DNA of 64,000 nucleotides from IMG/VR virus record IMGVR_UViG_3300020404_002650, positions 1,728 through 65,727 of that record. One strand, 5' to 3'. Made by a program: the position numbers and the translations under genes. This DNA is from a virus (lineage: Duplodnaviria > Caudoviricetes). Positions 1 to 64,000 of this stretch are shown here, one piece after another. The first letter of the stretch is position 1. Each line of letters opens with the position of its first letter. Below the pieces are notes generated by a model. That model saw only the letters and a program-made list of their open reading frames with translations, made no database searches and was not told where the DNA came from.

Positions 1-1758
1 TGTGGTATCTGTAGTCGGCATTGAATTAATTGCCATGGCCAACTGTTTGGCCAATTCGCCAACATTTCTCTCGGGCAGTACCATCTCTGATCCGTGCAGT
101 GTTGCCCGTGTTCCAGACCCAAAGTCTTGGAACCCCGGAGTGCCGTTAAATGCTTGTGGCCCAAAACCGTCGTTCTCGTTCATGTCGATGATGCCATCTT
201 CTTTTCTGCCTTTTCCTAATACTGTATTTGTAATACTTTTTAGTTGGTCTGCCAGTGCTTTTGATATGTCGGTTTCACCGTCGACGAAGGCACTTATGGC
301 CTTGCCACCTATACTTCCCTCGTCAATGACCAATCCCTTGATCAAGTTTATGTTAACACTCTGTAGTTCTGCCTGTACCAGTTCTAGTTGATCACCCACA
401 GCAACCAATTTCTTGGTGTTGCCTTCTTGTGCTTCTAGACTTTTCTGTTGGAATGATGCCATGTCTGCCTGTTGACCCGCCATCTCGCTGAACACGTTCA
501 ATGTTTGTGCCGCTAAATCGTTTCCAGCCAAGGCCGCACTTGCTATTGCATCACCACCCTGTATGCCTGTGGTACCTATCGATTTGAATACACCGTCTAG
601 ACGTAACAACTCCTCCTCAGTGAACTTGCCTGACCTTCTAGTGAATCCCAATAGTGCTTCTTCGAACTTACCGCCTGAGAACACAGATAGACCTTTACCT
701 AGATCTCCTATCGGTACACCTAAACCTATGAATTCTTTTGCCGCCTGCTTTGCCGAATCTGGCAATAGTTTAAGGGCCGCAAGTACTCTCTGTTGTTGGT
801 CCGCGTCCATCTGTGCCATTTTGGCCGCAAACACACCGTCCGCCGCCAGTTGTCTGTTTCTCTTGTCAAGTTCTCGTACACTTTCACCGGTCAGTCTGCT
901 CAATGTCGTTAAATTTTTAGCATACTCCTTAGTGCCTGCTAGAAGTGTTGCCTGTGTAAGTTGTCCCGCTCGACCCCTTGCCCTCTCTATTTCAGCAAAA
1001 GTGGTCAAGAACTCTGTGGTCTCTTCCATTGTGATACCAAATCCGGACAGTTCTTCCATTGTGAATCTTTTCAGTTCTCTGGCAAGTCCTGTGATCTGAG
1101 GTATTCCTGCATTCACCGAACCAAACAGTTTTGCTAAAGTTGTTGAGTTGTCCTGTATCAGTTTCTGAAAATTCACCAACGACAGTCCTGACTCATATGC
1201 GAAGTTGCCCATGGTGGTCAGCGAACTTCCAAAAGTGGCACCTGACTGTGCAAGACCCTTGAACATCATTGTTTGGTCATCCAACTCCTTGCCGAACACA
1301 CTCATTATTCTGCCTATACCTGGAATTTCGTCCAGTCCGGCATCTAAGGCATCACCGAAAGTTTTGATGTTTGAGGACGTCTTGGCAAATTCAACACCTG
1401 TCTTTGCAACTGCCATAGCAGTCTTTAAGAAAAATTTACCAATCTCTACGAGAATTTTTTTGAAACTGAAAACACCCTTTGATGCTCTCTTGGTCTCGTC
1501 GCTGTGTTTTTTGATTACTTTAATGTTGTCGTCTATAACTTCGTTTTGCTCTTCCGTCAACACGTTATTGGCTTTGAGATGGTCCCTTAACTTTTCATTA
1601 CGCTTGATTAATTCTTTTACAACTGCCTCTTGCTTCTTGGCTGTGTCTGTATTTTTGATCAAAGCCTTACTACTACCCTGAAGGGCCTCCCTTATCTTGG
1701 TGATGTCTTTACCAGCACCTTCCAGTATCTTTCTTAGATCGTCATCAATGTCGGCCAT
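1..1758 (-). CDS. Tape-measure-like / baseplate hub tail-length protein, 3' end runs off the window
   Basis: Absent from the ORF track because it is truncated. Reads from ATG 1758 (MADIDDDLRKILEGAGKDITKIREAL...) and is still in frame at base 1. Helical, Ala/Gly/Gln-rich, with SGATFGSSL and a late FQDFGSGTRATLHGSEMVLP motif. The + strand ORFs here are its antisense shadows. Confidence 0.7.
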   Translation of the reverse strand, partial: MADIDDDLRKILEGAGKDITKIREALQGSSKALIKNTDTAKKQEAVVKELIKRNEKLRDHLKANNVLTEEQNEVIDDNIKVIKKHSDETKRASKGVFSFKKILVEIGKFFLKTAMAVAKTGVEFAKTSSNIKTFGDALDAGLDEIPGIGRIMSVFGKELDDQTMMFKGLAQSGATFGSSLTTMGNFAYESGLSLVNFQKLIQDNSTTLAKLFGSVNAGIPQITGLARELKRFTMEELSGFGITMEETTEFLTTFAEIERARGRAGQLTQATLLAGTKEYAKNLTTLSRLTGESVRELDKRNRQLAADGVFAAKMAQMDADQQQRVLAALKLLPDSAKQAAKEFIGLGVPIGDLGKGLSVFSGGKFEEALLGFTRRSGKFTEEELLRLDGVFKSIGTTGIQGGDAIASAALAGNDLAAQTLNVFSEMAGQQADMASFQQKSLEAQEGNTKKLVAVGDQLELVQAELQSVNINLIKGLVIDEGSIGGKAISAFVDGETDISKALADQLKSITNTVLGKGRKEDGIIDMNENDGFGPQAFNGTPGFQDFGSGTRATLHGSEMVLPERNVGELAKQLAMAINSMPTTDTT

Positions 1759-1788
1759 ACGGTTTTAAATCCTACCTTTTTCTACGCA

Positions 1789-1796
1789 TATAAATA
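1789..1796 (+). promoter_or_regulatory. T4-type late promoter TATAAATA
   Basis: Exact T4 late consensus upstream of ATG 1840; a gp55 homolog is encoded in the window. Confidence 0.75.
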
Positions 1797-1821
1797 TTGA
1801 CACTCACATGCAATTAGTGTA

Positions 1822-1829
1822 TATTTATA
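1822..1829 (-). promoter_or_regulatory. T4-type late promoter TATAAATA (minus strand)
   Basis: TATTTATA on +, upstream of the tape-measure-like ATG at 1758. Confidence 0.7.
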
Positions 1830-1839
1830 GGATAAAGAA

Positions 1840-2697
1840 ATGACAGAAAACACAAACCCACTAGGCAAGTACTACCGTCAACCGCAGGTGTACATCAAAC
1901 TACCCAGCAAGGGCAAATACTACTCTCCGGATGTATTCACACCTTCTGAGACAGGTGAGATACCTATACTGCCCATGACTGCCAAGGACGAATTAGCATT
2001 TAAAACACCTGATGCAATGATGAACGGACAGGCGACAGTCGACGTGATTAAATCGTGTGTGCCAAATATTAAGAATCCGTGGAAAATGGTCAACTACGAC
2101 ACAGACACAGTGCTTTTGGCCATAAGGATTGCCACATATGGCGAAACAATGGACATCACTTATGTAGTGCCTGAAATAAACCAATCAGCATCGACCACTG
2201 TCAACTTACCGGCTATGCTCGAAGGTGTATCAAACATAGATCCACAGGATTACGCCACTACAAAATCAGGATTTAAAATTAAGATTGATCCACTTACCTA
2301 TGACAAACTGAGTAAGATACAAGTGGCACAGTTCGAACAACAGAAGATATATTCGAACGTGGCAGAAAGTGGATTGACAGAAGCACAGAAGTCAGAAAGG
2401 TTTGCAGAAAGTTATAGAAAAATGCAAAACATAAATGTCGAATTACTGATCGACAGTATAGCAGAGATAACCACACCTGAAGGACAAACAGTCAAAGATG
2501 GTAAACAGATATTTGATTTCATATCAAACTGTGACACGAAGATCACAAAAGAGATAGAAATTGTTTTAGGAGAATTAAGATCACAATGTTCAATGAAGCC
2601 ATTACAAGTTAAGGCAACGGAAGAACAGATTAAGAAGGGTGTACCTGCCTCGTATGAGGTTCCTGTTACATTTGATACTGCAAATTTTTTCGGATAG
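1840..2697 (+). CDS. gp26: T4 gp26-like baseplate hub / tail assembly chaperone
   Basis: NPLGKYYRQPQVYIKLPSKG, PMTAKDE, LLAIRIATYG and C-terminal FDxxNFFG typical of gp26-like proteins; late promoter upstream. Confidence 0.7.
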   Translation: MTENTNPLGKYYRQPQVYIKLPSKGKYYSPDVFTPSETGEIPILPMTAKDELAFKTPDAMMNGQATVDVIKSCVPNIKNPWKMVNYDTDTVLLAIRIATYGETMDITYVVPEINQSASTTVNLPAMLEGVSNIDPQDYATTKSGFKIKIDPLTYDKLSKIQVAQFEQQKIYSNVAESGLTEAQKSERFAESYRKMQNINVELLIDSIAEITTPEGQTVKDGKQIFDFISNCDTKITKEIEIVLGELRSQCSMKPLQVKATEEQIKKGVPASYEVPVTFDTANFFG

Positions 2698-2921
2698 CGT
2701 TACTTTCAAAGTCGGATTCTGACATTATAAAATACCTTAAAGATTTCGAAAATGCCTCAAAAAATCTCAAACTTGAAATAATGAAGATATGCTGGTTCAT
2801 GAGGGGCGGAATGAATTGGCAAGAAGCCTTGAATCTTTCGCCTGAGGAACGTCAGATCGTGTCGCAACTGGTAAAAGAAAACATGGATACTACCAAGAAA
2901 ACAGGTCAACCTTTCTTTTAG
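2688..2921 (+). CDS. gp51-like C-terminal extension in the -1 frame of gp26 (first in-frame ATG at 2781)
   Basis: The -1 frame reads ...IMKICWFMRGGMNWQEALNLSPEERQIVSQLVKENMDTTKKTGQPFF*; the slippery site A AAT TTT TTC lies just before the gp26 stop. Confidence 0.7.
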   Translation, partial: FRIALLSKSDSDIIKYLKDFENASKNLKLEIMKICWFMRGGMNWQEALNLSPEERQIVSQLVKENMDTTKKTGQPFF

Positions 2922-2972
2922 AATATAGTATACTATAATGGTGTTTGAAAAAGCAGATAATTACAGAACATT

Positions 2973-3290
2973 ATGTCAGAACGAGATCTAGTTCGAGAAC
3001 TTAAAGAAAACATCAAGGAACTTACGCAGGACCGTGATGATGCCTTGGCGAAATGCAAGTCCAAGGAGAGTCGTATGCGTCAGGTCATGATCAAATTGGA
3101 ACACGCCACCGACGACGTGCAGAGCATGGGACACAAGATAGGTGAGCAGAACAAGAAAATGGCAGATCTCGAGGCCAAACTGGAGACCAAAGAACGACTG
3201 CTTGAACAGGCACTGGAAAGGATCAAATCACTGACTGATGACTCAACAGAAAAAACAGAACCCCACACAGACGATAAAGAACTGGATTAA
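2973..3290 (+). CDS. Hypothetical coiled-coil protein
   Basis: 105 aa, heptad-like K/E/L-rich. Confidence 0.7.
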   Translation: MSERDLVRELKENIKELTQDRDDALAKCKSKESRMRQVMIKLEHATDDVQSMGHKIGEQNKKMADLEAKLETKERLLEQALERIKSLTDDSTEKTEPHTDDKELD

Positions 3291-3756
3291 GGATTTCGTA
3301 ACCAAACCCAATCCGGTGTTCGGCAACCTACCGCCTTGTCCGTTTGCACAGAAGGCCATAATAGATGACAAGGTGGAGTTCGTGGAAGTGCCTCGCGACG
3401 CAGACTGGCGACAGGTGTACAGGCACATATGCACGTTCGACAGCACAGAGAAAGATGTGCTGTGCATCATATGTGAACAGGACACGTTCACTGCCCAGCA
3501 GACCATCAGCATGGCGGAAGAATGGTTCAACGAGAAGCAGATGTCACGTGATGTCGTGATACTGGAGGATCATCCCGACATAGACGAACACGTCAAGCAG
3601 GTCAAACTCAACAACGGGCATTACACACTCTTCCTGGTGCAGAGCCTGAGCAAGTTGAACAAGTTTTCAAAAATGTTGGAGTCAGGACCCTACTACAAGA
3701 ATTGGTCTAGTTCTTATCTGGAATCAGTGAAAGGTTTCCGAGCTCGGAAAACGTAG
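3238..3756 (+). CDS. Hypothetical protein (CPFA motif, DUF1415-like)
   Basis: WIKDFV...PCPFA and EDHP motifs. Confidence 0.6.
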   Translation: MTQQKKQNPTQTIKNWIKDFVTKPNPVFGNLPPCPFAQKAIIDDKVEFVEVPRDADWRQVYRHICTFDSTEKDVLCIICEQDTFTAQQTISMAEEWFNEKQMSRDVVILEDHPDIDEHVKQVKLNNGHYTLFLVQSLSKLNKFSKMLESGPYYKNWSSSYLESVKGFRARKT

Positions 3757-4474
3757 TCAGTTTGGAATCTCGCCTGCACAGTCGCTTGTACATCCTGCGA
3801 TTGTTGGTCCACTCCACTCCCGTCCACCATTCGAATCCACGCCACGACGCCTTGTACTCCGACGACCGCTCGTAGCCGGAACCCAGGTAGTAGAACGGCA
3901 CGTAGTTTTCCCTGGCCCATTGCAGTTCGAGGTCCAGCGTCATTGCGCCTATGGGTGCTATGTTGGCGTGTATGCAACTCTCCACTCCCGAGTACTCCAC
4001 GTGCGGATCGCCGATCTGTTGGTAGTCCTGGTCCTCGGCGCTGTACAACTTCTGTTTGGTGAAACCCACTATGTTGTCAGCGGTGCCGGTGTAGAACACC
4101 ATGAACCTGTCACGTGCATGATGGTGACGGAACGGTGTGTAGTCCGCGCCAAATTTTTTGCGTTTCATGTATCGTTCGTATATGTGCGGCAGTCCCAACA
4201 GCCTCACCATGTCGGAGGCCTCGATTATCTTGTACTGTATCTGTTTGCCGTTGAGTTTGTGTTCACGGAACCTGGGACGGTATTTCCGCATGTTTATCCG
4301 GGTCACACGTGATTGGTAGAACACCTCCTTGCCGTGCACCGGCTCGTCCAGCGCCAGCCATCCGTGATCTATGGCACCCTGTTCCTCGTCCGGTTCGAAT
4401 ATGCACATGGGTTTGGCCACAACAAGGTCCTGTTGTTCCTGTTTGCCGAACGTGTGGTCGAATAGCATCTGCAT
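3707..4474 (-). CDS. Bpt/ATE-like aminoacyl-tRNA-protein transferase (GNAT fold)
   Basis: C-terminal LELQWARENYVPFYYLGSGYERSSEYKASW resembles the ATE_C/Bpt signature (E-W-A...Y-Y-L-G...Y-K); N-terminal GW motif. Confidence 0.6.
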   Translation of the reverse strand: MQMLFDHTFGKQEQQDLVVAKPMCIFEPDEEQGAIDHGWLALDEPVHGKEVFYQSRVTRINMRKYRPRFREHKLNGKQIQYKIIEASDMVRLLGLPHIYERYMKRKKFGADYTPFRHHHARDRFMVFYTGTADNIVGFTKQKLYSAEDQDYQQIGDPHVEYSGVESCIHANIAPIGAMTLDLELQWARENYVPFYYLGSGYERSSEYKASWRGFEWWTGVEWTNNRRMYKRLCRRDSKLTTFSELGNLSLIPDKN

Positions 4475-4489
4475 GGTGTTAATACTTAA

Positions 4490-4895
4490 TGAGATTCAAC
4501 AGCCGGCTTACGCCATCTGAAACTTCGCTTACGCTCGTTTATTTTTTTAATTACGCTTCGCGTAATTTTGCGTCCCCTGTGGTAGATGAGCAGTCACAAT
4601 TCGGCTATTTCTAGCCGAACCGACTTGAACCCTGTGGTGAGTTCGCAGTCATCATACAATGCTGTCTTAACTGGGCGGTTGTGCTGTACCCATTCGCTTA
4701 TTCATCCAACGCGAGCCTATCATATCTTTGTATAATAATCTATGATAGACCTGGGGTTGCTTTTTCTCAGAGCCCCGATCATTTTTGCCATTTGCATCAA
4801 CGGATTCACCTGTCGCATTTCTGCCGCATTTCCGTGCTCACTTCATGGATGCTATGTTTGCCTTTGAGATTTTTTAAGAGTTGTTTGTGTGCCTA
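4490..4895 (-). ncRNA. Candidate structured non-coding RNA (or structured origin-like element)
   Basis: ~400 nt intergenic region with many hairpins; GAAA tetraloops and G-U pairs favour the minus strand; two repeated GACUGC...ACCACAGGG units. Confidence 0.55.
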
Positions 4896-4902
4896 TCGCA
4901 CT

Positions 4903-4931
4903 TGTTTATATGAGTTTTATTTTAAGGTCAA
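4903..4931 (-). promoter_or_regulatory. Putative promoter for the structured RNA
   Basis: Minus strand TTGACC (4926-4931) followed by TATAAACA (4903-4910); could be sigma70-like or late-like. Confidence 0.4.
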
Positions 4932-4949
4932 TCTTTTTGGCTTTAAATA

Positions 4950-5357
4950 TTGGCAATGTGGATTTACGAGCAAAAAGAAGTTGATGAATTACCAGAAGGA
5001 GTTGTAGGTTTTGTTTACCAAATCACAAATACAACTAATGGTAGGATGTACATAGGAAAGAAGTTGGCACGTTTCAAGCGTAGCAGGCCTCCTTTAAAGG
5101 GCAGGAAAAACAAGAGACGGTTCAGTGTAGATTCCGACTGGCGTGAATATTATGGATCAAGTGACGAACTGACATTGGATATTTTAAAATTAGGAAAAGA
5201 AAAATTTACTCGTGAAATATTATTCTACTGTAGGTCAAAGGCTCAACTGTCCTACATTGAGGCCAGGGAACAGTTTGCTAGAAAAGTACTTGAGTCTAAC
5301 GATTATTACAATGGTCATATCAGGGTGCGTGTACATGGCAAAGGAATCTTAAAATGA
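4950..5357 (+). CDS. denA: GIY-YIG endonuclease, T4 endonuclease II (DenA)-like
   Basis: GFVYQITN...MYIGKK, DWREYYGSS, YYNGHI; ~135 aa. Confidence 0.8.
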   Translation: MAMWIYEQKEVDELPEGVVGFVYQITNTTNGRMYIGKKLARFKRSRPPLKGRKNKRRFSVDSDWREYYGSSDELTLDILKLGKEKFTREILFYCRSKAQLSYIEAREQFARKVLESNDYYNGHIRVRVHGKGILK

Positions 5358-6418
5358 TAATTGATTGCCATACAGATTTTCAACCTCTACAAGAGGTGTG
5401 GTTGGGATCACCATATCCCGTTGGATTCTATGACAACCTCGACACACAACTGCAAGAATGTTTTCATAGGCTAACAGAGGACACAATGGCAACACTATCC
5501 AAGATGGAAAAGGTGCTTGTTGACCATAATGTCATTGTGCGGAAACCCGAGTTCGACACAGATTCCAGCAATTACAGAGACAAGAATGACATGCTGATAA
5601 AACCTCCTATGTCTCCTCGAGACTTTGCTATGTGCCTTTCTGACACACTTTATTTCTTGGATCATGGGTGGAAGATCAATCCATACAAAAAGGTCATAGA
5701 AGAATATCAAAGCAAAGGTGAGAACGTACACATGGTAGACCGTAGCAAACCGTATGCTTGGGTAGGGTATGGAGAGGTCGTCAGGATGGGGCATGATCTG
5801 TACTACGATGTCGCCCTCGAGCAAAATTCTCCAAGGCAATTAAGAAATTGCACAGAAGGATTTAAAAATTTAGGAGAAGGGTATAGGAGGCATTTACTAC
5901 ACTTTGGGGGACACGCAGACGGTGTATTCTGTCCGGTAAAGGAGGGAGTGATAATATCAACACACTACGGAGAGAAGGAAATATACGACCAAACGTTCCC
6001 TGGGTGGCGTGTGCATTGGTTACCCGATGTTACAATACAAAGATTAGAAAATGCAAAGAAATCCAAAGTGATGCCGGAGTTCCATAAATGGTGGATTCCT
6101 GATAATTTTTATCACTCTCCTGTGTTTAACAAACACATAATGGACAAGGTGAGACATTGGACAGGAGATTCTACCGAAACTATATTTGACGTAAACTGTT
6201 TGGTTATAGACGAAAAAAACGTTATATGTTTTTGTGAGGATGATACAATATTAGAAATACTGCACAAGGAAGGAATCACACCTCACCTAATTGATCACCC
6301 AACCAGAGGATTTTGGGACGCCGGATTCCATTGCATGAGCACAGATGTGCGTAGACTTGGTGGAAAACAAGATTACTTTCCAACACGCCCGGTCGGATTA
6401 GAAAAGGAATACAAGTGA
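5354..6418 (+). CDS. Amidinotransferase (glycine / inosamine-phosphate amidinotransferase family)
   Basis: Pentein motifs FQPLQEVWLG, PRD, HADG, FDVN, GFHCMSTDVRR with catalytic Cys. Confidence 0.85.
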   Translation: MIIDCHTDFQPLQEVWLGSPYPVGFYDNLDTQLQECFHRLTEDTMATLSKMEKVLVDHNVIVRKPEFDTDSSNYRDKNDMLIKPPMSPRDFAMCLSDTLYFLDHGWKINPYKKVIEEYQSKGENVHMVDRSKPYAWVGYGEVVRMGHDLYYDVALEQNSPRQLRNCTEGFKNLGEGYRRHLLHFGGHADGVFCPVKEGVIISTHYGEKEIYDQTFPGWRVHWLPDVTIQRLENAKKSKVMPEFHKWWIPDNFYHSPVFNKHIMDKVRHWTGDSTETIFDVNCLVIDEKNVICFCEDDTILEILHKEGITPHLIDHPTRGFWDAGFHCMSTDVRRLGGKQDYFPTRPVGLEKEYK

Positions 6419-6999
6419 TCACAGAAAACTTCAAACAAAGCGTAGACTTCGTAGAGCAAACTATAAGGAACACACCTGTCAGAGAACATAAAGGGGTAAG
6501 ATATCAGATTTACGAAAATTTTTTTGACCCTTTATTTCTAAAAGATTTGCAAGAAGTCAAAAGCAATGAAGTAAAACTATCGTTGTTACAATGGCAGGAA
6601 GATCAAAACAGAAGAAGGGTAGACTACAATGAACCTTCATCAAAAATGTTGCAGATATTTTTCCATTCGTCCAAGATTATTAATGCATTAAAGGAACAAT
6701 TTCATTGCGAATCATTACGGCCAAAAACCACAGACATGTGGTTTGACACACAAGGCTATCAGATAGTCCCACACATAGATGGTGATTATCAGATGCAATT
6801 ACAGATATATCTAAATGATGAGGATCAACCTCCTACGGTTTTATGGGAAAAAGATGGTGAGGACTATGTGATGTATGACAGTGCAAAATACAAAAGCAAT
6901 TTTGGTTATTGCTTATTCAATGCCGGTCCTTCGTATCATGGAATGTCTGGACCTGTTGTTTCCGGAGAACGTAAAAGTATATTTGCTAGGTTCGAATAA
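6415..6999 (+). CDS. Fe(II)/2-oxoglutarate oxygenase
   Basis: PHID...QIYLN...YHG...RKS pattern. Confidence 0.75.
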   Translation: MITENFKQSVDFVEQTIRNTPVREHKGVRYQIYENFFDPLFLKDLQEVKSNEVKLSLLQWQEDQNRRRVDYNEPSSKMLQIFFHSSKIINALKEQFHCESLRPKTTDMWFDTQGYQIVPHIDGDYQMQLQIYLNDEDQPPTVLWEKDGEDYVMYDSAKYKSNFGYCLFNAGPSYHGMSGPVVSGERKSIFARFE

Positions 7000-7028
7000 A
7001 AAACCCCCGACTAATCCTAGCCGAGGGC
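6998..7028 (-). terminator. Rho-independent terminator after the Hc1-like gene
   Basis: Minus strand CCCTCGGCTA/TAGTCGGGGG stem (with G-U pairs) followed by a T run. Confidence 0.7.
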
Positions 7029-7055
7029 ATTTTGGTTTTGCAAATCCAAAAATCG

Positions 7056-7244
7056 TTACGCAGTTTTTGCCGCGTTTTTAACTTCTTGAATTTCTTTTCT
7101 TCTTGCTTTGATCAATTTTGAAAGATTAGCAAGTGCTTTTCTGGCTCTTGTTGCAGAAGCCTTTACGCCCTTGTCTACGAACTTTCCATTTTCTTCTGAA
7201 TAAGTTTGTATTTCTGTCATGATCTGTTCATGTGTTTGTGACAT
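7056..7244 (-). CDS. Histone H1-like (Hc1-type) small basic protein
   Basis: KGVKASATRARKALANLSKLIKARRKEI motif; GGAAGGA RBS upstream. Confidence 0.7.
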   Translation of the reverse strand: MSQTHEQIMTEIQTYSEENGKFVDKGVKASATRARKALANLSKLIKARRKEIQEVKNAAKTA

Positions 7245-7344
7245 ATGTTTTTTCCTTCCTATTGTCGTACGATATAATTAATTAACATATGTGTAATTTA
7301 AGCACTAAAGAAGTGGTTTGTCAAATGTTTTTTTTGGTAAAGAT

Positions 7345-8172
7345 ATGTTAGATATAGAAAAAATTAAAATTACCGATCTTAATTCGGTACAACTGAAGGC
7401 TCTCGAAGATAATTTTCTCTATGATCTCAAAACAAAATGGTATACCGAAGAACAAAAACCAATCGGACATGAAGAGTTTGTGGAAAAAGCCTCTGCTTGG
7501 TTCTTGGGTACAAAGGTGAACAATTTACAAGGTATTGAAAAATTTCCCTGTGTTGATATCATAATGGGTTGCACACACTTCATAGAAAGTCTTGTAAGCA
7601 AACGTAAATGGGAAATTCAAATCCTGGATAAGGAATATGCCTACTATTCTCTAATGGGCAAACAACCTACAAAGCCGGGCGAACTAAAACCCAACGTTCC
7701 TTTGATTGTGTCATTGCCAAATTATTTTTATGGTGATAGACCTGACTGGGAAGCAGTTTTGAAGGAGTGTGAACAAAAGAGCATTGATATTCATGTTGAT
7801 TGTGCGTGGGTAACAGCCGCAAAGGGATTCAATCTAAACTTTGATCATCCAAACATAAAATCTTTTGCAATGAGCATATCCAAATATAATTTTTCATGGA
7901 ACAGAATAGGTTTGCGTTGGTCCAGGCAAAGATCTATGGACTCCTGCACACTTATTAGTGCTCAAAAGAAATATCCAGAATTAACAACATCTTTTGGTGC
8001 TTTTTTAATGGACAATTTGCCCAGAGATTATGGTTGGGAAAAGTATGGCGATGTTGTCGAACAAATTTGTAAAAAATTAGATCTTACTCCCACTATGTTT
8101 TTTTACGTAGTAAAAGATAAATCTGGTAAGTTGTATTCTGTTGGAGAAATTTTAGGAAAAATTAAACTATAA
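7345..8172 (+). CDS. PLP-dependent aminotransferase-like protein (short)
   Basis: HVDCAW...SFAMSISKY...RIGLR matches fold-type I D-x-A and S-x-S-K...R-I-G; ATG 7345 preferred over TTG 7318. Confidence 0.7.
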   Translation: MLDIEKIKITDLNSVQLKALEDNFLYDLKTKWYTEEQKPIGHEEFVEKASAWFLGTKVNNLQGIEKFPCVDIIMGCTHFIESLVSKRKWEIQILDKEYAYYSLMGKQPTKPGELKPNVPLIVSLPNYFYGDRPDWEAVLKECEQKSIDIHVDCAWVTAAKGFNLNFDHPNIKSFAMSISKYNFSWNRIGLRWSRQRSMDSCTLISAQKKYPELTTSFGAFLMDNLPRDYGWEKYGDVVEQICKKLDLTPTMFFYVVKDKSGKLYSVGEILGKIKL

Positions 8173-9937
8173 TTTCTACGTCATTTGCGTAGTTTGTGAA
8201 GCCATTTTCTTTTACCACTTTTAATACAGAATTAACTCTGCTTACTAATTCGTCTTTGTGTGATATAAGGAATATATTTTTCTTCTGTGTTCTCGACATG
8301 TCTTTAAGGACTGCCATAGAACTTTCAACTCCGGATACATCCATACCTGCATCTATAAGTTCGTCAATAAAGAGCAAGTTGATCTGTTGATATAAACTTT
8401 CCCATACATCTCTGAATGCCCAACTCATGCTGAGTATTAGCCTGTTTCTTTCACCTCTGCTCAGATTGTCAAAATCTAGTTCTCTGCCTAGTTCCTCAAT
8501 ACGCACACTTAGGTCTGCTTGGAATGTAACTGTGTGTGGCAATTTTACTTTGCCCAAGAAGAATGCTAGTCTTTGGTTTAGGTAGGTTAAGTTTTGTTCT
8601 ATAATCCTTGTTCTTATAAAACTGTCTTTTGCAGTTAATAATTTGTAAAGGAAGTCTTGGTGTCTATGTAGATCTTCCAATTCGTTTGCCTTTTCATAAT
8701 CAATTTTTTGTATGGCTTTTTTCTCTAGTTCTTCTATCTGTTCTGCATAGGTGTTCTGTTGTTTTTCCGTTCTGTCCAACTGTCTTTTTAGATCTTGCAG
8801 TGATCCTTTGTGGTTGTATGCCTCGTCTATTGTGTCGTAGTACGTATCGGGTATTTGTCCTATATCGCCTATCTCGTCTATGCCCTGTTGTATTTTTGCA
8901 AGATCGTTTTGTAGTTGTGTAGCGTAGTCGGTAGATTCTGTAAGTTGTTTTTTAAGTTTGTCCTGCAGATGTGTGTGTTTGTCGTCGTGCAGTTCCTGTT
9001 CGCATGTTGGACATTTTTGTTGTTCTGAAAATTGTAGATCTGCTCTTGTTTTTTCAACGTTGCTTTCTGCTTTAGTCAAACTGTTTTCGTGATATGCTTT
9101 TTCTTTTTCTAGACCACGCAGTGCTGTCTGCATTTCGTTGTGTGTCTGTAATTTTTTGTGTGCTTCTAATTCTTTTTTGATATCAACTTTTTCAAGTTCT
9201 GCTATTGCATCTTTGAAATTGGCTACATCGTCATCTTTCTGCTTTATCCATGCATTTGATCTTATTTTCAAACTCTCAATTGACTCCTGTATTTTTTCAT
9301 TGGAAGACATCATTGCATCAAGTTTCAATTTTTCTTCTGTAAGCATTTGTTTGGTTGTTTTCTGTTTTTCTTTTAGAAGGTCTGCTTTTTGTGAAAGAAG
9401 TGTTATTCCTAGTAATTGTTCTATTATTTCTCTTTGCTCTGCTTGTTTTGTTGATAGGAACGGTTGCGTATATGTGTTCAGTGCTATGATGTTTTTGAAC
9501 ATGGCATGAGTCATACCCATTAATTTGTTAATTTCCACCTGTGTTTCTCTGTTCTCACCTTGTGCTTCATTACTATCTGTTTTTTGTTCTATGTCGTTGG
9601 CGTAGAATCTAAATATCTGTGGTTTCCTACCTCTTTCTATTGTGTAGGTTATTCCGTTTTTTATAAACTTAACAGCAACTAACATACCTTTTTCGTTAGT
9701 CTTGTTTACAAGATTGTCTCTTCTGATGTTTGTGAGTGCTTCGCCAAAGAACACATAACTTAATGCGTTTATAATTGTAGTTTTACCTGTTCCGTTTCTG
9801 GCACCGGCGTCGTCACCGCCAAGGTCCATGTTTTCACCAATTACGAGGACAAGACTTTTATTTGAGAAGTCAATTGCCTGGGCCTGATTGCCCACGCTCA
9901 TGAAGTTTTTTACTGTAAGTTCTTTAATCGTTAGCAA
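8162..9937 (-). CDS. gp46: Recombination endonuclease ATPase subunit (Rad50/SbcC-like)
   Basis: KNFMSVG, Walker A NGTGKTT, CPTC zinc hook, LSRGE signature, LLFIDE, ISH. Confidence 0.95.
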   Translation of the reverse strand: MLTIKELTVKNFMSVGNQAQAIDFSNKSLVLVIGENMDLGGDDAGARNGTGKTTIINALSYVFFGEALTNIRRDNLVNKTNEKGMLVAVKFIKNGITYTIERGRKPQIFRFYANDIEQKTDSNEAQGENRETQVEINKLMGMTHAMFKNIIALNTYTQPFLSTKQAEQREIIEQLLGITLLSQKADLLKEKQKTTKQMLTEEKLKLDAMMSSNEKIQESIESLKIRSNAWIKQKDDDVANFKDAIAELEKVDIKKELEAHKKLQTHNEMQTALRGLEKEKAYHENSLTKAESNVEKTRADLQFSEQQKCPTCEQELHDDKHTHLQDKLKKQLTESTDYATQLQNDLAKIQQGIDEIGDIGQIPDTYYDTIDEAYNHKGSLQDLKRQLDRTEKQQNTYAEQIEELEKKAIQKIDYEKANELEDLHRHQDFLYKLLTAKDSFIRTRIIEQNLTYLNQRLAFFLGKVKLPHTVTFQADLSVRIEELGRELDFDNLSRGERNRLILSMSWAFRDVWESLYQQINLLFIDELIDAGMDVSGVESSMAVLKDMSRTQKKNIFLISHKDELVSRVNSVLKVVKENGFTNYANDVEIIV

Positions 9938-10091
9938 GTTGTTTCTTCTTCCATTCGTTATATCCTTTCAGCCACTCTTCCTGTGTCACAGGTTTCGCTA
10001 GATATTCTAACAAGGATTTTTTATTCCAAGTTGGCTCCTCATATTCGCCCTTTAATACTTTTATCAATTTCTTTTTACTAATTCTCGACAT
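9924..10091 (-). CDS. Small hypothetical protein (55 aa) between gp47 and gp46
   Basis: MSRISKKKLIKVLKGEYEEPTWNKKSLLEYLAKPVTQEEWLKGYNEWKKKQLAND*; overlaps both neighbours. Confidence 0.6.
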   Translation of the reverse strand: MSRISKKKLIKVLKGEYEEPTWNKKSLLEYLAKPVTQEEWLKGYNEWKKKQLAND

Positions 10092-11100
10092 CTAAATCAT
10101 TGTAAATTGCTGTTAATATGTTTTTGTCGTAAACTTCAGAATCAACCCCTTGTAACTGCTTGACAACAATTTGATCAACACTGTCAAATTTTTGCACCTC
10201 GACCAACGGCTGTTGCGCCTGATCAATCTGTTCTGGTATTAGTTGTAGTTCTCTCAATTGGTATTTGTCCATAAAAGTTTCACGTATGAAATTTGCCTCT
10301 TCATAACTTATTTTTATATCTAGGCTTACACGCACATACATTTTTGGTTTCAGAAATTTGTCTGGATCTTGTAGCAATTGACTTATCTTCAGTGTCCTGT
10401 ATCTTGGCATGTCTGGCCAGTTTATGTACTTGGGTTTGCCACCCATCTCAATGATCATCATTCCACGTTCGTCGTCTCCGGCGTCTGCGTAATTGTGTGG
10501 AAATGCATTGCCCATGTATGTGACATTCTTCATTACTTGTCTTTTGTGAAAGTGTCCTGAGAACACCTGTTCGCAATTAGCAAAATGTTCGGTCTGTATT
10601 CCACCCACGTCAGGCATTTCTACCATAGCATTCATTTTGAAATATGGCAGTTCGAAATGACCAAACACATATTGTTGTTTCATTTTTTGAATCTTTTTAT
10701 ACTCGTCACCTACAATCCACGGGATCAGTGCCACATCATCTTCGACTATCCATTCGTTAACAAGATGTATGTTTGGAATGTTTCTGATAAACTCCATTGA
10801 ATTGATTTCTCTTTTCTCTCTGTAAAATAGGTCATGATTACCCATCAACACATAAACTTTTTCAAATGCCTTTCCTAAACGTTCCATGTTTGACACTGTA
10901 TAGTTCATTGTTGAAACATTTGTGCTGGCCCTGTGGTGATGCCAATCACCTAAGAATATACATGTTTCGCAACCATGTGCTTTGGCCTGTTCTATAAACC
11001 AATAGATGAATGCCTCACAGTCGTCATTATGTACACGACTGTTGCCTTTCATTCCGAAATGTATATCTGTAAAACACGCTACCTTTTTAAAAAATGCCAT
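10078..11100 (-). CDS. gp47: Recombination endonuclease nuclease subunit (Mre11/SbcD-like)
   Basis: DIHFG, GDWHH, GNHD, GHFE, SGHFH metallophosphoesterase motifs. Confidence 0.95.
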   Translation of the reverse strand: MAFFKKVACFTDIHFGMKGNSRVHNDDCEAFIYWFIEQAKAHGCETCIFLGDWHHHRASTNVSTMNYTVSNMERLGKAFEKVYVLMGNHDLFYREKREINSMEFIRNIPNIHLVNEWIVEDDVALIPWIVGDEYKKIQKMKQQYVFGHFELPYFKMNAMVEMPDVGGIQTEHFANCEQVFSGHFHKRQVMKNVTYMGNAFPHNYADAGDDERGMMIIEMGGKPKYINWPDMPRYRTLKISQLLQDPDKFLKPKMYVRVSLDIKISYEEANFIRETFMDKYQLRELQLIPEQIDQAQQPLVEVQKFDSVDQIVVKQLQGVDSEVYDKNILTAIYNDLDVEN

Positions 11101-11103
11101 TGG

Positions 11104-12084
11104 CTACCATTTCTTTTTTACTATTGGTTTGTGATTGGTCATATCTACTTTTTTGTAGTTGACCTCTTGGAAATCGTCAGACTGTAATTTTCCTGTTTTT
11201 TTCAACTTTCTATTTAACTTGGCTATGCCTGTCTTGTTAACAATTTTAGCCTCACCGTGTGCAGTCTTCATTCTTTTTTGATAGGACGGTCCTGCAGTTT
11301 CATTTTCGTTTTGCCTTGTGAAACTTGGCATCATGCCGTTGAACTCTAAAAGGTCATCCCTTATCGCCTGATTCTTCTTCTCAATATTCAATATCCTTGT
11401 GAAACTATTTGTTATTGCGGCAGTGTAGTATGCAAATGGATTATCCGATTTTGACTCGTCGAATTGCAAACCTATCTGACTCAACTGCATCAACGCTTGT
11501 GACTGCATCTCGTCATTGTATGTGTATCCTCTCCAGTTTGCTCTCGTGCCATATCTCTCACACAACTTCATGTACATCAGTGCAAGTTGATTTGTCATTT
11601 TGCCATGGTCGGCAGAAAAATAACCGTTGTCCATTCCTCCAACCCAATGGCTTTTGCCCACGCATTTTGGCTTTGCTTTTTTGTCTAACCTGAAATGCTG
11701 AAACGGTGGAAAGTTTACTTTTGAATGATGGTCTGCTGTTTGCTTTGGATTCTTCTTACGTGTGTCGTCCATGGGTATGTGGTCGAACATCATCACACGG
11801 AAAACTAGATCAGTCTTGTCTATCTTCCTTGGCGATATTGTGTAATCTGCAAGTTTGATCTTTTTCATGCCAGCGGCTTTGGCGGCCTCCCATGCTTCTT
11901 GTGTCAATCGTTTGGCTTTGTTTTTTTTGGCCTCCGCGATTGTTCTCACATTTATTTTTTTAAGGTTTGGCACAATTATATCGTACTGCGAGTCCTCCTG
12001 GCTCACGTAGGAGCAGTAGGTGTTTTTGCTGGCGTGTATCTGTGCCAACAGATCTCTGTTATTCAGGTATTTTACTCTTTTCAT
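11104..12084 (-). CDS. gp55: Late transcription sigma factor
   Basis: YLNNRDLL, NWRGYTYNDEM, FDESKSDNPFAYYT...F.R.LNIEKK; ATG 12084 with GGAGA RBS. Confidence 0.9.
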   Translation of the reverse strand: MKRVKYLNNRDLLAQIHASKNTYCSYVSQEDSQYDIIVPNLKKINVRTIAEAKKNKAKRLTQEAWEAAKAAGMKKIKLADYTISPRKIDKTDLVFRVMMFDHIPMDDTRKKNPKQTADHHSKVNFPPFQHFRLDKKAKPKCVGKSHWVGGMDNGYFSADHGKMTNQLALMYMKLCERYGTRANWRGYTYNDEMQSQALMQLSQIGLQFDESKSDNPFAYYTAAITNSFTRILNIEKKNQAIRDDLLEFNGMMPSFTRQNENETAGPSYQKRMKTAHGEAKIVNKTGIAKLNRKLKKTGKLQSDDFQEVNYKKVDMTNHKPIVKKKW

Positions 12085-12174
12085 ATTTCTCCAATAATGT
12101 GTTGTAAAAGTGACCACAAACAGGTCTGTTGTAATCGTGCCGTATGGGTTATTAAGTGCGCCTAGAATTGTGCC

Positions 12175-12182
12175 TATAAATA
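12175..12182 (+). promoter_or_regulatory. Late promoter TATAAATA for the baseplate operon
   Basis: Exact consensus upstream of ATG 12226. Confidence 0.75.
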
Positions 12183-12225
12183 TAGTTAAAGTATACGAAA
12201 TTTTAGAAGGAAAAGCAACCTAAAC

Positions 12226-13059
12226 ATGGTATTCAGAGCAATAGGACAAGCGGTAAAAAAAGTGGCGGGAGGAGCCATTAACAAGACACTGGCAAGATTG
12301 ACAGGCGCAGGAATCAGCACAGATTCCAGGATTGTGCAATCACGAGCAAAATGGAGTTCACGTAGTGACAAGACTGACTGGCGGGTACGACTACAAGTGC
12401 CTAATGGGCCATTAAGGCAGTTTTTTGATTTTGAAAATAATCCATTAATGAAACCTTTGTCAGATTCAAACGGTATTTTTTGGCCATTGACTCCGGCAAT
12501 GGTAATACAGCATTCGGCAAACTATAATGCAATGGACATGGTTCACAGTAATTTTCCACACCAGGCATATCAAAACTCACAAGTAGATCAAATAAACATC
12601 ATTGGTGAATTTCCTGTTCAAAATTATGAGGATGCCAAACATTGGGTTGCAACGGTAAACTTTTTAAGGACTGCTACAAAAATGTTTTTTGGAACAGAGG
12701 AAGGCAGTTCAGGACTAAAAGGAAATCCGCCACCTATCATGCATTTATATGGTTATGGTGATAATATGTTTAACAAGGTTCCGGTTGTAATCAATACTTT
12801 CAACGTTGAACTTAGACCAGGCATTGACTACATATCAACAAAACAAGAAGCAAGTCCATATAGACAACTTACAGGACCAGACGCTGGTTTTTACCTAAAC
12901 GGTACAGGTGAGTCTCAATCATGGGCACCAACGCTTTCGAACATTTCTGTTCTAGTCACTCCTATCTACTCTAGAGATAGTGTCAAGAATTTTTCAATGA
13001 AAAAATTTGTGAATGGAGAACTTAACGGAAAAGGGACTAACGAAATAGGATTCATCTAA
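12226..13059 (+). CDS. Baseplate tail-tube initiator/cap-like protein
   Basis: DWRVRL, HSNFP, FLRTATKMFFG, GNPPP...GYG...VPVVI motifs; first gene of the baseplate operon. Confidence 0.6.
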   Translation: MVFRAIGQAVKKVAGGAINKTLARLTGAGISTDSRIVQSRAKWSSRSDKTDWRVRLQVPNGPLRQFFDFENNPLMKPLSDSNGIFWPLTPAMVIQHSANYNAMDMVHSNFPHQAYQNSQVDQINIIGEFPVQNYEDAKHWVATVNFLRTATKMFFGTEEGSSGLKGNPPPIMHLYGYGDNMFNKVPVVINTFNVELRPGIDYISTKQEASPYRQLTGPDAGFYLNGTGESQSWAPTLSNISVLVTPIYSRDSVKNFSMKKFVNGELNGKGTNEIGFI

Positions 13060-13358
13060 TGGCAAAGTATTCTAACACATCACCTTATTTTGAAACAGCG
13101 GAAGTTGGAGACTATTTAGATATTTTAAATCCCAGAACAATAACTGCGGAGCAAGACGATCAAAGTTACACTATAGAAAGAACATATGCTTTTAGGCCTG
13201 ACTTACTTGCATACGACCTATATGGATCACCGAGACTTTTTTGGGTGTTTGCTCAACGTAATCCAGATCAATTAGAGGATCCAATATACGATTTCAAACC
13301 AGGAACAACGATTCAGTTGCCCAAGAAAGAAAACCTACTACGTGATCTAGGAATATAA
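13059..13358 (+). CDS. Baseplate wedge gp53-like (LysM-like) protein
   Basis: RPDLLAYDLYGSPRLFWV...F.PG..I.LP. Confidence 0.75.
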   Translation: MAKYSNTSPYFETAEVGDYLDILNPRTITAEQDDQSYTIERTYAFRPDLLAYDLYGSPRLFWVFAQRNPDQLEDPIYDFKPGTTIQLPKKENLLRDLGI

Positions 13359-13359
13359 A

Positions 13360-15567
13360 ATGGCGTTTACATCCTATCAGAATAGAAATGCCAGTTCGTA
13401 CAGCCAAGATGGTCCTAATGGAAAATTCAAAAAGACTGTAAAAAAAGAAAGAGAAAAGGTTTTCAACCTATCAGATCAAAACGCCTTACATGACTTTGCA
13501 TCATACAATGCATTGTTTACTTTGAGTGGCCTCAGTGAGAATGATTTGTCGTCGACTAAAGAACTTTTAAATTCAAAACCCCATGACATCATAATCAAAA
13601 GTGCAGGTATTGGGCCAACGGAAAACGCCAGCGAATCAAGACTAGGGCCTAAAGATAGGAAAATAGTTGAAAGCAACGAAAGACTGCAAGGCGCAATAGA
13701 AAAAAGCCAAGAAGTTTTGAGACGTAATAGAGACCTCTATTTTAGAAGCGTTACAATGAACACGTTACCCGGCTTGAACGCAAAGCGAAGATTGACATCT
13801 GTGACTGAAATAGCAATGGAGGTAATTGAACCAGCAGGAATTACTTTGCTGGAACGTATCAGAGCCGCGGCTATAAACAACAACTTCCTAGATCATTTGG
13901 ATGCCACTTATTTGCTTACTGTTGAATTTCAAGGATATGACGAACTGGGCCAGAAGGCAGATGCAAACACCAAAACTTACTTAACAAGAAAAATTCCAAT
14001 AAAATTTACGCAGATGGACATGGACGTTACTGCGGCAGGAACTGTGTATAACATTAGAGCCATTCCACAGACAGAATATGCCTACTTAAACAGATACAAT
14101 TACTTGCGTACTGCGGGGACACTGAATCCACCCCAAAGATCTCTAAAATCCGCAATAACAACCTTGGAAGATCTTTGTAACAAACAGACCGAAGATGAAA
14201 AAGCACAAGGACTTTGTGAGATTGCTGACAAATATATTATTAGCGTACACGAAGATCTCAAACCAGAAAAGCCTTTGACTTTGAGCACAGTTGAAACAAT
14301 AGGTATGGCAACACAGGAAGGTGCCACAGGAGCAGATGCAGGTTTTTACGTTGCCAATGAAATAGCAGTGCCACCGGATGTGATGAAACTTAATAGTAGT
14401 GCCAGTATTATAAAAGTGCTCGAGGAACTTATGAAAGGCCATCCCGATTACAGAGAACAAAAATTTAAGGAATTCAAACAAAAAGCGGCAAACGTGTTGG
14501 GAGATAAAAATACAGGCGGTGCTGATCCGGAAAGTTTTTATTTCAACTATTTCAGAATTAGATCTAATGTTAAACTACTACCAGATAAATTTGATAAGAT
14601 ACGGGCAACAAATGCCAAGGAAATTACATTCACAGTAGAACCTTACAAGGTACATGCTTACTCTTTAGCCATTCCCGGTGTCAGTACGGGGCAAAATTAT
14701 AAGGCGTTTGTTTACAAAACATACAACTATATCTTCACAGGTGAGAACCTTGATGTCCTGGATTTGAATATACAATACCGTGCGGCATACTTCCAAGGCA
14801 GATTGAAGGATTTTCAAGCAGACAATGTGAGGAAAAACAAAATTGAAAACCTAGGCACAACATCTGCACAGAGTACAACTTCACAGGATCATTTCCTCGA
14901 TCCGCCTTTTATTCATAGACAAGAAGTTACTACTTCAAAATCAGAAGGAACCGGACTTACTGGAGGCACACCCACAGAACTAGATGCATTCCTAGATACA
15001 CTCACCCATCCTTTGGCAGACATGGTCAACATCAGGATGGAAATACTGGGAGATCCTGCATGGTTGGGACAATCACAATTCATACCAGCAAACCCGGAAC
15101 TGTTTGGAGACGGTGTACACAGAGACACAACAGTAGATTATTTCCGTGGCGGTTTTGACAAAATATGGAACGAAAAGTTGAGATGTTATAATTCAGATCT
15201 AGCAGAACCTATTATTCTATTGAACTTCAGGATGCCAACAGATCTTAACAATAACACCGGCGTATACGAACTACAGAGTGATCAGTCAGCCACTTTCTCT
15301 GGTTTGTTCAGAGTTGTTCAAGTCGAGCACAATTTTGTTGATGGCAAATACACAAATGTGTTACATTTGACAAGATTTAATAACCAAGGGGTAACAATAT
15401 CCAATCCTGTGCCTAAAGCGTTTGTGCTTAACAGGAGAGGTGAACCTAGCGAGATAAAAACATTCAGTGAAATAAATGAAATCGTAAATCAGGCCAACGG
15501 TGTGTACACAGACGTAATTAACATTGGAAGGAAATTTAAAGATCTCTTGAAAGGAATTTTTAGTTAA
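13360..15567 (+). CDS. Baseplate hub (gp27-like) protein
   Basis: EILGDP and SGLFRVVQVEHNF hub-type motifs; lies between gp53-like and gp5-like genes. Confidence 0.6.
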   Translation: MAFTSYQNRNASSYSQDGPNGKFKKTVKKEREKVFNLSDQNALHDFASYNALFTLSGLSENDLSSTKELLNSKPHDIIIKSAGIGPTENASESRLGPKDRKIVESNERLQGAIEKSQEVLRRNRDLYFRSVTMNTLPGLNAKRRLTSVTEIAMEVIEPAGITLLERIRAAAINNNFLDHLDATYLLTVEFQGYDELGQKADANTKTYLTRKIPIKFTQMDMDVTAAGTVYNIRAIPQTEYAYLNRYNYLRTAGTLNPPQRSLKSAITTLEDLCNKQTEDEKAQGLCEIADKYIISVHEDLKPEKPLTLSTVETIGMATQEGATGADAGFYVANEIAVPPDVMKLNSSASIIKVLEELMKGHPDYREQKFKEFKQKAANVLGDKNTGGADPESFYFNYFRIRSNVKLLPDKFDKIRATNAKEITFTVEPYKVHAYSLAIPGVSTGQNYKAFVYKTYNYIFTGENLDVLDLNIQYRAAYFQGRLKDFQADNVRKNKIENLGTTSAQSTTSQDHFLDPPFIHRQEVTTSKSEGTGLTGGTPTELDAFLDTLTHPLADMVNIRMEILGDPAWLGQSQFIPANPELFGDGVHRDTTVDYFRGGFDKIWNEKLRCYNSDLAEPIILLNFRMPTDLNNNTGVYELQSDQSATFSGLFRVVQVEHNFVDGKYTNVLHLTRFNNQGVTISNPVPKAFVLNRRGEPSEIKTFSEINEIVNQANGVYTDVINIGRKFKDLLKGIFS

Positions 15568-18008
15568 TGCTTGAAAATTATTTAAAAGGTGATGCTTCGA
15601 CACCCAAAGCACCGGGAGGTGATAAGTCATGGACGGGACAGAATCCAGGGCCGTATCTCGGCATAGTCAAAGGCAACAAAGATCCTGCAAGGATGGGTAG
15701 GCTAAAAGTATTCATACCTACTCTTGCAAAGACTTCAGATCCTAGCGAAGATCAGTTAATCACTTGTGATTATCTCGCACCTTTTTATGGTGCTAAAGGT
15801 GGACAATTCACAAATGGTGCCAGCAGGGAATACGAAGACAGTCAACACGCTTATGGTTTTTGGGCAGTGCCACCGGATCTCGAAACAAAAGTCCTTGTGA
15901 TATTTGCTGAAGGTAAAATGGAACAGGCCTATTGGATAGGTTGCGTACAAGATCCTTTCACAAATCACATGGTACCTGGTATTGCCTCAAGTTCAAATAC
16001 ATGGGACACTGTAACAGGACAAAAATCAGGTCCACCCAGTACCGCCGAACCAAGTTTAGATAAGCAAAAAACTTACGGCACGGACAACGTTCCTGCGGGA
16101 GAGTTGAACAGGAACACACCCGGCGCACTTACTAACAACAATTATGAGTCAACACCAAAGCCAATACACCCATTTGCGGATGTCTTATTGAAGCAAGGGT
16201 TGATAGCAGATCCCGTAAGAGGCACAACTTCTTCATCGGCTAGACGTGAAACTCCAAGCCAAGTGTTTGGTATCAGCACACCAGGCAGGAAAGATAAAGG
16301 ATCACAGAAGAAAAAAGTAGGCCCGAAAAATGCTACGGCACAAGATTTTGTTTCCAGAGGTACAGGACAAACTTTTGTTATGGATGATGGTGCGATCGAC
16401 GGAACAAATCAGTTGACCAGACTAAGAACTGCGTCAGGACACCAATTATTAATGCATGACACAGAAGGTGTGGTCTATATAGCAAATGGTTCGGGAGATG
16501 CATACATAGAAATGCAATCCAACGGAAGGATAGACGTCTACTCTGGGATAGGGGGAATCAATTTAAGGACGGAAGGAGATTTCAATTTACACTCTGACGC
16601 AAACATAAACATGCACGCCAATGGACAAGTGAGATTTAGTGCCGCCAACGAAATGATTCATTCTGCGGACGCATTATTAAATTTAGGAGAAAAAGGAATA
16701 TTCAATAGTTCTCAGTCAGGTACTATAAGAGACTTTGCAAGGGACGGATTAAGTTCGTTCACCAACGGCACTCAACTTCATGGAGCAGGAGGACAGATTC
16801 ACCTTGCAGGTGCACAGGTGCATTTCAACTCGGTTGGCGCAAGTTCACAGTGGGGACCAGGTTGGCTTACGCAGGAAAAGGTCGGTATGCAACTACGAGA
16901 AGAAGGCGATGTAGAACTGACACAGAAAGGTATCAAACCTTTAGAGCAGTTTTCGAGGAAAACAAAAACTACCGTTCATAGATTTGTAACACATGAACCA
17001 ATGTTTAGGGCCAGCGTAATTACAAATGATGGCATTATACCTATTGCATCGGACGACAAAAAGCAATGGAGCAAATTGGCAAACCAACCAGGCACTCCGG
17101 AATTCCTGAACCAACAGAACAGAATAAGTGAGAATAGTTCGATCAGAGATGCACAGTACCAGGCGGACGCATTGGAATACGTAAAACAGAAAATGGGAAA
17201 TAGCACAGATGCTAAAAAAGCCAAAAAATTATTGACCGATTTTGGAACTACTTACAATGACATTTATGGAATCTCCAAAAAAGCAAATTTACCTTTTGAT
17301 CTAAAAGATAGTATTTCAGAAAAAATAAAGGGATCTCAATTTGTCACCGACGCCACAACGGTCACTGGCAAATTGACAACGCAGGTATTGGAGAACTTTA
17401 AAGGTACCAGCACAAAACTTTTCAAAGACAACGTGTTTGTGAACTCTACAGGCGAATTATTTTCATTAGGAGGAAACACTATTTCCGGAATAACGGAAAA
17501 TATAAGCATAGTAAACGATAGTTTAAATGTTGTCAAAGGACTGAAAGGAAATCTTTCTACCGATGTCACACCAACAATTGGAGCGATCAATAGCATCACG
17601 AAAACATATTCTAGTGTGGTTGGAGGCAAAATAGTTGGGATGAACCAAGTCAAGAGCCTGGCATCAAAAACAGGTTTGTTTAACGCAAGGGAGGCAGGCA
17701 TAGCAGGACAAAGTTTCCTACAGAATGTTGGAGCCAACTTAGGAACCAAAATAGGAGCAATCGGTGGTGCTGTAAAAACTTTCTTCAGTGGTTTCAAATT
17801 TAGTGACAGAAGACTCAAAGAAGATATAAGATTAATTGGCAAGTCACCGAGTGGAGTTAACATATATTCGTTTAAATACTATCAAATACCAGGCAGATAC
17901 ATTGGTGTAATGGCACAGGAAGTTCCATGGGCAAGGCACATGACCGACTATGGATATTATGCTGTTGATTACAGTAAAGTAGATGTTGAATTTAGGAGAT
18001 TAAACTAA
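15567..18008 (+). CDS. gp5/VgrG-like central spike with C-terminal S74-type intramolecular chaperone domain
   Basis: OB-fold DPARMGRLKVFIP...YGFWAVPPD...YWIG; beta-helix region FVMDDG, RLRTASGHQ; C-terminal FSDRRLKEDI...GVMAQEV...VDY. Confidence 0.8.
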   Translation: MLENYLKGDASTPKAPGGDKSWTGQNPGPYLGIVKGNKDPARMGRLKVFIPTLAKTSDPSEDQLITCDYLAPFYGAKGGQFTNGASREYEDSQHAYGFWAVPPDLETKVLVIFAEGKMEQAYWIGCVQDPFTNHMVPGIASSSNTWDTVTGQKSGPPSTAEPSLDKQKTYGTDNVPAGELNRNTPGALTNNNYESTPKPIHPFADVLLKQGLIADPVRGTTSSSARRETPSQVFGISTPGRKDKGSQKKKVGPKNATAQDFVSRGTGQTFVMDDGAIDGTNQLTRLRTASGHQLLMHDTEGVVYIANGSGDAYIEMQSNGRIDVYSGIGGINLRTEGDFNLHSDANINMHANGQVRFSAANEMIHSADALLNLGEKGIFNSSQSGTIRDFARDGLSSFTNGTQLHGAGGQIHLAGAQVHFNSVGASSQWGPGWLTQEKVGMQLREEGDVELTQKGIKPLEQFSRKTKTTVHRFVTHEPMFRASVITNDGIIPIASDDKKQWSKLANQPGTPEFLNQQNRISENSSIRDAQYQADALEYVKQKMGNSTDAKKAKKLLTDFGTTYNDIYGISKKANLPFDLKDSISEKIKGSQFVTDATTVTGKLTTQVLENFKGTSTKLFKDNVFVNSTGELFSLGGNTISGITENISIVNDSLNVVKGLKGNLSTDVTPTIGAINSITKTYSSVVGGKIVGMNQVKSLASKTGLFNAREAGIAGQSFLQNVGANLGTKIGAIGGAVKTFFSGFKFSDRRLKEDIRLIGKSPSGVNIYSFKYYQIPGRYIGVMAQEVPWARHMTDYGYYAVDYSKVDVEFRRLN

Positions 18009-18445
18009 TGGCATACGGAAGTGGAGGAGGATCAGGAGGATCGGGATCGGGATCAGGTGCACCTGGTAGCGGATCAGTTACATTTAAAGGCTTTAGTTCT
18101 CGTGCCAACCAACAGAATTTTAAACTTTATGATTTTGAAGTGGCCAAGCAGGATCTTATCAATAGGTTAAGTGTGCGTAAGGGTGAACGTGTTGAAAATC
18201 CGGAGTTTGGCACAATAATATACGATGCGATATTCGAGCCATTTACCGAAGATTTGAAAAATGCAATAATAGATGATGTGACGGATAATCTTAACGCAGA
18301 TCCAAGGATCTCAACACAAGAAATACTTGTGACAGAAGCGGACAAAGGAATAGCAATCCAAGCCACAATTACATATGTGCCGCTGAATATTACAGAGAAA
18401 TTACGGTTCAATTTCGATGAAAATTCACTATTGCGTCTTTCTTAA
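18008..18445 (+). CDS. gp25: Baseplate wedge protein
   Basis: RKGERVENPEFGT..., DPRI; N-terminal Gly/Ser extension. Confidence 0.85.
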   Translation: MAYGSGGGSGGSGSGSGAPGSGSVTFKGFSSRANQQNFKLYDFEVAKQDLINRLSVRKGERVENPEFGTIIYDAIFEPFTEDLKNAIIDDVTDNLNADPRISTQEILVTEADKGIAIQATITYVPLNITEKLRFNFDENSLLRLS

Positions 18446-18465
18446 ACTACGCACTTAATTTAAGT

Positions 18466-18473
18466 TATAAATA
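18466..18473 (+). promoter_or_regulatory. Late promoter TATAAATA
   Basis: Exact consensus 15 nt upstream of ATG 18488. Confidence 0.75.
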
Positions 18474-18487
18474 TCCATACAAACAGT

Positions 18488-21400
18488 ATGGCCACAACAG
18501 ATAGACAGAACAGATTATTAGTAGCCGAAGATTGGCGTAAGATTTATCAAGCGTTTCAACAGGCAGATTTCAAATCTTACGATTTTGAAACTTTACGTAG
18601 AACAATGGTATCTTATCTACGTGAGAATTATCCAGATGATTTCAATGACTTTGTAGAGAGTTCAGAATATGTTGCACTTATTGATTTAATTGCCTACATA
18701 GCACAGGCACTATCTTTCAGGGTAGATCTTAACGCAAGAGAAAATTTCTTAGAAACTGCCGAAAGAAGAAATTCAGTATTGAGACTAGCGAGATTAATCA
18801 ATTACAATGCCAAAAGAAATAGGCCTGCAACTGGACTTTTAAAAGTAGATTCTATATCTACAACACAAACTGTCAATGATAGTTCAGGAGCCAACCTTGC
18901 TGATCAAACTATCATATGGAATGACAGTGCTAATTCTAATTACAGACAGCAATTCACAGCAATTTTAAATGCCGCTAATCAAACAGGACAACTTTTTGGA
19001 AGTCCGAGAGAGAAGAAAACTATTGGGTCAGTGGATACGGAAGTTTACACACTATCGTCCAATCAGTCAGATCTTCCTATATACCAATTCTCCAAAGACA
19101 TCGGAGGCACGTCAAGAGTATTTGAAGTTGTGCCAAGTTCGATTAATGATTCTGACAGCATTTACGAGTCAGCACCTGTTCCTGGAACAGGCCTTACATA
19201 CACTTTTAGAAATGACGGAGCAGGCGATAGTTCAAACAACACAGGTTATTTTTTCCTTTTCAAACAAGGTACAATGGAAAACACAGAATTTACTGTCGAC
19301 ACTGCCATTACAAATTTTGTTAGAAGTTTCACTACTTCTAATGTCAATGACACGGATGTTTGGTTGTACAAGTTGGATCAGTTCGGACAAATTTTTGAAC
19401 AATGGACAAAGGTTCCTTCTTTATCCGGTAACAATGCCATATACAATTCTTTAAGCAAAGACGAAAGAAATATTTTTAACGTTGTCAGTAAGGCTGATGA
19501 CACAATAGATCTTGTCTTTGGAGATGGAAACTTTTCTAACCTGCCTCTTGGCACTTTCAGGACATACTACAGAGTATCAGACAATGCCAAGTATGCAATA
19601 CAACCAAGTGACATGCAAGGTATATCTTTGTCAGTGCCATACATTGATGCAAATGGATCACAACAGACATTGACAATGGGGATAAGTTTAAAGCAATCAG
19701 TTTACAACTCTGCCGCTTCCGAATCCAACGATTCTATTAAGGAAAAAGCAGGACAGGTATATTATTCACAGAACAGGATGATTACAGCAGAGGATTATCA
19801 AGTAGTGCCATTATCTGCTTCACAGGAAATTGTTAAAGTTAGATCTGTAAACAGAAGTGCTTCAGGTATATCAAGGGCAAAAGAAATACTTGATCCAACT
19901 GGTGCTTATTCTAATGTAAGTGTTTTTGCAGAAGACGGCATACTTTACAAAGAAGAAAGTGCTCCAACTTTTACTTTCACATTCAAAAATAAAAATGACA
20001 TTAAGTCTACTATTGATAATTCTGTCGAAACGAAAACAAAAACTGCATACGCTAGACAATTTTTCTATGACAAATATGCACAAAAAGATTTGTCAACACT
20101 TACAGCGACATGGAGTTCGTCTACTACAGGCACTAATACAAATACCGGCTTTTTCACATCGGGCGGTGCACTTGCTATAGGAGATTCGGCAACTAGTAAT
20201 TTTAAATTCGCAAAAGTTGGCTCATTAATCAAATTTACTTCTCCAGACACTAGAGAATTCTTAAATGGAAAATTAGTTACCGCAGGTACAGAAAACGCAG
20301 AAGACAGAGCATGGGCAAAGATTGGTGCTGTGGTTGGAGATGGTTCAAACAGTGGACAAGGCAATCTTGATTCTGGTGCAGGTCCTGTTACGTTGAATGA
20401 CATAGTGCCAGACGGTGCAGTAGTAAATGCTGTGATTCCAAACTACACAACTTCATTTAGTACTACACTGGAAAATGACATGATTGATAGAATTGAAAAT
20501 TACGAAGACTTTGGTTTACGATACGACATCGACAGTGAATCTTGGAAGGTAATCACAACAAATAATTTAAGTGCAAGTTCTACTTTTAGTTTGACAGCCA
20601 CAGGAAGCACGGCAGGAACAAATTTAGATGCAAGTTGGTGGTTCAAATTCACCACAGACGGAAACACATATACAGTTACGTACAGGAAATTAGATTACAT
20701 ATTTGAATCAGAAGGACAAAACAAATTTCATTTTGATGTAGAAGAAAAAATTTATGATTACAAAACCGGCAAGAGCGTTAAAGATTCTGTAAAAATTTTA
20801 AAAACAAATAGCATTGTATCAACTGGAAATGCAATTGGTTATCCAATTATGTGGCAAGTAGTCGACACGGTCACAGAAGCAGACGGATTCAGAGATAACA
20901 GGAAAGTGCAGGTTGGGTTTTTTGACGACGATGACGACGGGGTAGTAGACAATCCCGAAATATTTGATATTGTAGTAGAGCCAACTCTTTCGGTCACTAC
21001 TAAATTTGTTTTCTTTGAAAAGTATGTAAGTTATGATGACATCGAAAGATTCAGACCTTACGCGGCATCTAATTTTGTTGTAACCGAAAATGAAACAGAT
21101 ATAAATCTTGCAACAACAACTTACACAGATGGACAACTATTTTATTTCTACGCTGACACAGAAAACGTTATTAAGAAATATGACTCAAGCACTAATTCAT
21201 TGACTACAAGCACAGATTACTATGCACGTAGGGGAAGAAGTAATATAGACTTTCAATACAAGCATCATGCAGGACAAGAGACAAGAATTGACCCAAGCGT
21301 TAGTAATATTGTTGATGTGTATATGCTTGAAAGAACTTATGATAATTTGTTTAGAATATGGTTACAGGACGGCGGAGTGAAGCCGTCAGTTTCAACATCA

Positions 21401-21976
21401 GACCAGATGAGAATCAATTACTCTGGTGTGCTTAACCCACTGAAATCATTATCAGATCAGATAATTTACCATCCTGTCAAATACAAAATTTTATTTGGAT
21501 CCAACGCCCCTGAGCCACTACAGGCAACTTTTAAGGTTGTTAAAAATCCTAAAACAAATGTTACTGACGCTGTAATCAAAACAAGAGTGATTGCCGCAAT
21601 TAACGAGTTTTTTGCACTGGATAATTGGGACTTTGGAGATACTTTTTATTTTACAGAACTTGCCGCATACATTCACAAAGAACTTGCACCAGACTTGTTG
21701 ACTGCTGTGATTGTGCCTAACGAATCAGAACAGAGTTTTGGGTCTCTGTTTCAAATTAATTCAGCGGCAGACGAAATTTTCATCAGTGGGGCCACCGTTG
21801 ATGATGTATCGATTATATCAGCACTAGGAGCCAATCAACTTGCGGCTTCTGGCACTGTGGTTACATCAACATCAACCACGTCAACGAACACAACTACGGG
21901 TTCAGCAGTATCAGGCTCTACTACATCAGGATCGGGATCAAGTTCAAGTTCCGGCAGTAGTGGGGCAGGTTACTAA
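18488..21976 (+). CDS. gp6: Baseplate wedge protein (gp6/baseplate J-like), 1162 aa
   Basis: [45 protein letters not shown]. Confidence 0.85.
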
Positions 21977-24900
21977 TGGCTGACACACCAATCAATTCAC
22001 AAGCAAATCAGGAAGTTGTAAAACAAGGTGACAACGAGTACAGAAGATCAGTACAACACCTTCCGGCATTCTACAGGACAGATACCAACCAACGTTTCTT
22101 GTCTAGCACTTTAGATTCTCTAATACAAAAAGGATCTCTAGAGAGATTAGACGGATTTATCGGACGGCAGGACGCCTACACAAGGGAGGTCACAGATAGG
22201 TATCTTGGTGCAACCAGTAGAGATAGATTTGCATATCAACTGGAACCTGCAGTAACCTATATTGATAACGATACAACATCTATCAATCCAGAAGACCAAG
22301 TTAAGTTCACTGGCACATATGATGACTATATCAATCAACTTAAATATTTTGGAGCCAATGTTGACAACCATGATAGATTAAACAAAGAAACTGCATACTC
22401 GTGGAACCCAGCAGTTGATTATGACAAACTTGTTAATTACAGGGAATACTATTGGGTGTCGGATGGACCAAGTGCTATAGAAATAGATTCAGTTGGGACA
22501 GGAGCAGAAGTTGAATTCAAAGTAGAAGCACTGGCGGACGACGGAACCACAGGCAGAGCATACAGTTTCCCACATAAGGAAAATTTACGTAATCCAGAAA
22601 TTACGCTTTATAGAGGAAACACATACAAATTTACAAAAAGTGAAACAGGACATCCTTTCTACATAATGTCCGAGCCAATATCAGGCGGGATAGCCGCGGA
22701 CGGATCAACATCGGTACATTACAACGAAGGTGTCACAAACAACGGTGTGCAAAAAGGTACACTAACATTTGTTGTTCCAACAGATGCCCCTAATACGTTA
22801 TACTATCAATGTAGCAGTCATGAAAACATGTACGGGGTGCTGAATATCAAGACTGTTGCTTCTAATTCACAGATTGAGGTAGAAGATGACATCGTAGGTG
22901 TAAAAAATTACAGCCTTAGAACACTTGCCCTATCAAACGGTATGAAGATAAAATTTAAAACCGATCTGGTTGCAAGTGCATATAAAAACAAAGAATATTA
23001 TGTAGAAGGTGTAGGTGATGCTATATCATTGACAGATGTCACATCTTTAGTAACACCAGAATCGTATTCCGATGACGGAACGCCGAAAGATAAAGATTAC
23101 ATTACAATCAAAAGGGACAGCAGAGATCAAAACCCTTGGTCACGTTACAATAGGTGGTTCCATAGAGATAATATTGACAAAGCGGCTACCGTTAATGGCA
23201 CTCCAAAAGTGCTTGATGAGAATGATCGAGCAAAAAGACCCATTATAGAATTTGATTCTGGATTGGCTTTATACAATCATGGAACAGTTGCAAAGGATCC
23301 TGTCGATCTATTTGACACAACTATTACTGATGCTTTGAGTGTAGTTCCTAGAGCAACAGGTTATTTTATAGACGGTGTTGAACTTACACAAGGAATGAGG
23401 GTAGTTTTTTCCGCGGACACAGATATCGCAGTAAAAAATAGGATTTACACTGTAAATTTTGTTACAGCAGGAGATTCAACGCAAGTGATTGCATTGGTAG
23501 AGACCAACATTGTCGGCGATAATGAAAACATTTATGTCAAACAAGGCACACTAGGTAAAGGCAAGAATTATTATTACGACGATACAAACAAAGTATGGAA
23601 GACTGCTCAATCTAAAACAAAATTAAATCAGCAACCTCTTTTTGGTATGTGGGACAATGACCATGTATCTTTTGATGACGCAACGACTTATCCCAATTCG
23701 ACTTTCGCGGGGGCAAAAGTTTTATCATTTGCAACTTCTGACAGTGCCACGGAGGATACCGTGCTGGGCATCAAAGTCAAATATAGAACAATTAACAATG
23801 TTGGAGATATTGTTTTTGAGTCAGATCACACGTCGGGTACTTTTACATACAAGACAGGTAAAAAAACAATTACAAAAAATTTAGCAGAAGGTCATTTACA
23901 TTACACTACAAGTAGGACAACACACAATTCTCGTAGTGCATGGATCAAAAGATCTGCATCTAGTAAACAAAGGGTGATAAGGACTTTTATAGTAGACGCA
24001 ACTGAAAAACAACTTTTTCCTATAGATTTTTTCAAAAATTCTGCCAGCCTAACAGATCTAGATATTTCCGTACAGGTTAACGGCGCAAGGAAGACTGTAA
24101 CAACTGACTACACACTAGTAGATGGCAGTACCAACAAGTACGTAAAGTTTAACGCAGAACTTAAGGTTGATGATCAAATAAGGATCGCGGGCCATAGCAG
24201 TGCTGACAAAGTCGCCAACAAAGGAATATACGAAGTACCTGAAAATCTTTCAGTAAACGGTTTGAACACAGCAACTAATGAATTTACTTTTGGACAAATT
24301 GTTAATCATGTAAAAGATATACTAGACAAAAACAGTGCGGTTACAGGATCAATACCAGGGCAGTCAAATTTGCGAGACAAACCAGATGCAAGGTTGTTAG
24401 GCGGATCTATTCAGCAACACGAAGCATCTATTGTACCGGCAATATTTGGTCTAACAGATCAAGAAACCAATGTACTAACAGCAATAGATTATGTAAACCT
24501 ACAATACGAACAATGGTACAATAGTTTCCTTACAAATGCAGTTGGCACTGCTTATGAAGGAGTTGCCAGAGACAGGGTTGACGAAATTATTGAAACAATA
24601 TCGGTAGGCAAAAACAGTAAGTTTCCTTTCTTTTATGAGGACATGATTGGATATGGGCAGAACGTGTCTACAAGAAGTTACACTGTCCAGGGAACATCGC
24701 AAAAGGATTACGCGATTGATTCTTTGCACGATATCACAAAATTAAGCAATAGAGCAGTCTACGTATATCTTAATGATGTGCAGTTGGTGTTGGGTTCAGA
24801 ATATACATTCAGCACAACAGATGATAGCATTAATATTTCAAAAGCACTGACCGTGGGTGACAAAATAGTAATTAAGGATTACGCTGACACAACAGGAAGT

Positions 24901-27900
24901 TATGTTCCTCCAACTCCGACAAAATTAGGAATCTATCCTAAGTTTAAGCCTGAGTCATACACTGATGACAGTTATACCACATCTACAAATGTCATAAGAA
25001 GACACGACGGTTCTATTATCAAGGCCTATGGCGACGAACGCGATGATCTTATTTTAGAATTGGAAAAAAGAATATACAACAACTGTAAGACAGCATACGA
25101 CAGTACAAACCTTGCATGGGGAGATGTGATGCCAAGTGTGTTTACATCAACAGAGTATACACGTAAACAAGTTGACGACACAATGGCCGCTGATTTTTAT
25201 GTATGGGCAGGCAGGAACAAAGTTCAATACATAAACAATACAGCGTTTTCGGAAGGATCTCCTTTCACATACAACTATTCGCTATCAACGGACAGGGTGA
25301 CAGGACAAAACCTACCTGGTTACTGGCGTGCCATTTACAAATTTTTCTATGACACAGATACACCACATTTGACACCGTGGGAGATGTTGGGTCATTCAGA
25401 GAAGCCAAGCACTTGGGAGGCAACGTATGGTGCGGCACCGTACACTGCTGGGAACGATGTCTTATGGAATGACATTGCATCTCATCAGGGTAGATACGGC
25501 AAGCCTGACGTAAGGACATATCTTCCTGTAGACGCATCTGGTAACCTATTAGATCCACTGGCTATCGGTATTGTTAATTTCTTTGACATTCCTGGCAGGG
25601 GACTACCATGGAAGTTTGGTGATCATGCACCAGCGGAGACTGCCTGGAGGCGTTCTAGTGCATATCCGTTCAGTGTTTTAAAAACTTTGGCTATTACAAA
25701 ACCTGCAAAATTCTTTGAGAACCTATTTGACGTATCTCGATTATCTATAAACTCGGCAGGTAACAAAATATCATCCGATACTGGAATAAGATTTAATCTT
25801 AATAAAGCCAAATATCATTTAGAAACAGAAACAGACGTAACGACAGGAGTCACTACGAGATTTATGACAGCAGGATATCAAGTTTTTGTAGTAAATTATT
25901 TGACAGGCAAAGGGTTGGATCCTAAGGCATTCTATTACGACAAGATGAAGAATCTTGATATTCAATTGGTTTACAAACTGGGAGGTTTTACAGACAAGGA
26001 TAATATTAAAGTTTTGACTGATTCTGTTTCGCCGGGTTCAACAGCAGGATCAAAATTTATACCGGACGAAAACTATAAAATAAACTTTAGGACATCAAAC
26101 CCAGTTGAAAGTTTTCAGTATTCTGGTGTGTTGATAGAAAAAAATACTGATACATCACTTGACGGGTCGTCACTACTTGGTGGGTTTAAAGTTTTAGGAT
26201 ATTCAACAACAAAACCATTTTTCAACTTCAATTATCCAGTAAAAACATCGACCAAATCTTCTTTGAAAGTTGAAGGTTCGGTTGGGGTAGATCAATTCAC
26301 AAATTATCAAGAAACAGTACAGACTATTCCATATGGATATGTTTTCACTACTGTACAAGACGTTGCAGATTTCTTGTTGGGATACGGAAATTATCTAGAA
26401 TCAGAAGGCTTTAAATTTAATAAATTTTCAAAAGAGATAAAAGAAACATTAAACTGGACAAATGCTGTTAGAGAGTTTTTATTCTGGACCACACAGGAAT
26501 GGGCACCTGGATCGGCAATAACAGTTTCACCTGCCGCGGACGGATTTGAATTAGACACCAACAACAGCATTGTTGGCAAGTTGAGGAACCTGGCAGGAGA
26601 TTATAGCATTGTTGATGCAGGCGGAAGAAAAATTGACATCAGAGAGATAAGCACAAAACGTTTAGGAAAAACTTTTGATCTTACAATGAAGTCGGCAGAT
26701 ATTGGTTTATATAACATCGAATTAAACACTGTTCAGAAAGAACATATTCTAATATTTGATAACAACACAGTGTTCTCCGATGTGATATATGATCCATTTA
26801 CAGGGTTCAGGCAACAAAGATTAAAAGTGGTTGGTTGGAAGACAGGTAACTGGGATGGCGATTATTATGCACCTGGGTTTGTATTTGATGCGGCGCAAGT
26901 TACATACTGGATCGCAAATACAGATTACAGAATAGGCGACGCAGTTGAATATCAAGGTAAGTTTTATGTTGCGTCCGTCAATCATAATGCAGGCGATAAG
27001 TTTATTAGCGATAATTGGGTGCTTAAAAATGACAAACCGGCGCCGCAACTTATTCCTAACTTCGAATACAAGATTGCACAGTTTAATGACTTCTATAATC
27101 TTGAGACAAATAATTTTGATGAATCTCAACAGCAACTTGCACAGAGATTAATAGGTTATCAGAGCAGGGACTACCTAGAAAACTTATTTGTAAATGATGT
27201 TTCGCAATACAAATTCTATCAAGGCTACATTAGAGAGAAAGGCACACAGAGTGCAATAGACAAAATTCTTAAAGCCAAGTATGAAAACTCAGATATTACT
27301 TTAAATTTTTATCCAGACTGGATGATAAGAACAGGACAATTTGGTAACCTTGACAGTATAGAAAATATACAAGTTACCTTAGACGACAAAACTATCAACA
27401 CAGACCCTTTAAGTTTAGAATTTTTTGACACAGAAAGTTTTTCAAAAGATTATGTGAGATCGGTAGGAGTGTTCAAGGATAATTTTTACTACAAACCGTT
27501 AGAATATACAGCGTCAGACACTTTCAAGCGTTATGACTTCACACAACCAGGCAAAGACAGGGACAATGTGCAGATTTACAAGACAGCAGGTTATCCTCAG
27601 GTCCAACAAGTGCAACATACAGCATTTTACATTCAGGATCTGTTGTCACTTGATGTTGAGTCAGTATCAAGAAATGATCTTATTTGGGTAGCCAGCAAAG
27701 AAAATGCAGACTGGGACGTTCTTAGAATGACGTTTTCAGGATTTAAGATTGACTCGTTACAACCAAACATCAATAACACACAAATGTTAATTAAATTTAC
27801 AGATTCACATGGATTGACCGCGGGCAGTGCCACAACAACGGCGGACTATTTTGCAATAACAAATAGTGAAAGCACAACATTAAACAGAGTCTACCGTGTT

Positions 27901-30900
27901 GCTAGTGTTCCTACCCACGATAGTGTGTTGGTGGAATACGACGACGATACAACTTTTATTCCTACATTAGCAGATGGTTCGACGGCAGACAGTTACGGCA
28001 ACATTTACAAATTTATTTCAGTAAGAATCAATTCGATGGACAATGTAAATGACAGGCTGGCATATTCAGAATATAAGGATAAAAACGACACACTTGAAAT
28101 TCCCGGCGATAAGGTATTTGCAGATGCTGACACATCTGGTTTGTGGCGTGTTTACGAAAAACAAGATCCATATACTGAAAAAATTATCAATTCGCCAAAC
28201 ACTACCACAAGTAACCAAGAGTTTGGATATCGTGTTGTGGCTAGGAACGATGGTAGGACAGTTGTTGTATCGGCACCTGGCAAAGGGCAAGGAGAAGTAC
28301 ACTTCCTATTCAGGACGTCACACAACGCAGGGACATCTTTTTCGACGCAGGCAACTGCAACAATGACAGAGAACGATGACAATACAAGCAGATTGGGAGA
28401 GTCATTATCAATAAGCACAGATGAAAACTTTGTTGTTGCTGGTGCACCATATACAAACACACTGGACAATGACGGCAGTACACGGCAGATAGATGCAGGA
28501 CTGATCAAGGTGTACGTATGGAATCCTGACAGATATCAATATGGAATACTAAACACGTTGACACCTCCAACTGATGGTTCGACCGAAAATGAAAATTTAA
28601 ATTTTGGTTGGTCGCACAAGATTGCCGAACCGACTGATGCATCAACAAGAAGCACAGCAAGGAAATACTTGTTTGTTTCTGCCCCTGGACATTCAAATGA
28701 CACAGGTGTGGTTTATATGTACACATGGGGAATAGGTGCTGATGGATCGACTTATGATACTTGGACGCAGGACGCATCGATAATGTCGCCAGCGGGCGGG
28801 TCGGCTCAGAGATTTGGACACAGGCTTGAAACAAATGATAATGGTGATATATTGGCAGTGAGTTCAATAGCACCTGGCAACGCTGGAAAAGTAGAAATAT
28901 TTGTTAGGCAAGGTGCTTCAGACGGTGACAGCACACAAAACACATTTACGCATGTGCAAACATTGACAGGAGTAACATCAGATGGTTCAACGCTGAACAC
29001 TGCATTTGGTGAGTCAATTGCTATGAGCAAAGACGGAACAACACTTATAATTGGTGCAACAGGAGTTGACGACGTACAAGTGGACGCAGGAGCAGTTTAC
29101 ACATACAAATGGAACGCGGATGGTTCTACTAACACATATACGCTACAACAAACAATTAATGCTCCTGATAAACTAGACAACGTAAGATTTGGATCAAGTG
29201 TGTCGTTGACACAAGACGGAACAAGGTTAGCAATTGGCGCCGAAAAATCTGCAAACCCTAGAGAAATGAAATTCGATTCAGGAGAAACAACTTTTGATTT
29301 ACAAGACACAAGGATTGTGGACACAAACGAAGGTTCGGGTGCTGTTTATACTGCTACAATATACAATTCACAGTATGTGTTAGACGATAGGTTAGTATCA
29401 ACAAAAGTGTCCTCGTTTGACGATTTTGGAAGAGGCGTCAGCATGTCTGCCAACAATCTCTTTATTGGTTCTCCGAACGATGAAGGCAATCCTGATCTAA
29501 CTAATGACGGAACAGTACATCAGTACGATTGTAACACAGACGGAGAGTATGCTTGGAAAAATTTAACAACAGAAACAAACTTTATCGACATTGAAAAATT
29601 AGGACAGGTATTTGACTTCAATAACGGTACAAAACAAATAGGAAATTACTACGATCTTTATGATCCAATAAAAGGCAGAATACTTGGACAGGCAGATAGA
29701 GAAATAAATTACAGATCACCTTGGGATCCTGCCACTTACAACACAGGAGATCAAAGCAATATTAAAACACCTTGGCTTGAAGATCATATAGGGGAAGTAT
29801 GGTGGGATCTAACAAAAATAAAATATATCTGGTACGAGCAAGACGATCAGCAATACAAAGTCAACAACTGGGGTAAATTATTTCCTGGCTCAAGCGTTGA
29901 TGTGTATGAATGGACAGAATCTAGCCTTTTACCTGAGGATTGGAATGGCCTAGTTGGTTCGGAAACCGGCAACAATAATAGTATATCAGGAATAGCAAAC
30001 CTACAATACAGTGTGGCACAAAGGTATGACTCCAGGTTGGACGCTTTGGTTGATGTTTATTATTATTGGGTAAAAAACAAAAACACGCTACCGAGAAACA
30101 GCGTGGTTCATAGGAAAAATACTACAGGTTATGTTGCCAATCTAATTTCTAATCCTAGATCTGGTGCAGTGCAATGGTATGCGGCAACAGATACTAATAA
30201 AATAATGATTAATAAATTATCTCCATTAATTAATTCTGATGTCGTTTTGAATATTGACATAAGGAAGAATGACTTCGAGGGAGATGCACACAGCGTATGG
30301 AAACTTGCAAGAGAGGGCGATAAGGATTGGAGGCCTAATGCCGAAATCGAAACCAAGTGGTGGGATTCATTGTGCGGACAAAACAGTGCAGGTGATGTTG
30401 TGCCTGATGTCAATTTACCTATATACAACAGGTATGGAAACAGCATTAGACCAAGACAAAGTTGGTACGTTGACAGGCTTGAAGCACTCAAAGAAATTAT
30501 TGACTACGCTAACAGCGTAATAAAGAAAACTCAATTGGCAGGACAAGTCAGCCTCGATAATTTGAACAGTGAAGACCCTGAGCCTACAGTAGAGAGTGGA
30601 GAGTGGGACGCATCTGTCGACACATACGCAGACCTAACTTACATCAATACTGCTGATATATCGGGCTCGGTAAACTATCTGGTCAAAGCAGACGAGACTG
30701 CCAATGACTTATGGGCGATATACCAATGGGATGGCACACAGTTTAATAGAACAAAAATTCAAACTTACAATACTTCGAAATATTGGAGTTACACAGACTG
30801 GTACGGCACTGATCCTGCTATCCATGAGATGATCCATAGTGAAAATACTCCTATCGATAAACAGGTAACTTTTGAATACGAACTAGACGCACTTGACCTT

Positions 30901-33900
30901 GCTGTAGGTAAGCATGTCAAAGTGACAAACGCCGACACAGGCGGATGGAAACTGTTCATGAAAACAAGTACAGGTTGGACAAACGTTGGAACAGAAAATG
31001 GAACTTTCAAATTAAGCACAAAATTATATGATTACAGCCAGGACGCAACAGGATTCGCAGGCGAGGATAATTTTGATGACAACACTTTTGACCAAGAGCC
31101 CAACCAAGAAACTAGACAAGTATTGAAAGCATTGAAAGAAGATTTCTTCAAAGGCGATCTGTCTATCGAATACAACAATCTGTTCTTTGTGGGTTTAAGA
31201 AAAGTTCTTGAGGAACAGACTTATGTGGATTGGATGTTCAAGACTAGTTTCATAACTGCTGTTAACAGTGTCCGATCATTGGATACCAGAAAAACATATA
31301 CAAAAGGCACTGACACTTGGATAGAAAGTTACATAAATGAAGTAAAACCTTTCCATACAAAATTAAGGAATTACAAATTGGGTTACTATGCACCAGAACA
31401 ACACGATGGTGTTATCACTGATTTTGACAATCCACCATTCTATGACGAGACGACTGGCAAGATACGTAAGTTTAACCCAACATACGACACAGCAAAACGC
31501 ACAACGTATCCATGGCAATTGTGGTACGATTATTACACTAAACACGTGAAATCAATCACAGTGTTTGCAGGTGGCTCTGGTTACGAGACAGCACCAACAG
31601 TCACAATCAGCGGCGGAGGTGCAACCACACAGGCCACTGCCACTGCTACTATCACTGGAGGAGTGGTCACTTCTATCACATTGACAGGTATAGGTTTTGG
31701 TTATACATCCACACCAACTGTGACGCTTACTGGCGGTATGAACGATGGCACGGCACCAAGTGATGCCGCAAAAGCCTACGCAAACCTGGACAATGACCTT
31801 GTCAGGGATTTTGATACAACTATAAAATTTGACAGGATAACAAGCACATCGACTGTGGTTGACTGGGCGGCGAACACAACTTACAAGTATGGCGCTAAAA
31901 TTAGATACCAGAATGAATTATACAAAGCAGTGAACGAGTTTACATCTACTACAGACTTTGATGACAACGAAGGTGCAGTGACAAAATATTACGGCGACGA
32001 GACAGGATTAACAGCGGCTGATAGGATAAAAGGATTCTACACACCAACAGATGGCATGCCAGGCAATGAGTTGTCACAGGTCATGTCAGGAGTTGACTAT
32101 GGTGGCACGATGGTAACGGGACTACTTTTCAAACAGAGTCAAGGCTGGGATGAATCTGCATGGTACGACTATCCATGGGACAACTATGGAGTATCTAGGG
32201 TAAGAGCATTTTACGCCGACGGTACTACAAAAGCATTTACTTTCGCAGGCGAAACGTCAGTGGTATATCATGTTTATAAGACAGAAAGTGATGAACGTAC
32301 AAAACTTTCAGATACATTTATTGGAACAGGCAGTGAGGCAACTTACACCTTGACTGGCGCAACACCAAACGAGAATGCTTTGATAGAATTCATACCTGCA
32401 GACGACGATGGTGTGTTGACGCCTACTGATGATAGAACTTTAGACAGCATTATCAAAGGTGGTTTGTTCACCAAGAACGGATTGTATGGCAGTGCATTGG
32501 GTACAGCACCAAGTGACATTAACGTTGACGGAGATGCTTTTGTTTCATCCACAACAAGTTACGCACCTGAAGAAGTTGTGCCGGGACAAATATTTGACAC
32601 AGTGGACATAAAGGTTTATACTGCACCTGAAAGTGGTGTGCCTTTGATCACTGACAGAAATTATCATGGCGATGGTAGCACAACAACATTTGCATTGGGT
32701 GATCATCCTGGAACGTTGGCGTCGGTCAAAGTCTCAGTAGATGGAGTGACTAAAAAAGCACAGATAGATGGGTCAACAGTAGAGGATTACACAATTGATG
32801 TAGGTGCAAAAACAATTACATTTACAACTGCACCAGGAAGCGGTGCTTTAGTATCAACAAAAGTTTTTGCAATATCTGGTGTAAATTACAGAGTGCTGGA
32901 CACATTCACAGGTGACGGTTCTACAACTGTGTACACAACATCGGCAAGACAAGACTTCAATATAGATTCCACTAACTCTGAGATCTATGTGACAGTAGAT
33001 GGTGTGCCTACTACGGACCTCACAATAACATATACAGATCCTGAACACGCAGATGGATCTACAACAATAATTGGCAATACTGCTATTGTTACTTTTACAA
33101 CAGCACCGACGTCGGGACAGTTTATACAGATTGCAGGATTCCAAAGTTCAAGTACCACAAGGAGTGTGGCACAGATCAGATCAGAAGACTTCACTTATGA
33201 TGAGTCAACTACCAATTATGCATTGACGTTCCCGCCAGGGTCTATTACACCAATGCACGGTTTGTGCATAATCGAACTTGATGGCAAAGTTTTGAGAGGA
33301 CCTGACACAACTTATTACAAAGGCGACGGAAGCACATACACCTACGGTGTTGCATCTTCATTGAGCGATGGTTCAACAGTTGACCCTGCGAAAATTATTA
33401 CGAACACAAACCAAATAGAAGTTCACTACAACGGTAGAAAATTATCTGAAGGTGCCTTACCAAACGGCAACTACACTGTTGACCTGGCCGCACAAACTGT
33501 AAGTACAAACGCACCTGCAAATCCAGGCGACATTGTTGCAATAACAACTTTAGTTGACAAACACTACCAGATAGACAATCAGCCTAGTTCACCTGTGTTG
33601 GTATTAGACACGGCACAAATGCATACAGACGGCTTCAACAAGTCAGGCACTATGAGAGTTACAACTTTTAATAATGCACTTGGCATGAAATATCGTAGGG
33701 AAGTATTAGAAGGCAGACCAAATGGAGAATTCTTCTTGCATGACGAGCCGTTGAATTCAACTTACATGTATGTTTGGTTGAACGGAATTCAACTTACGCA
33801 GAATGTTGACTTTGCGTTCAACTTTGCGTTGGATGGACCAAAAATTACAGTCCATGGCAAGACTATTACAACAAGTGACAGACTAGATGTGATGTTCTTT

Positions 33901-34623
33901 GCATTGCAATCGGCAACAGATTCAATTGGATACAGAATATTCAAGGATATGTTGAACAGAACTTTTTATAGAAGAATATCTAAAACACACACTACAATAT
34001 TGACCGAGACACTGCAAACCACAGACACAACAATTACTGTGGCAGATGGCACAAAACTTGCAGAACCTGGATTCACTATATCAACTGACGGAAGCACGAT
34101 CAGTGACAGGACGCCAGGTGTGGTGTTTATAGGCAAAGAAAGAATAGAATATTTTACCAAATCAGGTAACACGTTGGGACAATTACAGCGTGGTACTCTT
34201 GGAACAGGAATTAAGGAGCATGGATCAGGTGCAGAAGTGGTAGACGCATCTGGAACTCAAACCATACCTTATGTGGACACAGTACATACCAATACCTTTA
34301 CGGGTGATGGTAGCACGGCAGTGTTCACTTTATCACAAACACCGGCTTCTGCTAGTGAGTTAGACATATTCATTGGTGGCCAACGAGTGTTGCTCACTAG
34401 CGAGGACGGTTCAACAATCAACTATTCTGTGGACGGAAGCACAACTGCTGTGACATTCACAACAGCACCTGCTGACGCTGAACAGATCAAAATACTACAC
34501 AAGAGAGGACAGGTATGGACAACAGCGGCTGATGGTAATCCTGGCGACGGCAAGGGATTACAAGGATCAACTACTGCACAGGCTAAATTCATAGCGGATG
34601 AGCCTACAAATGCACCTGAATAA
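21976..34623 (+). CDS. Giant (4215 aa) baseplate/virion structural protein, gp7-like position
   Basis: Follows gp6. HLPAFYRT N-terminus, [20 protein letters not shown]-like propeller repeats, CBM5/12-like repeats, cupredoxin-like motif, GDGST repeats, C-terminal ERIEY...QRGTLGT. Confidence 0.8.
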
Positions 34624-34626
34624 ATA
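34619..34626 (+). promoter_or_regulatory. Late promoter variant AATAAATA
   Basis: Overlaps the stop of the giant gene, just upstream of ATG 34633. Confidence 0.5.
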
Positions 34627-34632
34627 CACTAG

Positions 34633-35358
34633 ATGACACAGGACAACAAACAGACAGAATCAAAAGAAGATACTAAAAAGCCTAACGAGCACACAGGTGT
34701 TATGATGACAGGGCATATCAAAATTTTCGATCCTGAAACAGGTGAAGTTTTAGTAGACAAAAGAAACGCAATACACTACGAAAACATGTCACAGGCAATG
34801 GCAAACAGCCTTGCAAATAAGTCAAACGGATTTATTCATGAGATGGCTTTTGGAAATGGTGGAACATCAGTTGACCCAACAGGTATTATTACGTACTTGA
34901 CGCCAAACTCAACAGGTACTAATGCATCTCTTTATAACCAGACTTACTACAAAGTGATTGATGACAATTCAAGCACTAACAAGGACACAACACGTAACAA
35001 AATGGAAGTAAGACATGTGACAGGAAACAAGTTTACTGACATAGTTTGTACTTGTACATTGGACTACGGTGAGCCAACAGGGCAGGAGTCTTTTGACAAC
35101 ACAACAAATTTCAACGGTGATTTTGTGTTTGATGAACTAGGATTGAAATCATTTGAAGGTTCTGAAAACAGTGCTTCTAATAAATTATTGACACACGTTA
35201 TATTTCACCCTGTGCAAAAATCTCTAAACAGATTAATTCAAATAGATTACACTTTAAGAATTCAAAGTTTGACAACATTCACTGAAACAAGTTCGACTAA
35301 CTTGACAACATCGAACACAGTCAGTGGAACGACGTCAGGCGGCAACACAGGATACTAG
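34633..35358 (+). CDS. Baseplate/tail structural protein
   Basis: GHIKIFDP, MAFGNGG, FDELGL, LLTHVIFHPVQKSLNR; Ser/Thr tail. Confidence 0.7.
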   Translation: MTQDNKQTESKEDTKKPNEHTGVMMTGHIKIFDPETGEVLVDKRNAIHYENMSQAMANSLANKSNGFIHEMAFGNGGTSVDPTGIITYLTPNSTGTNASLYNQTYYKVIDDNSSTNKDTTRNKMEVRHVTGNKFTDIVCTCTLDYGEPTGQESFDNTTNFNGDFVFDELGLKSFEGSENSASNKLLTHVIFHPVQKSLNRLIQIDYTLRIQSLTTFTETSSTNLTTSNTVSGTTSGGNTGY

Positions 35359-35361
35359 TAA

Positions 35362-36579
35362 ATGGCATACACAGTAAACAAAAGTAACAACTCTGCGTCA
35401 CCTAACCAGTACACAGTACAGGATGGTGTTGTTAATACACAGACTGACTTATCATTCATAGGTAAGGGATATGCAGGATATGGTGAACTTATAGCAGAAA
35501 ACTTTTTACATCTTTTAGAAAATTTCAGTTCTGACACTGAACCATCTAAACCCATACAAGGACAACTTTACTACGATTCAACAAACAATAGATTAAAAGT
35601 GTACACAGGAACGCTTTTTGTTCCTGCAGGTGGTAACGTACCTTATCAAGCAAACACACCTTCGGGAATACAACAAGGTGACCTTTGGATTGACTCTGAC
35701 CTGGGACAACTTTTTTACTGGGACGGATCACAGAACGTGTTGGTCGGTCCACCATCTACCACAGGAACACTAAATGGTTTTGTTTTCGAAGCAATTACGG
35801 ATTCCACTGCGACAAGTAGAAATATTACAAAATGGTACAGTGACGGTACACTGATTGCAATCATTTCTGACATAGAATTTACTCCGCAAAGCAGTATCAC
35901 AGGCTTTGCCACAGTCAAAAAAGGAATTACTTTTACAACAAATCCTACAGGAGTTAAACTACACGGCACTGCCACAGATGCTGATGCTTTAGGTGGAGTT
36001 GCGGCGGCGTCTTTCTTAAGGTCAGACCAGAACGACACAACAACAGGAACGCTAGGTATTGTTACAGACTCTGGTATGACAGTTGGTGCTGACAATGACC
36101 TATCTATCACAGTCGACGGAACAGGTATCAACATACAAAACACAGTAAACAACACAGACATAACTTTCAAAGTAAACGATGGCTCAGTGACAACCACTGT
36201 AATGACAATCGACGGCGCTGAAAGCAGAGTTGGTATAGGAACAACTTCGCCTACAACTAAACTGGATGTATCAGGTACAGTGAATGCAACAGCGTTTACA
36301 GGACCAATTACAGGTGCTGTAACAAGTTCCGGCATCACACTAACACAAAGTGGTACTATCATATTCGAAGGTTCCTCAGATGACGACTTCGAAACAACAC
36401 TTACTGTTGCAGACCCAACAGCCGACAGAACAATTACCATACCAAACGTGTCTGGTACAGTTGTAACAACAGGTGATTCAGGCACTGTGACGGCGGCGAT
36501 GATGGCCACACCAACACAATTACAAATTTTAAGCAGTGCAGGAGCGGTATTAAAGACCATCAACGGCGCAGGAGCGTAG
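35362..36579 (+). CDS. Tail fibre protein A
   Basis: IGKGYAGYGE...ENFLHLLENF anchor, GQLYYD/GDLWID, VGIGTTSP, PTADRTITIP fibre motifs. Confidence 0.75.
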   Translation: MAYTVNKSNNSASPNQYTVQDGVVNTQTDLSFIGKGYAGYGELIAENFLHLLENFSSDTEPSKPIQGQLYYDSTNNRLKVYTGTLFVPAGGNVPYQANTPSGIQQGDLWIDSDLGQLFYWDGSQNVLVGPPSTTGTLNGFVFEAITDSTATSRNITKWYSDGTLIAIISDIEFTPQSSITGFATVKKGITFTTNPTGVKLHGTATDADALGGVAAASFLRSDQNDTTTGTLGIVTDSGMTVGADNDLSITVDGTGINIQNTVNNTDITFKVNDGSVTTTVMTIDGAESRVGIGTTSPTTKLDVSGTVNATAFTGPITGAVTSSGITLTQSGTIIFEGSSDDDFETTLTVADPTADRTITIPNVSGTVVTTGDSGTVTAAMMATPTQLQILSSAGAVLKTINGAGA

Positions 36580-36586
36580 TAAATGG

Positions 36587-36615
36587 TTGAATATATCCTT
36601 AATATAGCGTATACT
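36587..36615 (+). promoter_or_regulatory. Sigma70-like promoter
   Basis: TTGAAT-N17-TATACT, then GGGAG RBS and ATG 36626. Confidence 0.6.
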
Positions 36616-36625
36616 AGGGAGACAT

Positions 36626-37561
36626 ATGGCAGTTAGAAAACCTTTATTATACAACGGCGCACAACTTCAACAAGCAAAGACATCAGACCTTGAGAACCTT
36701 TACACTTTGGGTGCATATTACTATTCTTTATCACCTTCAAGAACTTTGACAGTGGCTGGTTCTGGAGGAAACCTAACCAGCATAGACGATACAAGATTGC
36801 AGGCAGGTGCGGCTTCAACGGCATCAGGCAGTTTTCCAAGTGAATCCACAACAGCAGAGCCATCGGAAGTGACTGTGAGTTATCAAAGAATTACTCAAGT
36901 AACAGGCACAGCAAATATTACCACATCAGATTCGGGTAAAACTTTTCCAGTTTATTGGAACGGAACGCAGGTTCAGGCAATGACCGAACAAGATTTCATA
37001 GACACTTTTGTGCATCCAACTATCGATCAATTAGTATTAGGTACAACAACTTCGGATCAGGCAGGCACATACCATATAGCGACATCAACATCAGTTACTG
37101 GTTCGACTTTAGTGTCATCCACTCCGATATTCACAGACACAAGGGCAGACACTTCGGCATATTCTGCCAGTGAGATTGAGGAAACACTTGATCAACCAAC
37201 CACTATTACAAATTACTACTTGCACATTATTGATGGAGTGGAACCAACATACAATCCACCTATATTCATTGACTCATCAAACAACCTAAAACAGTATTCG
37301 ACAGCAGAGATAGGAGCACTACTTCAAGAATACATTAAGAACAAGGTAGTGAACTCTTCTGATGGTTACCAATTGTCCTACAACATAGACGGTAGTATCG
37401 GTAACGCAAGGGGAAGTGCAATAGTAAACACAAGATTGACAGGCGGCAGTGGTAATTACCAGACACGATTTGTTGGATCTAGTGATTACAGGGCACAGGA
37501 ATTCCCAGACGGAACGCCAAACACTGTGAATACCTACACTTTTAAAATACAGAAATCTTAA
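36626..37561 (+). CDS. Virion structural protein (Thr/Ser-rich)
   Basis: MAVRKPL..., DTR motifs, YRAQEFPDG; fibre neighbourhood. Confidence 0.55.
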   Translation: MAVRKPLLYNGAQLQQAKTSDLENLYTLGAYYYSLSPSRTLTVAGSGGNLTSIDDTRLQAGAASTASGSFPSESTTAEPSEVTVSYQRITQVTGTANITTSDSGKTFPVYWNGTQVQAMTEQDFIDTFVHPTIDQLVLGTTTSDQAGTYHIATSTSVTGSTLVSSTPIFTDTRADTSAYSASEIEETLDQPTTITNYYLHIIDGVEPTYNPPIFIDSSNNLKQYSTAEIGALLQEYIKNKVVNSSDGYQLSYNIDGSIGNARGSAIVNTRLTGGSGNYQTRFVGSSDYRAQEFPDGTPNTVNTYTFKIQKS

Positions 37562-37590
37562 TTGACTTTTTTCCAGTGTTTTGTTACAAT
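37562..37590 (+). promoter_or_regulatory. Sigma70-like promoter at the start of enzyme island 1
   Basis: TTGACT-N17-TACAAT, then AAGGA RBS and ATG 37614. Confidence 0.65.
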
Positions 37591-37613
37591 AAGACAACAA
37601 AAAAGGATTTACA

Positions 37614-38084
37614 ATGGCTATATTCAGCGGAAAAATTATAGAGGCATACTTTGCCAATTCAGAAAACAACACTGTTGAGATAATTTACGAGGATGGCAAG
37701 AGAGCAATCAATCATTATCTACCTGTTGACTACAACAATCCAGATTTCAAAGATCTTATAGCAGAGTACAGCACTGACAAAATTGCCGAAGCCACGATAG
37801 CCAGGAACAGGAGATACGCACAGCAGTTAAGTGATGTGGTTGATGCAGGCATCAAGGCCAAAACTGATTTGAAACAACGTGTATCAGTAGAAGATTTCGT
37901 GAAAAGTATTCTTAATTTTGACCCTAATGATCCGCAGTGCAAAGAAATGTTGTTTACAACAAAGGTTGAAATTTTTGAAACAGAGAAAGTAAAAGGATCA
38001 ACAGACAAAGCAAAGAAATCCAAGTTGAGATCTGCACAGACTCCTCTTGAATTGTTGGTTACCTACAACGAGTTTGATGATTGA
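37614..38084 (+). CDS. Hypothetical protein (possible fibre chaperone)
   Basis: 156 aa ORF with RBS; no recognised motif. Confidence 0.6.
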   Translation: MAIFSGKIIEAYFANSENNTVEIIYEDGKRAINHYLPVDYNNPDFKDLIAEYSTDKIAEATIARNRRYAQQLSDVVDAGIKAKTDLKQRVSVEDFVKSILNFDPNDPQCKEMLFTTKVEIFETEKVKGSTDKAKKSKLRSAQTPLELLVTYNEFDD

Positions 38085-38652
38085 TGTTTATTGTGTTAAT
38101 GTTGGAACAAAATACACCAGAGACTTTGACAGCAAGTTAAAGGATTCTGTCGCAAAACATCTTACACTCGAACACAAATTCCATTGCTTAACGGATAGAC
38201 CAGAAAAGGATTACGACACACCTGTTACACACCCAGAACTACGAGGTGTGTTCCATAAATTGTCTTTGTTCCAGAACACAGGCAAGTGTCTATTTTTTGA
38301 TCTAGATATTGTCATCAACGATAACATAGATTTTCTAGCAAATGATTTTGACGGACTTACTCTAGTCAACAGCAGTGCTTGGAAACAGGAATCGCTGAAG
38401 ACACCTGTTAAATTTAGGATTACGCAGAACACATTGGTTAATTCATCGATAATGAGATGGAGTGACCAAAGGCATGTGTTTGAAAAATTCATTAAACATC
38501 GTGATCTTTACGTGAGATTGTATTCTGGCATAGATAGATATATCTACAATGAAAGCGTCAAGTACAATTATTTTATGGGTGATCAAATTTCTAGTTGGCA
38601 GGAGGGTGTGAAACACAATACAATAGTGTTACACAATCAAAAATATGTTTGA
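38077..38652 (+). CDS. GT-A fold glycosyltransferase (GT8-like)
   Basis: GTKY, FHCLTD, KLSLF, LFFDLDIVI (DxD), NSSIM. Confidence 0.8.
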   Translation: MIDVYCVNVGTKYTRDFDSKLKDSVAKHLTLEHKFHCLTDRPEKDYDTPVTHPELRGVFHKLSLFQNTGKCLFFDLDIVINDNIDFLANDFDGLTLVNSSAWKQESLKTPVKFRITQNTLVNSSIMRWSDQRHVFEKFIKHRDLYVRLYSGIDRYIYNESVKYNYFMGDQISSWQEGVKHNTIVLHNQKYV

Positions 38653-39301
38653 TAGAGATACATTACAGACTTTCAAAAGACTTTTGTCCAAGTGCCCTGA
38701 CAGAATTGTTGATGCTATGGACAGTCTTAGTGAGAACCAATTTGCCAGTAAGGATTGGCTTGTAGAAAAACTGAATGAATACCCACATCATTATAGATAT
38801 AAAACTTTAGACAAAAAAATTGATATTTGTATACTTGCAAGTTGGTATGGCCTACTTGCATATAGGTTGATAGAGAACTTCAAACTAAAAAAAATTAACA
38901 ACATAGACTGTATGGATTATGATCCAGAAGCAAAAACAGTTGCAAAAACAATATGGCATCAACTACACGCTGAAAATTTGAAACAAGGTCGATTGTCGTA
39001 TGTGAAATTTATTGAACAAGATATAGAAAAGATTGAATCTTTGAATTATCCTGTTGTAATCTGCACATCCTGTGAACATCTAAAGCAAGACACAATTTAT
39101 AACACCATGGATAAAATGGAAGAACACACTTTGGTTGTTCTACAGAGTAACAATTACAAGGAAATTAGCCAACACGTAAATTGTGTAGACAGTGTCGAGG
39201 ATTTTGCTAATCAATATGTATCCAAACTGCGAAACATGAAGTTTTATGAAAAAGATTTTGGCAAATACAAAAGATTTATGATAATAGGAACCAAGATATG
39301 A
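38645..39301 (+). CDS. SAM-dependent methyltransferase-like protein
   Basis: SKDWL, ILASWYG, DYDP, ICTSCEH, LQSNN. Confidence 0.65.
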   Translation: MFDRDTLQTFKRLLSKCPDRIVDAMDSLSENQFASKDWLVEKLNEYPHHYRYKTLDKKIDICILASWYGLLAYRLIENFKLKKINNIDCMDYDPEAKTVAKTIWHQLHAENLKQGRLSYVKFIEQDIEKIESLNYPVVICTSCEHLKQDTIYNTMDKMEEHTLVVLQSNNYKEISQHVNCVDSVEDFANQYVSKLRNMKFYEKDFGKYKRFMIIGTKI

Positions 39302-40017
39302 TCGAAGACACATTAAAGAAAAGAACCAACATTACATTCTTCAGCAAGAAGGTCCCAGAGAAGCAAGTAATAAAAGATATATTGGAAAAAGCACAGCAAC
39401 TAACGCCACACAAGAATAATTTTTGGCATTATGAATTAGCAGTGTACGGTCCAGAACATGCGGAGCAAAAAAAGATGTTGGCACTTTCGACTGTCTGCAA
39501 TGAACACCTGAAATACTACAGGCAAGATAATCTTAAGGACGAGGATTGGAGAAAATTAAAGCAGGCTTACAATGATTGGATAGATTACCACAATGGTGAC
39601 CAATCAAAAGATTATGTCATGAAAGATAAATGGCACTTCAATGAGCAGGTTACTGCACCTTATCTTCTGGCCTACTATCCTTCACCAATAAAGATTAGGG
39701 AGTCACAAACACAGGACAAGTATTTCACAAGTGGCAGAGCAAAAAAAGTATTCCGTAGTGTCACAAGTGTAAGCACCGATGAATTTAACCAGCAATCGGG
39801 TATGAATGCAATGGTAATCACAATGTTGGCAATAGAAAAAGGCCTGGACGTATCTTACACCAAATGTTATTTTTACAACCAGGCAATACACACAGATATA
39901 ATGGCAAGGGGAAAACCTGCGTTCCTGTTGGGAATCGGGTACGAAGACAAAACCAAGAGGCATTACAAAACTAAACTTAAAAAACCTACAATAGACGAGG
40001 TTATAAAATGGCAATGA
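39298..40017 (+). CDS. Nitroreductase-fold (FMN) oxidoreductase
   Basis: LKKRTNITFF, A..TP..N, LAIEKGLDVSY, LLGIGY. Confidence 0.65.
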   Translation: MIEDTLKKRTNITFFSKKVPEKQVIKDILEKAQQLTPHKNNFWHYELAVYGPEHAEQKKMLALSTVCNEHLKYYRQDNLKDEDWRKLKQAYNDWIDYHNGDQSKDYVMKDKWHFNEQVTAPYLLAYYPSPIKIRESQTQDKYFTSGRAKKVFRSVTSVSTDEFNQQSGMNAMVITMLAIEKGLDVSYTKCYFYNQAIHTDIMARGKPAFLLGIGYEDKTKRHYKTKLKKPTIDEVIKWQ

Positions 40018-40718
40018 AGATTATAGCAGTGAGAATAGGTGACAGGTACGGTCCCGAGTACGAGAAATATTTGGAAGAAAAACTGCCGGAGTATGAATTT
40101 GTATGGGTGCGTAAGCCGATCAAGGAGGGTGTGCTGTTACAATGGAATAAAATGTATGGAATGGGACTCGACATAGATGAGCCAATATGTGTAATGGACA
40201 TAGATGTGTTGTTGATCAACAACTACAAAGAACTTTTTGAATATCCAATCAAAAAAGGACAGTTTGTTTCGATACCAGGTTGGTGGAGAGACACCGAAAA
40301 CAAGAGATACAAAATCAACGGAGGCTTCTTCAAATACTATCCAAAAGACTGTCGATACATTTACGACAAGTTCATGCAGGATCCGGACTTCTGGCAGAAT
40401 TATTACATCAAAAGAGGCATAGCGAGGGGGCCGGTGAACGGCGAACAATACTTTGTGGAGGACAATGTGAACGAGGAACTTGAACTGATCACTGTCCCAG
40501 AAAGTTGGGTTGCAAGATGGTGTGCAAAAGAAGACATAGGAGTGAAGAATTTTGATTTAAATAAGTGGAAAGTCAAGGTTAGTCAGTTGTACCACAAAGT
40601 GACCGGAAATGATTACGTATATTTGGGTGGAGAATTTCATCCAGACATCAAAATGGTGCACTTTACTCATGCAACAAACAAACCGCATGACTGGGAGGAT
40701 TATAGGAACTTTGTATGA
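40008..40718 (+). CDS. GT-A fold glycosyltransferase
   Basis: GDRY, WNKM, VMDIDV (DxD), NGG, GEQ, VHFT. Confidence 0.8.
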   Translation: MAMKIIAVRIGDRYGPEYEKYLEEKLPEYEFVWVRKPIKEGVLLQWNKMYGMGLDIDEPICVMDIDVLLINNYKELFEYPIKKGQFVSIPGWWRDTENKRYKINGGFFKYYPKDCRYIYDKFMQDPDFWQNYYIKRGIARGPVNGEQYFVEDNVNEELELITVPESWVARWCAKEDIGVKNFDLNKWKVKVSQLYHKVTGNDYVYLGGEFHPDIKMVHFTHATNKPHDWEDYRNFV

Positions 40719-41278
40719 TAGTATTGTATGGATATATGACATATTGGGTGATAGCCGCTATAGGTATTACCTATGGATATCATAGGTATTTCTCACACAG
40801 CGATTACAAGGCAAATTCATTAGTTGAAATAATTCTATTATATTTCGGATTGTTATGTGGTGGAAGGAGTGCTTTGACATGGGCAGGTGTGCATAGGATT
40901 CATCACGCACACGCCGACACTGATAAGGATCCACACAGTCCAAAAAACCATCCTTGGTACGTGATACTTTTTAGTTTATGGAAGGTAAAACAAATACCAA
41001 GAAAGTATCTTATAGATCTAATGCGAAATCCAAGAGTGATGTTTTTCCACAAGTATGGCAAATTTATTTTAGCCGCTCACTGGATCATAACACCATTGCT
41101 TTTTGGCGTAAATGCAGTTATAATTAACCTAATGTTATTCATTCTTTCATATGTGGGTTTTGGTATACTGAACTTTTACGGACATGATGCCAAAGGCCCA
41201 GCAAACAATTTACTGATTAATTTAGTTGCACCGTTTGAGGGAAACCATAAGGATCATCATGAGTACTCAAAAATTTGA
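40715..41278 (+). CDS. Membrane fatty-acid desaturase (delta-9-like), compact
   Basis: His boxes HRYFSH, HRIHH, HKDHH; DPHSP; hydrophobic segments. Confidence 0.85.
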   Translation: MIVLYGYMTYWVIAAIGITYGYHRYFSHSDYKANSLVEIILLYFGLLCGGRSALTWAGVHRIHHAHADTDKDPHSPKNHPWYVILFSLWKVKQIPRKYLIDLMRNPRVMFFHKYGKFILAAHWIITPLLFGVNAVIINLMLFILSYVGFGILNFYGHDAKGPANNLLINLVAPFEGNHKDHHEYSKI

Positions 41279-41843
41279 TAGAAACAGCAGTGTAGAGTAT
41301 GTGCAGATGGATTTCGAAGTCCCTGTAAAGCAAATTCTTACAGAATACGAACTAATCAAAGATCAATTAGTAGTTCACAGGCCCGAAGACGGGCATAAAG
41401 ATTGGTGTGCTGTAACTTTGTATGGTTTCGATTCTGACAAAACAAACAGTCATTGGGAATACGATAGAAGAAAGCAAAGGCCTGGAATAACAGATGTCGG
41501 CGAACGTTGTCCTCGCACAATAGAATGGGTAAAAGGTCTGCCGTACGCAAGGATTGATGACATAAGGTTTCTTGTGATCAAACCAAATGGTTATATTGCA
41601 AAGCACATAGACGTTCCAGAACGCAATTGGTTGGAACCGCTTAATATTTGTTTAAGTTATCCTAAAGGGAATAAGTTTGTGCTGAATAACAAGCAGGTCG
41701 ATTATGTGCCTGGCATGCCGCTTGTATTGAATATACATTATGAGCATTACGTTGAAAACAATTCGGATCAAGAAAGAGTGCATTTATTAGTGCATGGGAA
41801 AAAGAAACAGGAGTTTTGGAACAATGTTCACAGTTGGAGATAA
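41259..41843 (+). CDS. Aspartyl/asparaginyl beta-hydroxylase-like 2OG oxygenase
   Basis: RFLVIKPNGYIAKHID...HYVEN...RVHL. Confidence 0.75.
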   Translation: MSTQKFDRNSSVEYVQMDFEVPVKQILTEYELIKDQLVVHRPEDGHKDWCAVTLYGFDSDKTNSHWEYDRRKQRPGITDVGERCPRTIEWVKGLPYARIDDIRFLVIKPNGYIAKHIDVPERNWLEPLNICLSYPKGNKFVLNNKQVDYVPGMPLVLNIHYEHYVENNSDQERVHLLVHGKKKQEFWNNVHSWR

Positions 41844-42372
41844 AAATTTTGCAAACAAAAACAGCGAATGTGATGTACTGACTTTTGCACCTGAGGATAG
41901 GACTGATTTGCTGAAACGTCTCAAAGGTATAGATTTTGCCAATGAAGAAATTGCCAACAATTATGAAGGCATAGATTGGTTTGCTTTTGACTGCGTGACA
42001 GTGTTGATGAAAGATGATGAAATTTTAGGATTCAGTTCTGTGTGGCATAGGCCGGAATATTATGAACCTGGAGAAGCAAGGATATTAAATAGGTATTGGG
42101 AACATCCAAAATTGAGAATGAACGGCAGAATCATTGCACGACCACACTTGATTGCGACTGTTGAGCATCAGTTGAAGTTTGCCAAGGATGCAGGCTACAA
42201 AAAAGTGTTCATCAGTAGATGTCGTAACCCAGGATTTATGAAAAGACTTTTTATTGAATTAGGACAAAAAACAAACACACAGTGGAAATTGCACGATGGT
42301 AAGGTAGCAGTGTGTGATCCAAAACACGATTCATGTTGGCAACACAAAGGAACTTATGAAATTAAAAACTAG
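41824..42372 (+). CDS. GNAT-like protein
   Basis: ILGFSSV, RILNRYW, QLKFAKDAGYKKVFIS. Confidence 0.5.
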   Translation: MFTVGDKNFANKNSECDVLTFAPEDRTDLLKRLKGIDFANEEIANNYEGIDWFAFDCVTVLMKDDEILGFSSVWHRPEYYEPGEARILNRYWEHPKLRMNGRIIARPHLIATVEHQLKFAKDAGYKKVFISRCRNPGFMKRLFIELGQKTNTQWKLHDGKVAVCDPKHDSCWQHKGTYEIKN

Positions 42373-43180
42373 ATACGAATTGCCACCGTTTGTAAAACTT
42401 GATCAAACTTTTGACGTAGATAAAATGATCAAGGTTGTACAGGACATGCCTGTGGCCGAGGATGACCTGAAAACAAAATACGGATATGGAGTGAAAGTAG
42501 GAGGCAAATCACCAAAATTGCAGAAAGCATTTGGATTGAAATTTGATTCTATTGAGGACGCATACAAGTTCTTGCAGGACAACGATGTTGCTGAATCTGA
42601 ATTACGTGAAGGGTTGGGCAATAAAAGGATGGCGTGGGACTACAGAAACTATGTCAAACCATTTGAGAACTACATTCAGAAAGATGATAATGGCAAGTAT
42701 GAAGTAAACGGATCGCCATACAAACAGATAGCACTTACACAATACAATCCGGAGGAAGAGAAAAGGGTATATGAGAAGAAAATACCAAAGAGTAGACTAG
42801 ACGAGCGTCATTATAACAAAATCAAGGACTGGGTAAAAGGAACTTACCTTGAAGAAGTAATAACATCTTTCAAAGCAGAAACAACAAGGGCCAGAATAGC
42901 AATCATGGATCCTGGCGCCTACGTTGCAGAACATATTGATTACAACACAGACTATTCTGTGCGTTTCCACATACCAATTACAACAAATGACAAGTGCGGA
43001 TTTTATTGTGTTGACAAGTCGGGAGAAAAAGTTTATCAGACAATGGAACCTGGCAGTTGCTGGTTTTTAAACCAGGGCATGAGGCACAGTGCTTGGAACA
43101 AAGGACCGACAACACGATCGCACATAATAATATCATTACAAGGACAACAGGATTTAGATGAGATCATCAGTAGACAGTAA
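42356..43180 (+). CDS. Aspartyl/asparaginyl beta-hydroxylase-like 2OG oxygenase
   Basis: RARIAIMDPG...EHIDY...RFHIPITTN...HSAWN...RSHII. Confidence 0.75.
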   Translation: MKLKTRYELPPFVKLDQTFDVDKMIKVVQDMPVAEDDLKTKYGYGVKVGGKSPKLQKAFGLKFDSIEDAYKFLQDNDVAESELREGLGNKRMAWDYRNYVKPFENYIQKDDNGKYEVNGSPYKQIALTQYNPEEEKRVYEKKIPKSRLDERHYNKIKDWVKGTYLEEVITSFKAETTRARIAIMDPGAYVAEHIDYNTDYSVRFHIPITTNDKCGFYCVDKSGEKVYQTMEPGSCWFLNQGMRHSAWNKGPTTRSHIIISLQGQQDLDEIISRQ

Positions 43181-43985
43181 TGGGTGGACACTCACAATTG
43201 ACGAAGATATCAAAACCTTATCAACAGACCAATTGCACGAAGTAGCCAAACTTTGCAACAGGCATTTTGTTGTTATTTTTAGGAATCAAGATCTTACTGT
43301 AAAAGATCAAATGCGTATTGCATCAAGCATCGGCACTGTAAAAATGGATCATGGCCGAGATGACGCCGAGCGTGAACGTATATTGTTAGAGCCAGGCGTG
43401 ATAAGGGTCACAGGAGAACTGAATAGCAAAGGCGAAAAAGGACTTTTTGGACATGACGAAGAACTTGACTGGCACACGCATCATGCCAATGCAAAGAAAA
43501 GGTTCCCGTTTGTTTGGCTTTATTCCGTCAAAGGCAGTGCTGGATCACGCACTAGTTGGATAAATCAAGCAATGGCATTCAATGACCTGTCAGTGAACAT
43601 GCAAAAGGAACTGGAAGGCATCAAGTATGCAAGTGGTTACAAGGTTGGCTCATTCAGCGACATGGCAGTTGCTAAAGAAAAAATAAATTATGAAAATCCA
43701 ATTAATCTTGTGCATACTAACATAGAAGGCAAAAAAGGACTTTACTTTCCATTCCAACAAGTGTATGATATAGTGGAAGGAGCAACAAAACAGCAATGGA
43801 ATGAATTGCACACATTTTTGAAAGGACACTGCACAAAAGAAAAGTATATCTATCATCATGACTGGCGAGATAAGGATCTTGTGATATCTGAGCAATGGTT
43901 AAGCATTCACAAAAGATGGCAGTTTGATGGCATGAAGGAGAGGCTATTACACCGGATAGCATTAGATTATGACAAAGCATATTAA
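43158..43985 (+). CDS. TauD/TfdA-family dioxygenase (atypical metal motif)
   Basis: VVIFRNQDL, DWHTHH, G..T.W, HDWRDKDLVI...IHKR, RLLHR. Confidence 0.8.
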   Translation: MRSSVDSNGWTLTIDEDIKTLSTDQLHEVAKLCNRHFVVIFRNQDLTVKDQMRIASSIGTVKMDHGRDDAERERILLEPGVIRVTGELNSKGEKGLFGHDEELDWHTHHANAKKRFPFVWLYSVKGSAGSRTSWINQAMAFNDLSVNMQKELEGIKYASGYKVGSFSDMAVAKEKINYENPINLVHTNIEGKKGLYFPFQQVYDIVEGATKQQWNELHTFLKGHCTKEKYIYHHDWRDKDLVISEQWLSIHKRWQFDGMKERLLHRIALDYDKAY

Positions 43986-44490
43986 AAAGAAATGGCATAA
44001 GGATTTCTTTATCGAAACCGATTACAAGGTTCCTGTGGATTTTTGGAGTGATTACTTCAACGGCAAATGGGAAGACAGCAACAAATTATATTCTGAGTAT
44101 GTTGATGAAGCCACAGGCGGCAAAGAAATGAATAAATTTTATGTGCAAGAGATACACAATTTTGACCGGAAATTACTTAGATTAATCAAAAGCATATGGA
44201 ATGAATTTGGTTTCAGACCTAAAGAATTTAGATGTAATTTTTTCCGAGTGCTGGAAGGTGGCGAACTGCCAATACACGTTGACAACAAAAGCAAGTGTTC
44301 TTTCGTTATTCCGATTACGGAAAACACCGGCGAATTGTATTTTGACGACGGAACAGACAGTGCAAGTATTTTATATGATTCGATGGTTGTGCTTAACACC
44401 AAGAAACCACACGGGGTAAGATCTCCGTTAAAAGAAAGAATTGTTTTTCACATGGGGGTCCACGATGTCGGGTTTGAAAACCTATCTTGA
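43969..44490 (+). CDS. Cupin/2OG oxygenase-like protein
   Basis: LPIHVD...LNTKKPHGV...RIVF. Confidence 0.65.
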   Translation: MTKHIKKKWHKDFFIETDYKVPVDFWSDYFNGKWEDSNKLYSEYVDEATGGKEMNKFYVQEIHNFDRKLLRLIKSIWNEFGFRPKEFRCNFFRVLEGGELPIHVDNKSKCSFVIPITENTGELYFDDGTDSASILYDSMVVLNTKKPHGVRSPLKERIVFHMGVHDVGFENLS

Positions 44491-45076
44491 GTATGACGTA
44501 AGGGCATACTTTGAACAGTTCACACAGTTCGAAGGAAAGACTGTGTTGGACTTTGGGTGCAACCACGCTAATTTTGTGCGATACAAGCCGCATGGAAATT
44601 ATACAGGAATCGACATCAAGGAACACAAAATTAACAAAAATAAATTTGACTTCCCACACTATAAATTTGAATACTATAATGGATACAATTACATGTACAA
44701 TCCTAAAGGTGATGCGGAACTTGAATTGAAAAATCATTATGATGTGTGTGTTGCGTTTTCTGTATTCACACACCATACATTCGAGGAAACCAAAGATATA
44801 TTAGAAAAATTAAAGGAGAAGTGTGGAGAGGTCTATCTGTCATATTTTTCTAACAAGGACAAATTTTCATATGAAAGCATATGTTGGTTCAGACACCTCG
44901 AGCCTACAATGTGGGATCAAATATCAAATCATGATGTTTTCTATCTTAAAACAGACAAGTGGTTATGGACGTTTTATGACGACGAATGGTTGGCTGATAA
45001 ATTAAAAGGAAAGTGGATGGCTACAAGTTTTCCACAGAATGACGTGAGAGGAATGCAAAGATGCCTAGTGATCTAA
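44465..45076 (+). CDS. Class I SAM-dependent methyltransferase
   Basis: VLDFGCN, YTGIDI, YDVCVAFSVFTH. Confidence 0.8.
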   Translation: MSGLKTYLEYDVRAYFEQFTQFEGKTVLDFGCNHANFVRYKPHGNYTGIDIKEHKINKNKFDFPHYKFEYYNGYNYMYNPKGDAELELKNHYDVCVAFSVFTHHTFEETKDILEKLKEKCGEVYLSYFSNKDKFSYESICWFRHLEPTMWDQISNHDVFYLKTDKWLWTFYDDEWLADKLKGKWMATSFPQNDVRGMQRCLVI

Positions 45077-45543
45077 GTCATTACGAACTGCCAGAATTTC
45101 TTGACAGCGACACAAAAAGTAGACTTTTGCAGATAGGCCTAAGCCTCAAGGACGATGATTGGACAGTTCACAAATCTACCAGGACCGGCAAACCTAGTGT
45201 GTTGAATTTCTACGACCTTAACATGACTTTCCATGGCAGAAACTGTTATCTACTGATGATACGTCCGCAGGCTATCCAAGACTGGCATACAGACGGCGGC
45301 AAAAGAAACACAGCCTTGATATATCCGTTGAGCGAAAATTACGCACCTTGTAGTTTCGAGCAAGGACAGACTGACAGACCGATGTTTCTTAACACGCAAT
45401 CGAAACATGCAGTATTCAATAATGATGAAAAACGCATAAACCTTAACATATCATTTGAGGAAGACATCGACGATTGCATAGAATTTTTTAAATGCTTGAA
45501 ATTTTTCAAGGGAAACACAGCATATGAATTTGATCCATCTTAA
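45061..45543 (+). CDS. Cupin/2OG oxygenase-like protein
   Basis: WHTD...LNTQSKHAV...RINL. Confidence 0.65.
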   Translation: MPSDLSHYELPEFLDSDTKSRLLQIGLSLKDDDWTVHKSTRTGKPSVLNFYDLNMTFHGRNCYLLMIRPQAIQDWHTDGGKRNTALIYPLSENYAPCSFEQGQTDRPMFLNTQSKHAVFNNDEKRINLNISFEEDIDDCIEFFKCLKFFKGNTAYEFDPS

Positions 45544-46006
45544 TTATAAAATTGATAAAGAGAAATACAGGAAAATATTTTTTGATATACATCAGCGTGG
45601 GGAATGGTATCAATGGAAAAAGTTTGAACCAAAACTATCTTGGTGGAAAGTTTATTTGCCAGACGGATCTGACCTAAGGCACTTGACCAAAGAAGTAGAG
45701 GAGCATTTGGGTATATGGGGAATGAACACGTATCCAAGATTTGCATACCTGTTCGCCAACAACAACGTGCCACCACATGTCGATGAGGACGACATGACAA
45801 GCATACAGATAAACCTGTTCGACAAGCAACCGGTGATGGTTGTAGAGGATCAACAAGTGCCATACGAGTGTGTGCTGTTAGAGAATGGAAAACTAAAGCA
45901 TTGGGTTGAGCCTGTCAATTACGACAGACTGATGCTTAAATTTTGCATAAGGCATCCATGGCATGAAATTGTAGAGAGGATTCCAAATGAAATTCAAAAC
46001 AGATAG
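45524..46006 (+). CDS. Cupin/2OG oxygenase-like protein
   Basis: PPHVD...KHWV...RLML. Confidence 0.6.
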   Translation: MNLIHLNYKIDKEKYRKIFFDIHQRGEWYQWKKFEPKLSWWKVYLPDGSDLRHLTKEVEEHLGIWGMNTYPRFAYLFANNNVPPHVDEDDMTSIQINLFDKQPVMVVEDQQVPYECVLLENGKLKHWVEPVNYDRLMLKFCIRHPWHEIVERIPNEIQNR

Positions 46007-46871
46007 GCCGTTCACGCAGGACGAATTAAAAGCAATGGACGTGATACATGATCCTGCTACTAGCCTATTTCAAGACCAAAATGATAAAAGTTATATTTTG
46101 CCAAACTTTATCAATGATGACGAATGTGATTTCCTTGCAAAGTTCTTTAATGATAATTTTGATAGGATAGGATTAAACATTAACGATCACGTTTTGCATA
46201 TCACTTATCCAATGGCTATCAAAGACATTGACGATATTGTGCGTCCAAAGATCTATGAGCACTTTGGCGACGATGTGATATTTTATAGCGATGTGGCAGT
46301 TGATGATCCAATGAGTGTTGGGGACCAATTTTTTAAGAGTGTAAGGCCGTATGGTTTACACACTGACTCAGTGACACACATAAATGGATACAGGCCATAC
46401 AAAGACATCATCATCCCGATCGAGTTAGATAAAATTGTTAGCACTCAATACGTCACTTTCAACCAAAGATACAGAGGCAGGGCCACACACTTCATGAAAG
46501 GCAGAGACATAGGAAGTTTTGCCAATTATGCAAATGTAATTAGGCACCAGGACTACAAAGACTATGGGGTAGAAAACGTAGAGCATAATACAAGGGACAT
46601 GGAAATACTAGGAAAAATTATGCCCAAACATATTCCCATGTCAATATACGAAGGACTATCAATTGAAAATATATTTGAATGGAAGCCAAAAAATGCTATT
46701 GTACATGATGCAAGTGTCTTACATGCACCCACTGATTTCAGGGAACATGGCGCAAAATACAAGACAGGACTTACACTGCACCTTATGAAGGCAGATGCCA
46801 CATACAATAACAGATTAGAAGGATATTACACTCCGTTTAGCCGGTACACAAAGCCTTTAATCGAAGCATAA
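45987..46871 (+). CDS. 2OG-oxygenase-like protein (PhyH-like motifs)
   Basis: GLHTD...IIIP...WKP...VLHAP...K. Confidence 0.55.
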   Translation: MKFKTDRPFTQDELKAMDVIHDPATSLFQDQNDKSYILPNFINDDECDFLAKFFNDNFDRIGLNINDHVLHITYPMAIKDIDDIVRPKIYEHFGDDVIFYSDVAVDDPMSVGDQFFKSVRPYGLHTDSVTHINGYRPYKDIIIPIELDKIVSTQYVTFNQRYRGRATHFMKGRDIGSFANYANVIRHQDYKDYGVENVEHNTRDMEILGKIMPKHIPMSIYEGLSIENIFEWKPKNAIVHDASVLHAPTDFREHGAKYKTGLTLHLMKADATYNNRLEGYYTPFSRYTKPLIEA

Positions 46872-46874
46872 ATA
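46867..46874 (+). promoter_or_regulatory. Late promoter variant CATAAATA
   Basis: Immediately upstream of the fibre ATG at 46882. Confidence 0.55.
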
Positions 46875-46881
46875 TGGTATA

Positions 46882-48504
46882 ATGGCGTATAAAATAAACA
46901 ACACATTCGGCACCCTTCTGGTAACACTTGCTGACGGCACCATTGACACGGCCAAAACCGATATTACACTAATCGGAAAAGGCTATGCAGGGTTCGGAGA
47001 AAGACTGAATGAAAACTTCGTAAAATTATTAGAGAATTTCAACAACACAACAGCACCTGCAAACAAGCAACAAGGCCAGTTATGGTTTGATAAAACCAAC
47101 AAACAACTGAATGTTTACACAGGAGATAAATTCAAACCGGTAGGATCTACAACCAATTCTGCTACATCTCCCACAAACGCTGTATTAGGTGACCTATGGT
47201 TCGATACTGCAAACAGCCAAATGTATGTGTATGATGGAACGGCATTCACACTTATAGGTCCAACAACGGTTACAGGTTCTGGAGTTACACAGGTTGTCAC
47301 AGAAGTTGTTCAAGACAACACAGGTGTAAACAGAAGTATTTTAAAATTAGTCACAAATGACACAGTAGTAGGAATAATCTCAAACCTAGCATTTACGCCT
47401 AGTGGATCTGAAACAAATGCAGTGGCACTGACTGCCGCTGGATTCTCTTCAGTTGCACAAGGACTGCAACTTTCAACATCAGTTTCAAACAATAAATTTA
47501 GAGGCACTGCAACAGACTCAGATGCACTTGGAGGCATTGCAGTAGCAAATTTCTTAAGGTCTGATCAAAACGACAGTACCACAGGACATTTAGAGATTCT
47601 TAATGACAACGGACTTAGAATTGGTGCTGGATCAGACATACAGATGACAATGTCTGGTGATAACTTCACCATTGCCAATGTTACAGAAAACGGTGATATT
47701 GCATTCACAGTAAATGATGGAGGCAGTACCAAGTCTGTAATCACTATGCATGGTGATTCAGGAGATGTAAGAATTCATGGAAACTTGACTATCGATGGAG
47801 ATACAGTAACTTCCAATACATCTACACTTACGGTAGAGGACAACATCATAGAATTAAACAGAAATGTATCATCCAATTCTGGAATGCCAAACCACACAGG
47901 ACTGAAAGTCAACAGAGGCTCTGTATCAACAGCAACTGAACAAAATTTGTACTGGGTATGGGACGAAACGTTTGCAGATGACGGAACTACAATACATGGA
48001 AATGCGGGAGGAGCCTGGACAGCATTTAAGGCTTCAGAGACAGACACAGAACTAGAAGCACCCACACTGGTGGACATTCGAGCAAATGTTGTACATGCGA
48101 CATCGACATCGGCACAGTACGCTGACTTGGCGGAAAGGTATGCAACGGATGTTGCCCTGGAAGTTGGTGATGTTGTTGTGCTTGGTGGATCGCAGGAAAT
48201 AACAAAATGCAACGACGAAATGAGCACCGCGGTGTTTGGTGTTGTATCCAAATCCCCGGCATTCTTAATGAATGCAGAAGCGGGTGATGATGTCACACAC
48301 CCAATGATAGCACTCAAAGGGCGTGTTTTGGTGAAAATCAAAGGTACGGCAAATCCAGGTGATCGCATTGTGAGTGCAGGTAATGGAGAGGCCAAAGTGG
48401 CTGATCTGGGTGACTGTACCGCTTTTAACGTGCTGGGCCGAGTTATCAAGCATAAATATTCACAAGAAACAGCACTTACAGAGTGCGTGATAGGAGTCAA
48501 ATAA
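46882..48504 (+). CDS. Tail fibre protein B with C-terminal autocleaving chaperone-like domain
   Basis: N-terminus paralogous to fibre A; C-terminal AQYADLAERY...GVVS.P...IALKGRV (peptidase G2/IMC-like). Confidence 0.8.
   Translation: MAYKINNTFGTLLVTLADGTIDTAKTDITLIGKGYAGFGERLNENFVKLLENFNNTTAPANKQQGQLWFDKTNKQLNVYTGDKFKPVGSTTNSATSPTNAVLGDLWFDTANSQMYVYDGTAFTLIGPTTVTGSGVTQVVTEVVQDNTGVNRSILKLVTNDTVVGIISNLAFTPSGSETNAVALTAAGFSSVAQGLQLSTSVSNNKFRGTATDSDALGGIAVANFLRSDQNDSTTGHLEILNDNGLRIGAGSDIQMTMSGDNFTIANVTENGDIAFTVNDGGSTKSVITMHGDSGDVRIHGNLTIDGDTVTSNTSTLTVEDNIIELNRNVSSNSGMPNHTGLKVNRGSVSTATEQNLYWVWDETFADDGTTIHGNAGGAWTAFKASETDTELEAPTLVDIRANVVHATSTSAQYADLAERYATDVALEVGDVVVLGGSQEITKCNDEMSTAVFGVVSKSPAFLMNAEAGDDVTHPMIALKGRVLVKIKGTANPGDRIVSAGNGEAKVADLGDCTAFNVLGRVIKHKYSQETALTECVIGVK
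48451..48458 (+). promoter_or_regulatory. Late promoter variant CATAAATA
   Basis: Upstream of ATG 48506. Confidence 0.45.
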
Positions 48505-48505
48505 A

Positions 48506-49480
48506 ATGGCATATGCATCAGGAGATACAATTACTGCGGCGCAGTATAATATCTTTGTAAACAATTCAACTAGTCCTTTTGGATACAACCACTTCGCAGG
48601 CACAGGAGCATCACAGTATGGCCTAGGCCAAACACACATAGAACAAGTGTCAGCAAGTGCTGGTAACATTACAGCGGCACAGTTCAACACATTATTCACA
48701 GGCATGACAAACATTGCCAATCATACAAACGACTCAATCACTTCAGCGGCAGAGGTATCCGCAGGAACGAATATATCAGCAAGAGCCAATCTAGAGGCCA
48801 ACCTGGCAACACTGGCGGCATCGGTCGCTGGCGGATGTGTCAATGCAACAGCAGTTTCAGAGTCATCAGAATTACAAAGTTCACAGTCTAGCACAAGATG
48901 GACAGGCTCGCACACAGTTGAACACTCAATCACTTTTTCCAACAACAACGATCTAAGGCACTTCTTCAACGCAGGTGGCAAGATGAGGATGAAGTTTACA
49001 AGGACAGGAAATGGTGGAGGTTCTGCCACATCCAAAGACAGTTCAATGGATGAATTGATCACAGCAATCGGAAACTTTGACCTAGGTTCAAATGTTTCAA
49101 CAAGATCAGGGTCTGGTGAAACACTTACAACTGACGGTCTAGCAAACGGTACGCAAGACCTAGACAGTTCATATACAGTTTTAATAAGTTTAACACAGGC
49201 TTCAGGCACATACACTTCAATGAATGTGAAGGTTGAGGCTAAACTCAACAACACTGACATCACAGACGCAACAGTTGTAACAATGAAGACAACACTGACT
49301 GATGCAGACTCAGGTGACAGTGAATTTACCAATGGTAACACATCTGGTGTTGACCAATACGCAAACTTCATCGGACAAACTGACATTGCTTTACACACAG
49401 TGAACCCAACGACAGCACAGGGTTTGGCAAGTGTGGCGGCAATCGCAAGTAGCGCCGAAGTCAGCAACAACACAGCCTAA
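48506..49480 (+). CDS. Virion structural protein
   Basis: MAYASGDTITAAQYN, YGLGQ, RHFFNAGG; Ser/Thr/Ala-rich. Confidence 0.65.
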   Translation: MAYASGDTITAAQYNIFVNNSTSPFGYNHFAGTGASQYGLGQTHIEQVSASAGNITAAQFNTLFTGMTNIANHTNDSITSAAEVSAGTNISARANLEANLATLAASVAGGCVNATAVSESSELQSSQSSTRWTGSHTVEHSITFSNNNDLRHFFNAGGKMRMKFTRTGNGGGSATSKDSSMDELITAIGNFDLGSNVSTRSGSGETLTTDGLANGTQDLDSSYTVLISLTQASGTYTSMNVKVEAKLNNTDITDATVVTMKTTLTDADSGDSEFTNGNTSGVDQYANFIGQTDIALHTVNPTTAQGLASVAAIASSAEVSNNTA

Positions 49481-49554
49481 TAATAATAACTATTCGCACT
49501 GCCAAATTTCTATCTGCTGTCTGGCGGCACAAATAATTAACTGTATTAACAGTT

Positions 49555-49875
49555 ATGGATATTGGCAATATCAAAAAACAGGCAGACCTAAACTTCAAGG
49601 CATCACAGGCCAAGAAGAATGCATTGGAACGAATGCACTCTCGGCAACTAATGGCCTACAATGAAAGATTGCTCAAGGCCGATGCACAAACAATAAATCT
49701 GGTAAACAACCTAAAAGACAAGCACGATTGTTTCATGATCATGGACGTGAACGACAATCCATGTGAAGTGAAAGATCCTGACGATTTATTGTTCAAGTTG
49801 ATTGAGAGAAATCAAGAGTCGCTAAACACCTACAAAGAAATACATGAGGATATCGCCAACAGAAAGTTTAAATGA
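49555..49875 (+). CDS. Hypothetical protein
   Basis: 106 aa; first gene of the glycosyltransferase run. Confidence 0.6.
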   Translation: MDIGNIKKQADLNFKASQAKKNALERMHSRQLMAYNERLLKADAQTINLVNNLKDKHDCFMIMDVNDNPCEVKDPDDLLFKLIERNQESLNTYKEIHEDIANRKFK

Positions 49876-50624
49876 ACGCTGGCGTATTAATATATTGTTT
49901 TGATACTCCGCAGGTCAAATATCATAAATTGGCCGAAAGGTGTGTGCAACAAATCAAAACAAAACTTAAACTTCCTATTACTATAATCACTGACATCGAT
50001 ACTTTCAAAAAATTCAGTCCCATGGGAATGATTAATTACAAGATTGTTGAGCCAAGCACAACAAATACAAGAGCATACCGCGGCAACAACATTGCGTGGT
50101 ACAACAAAGAACGTGTTTTGGCCTTCGAACACTCACCTTATGATAAAACAATCCTGATGGATTGTGACTATTTTGTTTTTAGTGACAAACTTTTAGAACT
50201 GTTGAACACACAGTTCGATGTATTGTTGCACGATAAAGTTAGCGACATGACAGGCCTCGATAGCATAAGTGGGGATCAAGAAAGCACTTTGCCTTTGGTC
50301 TGGGCAACCGTAACATTGTTTGCTAAAACGGAACAGGCAAAAAAAGTTTTTGAACTTATTAAACATATACAAAAAAATTACGTGCATTACATGAATTTGT
50401 ACAGAATAAAATACACAAACTATCGCAACGATTTTGCGTTTGCAATAGCCTTACATCAAATGGGAATAAATCAAAGGATACCTACTCCGATGAGCATGTT
50501 GTCAGATAATGCTTTGATAATAGAAAGCGACCAGCAAGGAGTGATGTTTAAACAAGGCGACACTGTGAACATTGTGAACCAACAAGACATACACATAATG
50601 GACAAGGAGTGGTGTAATGGATAG
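49872..50624 (+). CDS. GT-A glycosyltransferase (mannosyl/galactosyl-transferase-like)
   Basis: SPYDKTILMDCD, WATV, RNDFAF. Confidence 0.75.
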   Translation: MNAGVLIYCFDTPQVKYHKLAERCVQQIKTKLKLPITIITDIDTFKKFSPMGMINYKIVEPSTTNTRAYRGNNIAWYNKERVLAFEHSPYDKTILMDCDYFVFSDKLLELLNTQFDVLLHDKVSDMTGLDSISGDQESTLPLVWATVTLFAKTEQAKKVFELIKHIQKNYVHYMNLYRIKYTNYRNDFAFAIALHQMGINQRIPTPMSMLSDNALIIESDQQGVMFKQGDTVNIVNQQDIHIMDKEWCNG

Positions 50625-51402
50625 AGGATTTGTTTGGTTTGCTATCAATAACAGCACAACGGACTACGTTGAGATCAGCAGAACACTGTCAAAGAGTATT
50701 AAGAAATACAACAAGCATAACAAAGTGTGCGTGATCACCGACAAGCCATTACAGGATCCTCTTTTTGATCATGTGGTTGTTCTTAAGCACGATGACAGCA
50801 CAGGGCATGAATGGAAACTACACAACGAGCACAAGGTATTTCAACTTACGCCTTTTACTCACACTATAAAACTTGAGGCGGACATGGTGTTTACGCAAAA
50901 CACCGATTGGTGGTGGTATTATCTCTGGCAACACGATCAAGTGTTTTCTTATAACTGCAGATCATACAAAGATGATATTGTCACAGACAAGCATTACAGA
51001 AAACTTTTTGTCAGGAATGATCTACCAAATGTGTATAATGGATTGCACTATTTCCGTAGAAGCGTAGTTGCAAAAGAATTTTACGATATTTGCAGGACGA
51101 TAACACAGAACTGGGAAGATATTAAAAAAGATGTTCTCATAAACTGCCACGACGATCAGCCAACTACCGATGTGGTTTATGCCCTCGCAAACAAATTGCA
51201 AGATCCGTTGCAATTGAAAAAAATAGATTACGAATGGTTCAAATTTATGCACAACAAACAATACATAAATGGTGTCGCATATGAAAATGACAACTATCTC
51301 AATCCTATTGCACTAGTCGACAGATTATACATAGGCGCACACAGGCAGAACCGTATTGTCCACTACCACAACAAAAAATTAAGGAAAATTTTAGATGTCT
51401 GA
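50617..51402 (+). CDS. GT-A glycosyltransferase, paralog of the upstream gene
   Basis: TPFTHTIKLEAD, PNVYNG.HYF, TDVVYA, HYH. Confidence 0.75.
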   Translation: MDRGFVWFAINNSTTDYVEISRTLSKSIKKYNKHNKVCVITDKPLQDPLFDHVVVLKHDDSTGHEWKLHNEHKVFQLTPFTHTIKLEADMVFTQNTDWWWYYLWQHDQVFSYNCRSYKDDIVTDKHYRKLFVRNDLPNVYNGLHYFRRSVVAKEFYDICRTITQNWEDIKKDVLINCHDDQPTTDVVYALANKLQDPLQLKKIDYEWFKFMHNKQYINGVAYENDNYLNPIALVDRLYIGAHRQNRIVHYHNKKLRKILDV

Positions 51403-51706
51403 TATATTTGCAAGTTGGAGAAACTACAAGCCACCGGTCAAAAAGCATTTCGTCACTATAGATGGCAAAAAGATACAAGTGAATCTTGAAAAGAAATTAG
51501 AAATAATGCGGCATGGTGAGGAGAAGTACATGATCAAGCCTGCAAAGTTTGGACCCGAGATCAAGTTACGTCCCAGGCAAAAAACCAAACGTGTCTTTAC
51601 TACACTTGCTAACAAAAAAAACGGAATGAACTTTTTAGACAACGATCCGTGTTGGGTCGAAGGCACCACAGAGGAAGGATACGAATGGCAGATAGAGTCA
51701 GAATAA
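51395..51706 (+). CDS. Hypothetical protein
   Basis: 103 aa, overlaps both neighbours. Confidence 0.55.
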   Translation: MSDIFASWRNYKPPVKKHFVTIDGKKIQVNLEKKLEIMRHGEEKYMIKPAKFGPEIKLRPRQKTKRVFTTLANKKNGMNFLDNDPCWVEGTTEEGYEWQIESE

Positions 51707-52584
51707 GCGATTTGGATTTTGTTTATATCTCTTTCAAAGAGCCAAACAAAGAACAGAACTGGATCGACCTTAAGAACAAAGTGCCATGGGCAAAACGTGT
51801 GGATGGTGTTGTTGGGTTCGACAACGCCCACAAGGCCGCGGCGGACAAAGCGGAAACTGATTTTTTCATTAGTGTGGACGGTGACAACATAATCGACGAA
51901 AGTTTTTTATTGCAAACACTTGACTGGTCAAAAACCAACAAAGATGCAGTACACAGATGGCGGGCAAGGAACAACATCAATGGCCTTGTGTATGGCAATG
52001 GCGGTTTGGTGGGGTGGAACAAAAAGACGTGCATGGAAATGAAGACCCATGAGAACGCTGACGCAGATGAAAACCAAATAGATTTCTGTTGGGGTGTGCC
52101 ACACGAAAACCTGCACAACTGCTACTCCGAGACAGTGATAAACGCCACGCCACAGCAGGCTTTTGTGGCCGGATACAGGGAAGGCGTAAAGATGAGCACG
52201 GACAAAGGCAAGCCTATCACTGCCAAAAACTACTCTCGAACAATATGGAGGAACAATCTCAACATACTCAGTACCTGGTGCACGATCGGTGCAGATGTGG
52301 AGAATGGCAAGTATGCAATGTTGGGAGCGAGGATGGGGTGCTTCTATACGGTGCTGGAACCAAACAACGAATTTTTTAAGATAAGGGACCTCGATGAAAT
52401 GCAGAACTATTTCAACGAGATAGACAAGGATAACATTGACGAACAACTACATGCATTTGGCAATAGCCTGCGACAGCAATTGGACATACCAATTGCAGAT
52501 TACAGCGAAGAGGACAGCAGGTTCTATAGATTCATCATGCCAAGGCATATCAACAAGGGAGTGCAAGATCGTGAGTACCAGTGA
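51685..52584 (+). CDS. GT-A fold glycosyltransferase-like protein
   Basis: ISFKEP, RVDGVVG..AHKAAA, FISVDGDN (DxD), NGLVYGNGG, GYREGVKM. Confidence 0.7.
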   Translation: MADRVRISDLDFVYISFKEPNKEQNWIDLKNKVPWAKRVDGVVGFDNAHKAAADKAETDFFISVDGDNIIDESFLLQTLDWSKTNKDAVHRWRARNNINGLVYGNGGLVGWNKKTCMEMKTHENADADENQIDFCWGVPHENLHNCYSETVINATPQQAFVAGYREGVKMSTDKGKPITAKNYSRTIWRNNLNILSTWCTIGADVENGKYAMLGARMGCFYTVLEPNNEFFKIRDLDEMQNYFNEIDKDNIDEQLHAFGNSLRQQLDIPIADYSEEDSRFYRFIMPRHINKGVQDREYQ

Positions 52585-53941
52585 TTACAAAGCAGACGCA
52601 CTGAAGGCCAAGGATAAATTAAAGCAAATTTCTCCCACGATGTGTCTGGCAAAATGGAACCAGACGTCACTGCATCTGCCAACAGGCATGACCAACTCCT
52701 GTTATCATCCACCACTGCACAACATTGACGCAAGGCAACTGGAGAGGAATCCGGCCGCACTGCACAACACAGTGGAAAAACTGGAACAAAGATTTCAAAT
52801 GCTACAAGGCGAACGTCCCAAAGGATGTTCATACTGCTGGAAACTGGAGGACACCGGTGAGATGTCGGACAGGCACTACAGGTCCGGGGAGCCATGGGCC
52901 ATGCAGGACTTCGAGCAGATCAAACAGAATCCAATGACAACAAGTTGGACACCGAGGTATGTGGAGGTAAACTTTAACAACGCTTGTAACTTCAAGTGTA
53001 GTTACTGTTCTCCGCAATTCTCAACAACGTGGGGCAAGGAGGTGGAACGTTATGGCCAATATCCGACCACCCCTCCCCACAATGCACCAGAGCACTTTCA
53101 GGGCAGGAGACGTCCGATACCGAACAGGGAGGAAAACCCCTATGTGACAGCGTTCTGGAAATGGTGGCCCACATTGTACAAGAATCTTAAACACTTCCGC
53201 ATGACCGGAGGCGAACCCATGATGGACAAAAACACCTACAAGGTGTTCCAATACATAATAGATCATCCAAAAGCGGACCTACACCTTAACGTCACAAGCA
53301 ACATGTGTCCACCGGACAAGAAGTTAAAAGAGAAGTATTTCAACATGGCACAGACGATTTGTATGCAGGAGAAAGTGGAACACATGATGCAGTTTGTTAG
53401 CGTTGATGCATTTGGTAAACGTGCAGAATACATACGTGACGGCCTGGATTTCAATTACATGATGGACAACGTCGAGGAATTCCTAGATAGAATACCTGTG
53501 CGTAATTCGATAACATTTATCTGCACATACAACAATCTCAGCATCACAAGTATGGATAAACTGCTGGAGAAGATACTTGAACTGCGAACAAAGTACAGCA
53601 AGACCTATCAGCGTGTATGGTTCGATGTGCCACTGTTGCGGCAACCTGCTTGGCAACAGATCACACTTTTGCCCGAGTCCTATCAGAGCATACATGAGGC
53701 CAACATAGAATACATGAAAAATAATTCTGGCGAGGACAACGGGTTGCACATATTCAAGGATTTTGAAATTCAGAAGATGCAGAGGAATCTCGCATATTGG
53801 CGCGAAAACGCTGACGCAAGTACGCAAAATAAAAAAAACTTTTACGCTTTTTTTACTGAACACGATCGCAGACGTACTACAAGATTTTTAAACACATTTC
53901 CAGAAATGGAAGATTTTTGGGCGGAGTGCAGTAATATATGA
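52571..53941 (+). CDS. Radical SAM enzyme 1 with N-terminal Cys-rich (SPASM/twitch-like) segment
   Basis: CNFKCSYC, GGEP; N-terminal CLAKW..SCYH..CSYCW; GTG start. Confidence 0.9.
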   Translation: MSTSDYKADALKAKDKLKQISPTMCLAKWNQTSLHLPTGMTNSCYHPPLHNIDARQLERNPAALHNTVEKLEQRFQMLQGERPKGCSYCWKLEDTGEMSDRHYRSGEPWAMQDFEQIKQNPMTTSWTPRYVEVNFNNACNFKCSYCSPQFSTTWGKEVERYGQYPTTPPHNAPEHFQGRRRPIPNREENPYVTAFWKWWPTLYKNLKHFRMTGGEPMMDKNTYKVFQYIIDHPKADLHLNVTSNMCPPDKKLKEKYFNMAQTICMQEKVEHMMQFVSVDAFGKRAEYIRDGLDFNYMMDNVEEFLDRIPVRNSITFICTYNNLSITSMDKLLEKILELRTKYSKTYQRVWFDVPLLRQPAWQQITLLPESYQSIHEANIEYMKNNSGEDNGLHIFKDFEIQKMQRNLAYWRENADASTQNKKNFYAFFTEHDRRRTTRFLNTFPEMEDFWAECSNI

Positions 53942-54540
53942 AAAGTATAGGATTTTTTGGAGACAGTTTTTGTGCAAGTAATCAACCCGAGAGTTGGTGC
54001 AATATACTTCAGGAAAAACTAGGCGCCAATCGAATAAGGTGGTTCGGTGAGCCTGGGAGAAGCATATGGAGTGCAATGTTTAGATTCAATAGATTAATAC
54101 AACAAGATAGGGTACCGGATATATCTATATTTTGCTGGACAGAGCCTTACAGATTGTACCATCCCAATTTAATTTTGAGTGCAAATACACAACCATTGGA
54201 GGGAGTAGATCCAAAAGTATATGAGACCTTAGACAACTATTGGAAATATCTACACAACTACGATAAAGACGAAATGGCATACGAATATGCCCTAAAGTAT
54301 TACGATCAAAATGTGCTGTCAAAAGTTAAAAGTGAGATAGTACAGATGTGGAGTTTCCGCCCTTTTGAAACCGCTGACAAAGATGCAGGAATAAAATTAT
54401 CCACAGGCACATTCATAGACGAAAGCATATTCGAATTTAGTGGGGGTAACGACAACTGGGGCAAAGGCACTATCAACCATATGACAGTGGAACAGAATCA
54501 ACAATGGGCAGAAAAGATTTATGGACGACTTACAATTTAA
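53938..54540 (+). CDS. SGNH/GDSL hydrolase-like protein
   Basis: FGDSF block I, WTEPYR, C-terminal NH. Confidence 0.65.
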   Translation: MKSIGFFGDSFCASNQPESWCNILQEKLGANRIRWFGEPGRSIWSAMFRFNRLIQQDRVPDISIFCWTEPYRLYHPNLILSANTQPLEGVDPKVYETLDNYWKYLHNYDKDEMAYEYALKYYDQNVLSKVKSEIVQMWSFRPFETADKDAGIKLSTGTFIDESIFEFSGGNDNWGKGTINHMTVEQNQQWAEKIYGRLTI

Positions 54541-55864
54541 AAAGCAAAAGTTAGATACTAAATCCGCAAGTTTTTGTGCGGCCAAGTGGTACAACGCAAC
54601 TATCTGGTTGGGCAGTGGTATGACCACAAGTTGCCACCATCCTTTACCTCACAAAATTGATCTTGAGGAGATCAAGACAAATCCGAGCGCCATACACAAC
54701 ACACGGCAAAAGAAAGAGCAACGTAGGCAAATGCAGTGTGGTGATAGGCCTGCAGGATGTGAATATTGCTGGAAGATAGAGGACATCGGCAGAGACGCAA
54801 TCAGTGACAGGGTATATAAATCAAAAATTTACACTGATAAGGAATTGGACGACGCATACAAATCAGATCATAACAGAAATTTTAATTTAAGGACCTTGGA
54901 AATTGCTTTTGATAGAGTGTGTCAGTTTGCCTGCACATATTGTAATCCTGCTTTTAGTACAACATGGGCAAACAACATTAAAAATCAAGGACCATATATG
55001 AGCCTAATGTCTGATGGACGTAACCACTTCACTCATGCACATGATTCAGCGGAACCATACAAAAAAGATGAGACCAATCCTTATGTCGAGGCATTTTATA
55101 AATGGTGGGAGAGCGATCTGCATAAAACACTAGACGAATTGCGTATCACGGGAGGAGAACCAATGATGTCTCCTAACCTATGGAGACTGCTTGATTGGAT
55201 AGAAACGCAAGGTGACAAAATGAGACCTGGTATGCGTATTGCAATAAATTCAAATCTTGGCGCCAAACAAAGTATTATTGATAGATTCAAAAACAAACTG
55301 AAAGGATTTAAAAACTTTCATTTGTATACAAGTTGTGAAGCAACATTTAAACAAGCAGAGTATATCAGAGATGGACTCAATTATGGAGAATGGCACTCTA
55401 ATCTGTTACATATGATGGTTGATAAAGTTCCATCTGAAATTCATAATATGTGTACCATAAATGCCTTGTGTTTAGAATCATTGCCTGAATTTTTAGAGAA
55501 AATGGTTTGGTTTAAAACAGCAAGTGCAATATATGGACCAACCATCAATTACACACTTAACATTTTGAGATTTCCTAGTTTTCAATCGCCGCTAGTACTA
55601 CCGGATGACTTAAGGAATAAATTTAAAATGGACCTGGTAAAGTTTTTAAGTAAGAATGAAAAATATTTAGAACAAATGGAAGTGAATCATACACAAAGAT
55701 TAATAGATTATTTAGATGTAGTGAAGACACCACACGCAGGTGCGGCCGAACAAAGCAAACTGCAAAAGGATTTCAAGGCATTTTACAGCCAATATGACAA
55801 ACGACAAGGAAAGGACTTTGAAAAGACTTTCCCAATTATAGGAGAATGGTACCGTGGCATATGA
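54521..55864 (+). CDS. Radical SAM enzyme 2
   Basis: CQFACTYC, GGEP; CAAKW..SCHH..CEYCW. Confidence 0.9.
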   Translation: MDDLQFKKQKLDTKSASFCAAKWYNATIWLGSGMTTSCHHPLPHKIDLEEIKTNPSAIHNTRQKKEQRRQMQCGDRPAGCEYCWKIEDIGRDAISDRVYKSKIYTDKELDDAYKSDHNRNFNLRTLEIAFDRVCQFACTYCNPAFSTTWANNIKNQGPYMSLMSDGRNHFTHAHDSAEPYKKDETNPYVEAFYKWWESDLHKTLDELRITGGEPMMSPNLWRLLDWIETQGDKMRPGMRIAINSNLGAKQSIIDRFKNKLKGFKNFHLYTSCEATFKQAEYIRDGLNYGEWHSNLLHMMVDKVPSEIHNMCTINALCLESLPEFLEKMVWFKTASAIYGPTINYTLNILRFPSFQSPLVLPDDLRNKFKMDLVKFLSKNEKYLEQMEVNHTQRLIDYLDVVKTPHAGAAEQSKLQKDFKAFYSQYDKRQGKDFEKTFPIIGEWYRGI

Positions 55865-57143
55865 TTACGGGGCAAAAGAGCCTGAAAAATTAAAAATTAA
55901 GGACATGACGGACCGTCAGAAGGAACTCCTGATAGAAAGTGACACTTTCTGTATGCTTCCTTGGATGCATCTCCATGCATACCCTGATGGCAGGGCATAC
56001 CCTTGTTGTTTTAGTTTTGATCGCTATCCGGTTGGAGACTTCAACAAAAACAGTATGAAGGAAGTTTTCAACAATGATAAAATGAAGGAAATGCGTAGGA
56101 ACATGTTGTCAGGTAAGAAATGCAAACAGTGTGTGAAGTGTTATGACCAAGAAGACTCAGGGTTCTTTTCATTGCGTTTAAGTTCAAACAAGCATTTTGG
56201 ACACAACATTGATTTAGTAGATTCAACCCAAGCAGACGGTACCGCAGACTTTGTAATGAAATATTGGGATATAAGATTTAGCAATATATGTAATTTTGCA
56301 TGTAGAAGTTGTGGAACATGGTTTAGTTCTAATTGGTATGAGGATCATATTAAAATAAATGGTGGCCCACCTAACCATGCCAAGATAATAAAAGTTGGCA
56401 GGAAAGCAGACGATATGTGGGAACAGGTTTTGGAAAATATCGATCATGCTGAACAATTTTATTTTGCAGGTGGAGAACCATTGATAATGGAAGAGCATTA
56501 TAGGATTTTAAAAGAATTAGATAGAAGAAAGGCATATCATATTAGATTGATATACAATACTAATTTTTCACGCCTTAAATTCAAAGACATGGATGTATTA
56601 GAATTATGGAATAAATTTGATTCTGTATCTGTTGGTGCCAGTCTTGACGCTGAAGGGCCACGTGCAGAGTTGATGCGTACCGGCACTAAATGGGAACAGA
56701 CTATTGCCAATAGAAAAAGAATGATGGAAGTATGTCCAAAGGTCGACTTTTATATTTCTTCGACTGTGAGTCTTCCAAATGCATTTCACGTTGCAGACTT
56801 TCATAGGAGTTGGGTAGAGCAAGGCCTAATCAAACCACAGGATTTTAACTATAACCTTTTACAAATGCCAACTTGGCAAAGAATGGACATTCTTCCATTA
56901 GAATTTAAAGAACAGATCAAAGAAAAATATACAACACATTTAAAATGGTTAAAGGAACAGGATCATCTTACTCGTGCTAGTAAGGGATATGAATCTGCTT
57001 TGGATTGGATGTTCAAGAAAGATAATACTAGGCATCTTCCATGGTTTTTTGAAAGAACGAAGAAGTATGACGAAGTAAGAAATGAAAAATTTATAGAGGT
57101 GTTCCCTGAATGGAAGGAACTTTTTGACAAATATGACAAATAG
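55854..57143 (+). CDS. Radical SAM enzyme 3
   Basis: CNFACRSC, GGEP; CMLPW..PCC..CVKC. Confidence 0.9.
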   Translation: MAYDYGAKEPEKLKIKDMTDRQKELLIESDTFCMLPWMHLHAYPDGRAYPCCFSFDRYPVGDFNKNSMKEVFNNDKMKEMRRNMLSGKKCKQCVKCYDQEDSGFFSLRLSSNKHFGHNIDLVDSTQADGTADFVMKYWDIRFSNICNFACRSCGTWFSSNWYEDHIKINGGPPNHAKIIKVGRKADDMWEQVLENIDHAEQFYFAGGEPLIMEEHYRILKELDRRKAYHIRLIYNTNFSRLKFKDMDVLELWNKFDSVSVGASLDAEGPRAELMRTGTKWEQTIANRKRMMEVCPKVDFYISSTVSLPNAFHVADFHRSWVEQGLIKPQDFNYNLLQMPTWQRMDILPLEFKEQIKEKYTTHLKWLKEQDHLTRASKGYESALDWMFKKDNTRHLPWFFERTKKYDEVRNEKFIEVFPEWKELFDKYDK

Positions 57144-58470
57144 GATCAAACCTAATGAGGGCAATAAAACATTTTGCATGGCCCCGTGGACACACACTTA
57201 CCTATCCCCACAGATGGAGAGAAGGTTGTGTTGCAGTTCTAGAGAGTCATCGGAAAACTTCAAGCAATACATAGACACGATAGATCCAAAAGGACACAAT
57301 GATAAGATAAATCTTACCTCACTAGAACAACACTGGAATTCAGACTATATGAAAAGCGTGAGGTTAAAGTTATTAGCAGGCGAAGAAATACCGCAGTGTG
57401 CTGTGTGCAATCACAAACTATTAAATGAACAGGTATATAGGCAACACTTCAATTGGCTGTATAGAAATAAAATTGACGAAGCATTTGACAGCACAGACGA
57501 AACAGGTGCCACGACTATGCAGACAGAAAGTTTTGATTATAGATTTTCTAACCTGTGCAACTTCAGTTGTAGGATGTGTGGCGATATGTTAAGCAGTAGT
57601 TGGGAAACTGAAAACAAAAAACACGGAAAAGGCGACTACGAAAATTATAGGATCTGGGGCAGGAAAGATATCAAAGAACAATTATCTAAATTCCACGATC
57701 AACAAATAGTAAAAGAATTTACACAGGCAGTTGAGCAAAAACGTATCACAGAATTATATTGGTGCGGAGGAGAACCGTTGATGTGGAAAATACATTGGGA
57801 AGCAATGAAGAGGATCATTGAACTAGGCTATCAGGACCAAGTACTAGCAAGGTACAACTCAAACATGAGTAGAATACATTTTTACAAATACAACTTGTTT
57901 GATGATATATTGAAACACTTTCCAAAATTCCAAATATGTGCTTCCATCGATGGCACTGGGGAAATTGGAGAATACATCAGGACAGGATTGAAGTATGACG
58001 AATGGTTGTCAAACATGAAGTACGGTCTGCAATTTGTCAAACAGGAACAACAGAGAATGCAGTTGGACTTAACAATTACGTTGCCAGGTTTGTTCGACCT
58101 AGAAAACATGGTATTGTTAAGCAACGAATTGAACATTGAATTGCTTACAAAACAAGTGTTCAATTTCTCGCATGACAACGCAATGGCGCCACTGTTCATG
58201 CCTTATGATATTATGAGTGAGATAATAGATGACGCAAGAGAAAAAACTATCAAATACAAAAACTGGAAGTTGAACAACTTTTTTGGCCAATTGGAAGAAA
58301 TGCAAAAACAAAAAAGGAATAATGAACTGGTATATGACGAACAAACTTATAAGCAAGGTCAAAAACAAGGCAAAGCAGAAGTCGAAAGATTAGATAAAAT
58401 TAGAGGCACAGATATCAAAAAGATACTGTCTAAAAACAAAAGGGCATTGGAGTGGTGGACAAGTATCTAA
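57133..58470 (+). CDS. Radical SAM enzyme 4
   Basis: CNFSCRMC, GGEP; CMAPW..LCC..CAVC. Confidence 0.9.
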   Translation: MTNRIKPNEGNKTFCMAPWTHTYLSPQMERRLCCSSRESSENFKQYIDTIDPKGHNDKINLTSLEQHWNSDYMKSVRLKLLAGEEIPQCAVCNHKLLNEQVYRQHFNWLYRNKIDEAFDSTDETGATTMQTESFDYRFSNLCNFSCRMCGDMLSSSWETENKKHGKGDYENYRIWGRKDIKEQLSKFHDQQIVKEFTQAVEQKRITELYWCGGEPLMWKIHWEAMKRIIELGYQDQVLARYNSNMSRIHFYKYNLFDDILKHFPKFQICASIDGTGEIGEYIRTGLKYDEWLSNMKYGLQFVKQEQQRMQLDLTITLPGLFDLENMVLLSNELNIELLTKQVFNFSHDNAMAPLFMPYDIMSEIIDDAREKTIKYKNWKLNNFFGQLEEMQKQKRNNELVYDEQTYKQGQKQGKAEVERLDKIRGTDIKKILSKNKRALEWWTSI

Positions 58471-59618
58471 AATCAAACATTTGTCCATTGCCATGGACGC
58501 ATCTCGAGGTGGATGTAAATGGAGGTGCATCTCCTTGTTGTCTATACAAGGGAAGTGTACCTGGTGTAAAGGTCTATGAGCAGAGTTTGAAATCCATTCA
58601 AGACAGTGAGTATATGGACAAACTTCGAGAAAAATTCCGTAAGGGCGAGAGACCAAGTGGCTGTGCAAACTGTTGGGCGGAAGAGGACGCAGGCAAGACA
58701 AGTAAAAGGCAAAATTCATTGTACAAGATGTCAAAAACTTTGAAAGACTGGACACCTAGTAGCGAGCCAAATCTCAAATTCATAGACTTTAAGTTAGGCA
58801 ACGTGTGTAATTTAAAGTGCAGAATCTGTGGATCGTGGAGTTCGTCTAAATGGGCTCAAGAAGAAATGGACTATGGCGACAATCCTGTGGCACTAAAAAA
58901 TTTACGTGAGGGCGGCTGGCCAAAACGTAATCCGCAATTTTTTGAGGAGTTACAGGAAGACCTCAAGCACGTGGAGTATTTTGAATTCACTGGAGGCGAA
59001 CCTTTCATGATCAAGGACCATTTCAAGATACTGATGCACTGCGTTGAGAAGGGATATGCAAAGAACATCGATATACATTACAATACCAACGGAACGCAAC
59101 TTCCACCACAGGAAATTTTTGATCTGTGGTCATACTTTAAGCACGTCGAAATAGCATTTTCGATAGACGACATAGGACCTGCTTTTGAATATCAGAGGCA
59201 TCCTGCCAATTGGCGTGAGGTAAGTGCAAACCTGGTCAAGTTCAAGGAACGCAAAACAGAAAACATGGATTTCCAGATATGCACAACTGTATCAATATTC
59301 AATGTGTTCAATTGGGCCAAGATAGCATTGTGGGTCGCCCAGTATCAGCCAAAATTTTTCTATGTAAACACCTGCTTCGATCCGGATGTGTTTAACATAC
59401 AAACTCTGCCACAGCAAATAAAAGACATCGTTGATACGAGATATCATATGTTGACGGATTTCCAACCATCATTGAGGTACATGAATGCGGCTGACAGAGA
59501 TACACCGGAAATACGTGAACAAAGGAAAGCAAGGATATTGCAGACTGACAAGTACAGGAAAGAAAATTTTGGAGATACGTTTCCACTTTTAAATAAGGTT
59601 TTACAAATATATGAATAA
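58452..59618 (+). CDS. Radical SAM enzyme 5
   Basis: CNLKCRIC, GGEP, YNTNG; CPLPW..PCC..CANCW. Confidence 0.9.
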   Translation: MVDKYLKSNICPLPWTHLEVDVNGGASPCCLYKGSVPGVKVYEQSLKSIQDSEYMDKLREKFRKGERPSGCANCWAEEDAGKTSKRQNSLYKMSKTLKDWTPSSEPNLKFIDFKLGNVCNLKCRICGSWSSSKWAQEEMDYGDNPVALKNLREGGWPKRNPQFFEELQEDLKHVEYFEFTGGEPFMIKDHFKILMHCVEKGYAKNIDIHYNTNGTQLPPQEIFDLWSYFKHVEIAFSIDDIGPAFEYQRHPANWREVSANLVKFKERKTENMDFQICTTVSIFNVFNWAKIALWVAQYQPKFFYVNTCFDPDVFNIQTLPQQIKDIVDTRYHMLTDFQPSLRYMNAADRDTPEIREQRKARILQTDKYRKENFGDTFPLLNKVLQIYE

Positions 59619-60381
59619 AAAACTTTTGATATCGGGTTGCAGTTATGGGGTGGTGTATTCAGAGATACAGGATGATCTTAAAAAGATTTTCAACGTAGAT
59701 GAAGTTGTGAATTTGTCACAGAATGGCGGATCTCCGGACAGGGCAATCAGGGTAGCAATAGAATGGATAGCACAAAACGGCAAACCTGACATGTTGATAC
59801 TGCCCGTAAGTCATTACAATAGATTTGATTTGCCAATCGCAGAACGGATGGATCCTTTACACAATTTGCATTTTAGGTCTACCTGGCATATGGATCTTAG
59901 CAAAAATTATGGTTCTGCTACGCCTATCGATCCAAAATTTGATAGAGATAATCTACAAACATTTTTAAAGACGGGAGTGCTAGTTCATCAAAATGATTAC
60001 CCGGCACACGATTATTTGTTCGTAAAACTAATAACATTCCAATCATTTTTACAACTTAACAAAATTAAGCACTTGATTTTTGATACAGGAAACTATTATG
60101 AAAAGTTATGGAATACACAACAACCAGGAATGCAAAAAAGAAAATTGATTGAGAACTGCAAAGGCATTTACAAACTATTTTCTTTTTGTTCTAATGTGTG
60201 GATGTATAACCAACTGACAGATAAAGAAAAAATAGATTACATACCCTGGTGGAAGCCACAGGGGAAAAAGCCATTGGGTAAGATAGTACCAGATACCGTT
60301 GCCGCGACAATACATTTCCAAAAGCAAGAAGTGGTAAAACTTATGCAACATCTGAAAAAGGAAGGAGCAGTGCATGAGTAA
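59611..60381 (+). CDS. SGNH hydrolase-like protein
   Basis: ISGCSY, NLSQNGGS, C-terminal His. Confidence 0.6.
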   Translation: MNKKLLISGCSYGVVYSEIQDDLKKIFNVDEVVNLSQNGGSPDRAIRVAIEWIAQNGKPDMLILPVSHYNRFDLPIAERMDPLHNLHFRSTWHMDLSKNYGSATPIDPKFDRDNLQTFLKTGVLVHQNDYPAHDYLFVKLITFQSFLQLNKIKHLIFDTGNYYEKLWNTQQPGMQKRKLIENCKGIYKLFSFCSNVWMYNQLTDKEKIDYIPWWKPQGKKPLGKIVPDTVAATIHFQKQEVVKLMQHLKKEGAVHE

Positions 60382-61189
60382 TAAAAAATTTATAGCAGGC
60401 GGTTGTAGTTTTACTTTCGGGCATGAACTTGGAGACGAGCAGGACGGCAAAGTGCCATCTAAGAAATCATGGGCCTATAGACTGTATGACCAAATTCCAG
60501 ATAAAGACAAAACATTCATTAACACCGCATGCGGTGGCATAGGCAACTGTGGAATAGCAAGGAGGGTATTTCAGGAAGTATCAAAGCATCCGCCAATGGA
60601 CATAGGCGGCGTGTTTGTGATGTGGACATTTGCTTCAAGGTATGACTGGGCATTTCCTAGGTATGCAGGGTTGGAAAACAGCAGGTGGGCATCTATCACT
60701 CCATGGGACACAAAGATGGGTTTTGAGGAGAGGCACAAGGCACTTGCAAATTCTGAAATTCAACAACAGCAATATGACAGTAGATCTCAAAAATACCAAA
60801 AGGCAGGTGTGGCGCCATTTGCAGATGCATTGTACAGGTACGCCGCAAACCAGTTCCATGAACTATATCTAACCTACAACGCTATTATTTGGTTACAGAA
60901 TCTTTTACAAAAAAAGAAAATACCATTTATGTTTACTCTGGCCGACAATAGCCTGTTCTACGATAAGATGGAGGAACACAGGAAACACGAGCCGTTGTTG
61001 AATGCACTACACAACGAAATTGATTTTACCAGATGGGCAAGTTTTGGTGAAAGAATGATGGGATTCAACCAATGGTCTTTGTTGAATGATTACGAAAGAG
61101 GGACAACACATCCACTAGACAAAGCACACAGAGATGCTATAATGTTATTGTTACCAAAGTTTAAAGAATACATAGGAGAAAAGAAATGA
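60374..61189 (+). CDS. SGNH hydrolase-like protein
   Basis: GGCSFTFG, N.A.GG.GN, MWT...R, THP...H. Confidence 0.7.
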   Translation: MSNKKFIAGGCSFTFGHELGDEQDGKVPSKKSWAYRLYDQIPDKDKTFINTACGGIGNCGIARRVFQEVSKHPPMDIGGVFVMWTFASRYDWAFPRYAGLENSRWASITPWDTKMGFEERHKALANSEIQQQQYDSRSQKYQKAGVAPFADALYRYAANQFHELYLTYNAIIWLQNLLQKKKIPFMFTLADNSLFYDKMEEHRKHEPLLNALHNEIDFTRWASFGERMMGFNQWSLLNDYERGTTHPLDKAHRDAIMLLLPKFKEYIGEKK

Positions 61190-61290
61190 TTGCATGGTTC
61201 AAAAAAATGATTAACAAGTTAAGAGAAGAGATCAAGTACAGGAAAAGATTAAAAGAACTTAAGAAAAAAGACCCGTTTATATACAAGTAA
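61186..61290 (+). CDS. Small basic peptide (34 aa) ending DPFIYK
   Basis: MIAWFKKMINKLREEIKYRKRLKELKKKDPFIYK*; AGGAG RBS; ATGA overlap with the upstream stop. Confidence 0.65.
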   Translation: MIAWFKKMINKLREEIKYRKRLKELKKKDPFIYK

Positions 61291-61291
61291 A

Positions 61292-61969
61292 ATGGAAATT
61301 CTGAATAGAGAGAAACTGAAAGAAGTTTTGCAAAGATGGAAAGAGCATCCATCTATTACAGGACTTATGGAAAAATTTTCACAGTTGCAATCATACACAA
61401 ACAAAAATTACAAAAATTTAGAATTATATACTAAACAGAAAATCAAAGAATCAAAATACGAACTGGTCGAATTGCCATACATTGATGTCTCGGAAGATCC
61501 TGTGCGACCTGAACTAGACTTGGCTTTTAGGCAATCTTATGGTAGAAAGATTTACGGTTTGAAAGACGATGTTGGAGAAATATCTGCTGTGATGTGTTTT
61601 GCATTTACTAATGAAGTACCAAAAACAATAGAAGAAATGGATAGTTTAAGTTATGACGCCGCTTTACAATCAGTACACAGGGCAGGTATACAAGGTTCAA
61701 TAGCCATAGCCTACACTGTGTGGGCAAAGAAAAAAGGCGGTGGTAGGGCCATAGTCAACGAGGTGTATAAAATGGTCAAAAAGTCAAATCATTTAAATCG
61801 ATTGGTTACACTATCTCCTCTTACAAAAATGGCAAGGAATTTTCATATTAAAAATGGTGCTAAAGAATTACAAGTAAATGAAAAATCACAAAATTTTGAA
61901 TATGATATTACATTAGAAGATTGGGAAACAGCACTAGTAAAAGCAAAAGGATTTCTAAAAGTCAAATGA
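61292..61969 (+). CDS. Hypothetical protein, GNAT-like C-terminus
   Basis: EDPVRP, AYTVW...GGGR, LVTLSP...RNFHIKNGA. Confidence 0.55.
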   Translation: MEILNREKLKEVLQRWKEHPSITGLMEKFSQLQSYTNKNYKNLELYTKQKIKESKYELVELPYIDVSEDPVRPELDLAFRQSYGRKIYGLKDDVGEISAVMCFAFTNEVPKTIEEMDSLSYDAALQSVHRAGIQGSIAIAYTVWAKKKGGGRAIVNEVYKMVKKSNHLNRLVTLSPLTKMARNFHIKNGAKELQVNEKSQNFEYDITLEDWETALVKAKGFLKVK

Positions 61970-62301
61970 ATTGTCTAGGATTATTTTTAGCAGTGTCCAT
62001 GCACGTGGGCCTCGAAGCAAATTACAACAACATACATCCTCACGCAAGATGCACAGTAGATAACAAAATAGCAGGTGTGTTTTATAATTCAGAAGATAAA
62101 GCAAGTGCCTATGTGGGTCGACAGTTTGAGTTGGACGAATATTGGAATTTGGAATTAGGACTTGTTACAGGATATGATCACGGCACAGTGGTACCAATGG
62201 TAAGATACAAAGCAGGTGGCCTCTTTATATCTCCTGCATATGAACGTCATAACGGTGATGAAAATTACGGAATTGTAATAGGCTGGGAAATAGGAAAATG
62301 A
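61966..62301 (+). CDS. Small putative outer-membrane beta-barrel protein (PagP-like motifs)
   Basis: Hydrophobic N-terminus, SMH...YNNIHP, GVFYNS, LGLVTGY, alternating beta pattern. Confidence 0.4.
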   Translation: MNCLGLFLAVSMHVGLEANYNNIHPHARCTVDNKIAGVFYNSEDKASAYVGRQFELDEYWNLELGLVTGYDHGTVVPMVRYKAGGLFISPAYERHNGDENYGIVIGWEIGK

Positions 62302-62732
62302 AGATATTGATCATGGGCCTGCCAGGTTCGGGCAAAACGACTTTGGCAAAACTACTTGCACCAATGTTTAACGCTGTCTATATAAATGGCGATGAAGTAA
62401 GGAAGGATGCCGACGATTGGGATTTCACAGCAGAAGGCAGGAATAGGCAATCCTTGAGGATGTGGACGTTGGCAGAGGAGGCCATTGATGCCAACAGGAC
62501 CGTTGTAGCAGACTTTATCTGTCCAACAGAAGAGACCAGGAAACAATTTGGTGCAGATTATACAGTATGGATGGATACTATCAAAGAAGGAAAATACGAA
62601 GACACAAATAAAATGTTCGAAGCACCTAGCAAATATGATTTTAAAGTTGGACACATGGAAGCAGACATGTGGGCATTTCTTATTAAACAAGACATATTAG
62701 ACATGCATGGCAACCTAGGACCACACAGATGA
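62298..62732 (+). CDS. cysC: Adenylyl-sulfate kinase-like P-loop kinase (short)
   Basis: GLPGSGKTT, NGDEVR, DF...GR, DFICP, FEAP. Confidence 0.75.
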   Translation: MKILIMGLPGSGKTTLAKLLAPMFNAVYINGDEVRKDADDWDFTAEGRNRQSLRMWTLAEEAIDANRTVVADFICPTEETRKQFGADYTVWMDTIKEGKYEDTNKMFEAPSKYDFKVGHMEADMWAFLIKQDILDMHGNLGPHR

Positions 62733-64000
62733 GAATATTAGGAATAAATTGCATGAATCATGATGCCGCAATGTCGGTTGTCGATTACAGTTCAGGCATT
62801 GGTGAAGTGCTGTGGGCCGCACACTCAGAACGTTATTCCAAAGTAAAAAATGATCATTACTTAAATTGGGCGATAGTAAATGAAGCAAACACTTATGGTC
62901 CATTTGACAAAGTTGTGTACTATGAAAAACCTTGGTTGAAGAAAACAAGGCAGTTGTACGCCGGACAATGGGCAGATGCGTTCAGTTACACCGAACTGCC
63001 ACAATGGCATCTGGATCATTTCAATATTAAAATAGATGAATATGTAAAACATCACGACTCACATGCCGCGGCAGGATATTTTACGTCGCCGTTTAGAGAA
63101 GCAACAATACTTACAGTAGACGCCATAGGTGAATGGGACACTGTGTCGATATCGACTGCAGAAAAAATATGGATAGAAAGAAAAGAAACAATAAAGTACC
63201 CACACAGTTTAGGTATACTTTATTCAGCCTTTACACATCGTTGTGGATTGAAGCCTGCAGAAGAAGAATACATCCTAATGGGTATGGCCGCGTATGGTGA
63301 ACCAAAATACAAAGATGACATATACAATGATTTTGTACATCAGTCACCTTTGAAACTAAAACAAAATCTACATAGAGGATTAAGTGACTGGCACCCGGAA
63401 GCAGACCCAATGGACCTTGCGGCCAGCATACAGGCAGTCACAGAAGAATGCCTAGCAGATTTATGGAAACGTGCCAGCAAATATGGATCACGTAATTTGG
63501 TATATGCAGGTGGAGTAGCACTGAATTGTGCGGCCAACAAAGTACTTGCAAATTTAGGTTTGTTCGACAACATATGGATAATACCAAATCCGGGCGATGC
63601 AGGAAGTTCGTTGGGTTGCATAGCCGCACACCAGAAATCATTTATCAATTGGAAGAGTCCATTCCTTGGACACAACATAGAAGGTGAGTATCCTGTGGAC
63701 GCAATTATAAAAGAATTGAAAGAAAATAAAATGGTGGGAGTTGCAAATGGTAAGGCAGAGTTTGGACCAAGAGCCCTTGGTAATAGATCGCTTTTAGCCG
63801 ACCCTAGGGGTGAGGACATCAAGGATCTGGTAAATGCAATCAAGAAGAGACAGAAGTTCAGACCATTCGCTCCAGCCATATTAGAAGAGGATGTAAACGA
63901 CTATTTTGCCCTCCCTACAGGCGTCAAAAACACCCCTTATATGCAATATACAGCGGCGTACACGCATGGTAAAGACTGTCCTGCCATATTGCATCACGAT
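62729..64000 (+). CDS. O-carbamoyltransferase (NodU/CmcH/TobZ family), truncated at window end
   Basis: MRILGINCMNHDAA, ERYSKVKND, HHDSHAAAG, VDAIGE, MGMAAYG, GGVALNC, GDAG, EFGPRALGNRS, RPFAP. Confidence 0.92.
   Translation, partial: MRILGINCMNHDAAMSVVDYSSGIGEVLWAAHSERYSKVKNDHYLNWAIVNEANTYGPFDKVVYYEKPWLKKTRQLYAGQWADAFSYTELPQWHLDHFNIKIDEYVKHHDSHAAAGYFTSPFREATILTVDAIGEWDTVSISTAEKIWIERKETIKYPHSLGILYSAFTHRCGLKPAEEEYILMGMAAYGEPKYKDDIYNDFVHQSPLKLKQNLHRGLSDWHPEADPMDLAASIQAVTEECLADLWKRASKYGSRNLVYAGGVALNCAANKVLANLGLFDNIWIIPNPGDAGSSLGCIAAHQKSFINWKSPFLGHNIEGEYPVDAIIKELKENKMVGVANGKAEFGPRALGNRSLLADPRGEDIKDLVNAIKKRQKFRPFAPAILEEDVNDYFALPTGVKNTPYMQYTAAYTHGKDCPAILHHD

Follow-up and report, generated by a model that had tools for sequence, protein, structure and literature searches.

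A non-coding gap in this viral DNA probably (we put it at about 60%) holds a free-standing gene, read from the minus strand, for a new family of tightly folded phage non-coding RNA of about 400 nt, which would act in trans rather than as a leader. That a structured RNA family exists here is close to certain. Compensatory base-pair changes among its homologues exceed those in controls, which is what marks a structured non-coding RNA. An earlier note made from the sequence had proposed an ornate minus-strand RNA of this size, and covarying helices, a pseudoknot, GNRA loops and a conserved promoter now back that proposal.

The locus and its promoter

In the window (the whole 64,000-nt stretch of DNA that was analysed), the non-coding gap occupies 4475-4949, between a 255-aa ORF on the minus strand and a GIY-YIG ORF on the plus strand. 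The earlier note called it the only long non-coding gap, which is nearly right: at 7000-7317 there is one more gap that reaches 200 nt and contains no 70-aa ORF. No conserved reading frame was found in the gap, and 871 of the 969 indels in homologues relative to the window are not multiples of three. From one homologue to the next, stop-free stretches shift in frame and position, and a coding reading was rejected. The genes and promoter elements are as follows.

3707-4474, minus strand: gene for a 255-aa ATE1/Bpt-like aminoacyl-tRNA-dependent transferase, a neighbour of the RNA but not a constant partner
4497-4901, minus strand: gene for the RNA, about 400 nt, placed by conservation and covariation, with both ends predicted
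4905-4910, minus strand: -10 box TATAAA, with the RNA start predicted at about 4901-4898
4926-4931, minus strand: -35 box TTGACC of the RNA promoter, invariant in 4 protein-anchored homologues
4950-5357, plus strand: gene for a 135-aa GIY-YIG nuclease of the DenA/SegE type (Pfam PF19835, E 8e-36)

The promoter-like sequence noticed earlier just upstream of the RNA (-35 at 4931-4926, -10 at 4910-4905) is present and conserved and is of the sigma-70 type. Of 90 sequences, 34 have TTGAC and, at N15, a -10-like box; TTGACC-N17-TGTTATATA can be read in others. Conservation across 83 sequences extends from 4949 to about 4500. Assembled contigs (Logan) of four RNA-library runs from three studies cover 4504-4842 and its neighbourhood; these runs were chosen by this very stretch, DNA carry-over is possible, and the contigs give no strand, ends or level, cannot rank genes, and carry no information where cover is absent. 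The sole contig of RNA run X17 and two of the four contigs of X20 lie inside 4504-4842. Where the transferase gene is missing, a U-rich tail follows the terminal hairpin in 9 of 21 loci; where it is present, in 8 of 39. The terminator would thus be weak or absent in many loci. This tendency is too weak for the tail to mark a free 3' end, and that use of it was dropped.

The GIY-YIG gene, from which the RNA diverges as the earlier note had it, is found at the equivalent place in 72 of 99 loci. Its product has its best cultured relative in phage Melnitz (61%), where the locus around the homologue has no gap and no match to the covariance model R1. The 255-aa protein of the window itself gave no Pfam match, and 3 of 24 members of its family match ATE_C (best E 5.9e-8) and 2 of 24 match Acetyltransf_6. 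With its AlphaFold model (mean pLDDT 80), the top Foldseek match in the PDB is human ATE1 (8tzv_A, E 6.1e-7, TM 0.58), followed by MprF C-domains and FemX. The model predicts the double-GNAT fold of tRNA-dependent transferases, and the ATE1 match together with ATE_C in the relatives bears out the earlier description of the gene as aminoacyl-transferase-like.

Helices, pseudoknot and twin repeat units

The earlier note had named covariation among homologues as a check, and covariation is present: of 78 pairs, 46 are double-changed, where shuffles average 34 (71 distinct sequences). Among 74 homologues (71 distinct sequences), 93.6% of cells are paired compared with 81.4% in shuffles, a level that none of 500 shuffles reaches. 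The covariation score is 0.400, against 0.174 when shuffled (again reached by 0 of 500) and at most 0.09 when the partners are slid. G-U and U-G pairs are frequent at many positions (UG 71/71, GU 54/71, UG 50/71). They would be A-C mismatches on the plus strand, and the minus strand is therefore the right one, as had been argued before. At G4827-U4808 the pair alternates with A-C (GU 54, AC 20). Single-sequence folding is marginal (z -2.70 for the minus strand, -2.09 for the plus strand) and cannot alone tell the strands apart. The elements of the RNA are listed here from 5' to 3'.

4852-4863, minus strand: 5' motif AGGCAAACAUAG, seen by reading the sequences and alignments of subtypes A, B and D
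4794-4852, minus strand: 5' domain of P2, P3 and P4, with covariation among 71 distinct homologues
4852-4848/4798-4794, minus strand: P2, 96.6% paired, 3 of 5 pairs covary
4835-4832/4803-4800, minus strand: P3, 94% paired, 3 of 4 pairs covary
4824-4815, minus strand: P4 hairpin of variable length, GAAA loop 4821-4818
4753-4776, minus strand: P5 and conserved internal loop GCUCU, 100% paired, double changes at 5 of 6 pairs
4715-4750 (4750-4737/4728-4715), minus strand: P6, long hairpin with loop 4736-4729, 11 of 14 pairs covary
4712-4709/4573-4570, minus strand: P7, tentative, 93% paired, no covariation in subtype A
4672-4692, minus strand: P9 hairpin, which holds the invariant 19-mer 4691-4673, with an 11-13-nt loop
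4653-4658, minus strand: 3' strand of the pseudoknot, pairing with P6 loop bases 4734-4729
4630-4651, minus strand: repeat unit 1 (UGACUGC, 6 bases, ACCACAGGG), changing in parallel with unit 2
4597-4622, minus strand: P10, 11-bp helix between the two repeat units, GAAA loop 4611-4608, 99.2% paired
4575-4596, minus strand: repeat unit 2, changing in parallel with unit 1
4545-4574, minus strand: variable expansion segment, missing in some lineages
4500-4541, minus strand: 3' module of P11 and P12, with covariation
4541-4537/4523-4519, minus strand: P11 with tandem G-A and GUAA loop 4532-4529, 98.6% paired, 4 of 4 pairs covary
4519-4500, minus strand: P12, terminal hairpin with GUAA loop 4511-4508, 3 of 7 pairs covary

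Hairpins that had been picked out from the single sequence hold up in the alignments. GCA-GAAA-UGC (P4) is a real hairpin of varying length (MAFFT pairing 69.6%, 3 of 3 pairs double-changed). The GGGG/CCCC stem is the outer part of P5 (4776-4773/4756-4753), in which 3 of 4 pairs covary among 71 distinct homologues; the inner strands are 4769-4768/4759-4758. The long stem at 4715-4750 is P6, where two tandem G-A positions are unpaired by design. The GAAA hairpin at 4600-4619 turns out to be part of the longer helix P10 (4622-4612/4607-4597), with four pairs double-changed. P5, P6 and P10 have different sequences in subtypes B and D (entirely different in P10) and are still paired there.

The pseudoknot has six base pairs, all of which change on both sides, and is 99.3% paired. 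Subtype B keeps its complementarity with UGAAU/AUUCA and UUGAA/UUCAA. P9 sits within a three-way junction with P8 (4697-4696/4662-4661) and P9b (4671-4664), and its closing pair 4692/4672 is CG in 49 sequences and UA in 21. The 19-mer of P9 is exact in 43 of 44 loci retrieved via another motif. In P11 the pair 4541/4519 is GC in 51 and AU in 8. The RNA has three or four GNRA loops. For the tentative P7, one compensatory change between subtypes A and B was seen by reading. Further candidate contacts are 4771/4705 and 4702 with 4618-4601. Among 62 distinct variants, the expansion segment of 24 forms a hairpin resembling a terminator; the window and several lineages lack it. No pairing partner was found for the 5' motif. 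Three proposed elements were dropped: a 5' hairpin, P1, which is lineage-specific and 68% paired; a mini-hairpin at unit 2, also 68% paired; and a UUGUG/CACAG stem at unit 2, which clashes with a covarying base of P10.

The two repeated units described in the earlier note (4651-4630 and 4596-4575) are real. Each is 22 nt long, with 7 and 9 conserved bases flanking a 6-base spacer, and the two lie 55 bp apart. A motif of 6-10 nt is identical in both units in 100 of 113 distinct RNAs and differs between lineages. It falls into at least eight classes, and control pairs across classes mostly share 3-4 nt. The columns of the motif covary between the two units, whereas no complementary column covaries with them. 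The motifs are identical and not complementary, and most classes are not palindromic. An identical, lineage-specific motif in both units points to one partner with two sites. Subtype D seems to lack the second unit. The complement of the motif is not enriched in the window, with 19 matches (two of them the units themselves) against 11.5 +/- 3.7 expected. The claim that unit 1 clearly presents ACCACA in a hairpin loop fared less well than the repeat itself and is weakly supported: pairing in the stem of unit 1 reaches 87%, with few double changes, and in the mini-stem of unit 2 it is 68%.

Distribution and comparison with known RNAs

The invariant 19-mer hairpin occurs on at least 120 viral contigs and on at least 118 from metagenomes, and all 80 metagenome loci that were fetched match R1. 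A second motif retrieves 30 further viral loci. Among 185,579 species genomes the 19-mer has seven matches, four in short MAG contigs with phage genes and three at chance level; a cellular origin was rejected on these matches. The carriers are uncultured marine myoviruses with T4-like genes. Part of the stretch occurs in sequencing runs from 15 studies (20 of the 24 runs listed). The homologues fall into four subtypes (A, B, C and D). R1 matches the window at 4782-4569 with 235 bits. Along the whole length of the model it also finds two other subtypes, B with E 3e-14 to 1e-9 and D with E 2.5e-8 to 1e-5. In 50,697 phage genomes there was no match to any of the four subtypes by blastn, nor to the 255-aa protein by tblastn.

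The earlier note could not assign the element to tRNA, tmRNA, RNase P or an intron, and the searches agree. Rfam 15 (4227 models at the gathering threshold, including GOLLD, ROOL, OLE, raiA, HEARO, IMES, RNase P, tmRNA, T-box and riboswitches) has no match in the whole window; this comparison, which the earlier note had suggested for GOLLD, ROOL, RNase P and tmRNA among others, thus returned no family. With E up to 10, the region 4300-5100 gives noise only, namely ceN54 (14.8 bits against 60) and GA-cis (13.3 against 34.7). Eight loci of other subtypes gave a single Rfam match, to a glutamine riboswitch that has nothing to do with the RNA. No tRNA or tmRNA gene in the window was reported by ARAGORN, a program that also recognises permuted tmRNA.

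GOLLD and ROOL are large ornate RNAs, often carried by phages and prophages, and both are larger than about 400 nt. Like them, this RNA has many covarying helices, GNRA loops and pseudoknotting, is carried by phages and, from its sequence, would form its own transcription unit. Unlike them, it is smaller, is marine, adjoins no tRNA genes, has twin units changing in parallel and matches neither in sequence or structure. OLE and raiA are non-coding RNA genes of bacterial chromosomes. Their size class is similar, and they share with this RNA highly conserved single-stranded junction and loop nucleotides, which suggest a precise tertiary fold or a bound partner. This RNA differs from both in being found, among the matches listed, only on phage-like contigs and in having no Rfam match.

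In the literature no description of this RNA was found, the candidate lists in the supplements of PMC10690425 aside. That study (Fremin, Bhatt and Kyrpides 2023) reports structured-RNA candidates of 29-151 nt from IMG/VR, 8,495 of them from DNA viruses. The source, IMG/VR intergenic regions, and the covariation logic are the same as here, but an RNA of about 400 nt is absent from the article's text (PMC10690425); single hairpins of this RNA may be among its candidates.

Free-standing gene, leader and other explanations

Among 68 distinct loci whose downstream sequence extends for at least 1100 nt, the transferase gene directly follows the RNA in 39, and 24 have no such gene in the locus. In the examined loci without it, the next ORF converges on the RNA (e.g., L007, L016, L097, L107 and L083). 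Elsewhere a transferase gene of 26% identity lies directly upstream and divergent (L009, L012 and L072), or a copy of 24% identity lies further upstream (L099). The statement in the earlier note that the RNA points directly into the transferase gene is true of the window and of these 39 loci, but there is no fixed tie between the two. A leader should always be upstream of, and co-oriented with, the gene it regulates, and this is not the case here. Therefore, the RNA looks free-standing.

A cis-acting leader of the riboswitch or T-box kind, controlling the ATE1/Bpt-like gene, is the less likely reading, though one with several observations behind it. Its fold would sense a ligand or a tRNA, and P7 or the terminator hairpin would decide read-through. 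Where the transferase gene follows, its start codon is about 25 nt past the terminal hairpin, leaving no room for a promoter of its own, and the enzyme family uses charged tRNA, so that the RNA, like known leaders, stands upstream of a co-oriented tRNA-using enzyme gene. In the 24 of 62 variants with the terminator-like hairpin, the 3' strand of the tentative P7 (ACGC) is the 5' half of that hairpin and a U run follows. Such a hairpin, sharing bases with a closing helix in some lineages, is a riboswitch-like layout, and the U-rich tail is also rarer where the transferase gene follows. However, this internal terminator is absent from the window and several lineages, P7 does not covary within subtype A, and a distant transferase locus (L006) has no such RNA. 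The loci that lack a downstream gene, with the next ORF converging, and those with an upstream, divergent transferase gene also argue against a leader. In addition, typical aptamers are far smaller than this RNA, neither a UGGN-type bulge nor a specifier layout was recognised in it, and no Rfam riboswitch or T-box model matches.

It is improbable that the RNA is a self-assembling RNA-only complex, with the pseudoknot or the twin units contacting other copies to form a multimer. The RNA is large, phage-carried and GNRA-rich, its loops and junctions are conserved, and covariation cannot separate pairing within a molecule from pairing between identical copies. Yet the twin motifs are identical rather than complementary and mostly non-palindromic, no Rfam match to GOLLD, ROOL, OLE or raiA was obtained, and the length is below that of GOLLD and ROOL. 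The precedent is that cryo-EM showed multimers of GOLLD, ROOL and OLE, according to excerpts of a preprint (bioRxiv 10.1101/2024.12.08.627333).

A mainly DNA-level element is very improbable. In that reading, a phage DNA-binding protein would recognise the 22-bp direct repeats as iteron-like or operator-like sites, either at a replication origin or within the control region of a divergent promoter. The bipartite direct repeats change in parallel, as sites bound by one protein would, and the region lies between divergent genes. But G-U pairs and compensatory changes show that strand-specific RNA helices constrain most of the 400 nt, including P10 between the repeats, which DNA binding sites would not require, and a conserved promoter is directed into the element.

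That the RNA belongs, as a very divergent member, to a known class (two-piece tmRNA, RNase P RNA or an intron remnant) is hardest of all to credit. A two-piece tmRNA, in many cases accompanied by a glutamine riboswitch, is encoded by marine myophages of the Melnitz-like group (PMC9004378), in which the GIY-YIG protein has its best cultured relative. The structured tmRNA of a few hundred nucleotides in these related phages also has an early-type promoter, and ACCA-containing motifs recall the tRNA 3' end. But the RNA has no tRNA-like domain, no conserved tag reading frame (the indels counted above) and a genomic place other than that of the tmRNA, CCA is not conserved given motif variants such as AGUACA, AGCACA, AGAUGAU and ACAUGAU, the element does not interrupt a gene, and both ARAGORN and the permissive Rfam search, in the window and in other subtypes, found no such RNA.

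As a free-standing gene, the RNA would be transcribed by the host polymerase early in infection and would end at or beyond the terminal hairpin; the transferase cassette, where it lies downstream, would probably be read through from the promoter of the RNA. The RNA would then act in trans as a folded scaffold or decoy, in which P10 holds the two 22-nt units side by side. Since the units carry the same lineage-specific motif, they would bind one sequence-specific partner twice, as two copies or at two sites. Such a partner might be a dimer of a phage or host protein, or an RNA. This twin-site mechanism is offered tentatively, as a possibility that the parallel change of the units suggests.

A bolder proposal, and a doubtful one, is a new class of phage effector RNA with a rigid core (the pseudoknot, the three-way junction and the invariant 11-13-nt loop) and two programmable 9-nt recognition sites. 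A host RNA, different from one host to another, would pair with these sites or be read jointly with them; or the core itself may be catalytic. If this were true, the phage could, early in infection, use the RNA to trap or inactivate a host RNA, be it a tRNA, a regulatory RNA or a component of a defence system.

Few large non-coding RNAs with an intricate fold and no assigned function are known, and GOLLD, ROOL, OLE, raiA and HEARO each led to new biology or to a new RNA architecture. Ocean metagenomes, from both the viral and the cellular fraction, contain the RNA described here in abundance. It has a core hairpin that hardly varies, and its pseudoknot and most of its helices are backed by covariation. 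It is a ready target for cryo-EM, SHAPE and metatranscriptome mapping. Two units that change in step are an unusual signature and give a direct handle for finding the partner. The RNA also marks a clade of uncultured marine giant phages.

Genomic setting and distribution of the RNA

The source IMG/VR record is 65.7 kb long with a completeness of 18% (CheckV). The putative RNA gene lies in its window among the following genes.

Genes around the RNA (window positions)
1840-2697, plus strand: baseplate hub gene
3238-3756, plus strand: 172-aa ORF, with a weak match only to DUF6875 (PHROG 28122)
3707-4474, minus strand: 255-aa ORF (transferase gene)
4475-4949: gap holding the RNA
4950-5357, plus strand: GIY-YIG gene, 135 aa (Pfam PF19835, E 8e-36)
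8162-9937, minus strand: SbcC/gp46-like gene

Among cultured phages, the gp46-like protein has its closest relatives in jumbo phages (e.g., Pseudomonas phage PA5oct, 48% identity), and the GIY-YIG protein has its closest in the marine methylophage Melnitz (61%). From these surrounding phage genes and their cultured relatives, the RNA is assigned to an uncultured marine myovirus that has T4-like genes.

An uninterrupted ORF of 4215 aa (21976-34623, plus strand) follows three others, of 1162, 813, and 735 aa; the 813-aa ORF matches Phage_base_V and Peptidase_S74. The 4215-aa product is probably a giant structural protein of the tail or fibre type. Genes at 42314-43985 and 52436-58470 (plus strand) encode an Asp/Asn beta-hydroxylase-like protein, a TauD-family dioxygenase, and three radical-SAM proteins (one with SPASM), and look like a phage peptide- or metabolite-tailoring set. 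A second gap without any ORF of at least 70 aa (7000-7317, 318 nt) has no match in the Rfam search.

The RNA exists as a single copy in the window. Anchoring on the 255-aa protein locates three complete relatives in viral contigs; the proteins are 65-89% identical and the full upstream gaps 76-88% identical at the DNA level. A 19-mer (4691-4673, the core of hairpin P9), invariant in the window and these three relatives, was chosen as search pattern. It has at least 120 matches in viral contigs, at least 118 in metagenome contigs, and seven across 185,579 prokaryote species (one genome each). Four of the seven are genuine homologues, on short contigs of MAGs that also carry the flanking phage genes; the other three have the 19-mer alone in common, about the chance expectation. 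Since such a search makes the 19-mer invariant by construction, it was repeated with 26 bases of the 3' module as the pattern, which finds 62 viral contigs. The exact 19-mer is kept in 43 of the 44 distinct loci of this set with enough upstream sequence, and one differs at two bases. The P9 hairpin is therefore almost invariant. The only homologue seen with an altered hairpin, on viral contig L138, has two neighbouring loop bases swapped, which may reflect natural variation or an error in sequencing.

Parts of the stretch are present in 20 of the 24 sequencing runs listed (15 studies, nearly all marine or seawater). Assembled contigs from four RNA-library runs of three studies cover the RNA: run X17 has a single contig at 4569-4761, and two of the four contigs of run X20 lie inside the RNA (4504-4658 and 4674-4842). 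These contigs are compatible with a transcript rather than proof of one. The transcript would run from about 4901 to about 4497, and presumably acts in trans.

Structure and covariation

The earlier note had read the gap as a structured minus-strand ncRNA, and the features it listed are all present on the minus strand of 4475-4949. The gain of single-sequence folding over shuffles is only marginal and hardly separates the strands (z-score -2.70 for minus, -2.09 for plus); the evidence accordingly comes from comparing homologues. Aligning the window with the three anchored relatives already reveals compensatory changes in two elements noted earlier, the GGGG/CCCC stem and the long hairpin. Full flanks are available for 90 viral loci, which include 83 distinct ones; 74 of these give a good alignment over 4912-4488. 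Helices and the long-range pairing were located by an APC-corrected covariation scan.

Helices of the RNA model (minus strand)
5' domain: P2, P3, and the variable hairpin P4, with a G-U pair alternating with A-C
P5: helix with a conserved internal loop
P6: long hairpin, whose loop (4734-4729) pairs with 4658-4653 as a pseudoknot
Three-way junction: P8, P9 (the invariant hairpin), and P9b
P10: 11-bp helix with a GAAA cap
3' module: P11, with tandem G-A pairs and a GUAA loop, and terminal hairpin P12, with a GUAA loop
P7: tentative closing helix, 4712-4709 with 4573-4570

Pairing in the written-out model, counted on a fresh MAFFT alignment (A3) of the same 74 sequences as used in the scan
Cells forming standard pairs: observed 93.6%; shuffles 81.4% (0/500 reach the observed value); slid partners 32-41%
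Pairs changing on both sides: observed 46/78; shuffle mean 34
Covariation score: observed 0.400; shuffles 0.174; slid partners at most 0.09

The pseudoknot is 99.3% paired with both-side changes at all six of its pairs, and the closing pair of P9 covaries (CG 49, UA 21). P7 is 93% paired with no covariation within the subtype of the 74-sequence alignment. Positions that are mostly G-U would become A-C mismatches on the opposite strand, which confirms the minus-strand assignment. No conserved reading frame is found by comparison of homologues. The covariation on 74 homologues supports the ncRNA reading, and the finding is real, with structure and distribution both demonstrated. A4702 covaries with the P10 pair U4618-A4601 (AU 67, UA 7), and U4771 in the P5 internal loop with A4705 (UA 68, AU 3). 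These few events may indicate tertiary contacts or a base triple.

Some loci have only about 22 bases in common with the window by blastn, yet share its neighbouring genes; read by eye, such divergent loci retain the modules with different sequences. The core (window 4782-4568) was made into covariance model R1, with 216 positions and 42 pairs. R1 matches subtype B loci at full length (E 3e-14 to 1e-9), subtype D loci (E 2.5e-8 to 1e-5), and all 80 fetched metagenome loci (E 4.5e-8 or better). Only the 19 bases are matched in the three chance loci, and neither the locus of Melnitz nor L006, a distant transferase locus, has a match. In a model-guided alignment, which is fitted to R1 and so biased towards the model, subtypes B and D keep P5, P6, and P10 paired although the sequences differ. 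Subtype B retains the pseudoknot complementarity.

Promoter and neighbouring genes

A promoter-like sequence had been noted upstream of the RNA, and it proves to be a conserved sigma-70-type promoter. In 34 of 90 sequences, a spacing of 15 separates the -35 box TTGACC from TATAAA; many others have 17 bases between TTGACC and TGTTATATA. An A/T-rich block, TATTTAAAG (4941-4949), adjoins the GIY-YIG start codon upstream and is as conserved as the -35 box of the RNA promoter. The block may serve the divergent GIY-YIG gene in translation initiation or as a promoter.

In a survey of 111 distinct loci, the divergent arrangement with the GIY-YIG nuclease gene, as described for the window, is found at constant distance in 72 of the 99 loci whose upstream sequence is long enough. 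Directly downstream, 39 of the 68 loci with enough sequence on that side have the transferase gene, into which the RNA was said to point. It is not a constant partner: it is elsewhere in the locus in five and absent from 24, and the next ORF is convergent on the RNA in those examined of the loci that lack it. In L009, L012, and L072, a 26%-identical transferase gene is directly upstream and divergent. These arrangements indicate that the RNA is an independent unit, with the transferase cassette and its convergent 172-aa partner often, not always, inserted behind it, as far as gene order can tell. They also count against the RNA being a leader of the transferase gene. In some phages the RNA may nevertheless be a leader, because a U-rich tail follows the terminal hairpin in just 9 of 21 loci without the transferase gene and 8 of 39 with it, there is no space for the gene's own promoter between the RNA and its start, and a terminator-like hairpin sharing P7 bases exists in 24 of 62 distinct expansion-segment variants (absent from the window).

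The label "aminoacyl-transferase-like" for this gene holds. Although the window protein has no Pfam match, ATE_C is matched by three and a GNAT family by two of 24 family members, and the predicted structure (pLDDT 80) is closest to human ATE1, with MprF and FemX next. The family has 288 relatives; among the matches listed, all are unnamed or merely "hypothetical protein". The 172-aa ORF is convergent with the transferase gene, overlaps its end, and accompanies it in nearly all loci reaching far enough. Loci without the transferase gene also lack this ORF, except for 28-31%-identical matches in five divergent loci. The two look like a single inserted cassette.

Known RNAs and the twin units

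The lack of resemblance to tRNA, tmRNA, RNase P, or an intron reported earlier is borne out: none of the subtypes has a match in Rfam 15, ARAGORN detects neither tRNA nor tmRNA genes, and cultured phage genomes have no match to the RNA. A two-piece tmRNA and glutamine riboswitches are reported in related marine myophages (PMC9004378); this RNA is neither. L117, a contig with a subtype C RNA, has a glutamine riboswitch aptamer at 12370-12419 (plus strand; Rfam RF01739, 44.5 bits), in agreement with reports of such riboswitches in Melnitz-like phages. A large IMG/VR screen gives candidate RNAs of 29-151 nt, and its text, as far as consulted, has no RNA of about 400 nt like this one (PMC10690425); the comparison is with the text, and fragments of the RNA may be among the candidate lists. 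No description of the RNA turned up in the literature searched, and it is filed as a new family among the known large, ornate phage-borne RNAs of unknown function.

The two repeated units described earlier (22 nt; 4651-4630 and 4596-4575) flank P10, and each reads UGACUGC, six bases, ACCACAGGG. The variable positions of the two change in parallel (AA 59 with GG 13; CC 54 with GG 14), and the covariation scan finds no complementary column covarying with them. An identical motif of 6-10 nt is present in both units in 100 of the 113 distinct RNAs having both anchors; the other 13 belong to subtype D, or are cut short or wrongly anchored. The motifs fall into at least eight classes: ACCACAG(G), AGCACAU, GCCACAG, AGUACA, AGAUGAU, AGAUGAG, ACAUGAU, and ACUACAAG. 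As a control, unit pairs from different classes mostly have 3-4 nt in common.

Presentation of ACCACA in a hairpin loop is weakly supported: the stem of unit 1 shows 87% pairing and little covariation, and the mini-stem of unit 2 shows 68% pairing. Local stems do not account for the twin motif. Within the window, no enrichment is seen for the complement of this motif. In the simplest reading, one outside partner, differing between phage lineages or hosts, would recognise both units of the RNA.

Follow-up and report, generated by a model that had tools for sequence, protein, structure and literature searches.

A conserved operon for putative sugar assembly and tailoring in the tail-fibre module of an uncultured jumbo T4-like marine phage

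The window analysed here, 64 kb of a 65.7-kb IMG/VR contig, comes from an uncultured jumbo T4-like phage of the ocean and carries about 25 enzyme genes set among tail-fibre genes, which most likely form a set for building and tailoring sugar whose product would be an unusual sugar structure. The region consists of two separate units, island 1 (38047-46871) and module 2 (48506-64000). We lean, tentatively, toward a reading in which the conserved operon of the fibre module makes and edits a sugar on a phage structural protein and island 1 is a separate, variable cassette. The system is real and uncharacterised, and its acceptor is putative. Gene families, folds, synteny and conservation are established; what we infer is which sugars are used, that the genes are expressed together late, in what sequence the steps run and, most of all, what the acceptor is. 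A preliminary description had counted about 25 modification enzymes in a single decoration system, and 15 of these are confirmed by family or fold (five N-twitch radical SAM proteins, three Fe/2OG oxygenases, three GT-A glycosyltransferases, a desaturase, a methyltransferase, a carbamoyltransferase and a P-loop kinase), with about 11 others recognised on motifs only. The idea of one system is not supported: island 1 is a variable cassette distinct from the conserved module 2.

Structural genes and the proposed acceptor motifs

Every ORF between 12226 and 64000 is on the plus strand, with small gaps or overlaps, in line with the shared orientation noted in the preliminary description. The structural genes, whose identity was confirmed with PHROGs, encode proteins closest to those of PA5oct, Atu_ph07 and Rak2-like phages:

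18008-18445, plus strand: baseplate wedge subunit with Gly/Ser-rich N-terminus (phrog_43 and phrog_261, E ~1e-12)
18488-21976, plus strand: gp6-like baseplate wedge protein (phrog_10646, E 5e-287; jumbo-phage homologues)
21976-34623, plus strand: 4215-aa giant structural protein with FG-GAP and CBM5/12 domains (Pfam)
34633-35358, plus strand: conserved structural protein (phrog_11259)
35362-36579, plus strand: tail-fibre paralogue 1 (PHROG fibre and baseplate matches)
46882-48504, plus strand: tail-fibre paralogue with a C-terminal intramolecular-chaperone-like region (Peptidase_G2 IMC match)
48506-49480, plus strand: Ser/Thr/Asn-rich fibre-associated protein

The two fibre paralogues have in common an N-terminal domain of about 300 aa (43% identity over 302 aa by blastp), and the 48506 protein is always encoded between the last fibre gene and the glycosyltransferase genes; an RNA-library contig is identical over 48339-49063. 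Promoter-like motifs precede structural genes only, namely TATAAATA at 18466 ahead of the wedge gene 18488 and ATAAATA before the fibre gene 46882. The first 1000 aa of the giant protein find matches in 389 phage records, labelled "virion structural protein" where annotated, and the 34633 protein belongs to the core of Rak2-like and Atu_ph07-like jumbo phages.

Two kinds of acceptor site had been proposed in these proteins. DG[ST] is indeed enriched in the giant protein (29 copies against about 5 expected), and the copies fall within a recurring GDGSTxxF motif at domain starts, which makes them a structural-domain motif. The Ser/Thr tails with terminal GY do exist, on two proteins, and are conserved: the last 45 or so residues of the gp6-like wedge protein are solely Ser/Thr/Gly and terminate in GAGY, a tail found in 70 of 71 complete homologues, and the 34633 protein ends in a 23-aa Ser/Thr tail with terminal NTGY, present in 26 close relatives and missing from 57 more distant ones. 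Across relatives, however, these tails do not track the module, which is kept in the tail-less G407 and Ralstonia phage RsoM2USA and in several of the 57 relatives whose 34633 homologue has no tail. Given the domain motif and the tail-less carriers of the module, the proposed acceptor motifs fail as evidence, and the tail-less carriers count against a virion acceptor.

Conserved module 2 and variable island 1

Module 2 is conserved and syntenic behind fibre genes across dozens of contigs. Following the 48506 gene it comprises:

49555-49875, plus strand: small conserved protein, 106 aa (40 of 80 loci; weak homologue in RsoM2USA)
49872-51402, plus strand: paralogous GT-A pair, GT8/glycogenin-like (49872-50624 and 50617-51402)
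51395-51706, plus strand: small conserved protein, 103 aa (36 of 80 loci)
51649-52584, plus strand: GT-A domain with C-terminal helical domain (72 of 80 loci)
52436-59618, plus strand: five paralogous radical SAM proteins with N-terminal twitch (52436, 54521, 55854, 57124, 58452)
53938-54540, plus strand: GDSF-motif protein between the first two radical SAM genes (52436, 54521)
59611-61189, plus strand: two SGNH-like proteins (59611 and 60374), block I being GCS, not GDS
61292-62301, plus strand: 225-aa protein without assigned function and 126-aa protein matching a PHROG labelled PagP-like
62298-62732, plus strand: 144-aa P-loop kinase of APS-kinase/AAA_33 type
62729-64000, plus strand: NodU/CmcH/TobZ-family carbamoyltransferase, cut by the end of the contig and window

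Three of the five GT-A enzymes claimed earlier are confirmed here. The 50617 protein has a GT-A fold (model pLDDT 93) with glycogenin as a Foldseek match (E 5e-8), and its homologue 49872 (hhalign 98%) belongs to a family with invariant D97 and D99. The 51649 protein, the most conserved enzyme of the block outside the radical SAMs, likewise has a GT-A fold (model pLDDT 90; VIA Z 10.4 to B4GALNT1 and 8.4 to the PBCV-1 capsid glycosyltransferase) with invariant D77-G-D79. The claim of five radical SAM proteins stands in full, as all five clear the cut-off of NCBIfam NF033640 N_Twi_rSAM (170) with scores of 295-413 bits. They are old paralogues in a fixed array, mutually alignable at 20-32% identity, with an invariant Cys set and an N-terminal Cys-rich domain, and occur in 79-80 of 80 loci; the true start of 52436 is probably further downstream than annotated, as the alignment to the family profile begins only at residue 66.

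For the three SGNH proteins (53938, 59611, 60374) there is no Pfam match at cut-off and they are leads only, based on block-I motifs, on hhalign between 59611 and 60374 (80%; DUF6071 E 4e-4), and on GDSF/DUF6071 paralogues at the same place as these two in relatives (DUF6071 at 42.9 bits). A gene with the same PagP-like label lies near radical SAM genes of Vibrio phage K566. The kinase is a P-loop kinase by its APS_kinase score of 37.7 bits, although only profile positions 5-91 of 152 are matched, and its homologue comes after the carbamoyltransferase in distant relatives. In the scanned ORFs of the window neither a sulfotransferase nor an ATP sulfurylase was recognised, and sulfation fed by an APS kinase is thus unsupported. 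The carbamoyltransferase was correctly named, with both N- and C-terminal domains (Carbam_trans_N 144 bits, Carbam_trans_C 98.5 bits), presence in 57 of 80 loci and 44% identity to ORF199 of RsoM2USA.

Island 1 lies between the tail-fibre paralogues and is complete in only four relatives:

36626-38084, plus strand: ahead of island 1, two proteins without family match (36626-37561 and 37614-38084), retained alongside island 1 in close relatives L084-L087
38047-40718, plus strand: first part of island 1 (38047, 38645, 39298, 40008)
40715-41278, plus strand: compact 187-aa membrane fatty-acid-desaturase-like protein
41226-46871, plus strand: second part of island 1 (41226, 41794, 42314, 43158, 43969, 44441, 45061, 45524, 45987)

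The desaturase holds up (FA_desaturase 32.7 bits against a Pfam cut-off of 29.7, three His boxes, a weak match to the NCBIfam DesA family); it is the single island 1 gene with a clear substrate class, membrane lipid. Among seven proposed Fe/2OG or cupin enzymes, three are oxygenases, 41226 and 42314 of Asp_Arg_Hydrox (Asp/Asn beta-hydroxylase) type and 43158 of TauD type, and the four "cupins" (43969, 45061, 45524, 45987) stay leads, as they share no more than an invariant HxD...H pattern and are weakly linked by hhalign. One of two methyltransferases, 44441, lies barely above one Pfam cut-off; the other, 38645, is a candidate only (E 0.11), of a family that also adjoins a radical SAM gene in RsoM2USA. 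The remaining GT-A claims (38047 by PHROG E 2e-4, 40008 by Atlas neighbours) and the nitroreductase fold (39298, E 0.049, under cut-off) are leads only, and 41794 has no assigned function. Island 1 is accessory; it may add further steps to this chemistry, or its targets may be host lipids or the envelope.

Putative acceptor and competing explanations

In the explanation we favour, the operon from 48506 to the contig end would belong to the tail-fibre module of this jumbo T4-like clade. Three soluble GT-A glycosyltransferases would assemble a sugar from nucleotide sugars in the cytoplasm, presumably late in infection, and the five N-twitch radical SAMs, SGNH esterases/acyltransferases, the P-loop kinase and the O-carbamoyltransferase would then edit it. 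The likeliest acceptor would be a co-produced phage structural protein (fibre, 48506 protein or baseplate protein), which would make the product a decorated virion; island 1, inserted between the fibre paralogues, would add oxygenases, a lipid desaturase, a methyltransferase and two further GT-A-like genes. That sugar is being tailored, as first proposed, is well supported by the GT-A folds, by NAD-dependent NDP-sugar epimerase/dehydratase genes in the same block of the close relative L002 (146.7 bits) and within the fibre/glycosyltransferase block of RsoM2USA (179.5 bits), and by bacterial neighbourhoods: in Bacteroidota genomes the radical SAM family has as its neighbours PhyH/WelO5 oxygenases, methyltransferases, GDSL proteins, carbamoyltransferases, a GT2, a GT11-like gene and FdtA. 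Of the radical SAMs with solved structures, the nearest have nucleotides, sugars or a lipid as substrates, not peptides; these matches are weak (E 2e-4 to 7e-3), as is the alignment of the N-terminal domain with the twitch domain of BtrN. The claimed linkage to fibre genes is supported for the glycosyltransferase and radical SAM part as far as cultured RsoM2USA, whose wedge protein is merely 36-38% identical; baseplate, giant protein, fibre, GT8 pair, 51649 homologue and radical SAM genes are collinear there, and enzyme identities (30-52%) equal or exceed those of structural proteins (22-38%). The order fibre paralogues, 48506, glycosyltransferases recurs in 25 of 44 full-flank loci anchored on a structural gene, and a fibre 46882 homologue lies upstream in 57 of 80 radical-SAM-anchored loci. 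The lack of TM segments in every enzyme but the desaturase, and promoter-like motifs ahead of structural genes alone, also speak for the favoured reading. On the other side, the SGNH/carbamoyltransferase part of RsoM2USA is about 90 kb from the structural genes, and the cultured jumbo phages PA5oct, Atu_ph07 and Rak2-like share the structural core and have no module, which is therefore dispensable for building such virions. GT8 enzymes, moreover, are best known from LPS synthesis.

It is unlikely, though by no means negligible, that the enzymes instead remodel the host surface, altering the LPS O-chain, core or capsule of the infected cell, so that superinfecting phages would be blocked or progeny kept from re-adsorbing to lysed cells. 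The bacterial counterparts carry TM-anchored GDSL and multi-TM proteins, which suggests envelope glycans, and the window adds the PagP-labelled protein and, in island 1, a membrane desaturase and Asp_Arg_Hydrox-family oxygenases, which we take to be of LpxO type. Glycans vary by host, yet the GT8 pair, 51649 and the radical SAM stay in the same order, at 30-52% identity, in marine phages and a Ralstonia phage alike; by hydropathy the phage enzymes, the desaturase apart, have lost the membrane anchors of their bacterial counterparts, membrane proteins resembling a flippase, polymerase or ligase are missing, and the genes lie in an apparently late structural transcription unit, judged by promoter-like motifs, which would be late for superinfection exclusion. 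Similar clusters have been read in print as host O-chain or capsule change or as metabolite synthesis: the relevant parts of PMC7029224 argue O-chain modification for fibre-linked islands with GT8 and radical SAM cassettes, and section 3.4.10 of PMC7824862 argues capsule decoration. In that section Iyer et al. (PMC7824862) also propose, for carbamoyltransferase/2OGFeDO clusters of jumbo cyanophages, a soluble secondary metabolite. For this phage we rate as rather improbable an edited aminoglycoside-like or nucleoside-sugar small molecule (antibiotic, signal or cofactor) attached to neither virion nor envelope. Carbamoyltransferases of the TobZ type belong to antibiotic pathways, free nucleotides or sugars are the substrates of the closest solved radical SAMs (viperin, BtrN, blasticidin decarboxylase), and among the bacterial neighbours are a protein of the WelO5-type halogenase family and B12 radical SAMs, which are typical of natural-product clusters. 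Such a product would leave three to five glycosyltransferases and the strict fibre-gene linkage unexplained, the window shows no cyclase, NRPS or PKS that would form a scaffold, and no exporter is present.

Direct action of the radical SAMs on fibre or baseplate proteins (cross-links, epimerisation, methylation), the glycosyltransferases having a separate role, is decidedly improbable. SPASM/twitch radical SAMs do include many peptide maturases, these genes adjoin fibre genes, and 55854 and 58452 weakly match NCBIfam sactipeptide, ranthipeptide and sulfatase maturases, but far under cut-offs; neither an RRE-like recognition domain nor a precursor-like peptide was found, and the family accompanies sugar enzymes in bacteria. 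Hypermodification of phage DNA by the kinase, transferases, radical SAMs and carbamoyltransferase has very little to recommend it: known routes to hypermodified thymidine and cytosine employ P-loop kinases, glycosyltransferases and radical SAMs, but neither a TET/JBP-type oxygenase nor a base hydroxymethylase was seen in the window, the only families matched by the kinase are APS kinase/AAA_33, and the block is placed in the structural module, not among replication genes.

Comparison with known systems

The host recognition cluster (HRC) of pelagimyophages and cyanomyophages (Zaragoza-Solas et al., 2020; PMC7029224) is likewise a large island in the structural region of T4-like marine phages, with several tail-fibre genes, glycosyltransferases (GT8 commonest) and radical SAM cassettes. 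It is hypervariable and non-syntenic, whereas here only island 1 is variable and the glycosyltransferase/radical SAM/carbamoyltransferase block is syntenic into RsoM2USA, in a jumbo phage closest to PA5oct, Atu_ph07 and Rak2-like phages. The same paper lists an aspartyl/asparaginyl beta-hydroxylase as core to all these phages and a stearoyl-CoA desaturase, and places neither in the island; its assignment of the glycosyltransferases to host O-chain change is, like our reading, a proposal. The "second gene cluster" of jumbo cyanophages (Iyer et al., 2021; PMC7824862 section 3.4.10), described as sugar/amino-acid tailoring for capsule decoration or a halogenated metabolite, resembles ours in its carbamoyltransferases, Fe/2OG and cupin hydroxylases and methyltransferases; fibre linkage is undiscussed in that section, and the terms "radical SAM" and "SGNH" do not occur in the main text. 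NF033640 N_Twi_rSAM is a catalogue family, with no dedicated paper apparent by title or abstract start in phrase-matched literature, and is represented here by five paralogues in a fixed array.

Acceptors in mycobacteriophages reportedly carry Ser/Thr-rich C-terminal extensions, a likeness to the structural proteins described here, although in this phage such tails, putative acceptors at most, occur on just two baseplate proteins and show no co-variation with the enzymes. Glycosylation of mycobacteriophage capsids and tail tubes (Freeman et al., 2023, via PMC12582341, cited for this point) and chlorovirus PBCV-1, whose capsid glycosyltransferase A64R (PDB 2p72) is a virus-encoded GT-A enzyme structurally matching 51649, share with this phage the placing of virus-encoded glycosyltransferases next to structural genes; they are without its radical SAM, SGNH and carbamoyl tailoring set. 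The island 1 desaturase, finally, has counterparts by description. Cyanophages are said to encode lipid desaturases, in work by Roitman et al. of 2018 (PMC5776448), which like 40715 are borne by marine myoviruses and have three His boxes; 40715 differs in being only 187 aa long and in lying within a fibre-flanked enzyme cassette.

Phage group and structural genes

The window corresponds to bases 1728-65727 of a linear 65.7-kb IMG/VR record whose completeness is put at 18% by CheckV, and thus the genome should be roughly 350 kb. The plus strand carries every sizeable ORF (named here by start coordinate) from 12226 to the window end with small gaps and overlaps, GC content stays at 36–46% across the whole window, and no tRNA gene is found in it. 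PHROG matches identify baseplate hub, wedge and virion proteins at 12226-21976. The gp6-like wedge protein 18488 is 32–39% identical to those of the jumbo phages Atu_ph07, PA5oct and SCTP-2 and of the Rak2-like group, and the structural protein 34633 is a core protein of the same group. Megablast of 24 kb against the phage collection gave no match; two structural-gene queries of IMG/VR returned at least 600 matches each, and this clade is very common in aquatic metagenomes. Next to the wedge gene lies an exceptionally long gene, and its first 1000 residues match 389 phage records, mostly cyanophages, which are called "virion structural protein" where annotated:

21976-34623, plus strand: giant structural protein (4215 aa) with FG-GAP repeats, two carbohydrate-binding modules (CBM5/12) and GDGSTxxF recurring at domain starts

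T4-type late-promoter-like sites (TATAAATA or ATAAATA) are located at 12175-12182, 18466-18473, 34620-34626 and 46868-46874, each 5–50 bases upstream of a structural gene (in order, the first baseplate gene, that of the wedge protein, 34633 and the tail-fibre gene 46882), and none precedes an enzyme gene in the window. The overall count of TATAAATA is 4 against 3.6 expected and the motif is not over-represented; its placement alone is suggestive. Sigma-70 and terminator scans gave nothing informative. Two marine metatranscriptome runs made on a single sample contain contigs identical to 48339-49063, where the fibre gene ends and 48506 begins; a third run, on a different sample in the same study, has a contig covering 48906-49082, and smaller pieces, identical or with at most 3 differences, fall in several enzyme genes. 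These matches are contigs from one study, which cannot show transcription, and DNA carry-over is possible.

A variable cassette and a conserved block

The preliminary description treated the enzyme genes as one system interleaved with tail-fibre and baseplate genes, and comparison with relatives divides them into two units. Island 1 (38047-46871), which lies between the tail-fibre paralogues 35362 and 46882, is complete in only four close relatives (L084-L087), partial in two others (L094 and L095) and reduced to weak hits in L119-L121. The block that starts at 48506 is far more widespread. A search anchored on a radical SAM collected 80 viral loci, in which the five radical SAMs are found in 79–80, the glycosyltransferase 51649 in 72, each of the GT8-like pair in 62, the SGNH candidate 60374 in 59, and the carbamoyltransferase and the fibre 46882 in 57 each, all of them lower bounds because many loci are cut by contig ends. 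The block keeps one gene order even in relatives with a radical SAM that is about 50% identical, a 354-kb contig among them. A second search, anchored on 34633, revealed the plan of the clade: 34633 is followed by one to five fibre paralogues, then by 48506, and then by the glycosyltransferase genes. A block glycosyltransferase is reached in 25 of the 44 loci with a full 10-kb flank, and among those listed of the remainder fibre paralogues fill the flank. The paralogues (35362-36579 and 46882-48504 in the window; loci L092-L171) have in common an N-terminal domain of about 300 aa and differ beyond it. It follows that island 1 sits in a slot used for extra fibre genes in relatives. On gene content and order, island 1 is a cassette that varies between relatives, and the genes from 48506 on belong to the fibre module as a conserved block; the clade devotes 15–25 kb beside its host-recognition genes to this enzyme set.

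In a set of 50,697 phage records, the cultured Ralstonia phage RsoM2USA alone has homologues of 50617 and 51649, and the radical SAM finds matches in only four. The gene order of RsoM2USA runs from the baseplate genes through the wedge protein ORF362, the giant protein 361 and a protein with the fibre N-terminal domain (355) to a 49555-like protein (354), the GT8-like pair (353 and 352), the 51649 homologue (350), a radical SAM (349), a 51649 paralogue (348) and a 38645 homologue (347), and the same stretch includes an NAD-dependent epimerase/dehydratase (ORF358, 179.5 bits). Enzymes are 30–52% identical to those of the window and structural proteins 22–38%, so that the enzymes are conserved equally or better. 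With this collinearity, the glycosyltransferase/radical SAM part acts as though it were inherited as part of the structural module. A second locus about 90 kb away contains SGNH-like, radical SAM and carbamoyltransferase genes (ORF199-203), and thus the SGNH/carbamoyl part can move. We considered whether the whole block might be unlinked from structural genes in RsoM2USA; collinearity rules this out, and the SGNH/carbamoyltransferase part alone lies elsewhere. The RsoM2USA paper does not mention radical SAM or carbamoyl, and of this stretch its virion gel names the neighbours ORF356, 359 and 361 but no block protein. As the block is present in one cultured phage, the question of the acceptor is testable.

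Enzymes and proposed acceptors

The five radical SAM proteins all match NF033640 (N_Twi_rSAM) at 325.8, 294.7, 413.4, 309.8 and 372.6 bits, over the curated cut-off of 170, and are 21–32% identical to one another. In eight sequences the cysteines of the CxxxCxxC cluster motif (C146, C150 and C153) are invariant, as are the N-terminal C33, C52, C93 and C96; Pfam SPASM hits fall at residues 11-96 and the twitch domain of BtrN can be aligned to the N-terminal region (E 0.005), in keeping with a twitch/SPASM-like domain. The nearest solved relatives, all weak, are viperin, tetraether lipid synthase, BtrN and cytosylglucuronate decarboxylase. Our literature search found neither a tested member of the N-twitch family nor work treating jumbo phage, radical SAM and glycosyltransferase together. 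Among 401 sampled Bacteroidota genomes, five match NF033640 at E <= 1e-30 and four exceed the cut-off, one of them being a MAG (G001) whose 7.7-kb contig is probably phage DNA; a search of genome contigs with the radical SAM found only three short MAG contigs, again probably phage DNA. In three genomes (G081, G153 and G285) the family occurs in arrays next to oxygenases (PhyH and WelO5), methyltransferases, GDSL proteins with a TM anchor, carbamoyltransferases, a fusion of GT2 with a methyltransferase, a GT11-like protein, FdtA and a B12 radical SAM, and thus the same toolkit forms a bacterial glycan or natural-product neighbourhood. In G081 an 842-aa secreted protein (L185:8076-10604) adjoins an N-twitch radical SAM pair; it combines an endosialidase-chaperone domain (Peptidase_S74) with a sorting tail for type IX secretion and is a fibre-like surface protein.

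Pfam assigns no family to any putative glycosyltransferase, and 49872, 50617 and 51649 gave no match at E <= 0.01, Glyco_transf_8 included. Using family alignments from related contigs, we folded two of the families. The 50617 model (pLDDT 93) points to a GT-A enzyme, with glycogenin as its nearest match (Foldseek E 5e-8, TM about 0.5), and the N-terminal GT-A domain of the 51649 model (pLDDT 90) resembles B4GALNT1 (VIA Z 10.4, 143 residues, rmsd 3.0) and the PBCV-1 capsid glycosyltransferase (VIA Z 8.4); 49872 is a paralogue of 50617 by hhalign. A GT-A fold is thereby predicted for all three, and the folds themselves come from models only: profile searches against PDB sequences reached glycogenin only at E 0.5 and returned nothing meaningful for the 49872, 51649 and 60374 families. 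Invariant aspartates that could form the metal- and nucleotide-sugar-binding Asp-x-Asp motif are D97 and D99 in the 49872 family and D77 and D79 in the 51649 family; the 50617 family has invariant D89 and D97 and no plain DxD. For 38047 (PHROG glycosyltransferase match, E 2e-4) and 40008 (Atlas neighbours named nucleotide-diphospho-sugar transferase) GT-A is a lead only, and the hhalign link between them is weak (links stayed at E 0.003-0.006). In a close relative (L002), an epimerase/dehydratase (146.7 bits) directly follows the carbamoyltransferase, just past where the contig of the window ends. Sugar chemistry is a well supported part of the interpretation.

Other tailoring enzymes vary widely in how firmly they can be named. 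The carbamoyltransferase 62729 (NodU/CmcH/TobZ) has both domains (Carbam_trans_N 144.1 bits, Carbam_trans_C 98.5 bits), its C-terminus being unseen because the contig end cuts the gene. Three Fe/2OG oxygenases exceed the Pfam cut-off, 41226 (48.1 bits) and 42314 (47.7 bits) of Asp_Arg_Hydrox type and 43158 (92.7 bits) of TauD type. Four additional "cupins" (43969, 45061, 45524 and 45987) show only an HxD...H pattern, invariant in five to seven sequences, with hhalign links of E 0.003-0.006 for two of them; in Atlas 45987 has no named family except DUF6445 on 14% of one cluster. The 187-aa desaturase has three His boxes. One methyltransferase is firm by Pfam, the second candidate (38645) reaches only E 0.11, and the nitroreductase match of 39298 is at E 0.049. 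The P-loop kinase 62298 matches APS kinase PF01583 over the cut-off (37.7 bits) at profile positions 5-91 of 152 only, generic P-loop families score much the same, and neither sulfotransferase nor ATP sulfurylase was found among the window ORFs scanned. The three SGNH candidates, related to one another by hhalign, have block I as FGDSF in 53938 and as GCS (GCSF) in 59611 and 60374; 60374 also has GGxGN and DKAH, and 59611 matches DUF6071 (E 4e-4). They have no Pfam GDSL match; paralogues in relatives carry a GDSF motif and match DUF6071 (42.9 bits) and Lipase_GDSL_2 (E 1.6e-4), and the best hhalign comparison of the SGNH-like families with three bacterial GDSL proteins is E 0.002. In total about 15 enzymes are confirmed and about 11 are plausible. 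The inventory of the preliminary description was close to right, although it had been drawn up from motifs.

A 126-aa ORF (61921-62301) has a PagP-labelled PHROG match (E 5e-10) and a signal-peptide-like stretch after an internal Met; Vibrio phage K566 has a gene with a PagP-like PHROG label near radical SAM genes. For the 38645-39301 family, public metagenomes yield 1449 homologues, and the 120 of them listed carry neither a Pfam domain nor an informative name; one homologue also lies near radical SAMs in a related locus (L077).

DGST repeats and Ser/Thr tails ending in Gly-Tyr had been proposed as glycan acceptors. DG[ST] is indeed enriched in the giant protein (29 observed, about 5 expected), and in context the pattern (T/K)GDGST..(F/Y) recurs where repeated domains begin; one of these overlaps a weak match to DUF2460. 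We therefore reject a disordered acceptor repeat, the contexts being those of a fold motif at domain starts. The tails are found at two places:

21840-21976, plus strand: Ser/Thr/Gly-only C-terminal tail ending Gly-Tyr, wedge protein
35287-35358, plus strand: Ser/Thr/Gly-only C-terminal tail ending Gly-Tyr, structural protein 34633

Of 71 complete wedge homologues (72–92% identity), 70 retain the tail, its linker varying and its terminal GSSG(A/S/T)GY nearly invariant, and it is also found in locus L271; an altered form (GGYSY) appears at 47% identity, and the tail is absent at 41% identity (genome G407) and in RsoM2USA. For 34633, 26 close relatives have the tail (in one of them it ends TY) and 57 more distant ones lack it, one locus being incomplete. 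Among the 374 ORFs that reach 100 aa in a 262-kb relative (G408), a single one carries a tail of this kind. From this distribution the tails are a conserved oddity of two baseplate proteins and not a virion-wide signal. They are real and conserved, and the expected co-variation with the enzymes fails: G407 lacks the tail and yet has N-twitch radical SAMs and carbamoyltransferases, RsoM2USA lacks it and has the glycosyltransferase/radical SAM block, and several contigs with a tail-less 34633 homologue carry the block. A conserved terminal tyrosine beside enzymes predicted to be glycogenin-like is suggestive.

Possible targets and known islands

What the enzymes modify can be read in several ways. 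We lean, at somewhat less than an even chance, towards the virion, with a putative glycan on a phage-made acceptor. This would agree with the deep collinear linkage to fibre genes across phages of very different habitats, with late-promoter-like motifs found only before structural genes, with the loss of every membrane anchor, and with the lack of flippase-, polymerase- or ligase-like proteins. Against the virion stand the absence of the module from cultured phages sharing the same structural core, the separable SGNH/carbamoyl part, and the island 1 desaturase (membrane) and PagP-labelled protein. Published readings of such clusters also count against it: PMC7029224 takes them as host O-chain modification, and PMC7824862 (section 3.4.10) as capsule modification or a metabolite pathway. 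Modification of the host surface seems rather unlikely, a metabolite pathway we consider improbable here, and other targets less probable again.

If the virion is the target, a sugar chain might be started on fibre and baseplate proteins by glycogenin-like transferases, with the mucin-like Ser/Thr tails and perhaps their conserved terminal tyrosine as acceptors in this subclade; five radical SAMs, esterases and the carbamoyltransferase might then rewrite the sugars without oxygen. That these steps together make up virion glycosylation of a kind not yet described is a doubtful proposition; if true, one of the ocean's commonest jumbo-phage groups would have a chemically unusual coat, tuning adsorption or shielding its fibres. 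Identification of the acceptor would assign a reaction to an unstudied radical SAM family, explain why carbamoyltransferase and oxygenase genes recur in marine myophages, and test whether phages outside actinobacteriophages decorate their particles.

A close known system is the host recognition cluster (HRC) of T4-like marine myophages, described in PMC7029224 as an island in the structural region with fibres, glycosyltransferases and unrelated enzymes, as in the window. The HRC is bounded there by the gene VrlC and by gp14, a neck gene; the contig of the window ends before the gp14 side, and the label "VrlC" is absent from the 20 matches listed for the first 1000 aa of the giant protein. Whereas that account gives the HRC as hypervariable and non-syntenic, only island 1 is variable here and the glycosyltransferase/radical SAM block is syntenic. 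The region is a variant of the enzyme islands that accompany fibre genes in marine myophages, and an unstudied enzyme family is at its centre.

Follow-up and report, generated by a model that had tools for sequence, protein, structure and literature searches.

Why does a single tetrapeptide, Asp-Gly-Ser-Thr (DGST), recur throughout a giant protein of an uncultured marine jumbo phage, and what keeps it there? The gene (21976..34623, + strand) lies in a stretch of 64,000 nucleotides, analysed here as a whole and called the window, and its open reading frame translates into a virion or baseplate protein of 4215 amino acids assigned to PHROG 10938, 'virion structural protein' (1103 bits). A sequence-only reading had listed 18 copies of DGST in this protein, and both the count and the coordinates proved exact; each site range given below, always on the + strand, begins at the Asp codon. 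The variants that it named also occur (GDST twice, DAST once, DEST once, DGSS once and DGTT three times), and precisely four of the 18 sites read GDGST, where it had estimated about four fibre-repeat starts of this form.

The enrichment is real, and chance is excluded as its source. Asp, Gly, Ser and Thr each make up 7.3-11.1% of the residues, from which 0.224 copies would be expected (Poisson P(>=18) = 2.5e-28, or 4e-23 once corrected for 160,000 tetrapeptides). The anticipated enrichment against shuffled sequence was confirmed in 5000 residue shuffles, which held 0.23 DGST on average and three at most, and in 300 shuffles no tetrapeptide whatever occurred more than five times. Composition expectation, shuffles and Poisson statistics together rule out biased composition as an explanation. 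A stricter null built from the Asp-Gly preferences typical of the family (2.9 copies expected) gives P = 2e-9, and a second-order Markov model, which expects 8.9 copies, still gives P = 0.005. The motif behaves as a single unit, with Thr following 18 of 20 DGS and Asp preceding 18 of 20 GST, and it is specific to the giant protein: the other + strand frames of the window hold no DGST and the minus frames two, and across 80 related loci the density is 3.36 per 1000 aa in the giant ORFs versus 0.22 in downstream ORFs.

Selection for this motif acts on the protein. The 18 sites are written in 17 distinct 12-mers, with Ser codons of both families (TCN in 11, AGY in seven); no direct DNA repeat exceeds 28 nt, and only one short repeat pair touches a DGST site. 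At nine conserved sites, relatives encode DGST by 20-39 different 12-mers, and eight of these sites use both Ser codon families. The repeat search and the codon diversity rule out an explanation by DNA repeats, and the earlier proposal of protein-level selection instead of DNA duplication is borne out by the 12-mer diversity and the switches between Ser codon families in relatives.

The genomic setting points to the baseplate. The giant gene sits 3' of genes for a gp5-like hub (phrog_13211) and a gp6-like wedge (phrog_10646), and its homologs in PA5oct, Atu_ph07 and RaK2 likewise follow a 'baseplate wedge subunit' gene; fibre-like genes stand directly 3' of the giant gene. Homology to the giant proteins of these three phages and of CBB (PHROG 10938) extends over a core made up of aa 24-2048 and 2527-3190 of the query, with 23-29% identity; in BLASTP against PA5oct, Atu_ph07 and RaK2, aa 2049-2526 are skipped. 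These three homologs, the ones examined, contain no DGST, and neither the propeller nor most of the C-terminal modules described below are present in them. The gene found no match among phage records by megablast, and tblastn with the last 1215 aa matched 26 records, in the first 189 aa of the query only; aa 1980-2480 served as the query of the homolog search. A Pfam scan of the whole protein listed four families at E <= 0.1, among them a CBM_5_12 carbohydrate-binding module (aa 1645-1673; 26908..26994, + strand; E = 1.1e-9, 38.6 bits against a cut-off of 26.2), which holds no DGST.

Two sites lie in the N-terminal part, outside the two AlphaFold models that cover the other 16; the ortholog counts given for these and all further sites refer to 112 full-length orthologs. 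The site at aa 242 (22699..22710) belongs to a cupredoxin-like domain (aa 207-285; 22594..22830, + strand; Pfam At5g54830-like, below cut-off), which is common to cyanophage gp9/gp10-type baseplate proteins according to tblastn matches. DGST stands there in 96 of 112 orthologs and DGSS in 12, with a motif conservation of 0.96 versus 0.50 in the flanks, and the loop is longer in the alignment than in four cyanophage homologs, which read NGSVGG, SG--GS, SGASGT and QGLTGT. The site at aa 716 (24121..24132) retains DGST in only eight orthologs, others having TGTK, NGTT or NGTK. MAFFT places it in a late hairpin of what is probably an N-terminal copy of a gp17-type beta-sandwich module (aa 660-745; 23953..24210, + strand), to judge from its alignment with the C-terminal modules and residues 1-85 of T7 gp17; the start of this module is degenerate (VDATEK).

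Six further sites belong to, or closely precede, a beta-propeller of the integrin-alpha-like FG-GAP kind (about aa 2050-2527; 28123..29556, + strand), which is an insertion that the PA5oct, Atu_ph07 and RaK2 homologs lack. The assignment is supported by Pfam (PF14312 FG-GAP_2, 65 bits against a cut-off of 23, in three stretches), by AlphaFold (mean pLDDT 85, pTM 0.83) and by Foldseek, which returned integrin alpha propellers with a probability of 1.00 and E down to 8.7e-15 (TM 0.47/0.64 to 4wk2_A); the claim that DGST occurs in unrelated domains, including propeller loops, is thereby upheld. Just before the propeller, the site at aa 2000 (27973..27984; coil, block pLDDT 54) lies in a long conserved loop and has DGST in 110 orthologs; its Asp, Ser and Thr are invariant in alignment A1, and the surrounding 16-residue stretch is conserved whole. 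The loop after a 'GAP' strand carries the site at aa 2166 (28471..28482; coil; 109 orthologs), and loops before an 'FG' strand carry those at aa 2200 (28573..28584; coil; DGST in 68, DGSS in 34) and aa 2336 (28981..28992; coil, pLDDT 68; DGST in 36, DGSS in 76). Hairpins between blade strands 3 and 4 present the remaining two in strand-loop-strand form, aa 2256 (28741..28752; pLDDT 67; DGST in 104, DEST in seven) and aa 2382 (29119..29130; pLDDT 93; DGST in 65, DDST in 26).

The other ten of the 18 sites are found in a C-terminal array of beta-sandwich modules (aa 3540-4215; 32593..34620, + strand; AlphaFold mean pLDDT 76), which by BLASTP coverage is absent from the PA5oct, Atu_ph07 and RaK2 homologs except for aa 3984-4079. 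The four GDGST sites stand at module starts and have the pattern EEEEEEE-[DGST]-EEE in common (pLDDT 82-94): aa 3566 in the start hairpin of module 1 (32671..32682; pLDDT 94; DGST in ten orthologs, NGST in 38, DGTT in 25), aa 3647 in that of module 2 (32914..32925; coil between strands; 97 orthologs), aa 3784 (33325..33336; strand-loop-strand; DGST in 93, DGTT in 19) and aa 4111 in the start hairpin of the last module (34306..34317; pLDDT 88; 109 orthologs). Three sites lie in indel-variable loop insertions, all in coil: aa 3598 (32767..32778; DGST in 17, most orthologs having no insertion or LDST), aa 3693 (33052..33063; pLDDT 53; DGST in 17, a gap in 77) and aa 4038 (34087..34098; DGST in 37, most others lacking the nine-residue insertion). 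The idea that an alignment of orthologs would reveal lineage-specific insertions thus holds in part, for these three sites in clade-variable loop insertions. A long loop contains aa 3798 (33367..33378; coil; DGST in 18, DDST in 80, EDST in 12). The site at aa 4144 (34405..34416; coil) reads DGST in all 112 orthologs, and 72 loci encode it by 20 distinct 12-mers, with Ser codons of both families; that at aa 4153 (34432..34443; strand-loop-strand), in a late hairpin of the last module, has DGST in 82, and distant giants show D/N-G-x-T there.

The C-terminal modules have the fold of known fibre and baseplate attachment domains. VIA-align, in which a Z below about 8 can mean a shared arrangement only, matched them to the LME-1 tail (9efk_AE, Z 9.9), to CBA120 TSP4 (7rfv, Z 9.1), to T7 structures (7ey9_a, Z 9.3, 71 aligned, rmsd 3.2; 9jz0_b, Z 7.4), to the T7 fibre 8dsp_C (Z 8.9, rmsd 1.8 over 66 residues, 23% identity) and to the T4 baseplate (5iv5_AC, Z 7.7). 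The N-terminus of T7 gp17 (7EY9, 8DSP, 9JZ0) and the gp10/XD domains (T4 gp10, 5IV5; CBA120 TSP4, 7RFV) share with the modules a small beta-sandwich of about 70-90 residues (Z 7.4-9.3, with rmsd 1.7-3.2 over 64-79 residues and 13-23% identity), and in MAFFT the first hairpin of T7 gp17, L-D-G-S-N, aligns with the module sequence G-D-G-S-T, namely at aa 4111 in the last module. Unlike these relatives, the modules here are arranged in tandem at the C-terminus of a 4215-aa baseplate protein, DGST also occupies other module loops and places outside the module, and a docking role would be putative. The Pfam profile Phage_T7_tail (PF03906) gave no match in the whole protein at E <= 0.1, and a profile of the C-terminal alignment found marginal matches only among PDB sequences (LGI1, E = 0.006). 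Foldseek with the whole 676-residue C-terminal model returned low TM scores, and the per-domain matches come from VIA-align only. Antibody light-chain matches of the last module (phmmer against the PDB) were non-significant, at E >= 0.11, and we treat them as an analogy only; they align 'RFTGSGSGTDFTL' with a 13-residue stretch.

All 16 modelled sites are coil by DSSP with strands on either side, as the sequence-only reading had expected of loops on AlphaFold models, and coil accounts for 62 of their 64 motif residues, against 0.52-0.55 of all residues in the two models. Of 14 further Asp-Gly pairs that were modelled (DGTT, DGTR, DGRT and others), 11 are likewise in coil, among them the short hairpins between blade strands 1 and 2. 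A comparable turn is known from PKD domains, in which, according to an excerpt of PMC2781709, the G-D-G-S of W-D-F-G-D-G-S forms a strictly conserved C-C' turn between strands of an Ig-like beta-sandwich. The four GDGST sites are likewise strand-loop-strand turns by DSSP, which shows, as far as predicted models can, that GDGST would work like the PKD turn; the modules are not thereby PKD domains. PKD domains have one such turn each, with other flanks, whereas DGST is reused across different loops, and the PKD profile found no match in the giant protein at E <= 0.1.

Relatives display a gradient. Every one of the 112 full-length orthologs (10-21 copies each) and of the 80 related viral loci (7-18 copies each) is DGST-enriched, and many sites are more conserved than their own flanks. 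More distant giant relatives (n=62) keep D-G-x-T, within D-G-x-T-x-x-F, at module starts and have only 0-7 DGST; at site 3647, 46 of them have the Asp, 50 the Gly, 42 the Thr and 45 a Phe six residues past the Asp. Overall, the density falls 10-fold, from 3.71 per 1000 aa in the near clade to 0.39 in distant relatives. Ser follows Asp-Gly in 16% of cases in PA5oct, Atu_ph07 and RaK2, in 20% in the distant giants and in 46% in the near clade, against a Ser background of 7-8% in the same sets; Ser is therefore preferred after Asp-Gly throughout the family, and the clade amplifies a tendency that was already there. Pooled over 18 recurrent sites in 81 sequences, position 1 is Asp in 95% and Asn in 1%, position 2 is Gly in 89%, and position 3 is Ser in 89% and Thr in 4.5%. 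Gly is swapped for Asp, Glu or Ala while Ser-Thr is retained, Ser is regained through both codon families, and the flanks share no common consensus.

On this evidence DGST is most likely, though by no means certainly, a favoured structural turn, a general Asp-Gly turn that was sharpened and multiplied in one clade. In this beta-rich virion protein it would act as a self-contained turn that closes loops and is maintained because selection favours folding and stability. By textbook stereochemistry, the Asp side chain may cap the turn through backbone NH groups in the manner of an Asx-turn, Gly may adopt the left-handed conformation, and Ser and Thr would begin the next strand. The ancestral place of the motif would be the first hairpin of T7-gp17-type or gp10-XD-type modules, with the general form G-D-G-x-T-x-x-F; in the marine jumbo-phage clade it may then have been sharpened to exact D-G-S-T and adopted at some ten non-homologous loops, some of them in the FG-GAP propeller, some elsewhere in the modules and some in small insertions. 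Asn-Gly deamidates quickly, and for this reason the preference for Asp over Asn would fit a long-lived extracellular particle.

Several observations sit less easily with a structural turn. The 10-fold DGST excess of the clade over distant relatives is without a structural explanation; Ser is strongly preferred to Thr at position 3; and the flanks are devoid of a consensus. Gly is conserved less well than Asp, which is unexpected if the turn depends on it; aa 2000, 2256 and 2336 are strongly conserved at moderate model confidence, a pattern more typical of functional loops; and the three short insertions bring DGST along with them.

There is a modest chance that the DGST loops form a functional surface of divalent-cation clasps, glycan-contact loops or docking points for partner fibres, akin to the metal-binding or docking turn that the sequence-only reading offered as an option. 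As cation clasps, they would offer Asp, Ser and Thr oxygen ligands in Ca/Mg-rich seawater. The side-chain positions D, S and T are retained as well as Gly or better. The conserved sites in flexible loops, the gain of DGST by insertion, the resemblance of the host modules to the attachment domains of T7 gp17, T4 gp10 and CBA120 TSP4, the fibre-like genes downstream, and the presence of CBM_5_12 and an integrin-like propeller in the same protein would all suit such a function. Known Ca motifs are nevertheless missing: a regular-expression search of the 4215 aa found neither DxDxDG nor D-x-D/N-x-D/N-G-x-x-D, the integrin-type Ca-binding hairpin, and to judge from the model topology the Ca sites of integrins and the DGST loops (3-4 hairpin, before FG, after GAP) occupy different places, although FG-GAP_2 scores above cut-off and the predicted fold is like that of integrin alpha headpieces. 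The MIDAS pattern D-x-S-x-S was considered and rejected; among the DGST sites only aa 242 (DGSTS) matches it. The strand order of the model would moreover place the propeller sites on both faces, with the 3-4 hairpins on one side and the before-FG and after-GAP loops on the other, and a single partner is hard to reconcile with sites in at least four types of domain.

We consider it similarly unlikely that DGST is a portable motif that functions in its own right at the surface, either as a recognition site for a modifying enzyme or as a cation or ligand clasp, and that its copy number is itself selected. Such a motif would explain the 10-fold excess, the strict order of Ser then Thr, the fact that Gly can be replaced and the fact that loop insertions bring new copies.

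Modification proper, with DGST as an acceptor sequon for Ser/Thr O-glycosylation or Asp beta-hydroxylation by a phage or host enzyme, appears improbable. A tetrapeptide that is exact and self-contained, has variable flanks, lies exposed in loops and is gained by insertion would suit a sequon, and virion glycosylation has a precedent in mycobacteriophages (Freeman et al. 2023, as cited in an excerpt of PMC12619734). The general O-glycosylation motif of Bacteroidota, D-(S/T)-(A/I/L/V/M/T) on exposed protein surfaces in an excerpt of PMC8550257, resembles DGST in being short, beginning with Asp and containing Ser/Thr; in the form given in that excerpt DGST cannot match it, because Gly stands between Asp and Ser at all 18 sites. 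The three-residue motif D[ST][AILVMT] is not enriched (30 observed against 24.5 expected) and never falls inside a DGST, and no glycosyltransferase passed the Pfam cut-off in the 47 ORFs scanned, where a GT2 hint at 51649-52584 stayed below threshold (E = 0.035, 14.5 bits against 23.3). The suggested Bacteroidota-like glycosyltransferase sequon is not supported, given the Gly spacer, the lack of enrichment and the lack of a glycosyltransferase above cut-off in the ORFs scanned.

The suggested target of an Asp beta-hydroxylase fares no better. Asp/Asn beta-hydroxylase family genes do lie inside the fibre gene cluster of 29 of 45 relatives with at least 9 kb of downstream sequence, and the two in the window (41226-41843 and 42314-43180) are real according to the Pfam-scanned ORFs. 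Where a hydroxylase gene lies within about 10 kb downstream (29 loci), the median DGST count is nonetheless 14, and where none does (16 loci) it is 13, among records that are 25-29% complete fragments, and the window's own enzyme island occurs at the same place in only two of 45 relatives. Since all contigs are fragments of this kind, modifying enzymes could lie elsewhere in the genome. A profile search with PF05118 matched one of five long relative contigs, and its negatives are weak because it missed a clear homolog that tblastn found. The beta-hydroxylation consensus of EGF-like domains, C-x-D/N-x4-F/Y-x-C-x-C, has no match in a protein with only five Cys; an aromatic residue follows six past the Asp in seven of 18 DGST sites and five past it in none. 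The module-start sites, furthermore, are older than the clade and present in T7.

Finally, it is scarcely credible that repeated DNA, recently duplicated domains or a skewed composition produced the excess without selection on the tetrapeptide itself. Each of D, G, S and T is frequent in the protein, and some positions must be homologous, since the repeated modules hold ten sites and the propeller blades five (four at module starts, two in blade hairpins between strands 3 and 4 and two in loops before FG). Yet composition yields only 0.22 copies, about ten independent positions with P = 7e-14 remain once homologous ones are collapsed, no DNA repeat exceeds 28 nt, and the 17 distinct 12-mers in the window and the 20-39 per conserved site in relatives, with their Ser codon-family switches, contradict such an origin.

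Among the full-text literature matches listed, by title and abstract, we found nothing on a DGST motif in phages, and a full-text search returned no paper on Asp_Arg_Hydrox together with phage. If the structural reading is true, the giant, beta-rich protein would be a clear natural example of one tetrapeptide turn convergently reused at many non-homologous loops, useful for the annotation of gp17/gp10-type modules and for turn design, and not surprising. Should the functional reading instead be true, an abundant lineage of uncultured marine jumbo phages would have its first defined baseplate motif for modification or binding, and the hydroxylase genes of its fibre cluster would gain a candidate substrate.

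The tetrapeptide Asp-Gly-Ser-Thr (DGST) recurs 18 times in a 4215-aa protein, and this protein, encoded by a single ORF on the plus strand (21976-34623), holds all of the finding. It matches PHROG 10938 ('virion structural protein') and contains FG-GAP_2 and CBM_5_12 as Pfam families above cut-off. Two baseplate genes lie upstream: 15567-18008, whose product is a gp5-like hub (phrog_13211), and 18488-21976, which encodes a gp6-like wedge subunit (phrog_10646, E = 5e-287). A baseplate wedge gene likewise precedes the corresponding gene in the phages PA5oct, Atu_ph07 and RaK2. Giant structural proteins of these phages, of CBB and of others are 23-29% identical over about two thirds of the first 3000 residues. 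The window represents 64 kb of a viral contig that measures 65.7 kb. With completeness estimated at 25-29% for relatives' contigs (91-100 kb), the source genome is probably about 350 kb in size, i.e., that of a jumbo phage. At its C-terminal end (residues 746-786), the OB-fold hub carries a Peptidase_S74 domain ('chaperone of endosialidase'). Adjoining the baseplate block, the minus strand (8162-11100) encodes an SbcC-like (AAA_23/SMC_N, 591 aa) and an SbcD-like protein (metallophosphoesterase, 340 aa), a pair resembling T4 gp46/gp47.

The sequence-only reading had counted the 18 copies by hand, and both the count and every coordinate are exact. Composition alone predicts 0.224 copies (Poisson P = 2.5e-28; 4e-23 when corrected for all tetrapeptides), and 5000 shuffles of the protein never yielded more than three. 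The most frequent tetrapeptide of any sort reached at most five copies in 300 shuffles, and the runners-up in the real protein occur five times each. Thr follows DGS in 18 of 20 cases, Asp precedes GST in 18 of 20, and DGST is absent from all other plus-strand frames of the window. With homologous positions merged, about 10 independent ones are left (P = 7e-14). The codon variation noticed at the outset also holds: 17 different 12-mers encode the 18 sites, Ser codons of both families are used, and no DNA repeats longer than 28 nt were found. Across related viral loci, nine conserved sites are encoded by 20-39 different 12-mers each, with both TCN and AGY Ser codons at eight of the nine. DGST is thus under strong purifying selection at the protein level, as had been proposed.

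When aa 1980-2480 served as query for a homolog search, 308 proteins matched at E <= 0.001, and identity in that region is 68-99% for the top 120; after removal of nine proteins shorter than 4000 aa, 112 full-length sequences were left, the query included. Scanning viral contigs confirmed 346 relatives; from these, 80 loci were retained, with 48-75% identity over the C-terminal part. In both sets, which were not de-duplicated and count near-identical sequences repeatedly, the motif is frequent, with 10-21 copies per full-length sequence (median 16) and 7-18 in the portion covered by each of the 80 loci, all of which carry the giant ORF. Site by site (numbered by Asp), DGST is found in all 112 orthologs at aa 4144, in 110 at aa 2000, in 109 each at aa 2166 and 4111, in 104 at aa 2256, in 97 at aa 3647, in 96 at aa 242, in 93 at aa 3784, in 82 at aa 4153, in 68 at aa 2200 and in 65 at aa 2382, and then in 37 at aa 4038, 36 at aa 2336, 18 at aa 3798, 17 each at aa 3598 and 3693, 10 at aa 3566 and 8 at aa 716. 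Well-kept sites are more conserved than their flanks (e.g., 0.96 vs. 0.50 at aa 242 and 1.00 vs. 0.64 at aa 2000). Family-wide, DGST occupies 32 alignment positions, including five where it is the majority form and the query has a variant (aa 1396 DGSS, 2317 DGDST, 3415 DGTT, 3451 GTGSE, 3742 DEST). When 18 recurrent sites from 81 sequences are taken together, the motif positions hold D in 95%, G in 89%, S in 89% (T in 4.5%) and T in 82% (S in 13.5%), and their flanks have no consensus in common. Alignment of orthologs, the check proposed at the outset for lineage-specific insertions, further placed sites 3598, 3693 and 4038 in short insertions that many members of the near clade, the close relatives of the protein, do not have.

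Two AlphaFold models, for which alignments of 46 and 47 sequences served as input, cover 16 of the sites, and all 16 fall in DSSP coil between strands, in agreement with the loop placement that had been expected. In these regions, identity to the query across relatives (locus L070 excluded) is 0.72 for DGST residues, 0.58 for other coil and 0.62 for strands. The model of aa 1914-2545 (mean pLDDT 85, pTM 0.83) folds as an integrin-alpha-like propeller, in which DGST takes three blade positions: the strand 3-4 hairpin (aa 2256, 2382), the loop leading into the FG strand (aa 2200, 2336) and the one following the GAP strand (aa 2166); judging from strand order, these positions would lie on both faces. 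The propeller (28123-29556) interrupts the protein's conserved core as an insertion. Site 2000 lies in a long loop of low model confidence and is highly conserved; the surrounding stretch (aa 1990-2015, 27940-28020; pLDDT ~54) is near-invariant in the 112 orthologs and predicted as a long loop, and may form a contact with another chain. The model of aa 3540-4215 (mean pLDDT 76) is a chain of small beta-sandwich modules, the first and last of which superpose in VIA-align on podovirus fibre N-terminal domains and gp10/XD-type domains. Matches include the LME-1 portal-tail complex (9efk_AE, Z 9.9), T7 tail proteins (7ey9_a, Z 9.3), CBA120 TSP4 (7rfv, Z 9.1), the T7 proximal half fibre (8dsp_C, Z 8.9), cyanophage P-SCSP1u (8i4m_M, Z 8.8), the T4 baseplate (5iv5_AC, Z 7.7) and 9JZ0. 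Each of the four GDGST sites (aa 3566, 3647, 3784, 4111) forms the hairpin that opens a module; at the aligned place, T7 gp17 has L-D-G-S-N. Other copies occupy mid-module loops (aa 3598, 4144) or the final hairpin, as at aa 4153 and, in an N-terminal module copy, at aa 716. Four cyanophage homologs of the domain around site 242 have a shorter loop there, and DGST is absent from this place in all four.

We consider it probable, though far from settled, that DGST is a structural turn motif, for which the G-D-G-S turn of PKD domains, as described in PMC2781709, is a solved precedent. A turn does not explain the clade-specific excess of DGST. This excess, together with Gly as the loosest motif position, the strict Ser-then-Thr order, the conserved sites in lower-confidence loops and the arrival of the motif with insertions, is why two other readings persist: a functional surface motif, which we regard as unlikely, and a modification sequon, which appears very unlikely. 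The latter, the earlier proposal of an acceptor site for phage enzymes, was not borne out, as no glycosyltransferase in the window passes the Pfam cut-off (the only hint is a GT2 match of 14.5 bits at 51649-52584, ahead of the radical SAM run) and the giant protein has only five Cys and no EGF-type consensus. Median DGST numbers are 14 with and 13 without a nearby hydroxylase. All contigs are fragments of genomes whose enzymes may lie elsewhere. The Bacteroidota O-glycosylation motif D-(S/T)-(A/I/L/V/M/T), as given in PMC8550257, is incompatible with DGST and is itself not enriched in the protein.

The enzymes in question form an island that follows the fibre genes. Flanked on either side by a conserved fibre-like gene (35362-36579; 46882-48504, the latter a 540-aa fibre with a hint of a Peptidase_G2 autoproteolytic domain), a variable cassette (36626-46871) encodes a fatty-acid-desaturase-like protein, two Asp/Asn beta-hydroxylases (41226, 42314), a TauD protein, a methyltransferase and about 10 ORFs without a family. 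The island continues with four radical SAM/SPASM ORFs in a run at 52436-59618, two of which (55854-57143, 58452-59618) carry the SPASM domain N-terminal to the radical SAM core, in reverse of the usual order, and with a carbamoyltransferase (62729-64000) after the run. According to tblastn against the 45 loci with full downstream flank, ORFs 38645-43180, hydroxylases included, are present in only two, which also argues against a sequon; ORFs 36626-38652 are present in five; of the ORFs between 43158 and 46871, most occur in none or one. Loci L018 and L080 have the same Pfam families as this cassette. Of the 45 loci, 29 have some hydroxylase paralog no more than about 10 kb downstream, within the fibre gene cluster, and hydroxylases were Pfam-confirmed in four of 11 loci examined (69 of 107 listed ORFs scanned). 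In many relatives, an alternative cassette takes the same place (L013:17633-19305, L020:16666-18338, also L026, L027, L056 and L068), with two ~470-aa fibre-like genes matching Mtd_N, a 222-aa Asp/Asn beta-hydroxylase, a short-chain dehydrogenase and a 154-aa ORF. A first-look PF05118 search found no candidate in G004, the contig of L026, despite the tblastn homolog at L026:17298-17963 (222 aa, 87% identical to that of L020), so that negatives of this search are weak. In L074:15629-17812, the fibre-like gene encodes 728 instead of ~470 aa, and matches to Hint and homing-endonuclease-associated Hint domains (residues 437-540) suggest an intein within this tail fibre gene.

The homologs in PA5oct, Atu_ph07 and RaK2 have no DGST; they also miss the propeller and most C-terminal modules, and therefore 14 of the 18 sites lie in parts which these homologs lack. 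The RaK2 alignment spans the propeller directly (query 2048 = RaK2 1814, query 2548 = RaK2 1820). Used as a profile, the C-terminal alignment matched 1692 proteins (E <= 0.001); 149 of the best 150 were new, including 62 distant giants of at least 3500 aa with 0-7 DGST. Per 1000 aa, the near clade has a pooled density of 3.71, compared with 0.39 for the distant giants and 0 for the three jumbo-phage homologs; the residue after Asp-Gly is Ser in 46%, 20% and 16% of cases, respectively, against a background of 7-8%. The distant giants keep D-G-x-T-x-x-F at module starts, with a variable third residue, and have gaps at sites 3598, 3798 and 4038. These densities, the gradient of Ser after Asp-Gly, the module-start D-G-x-T and the clade insertions suggest that a general Asp-Gly-Ser/Thr turn tendency was sharpened and multiplied in the near clade.
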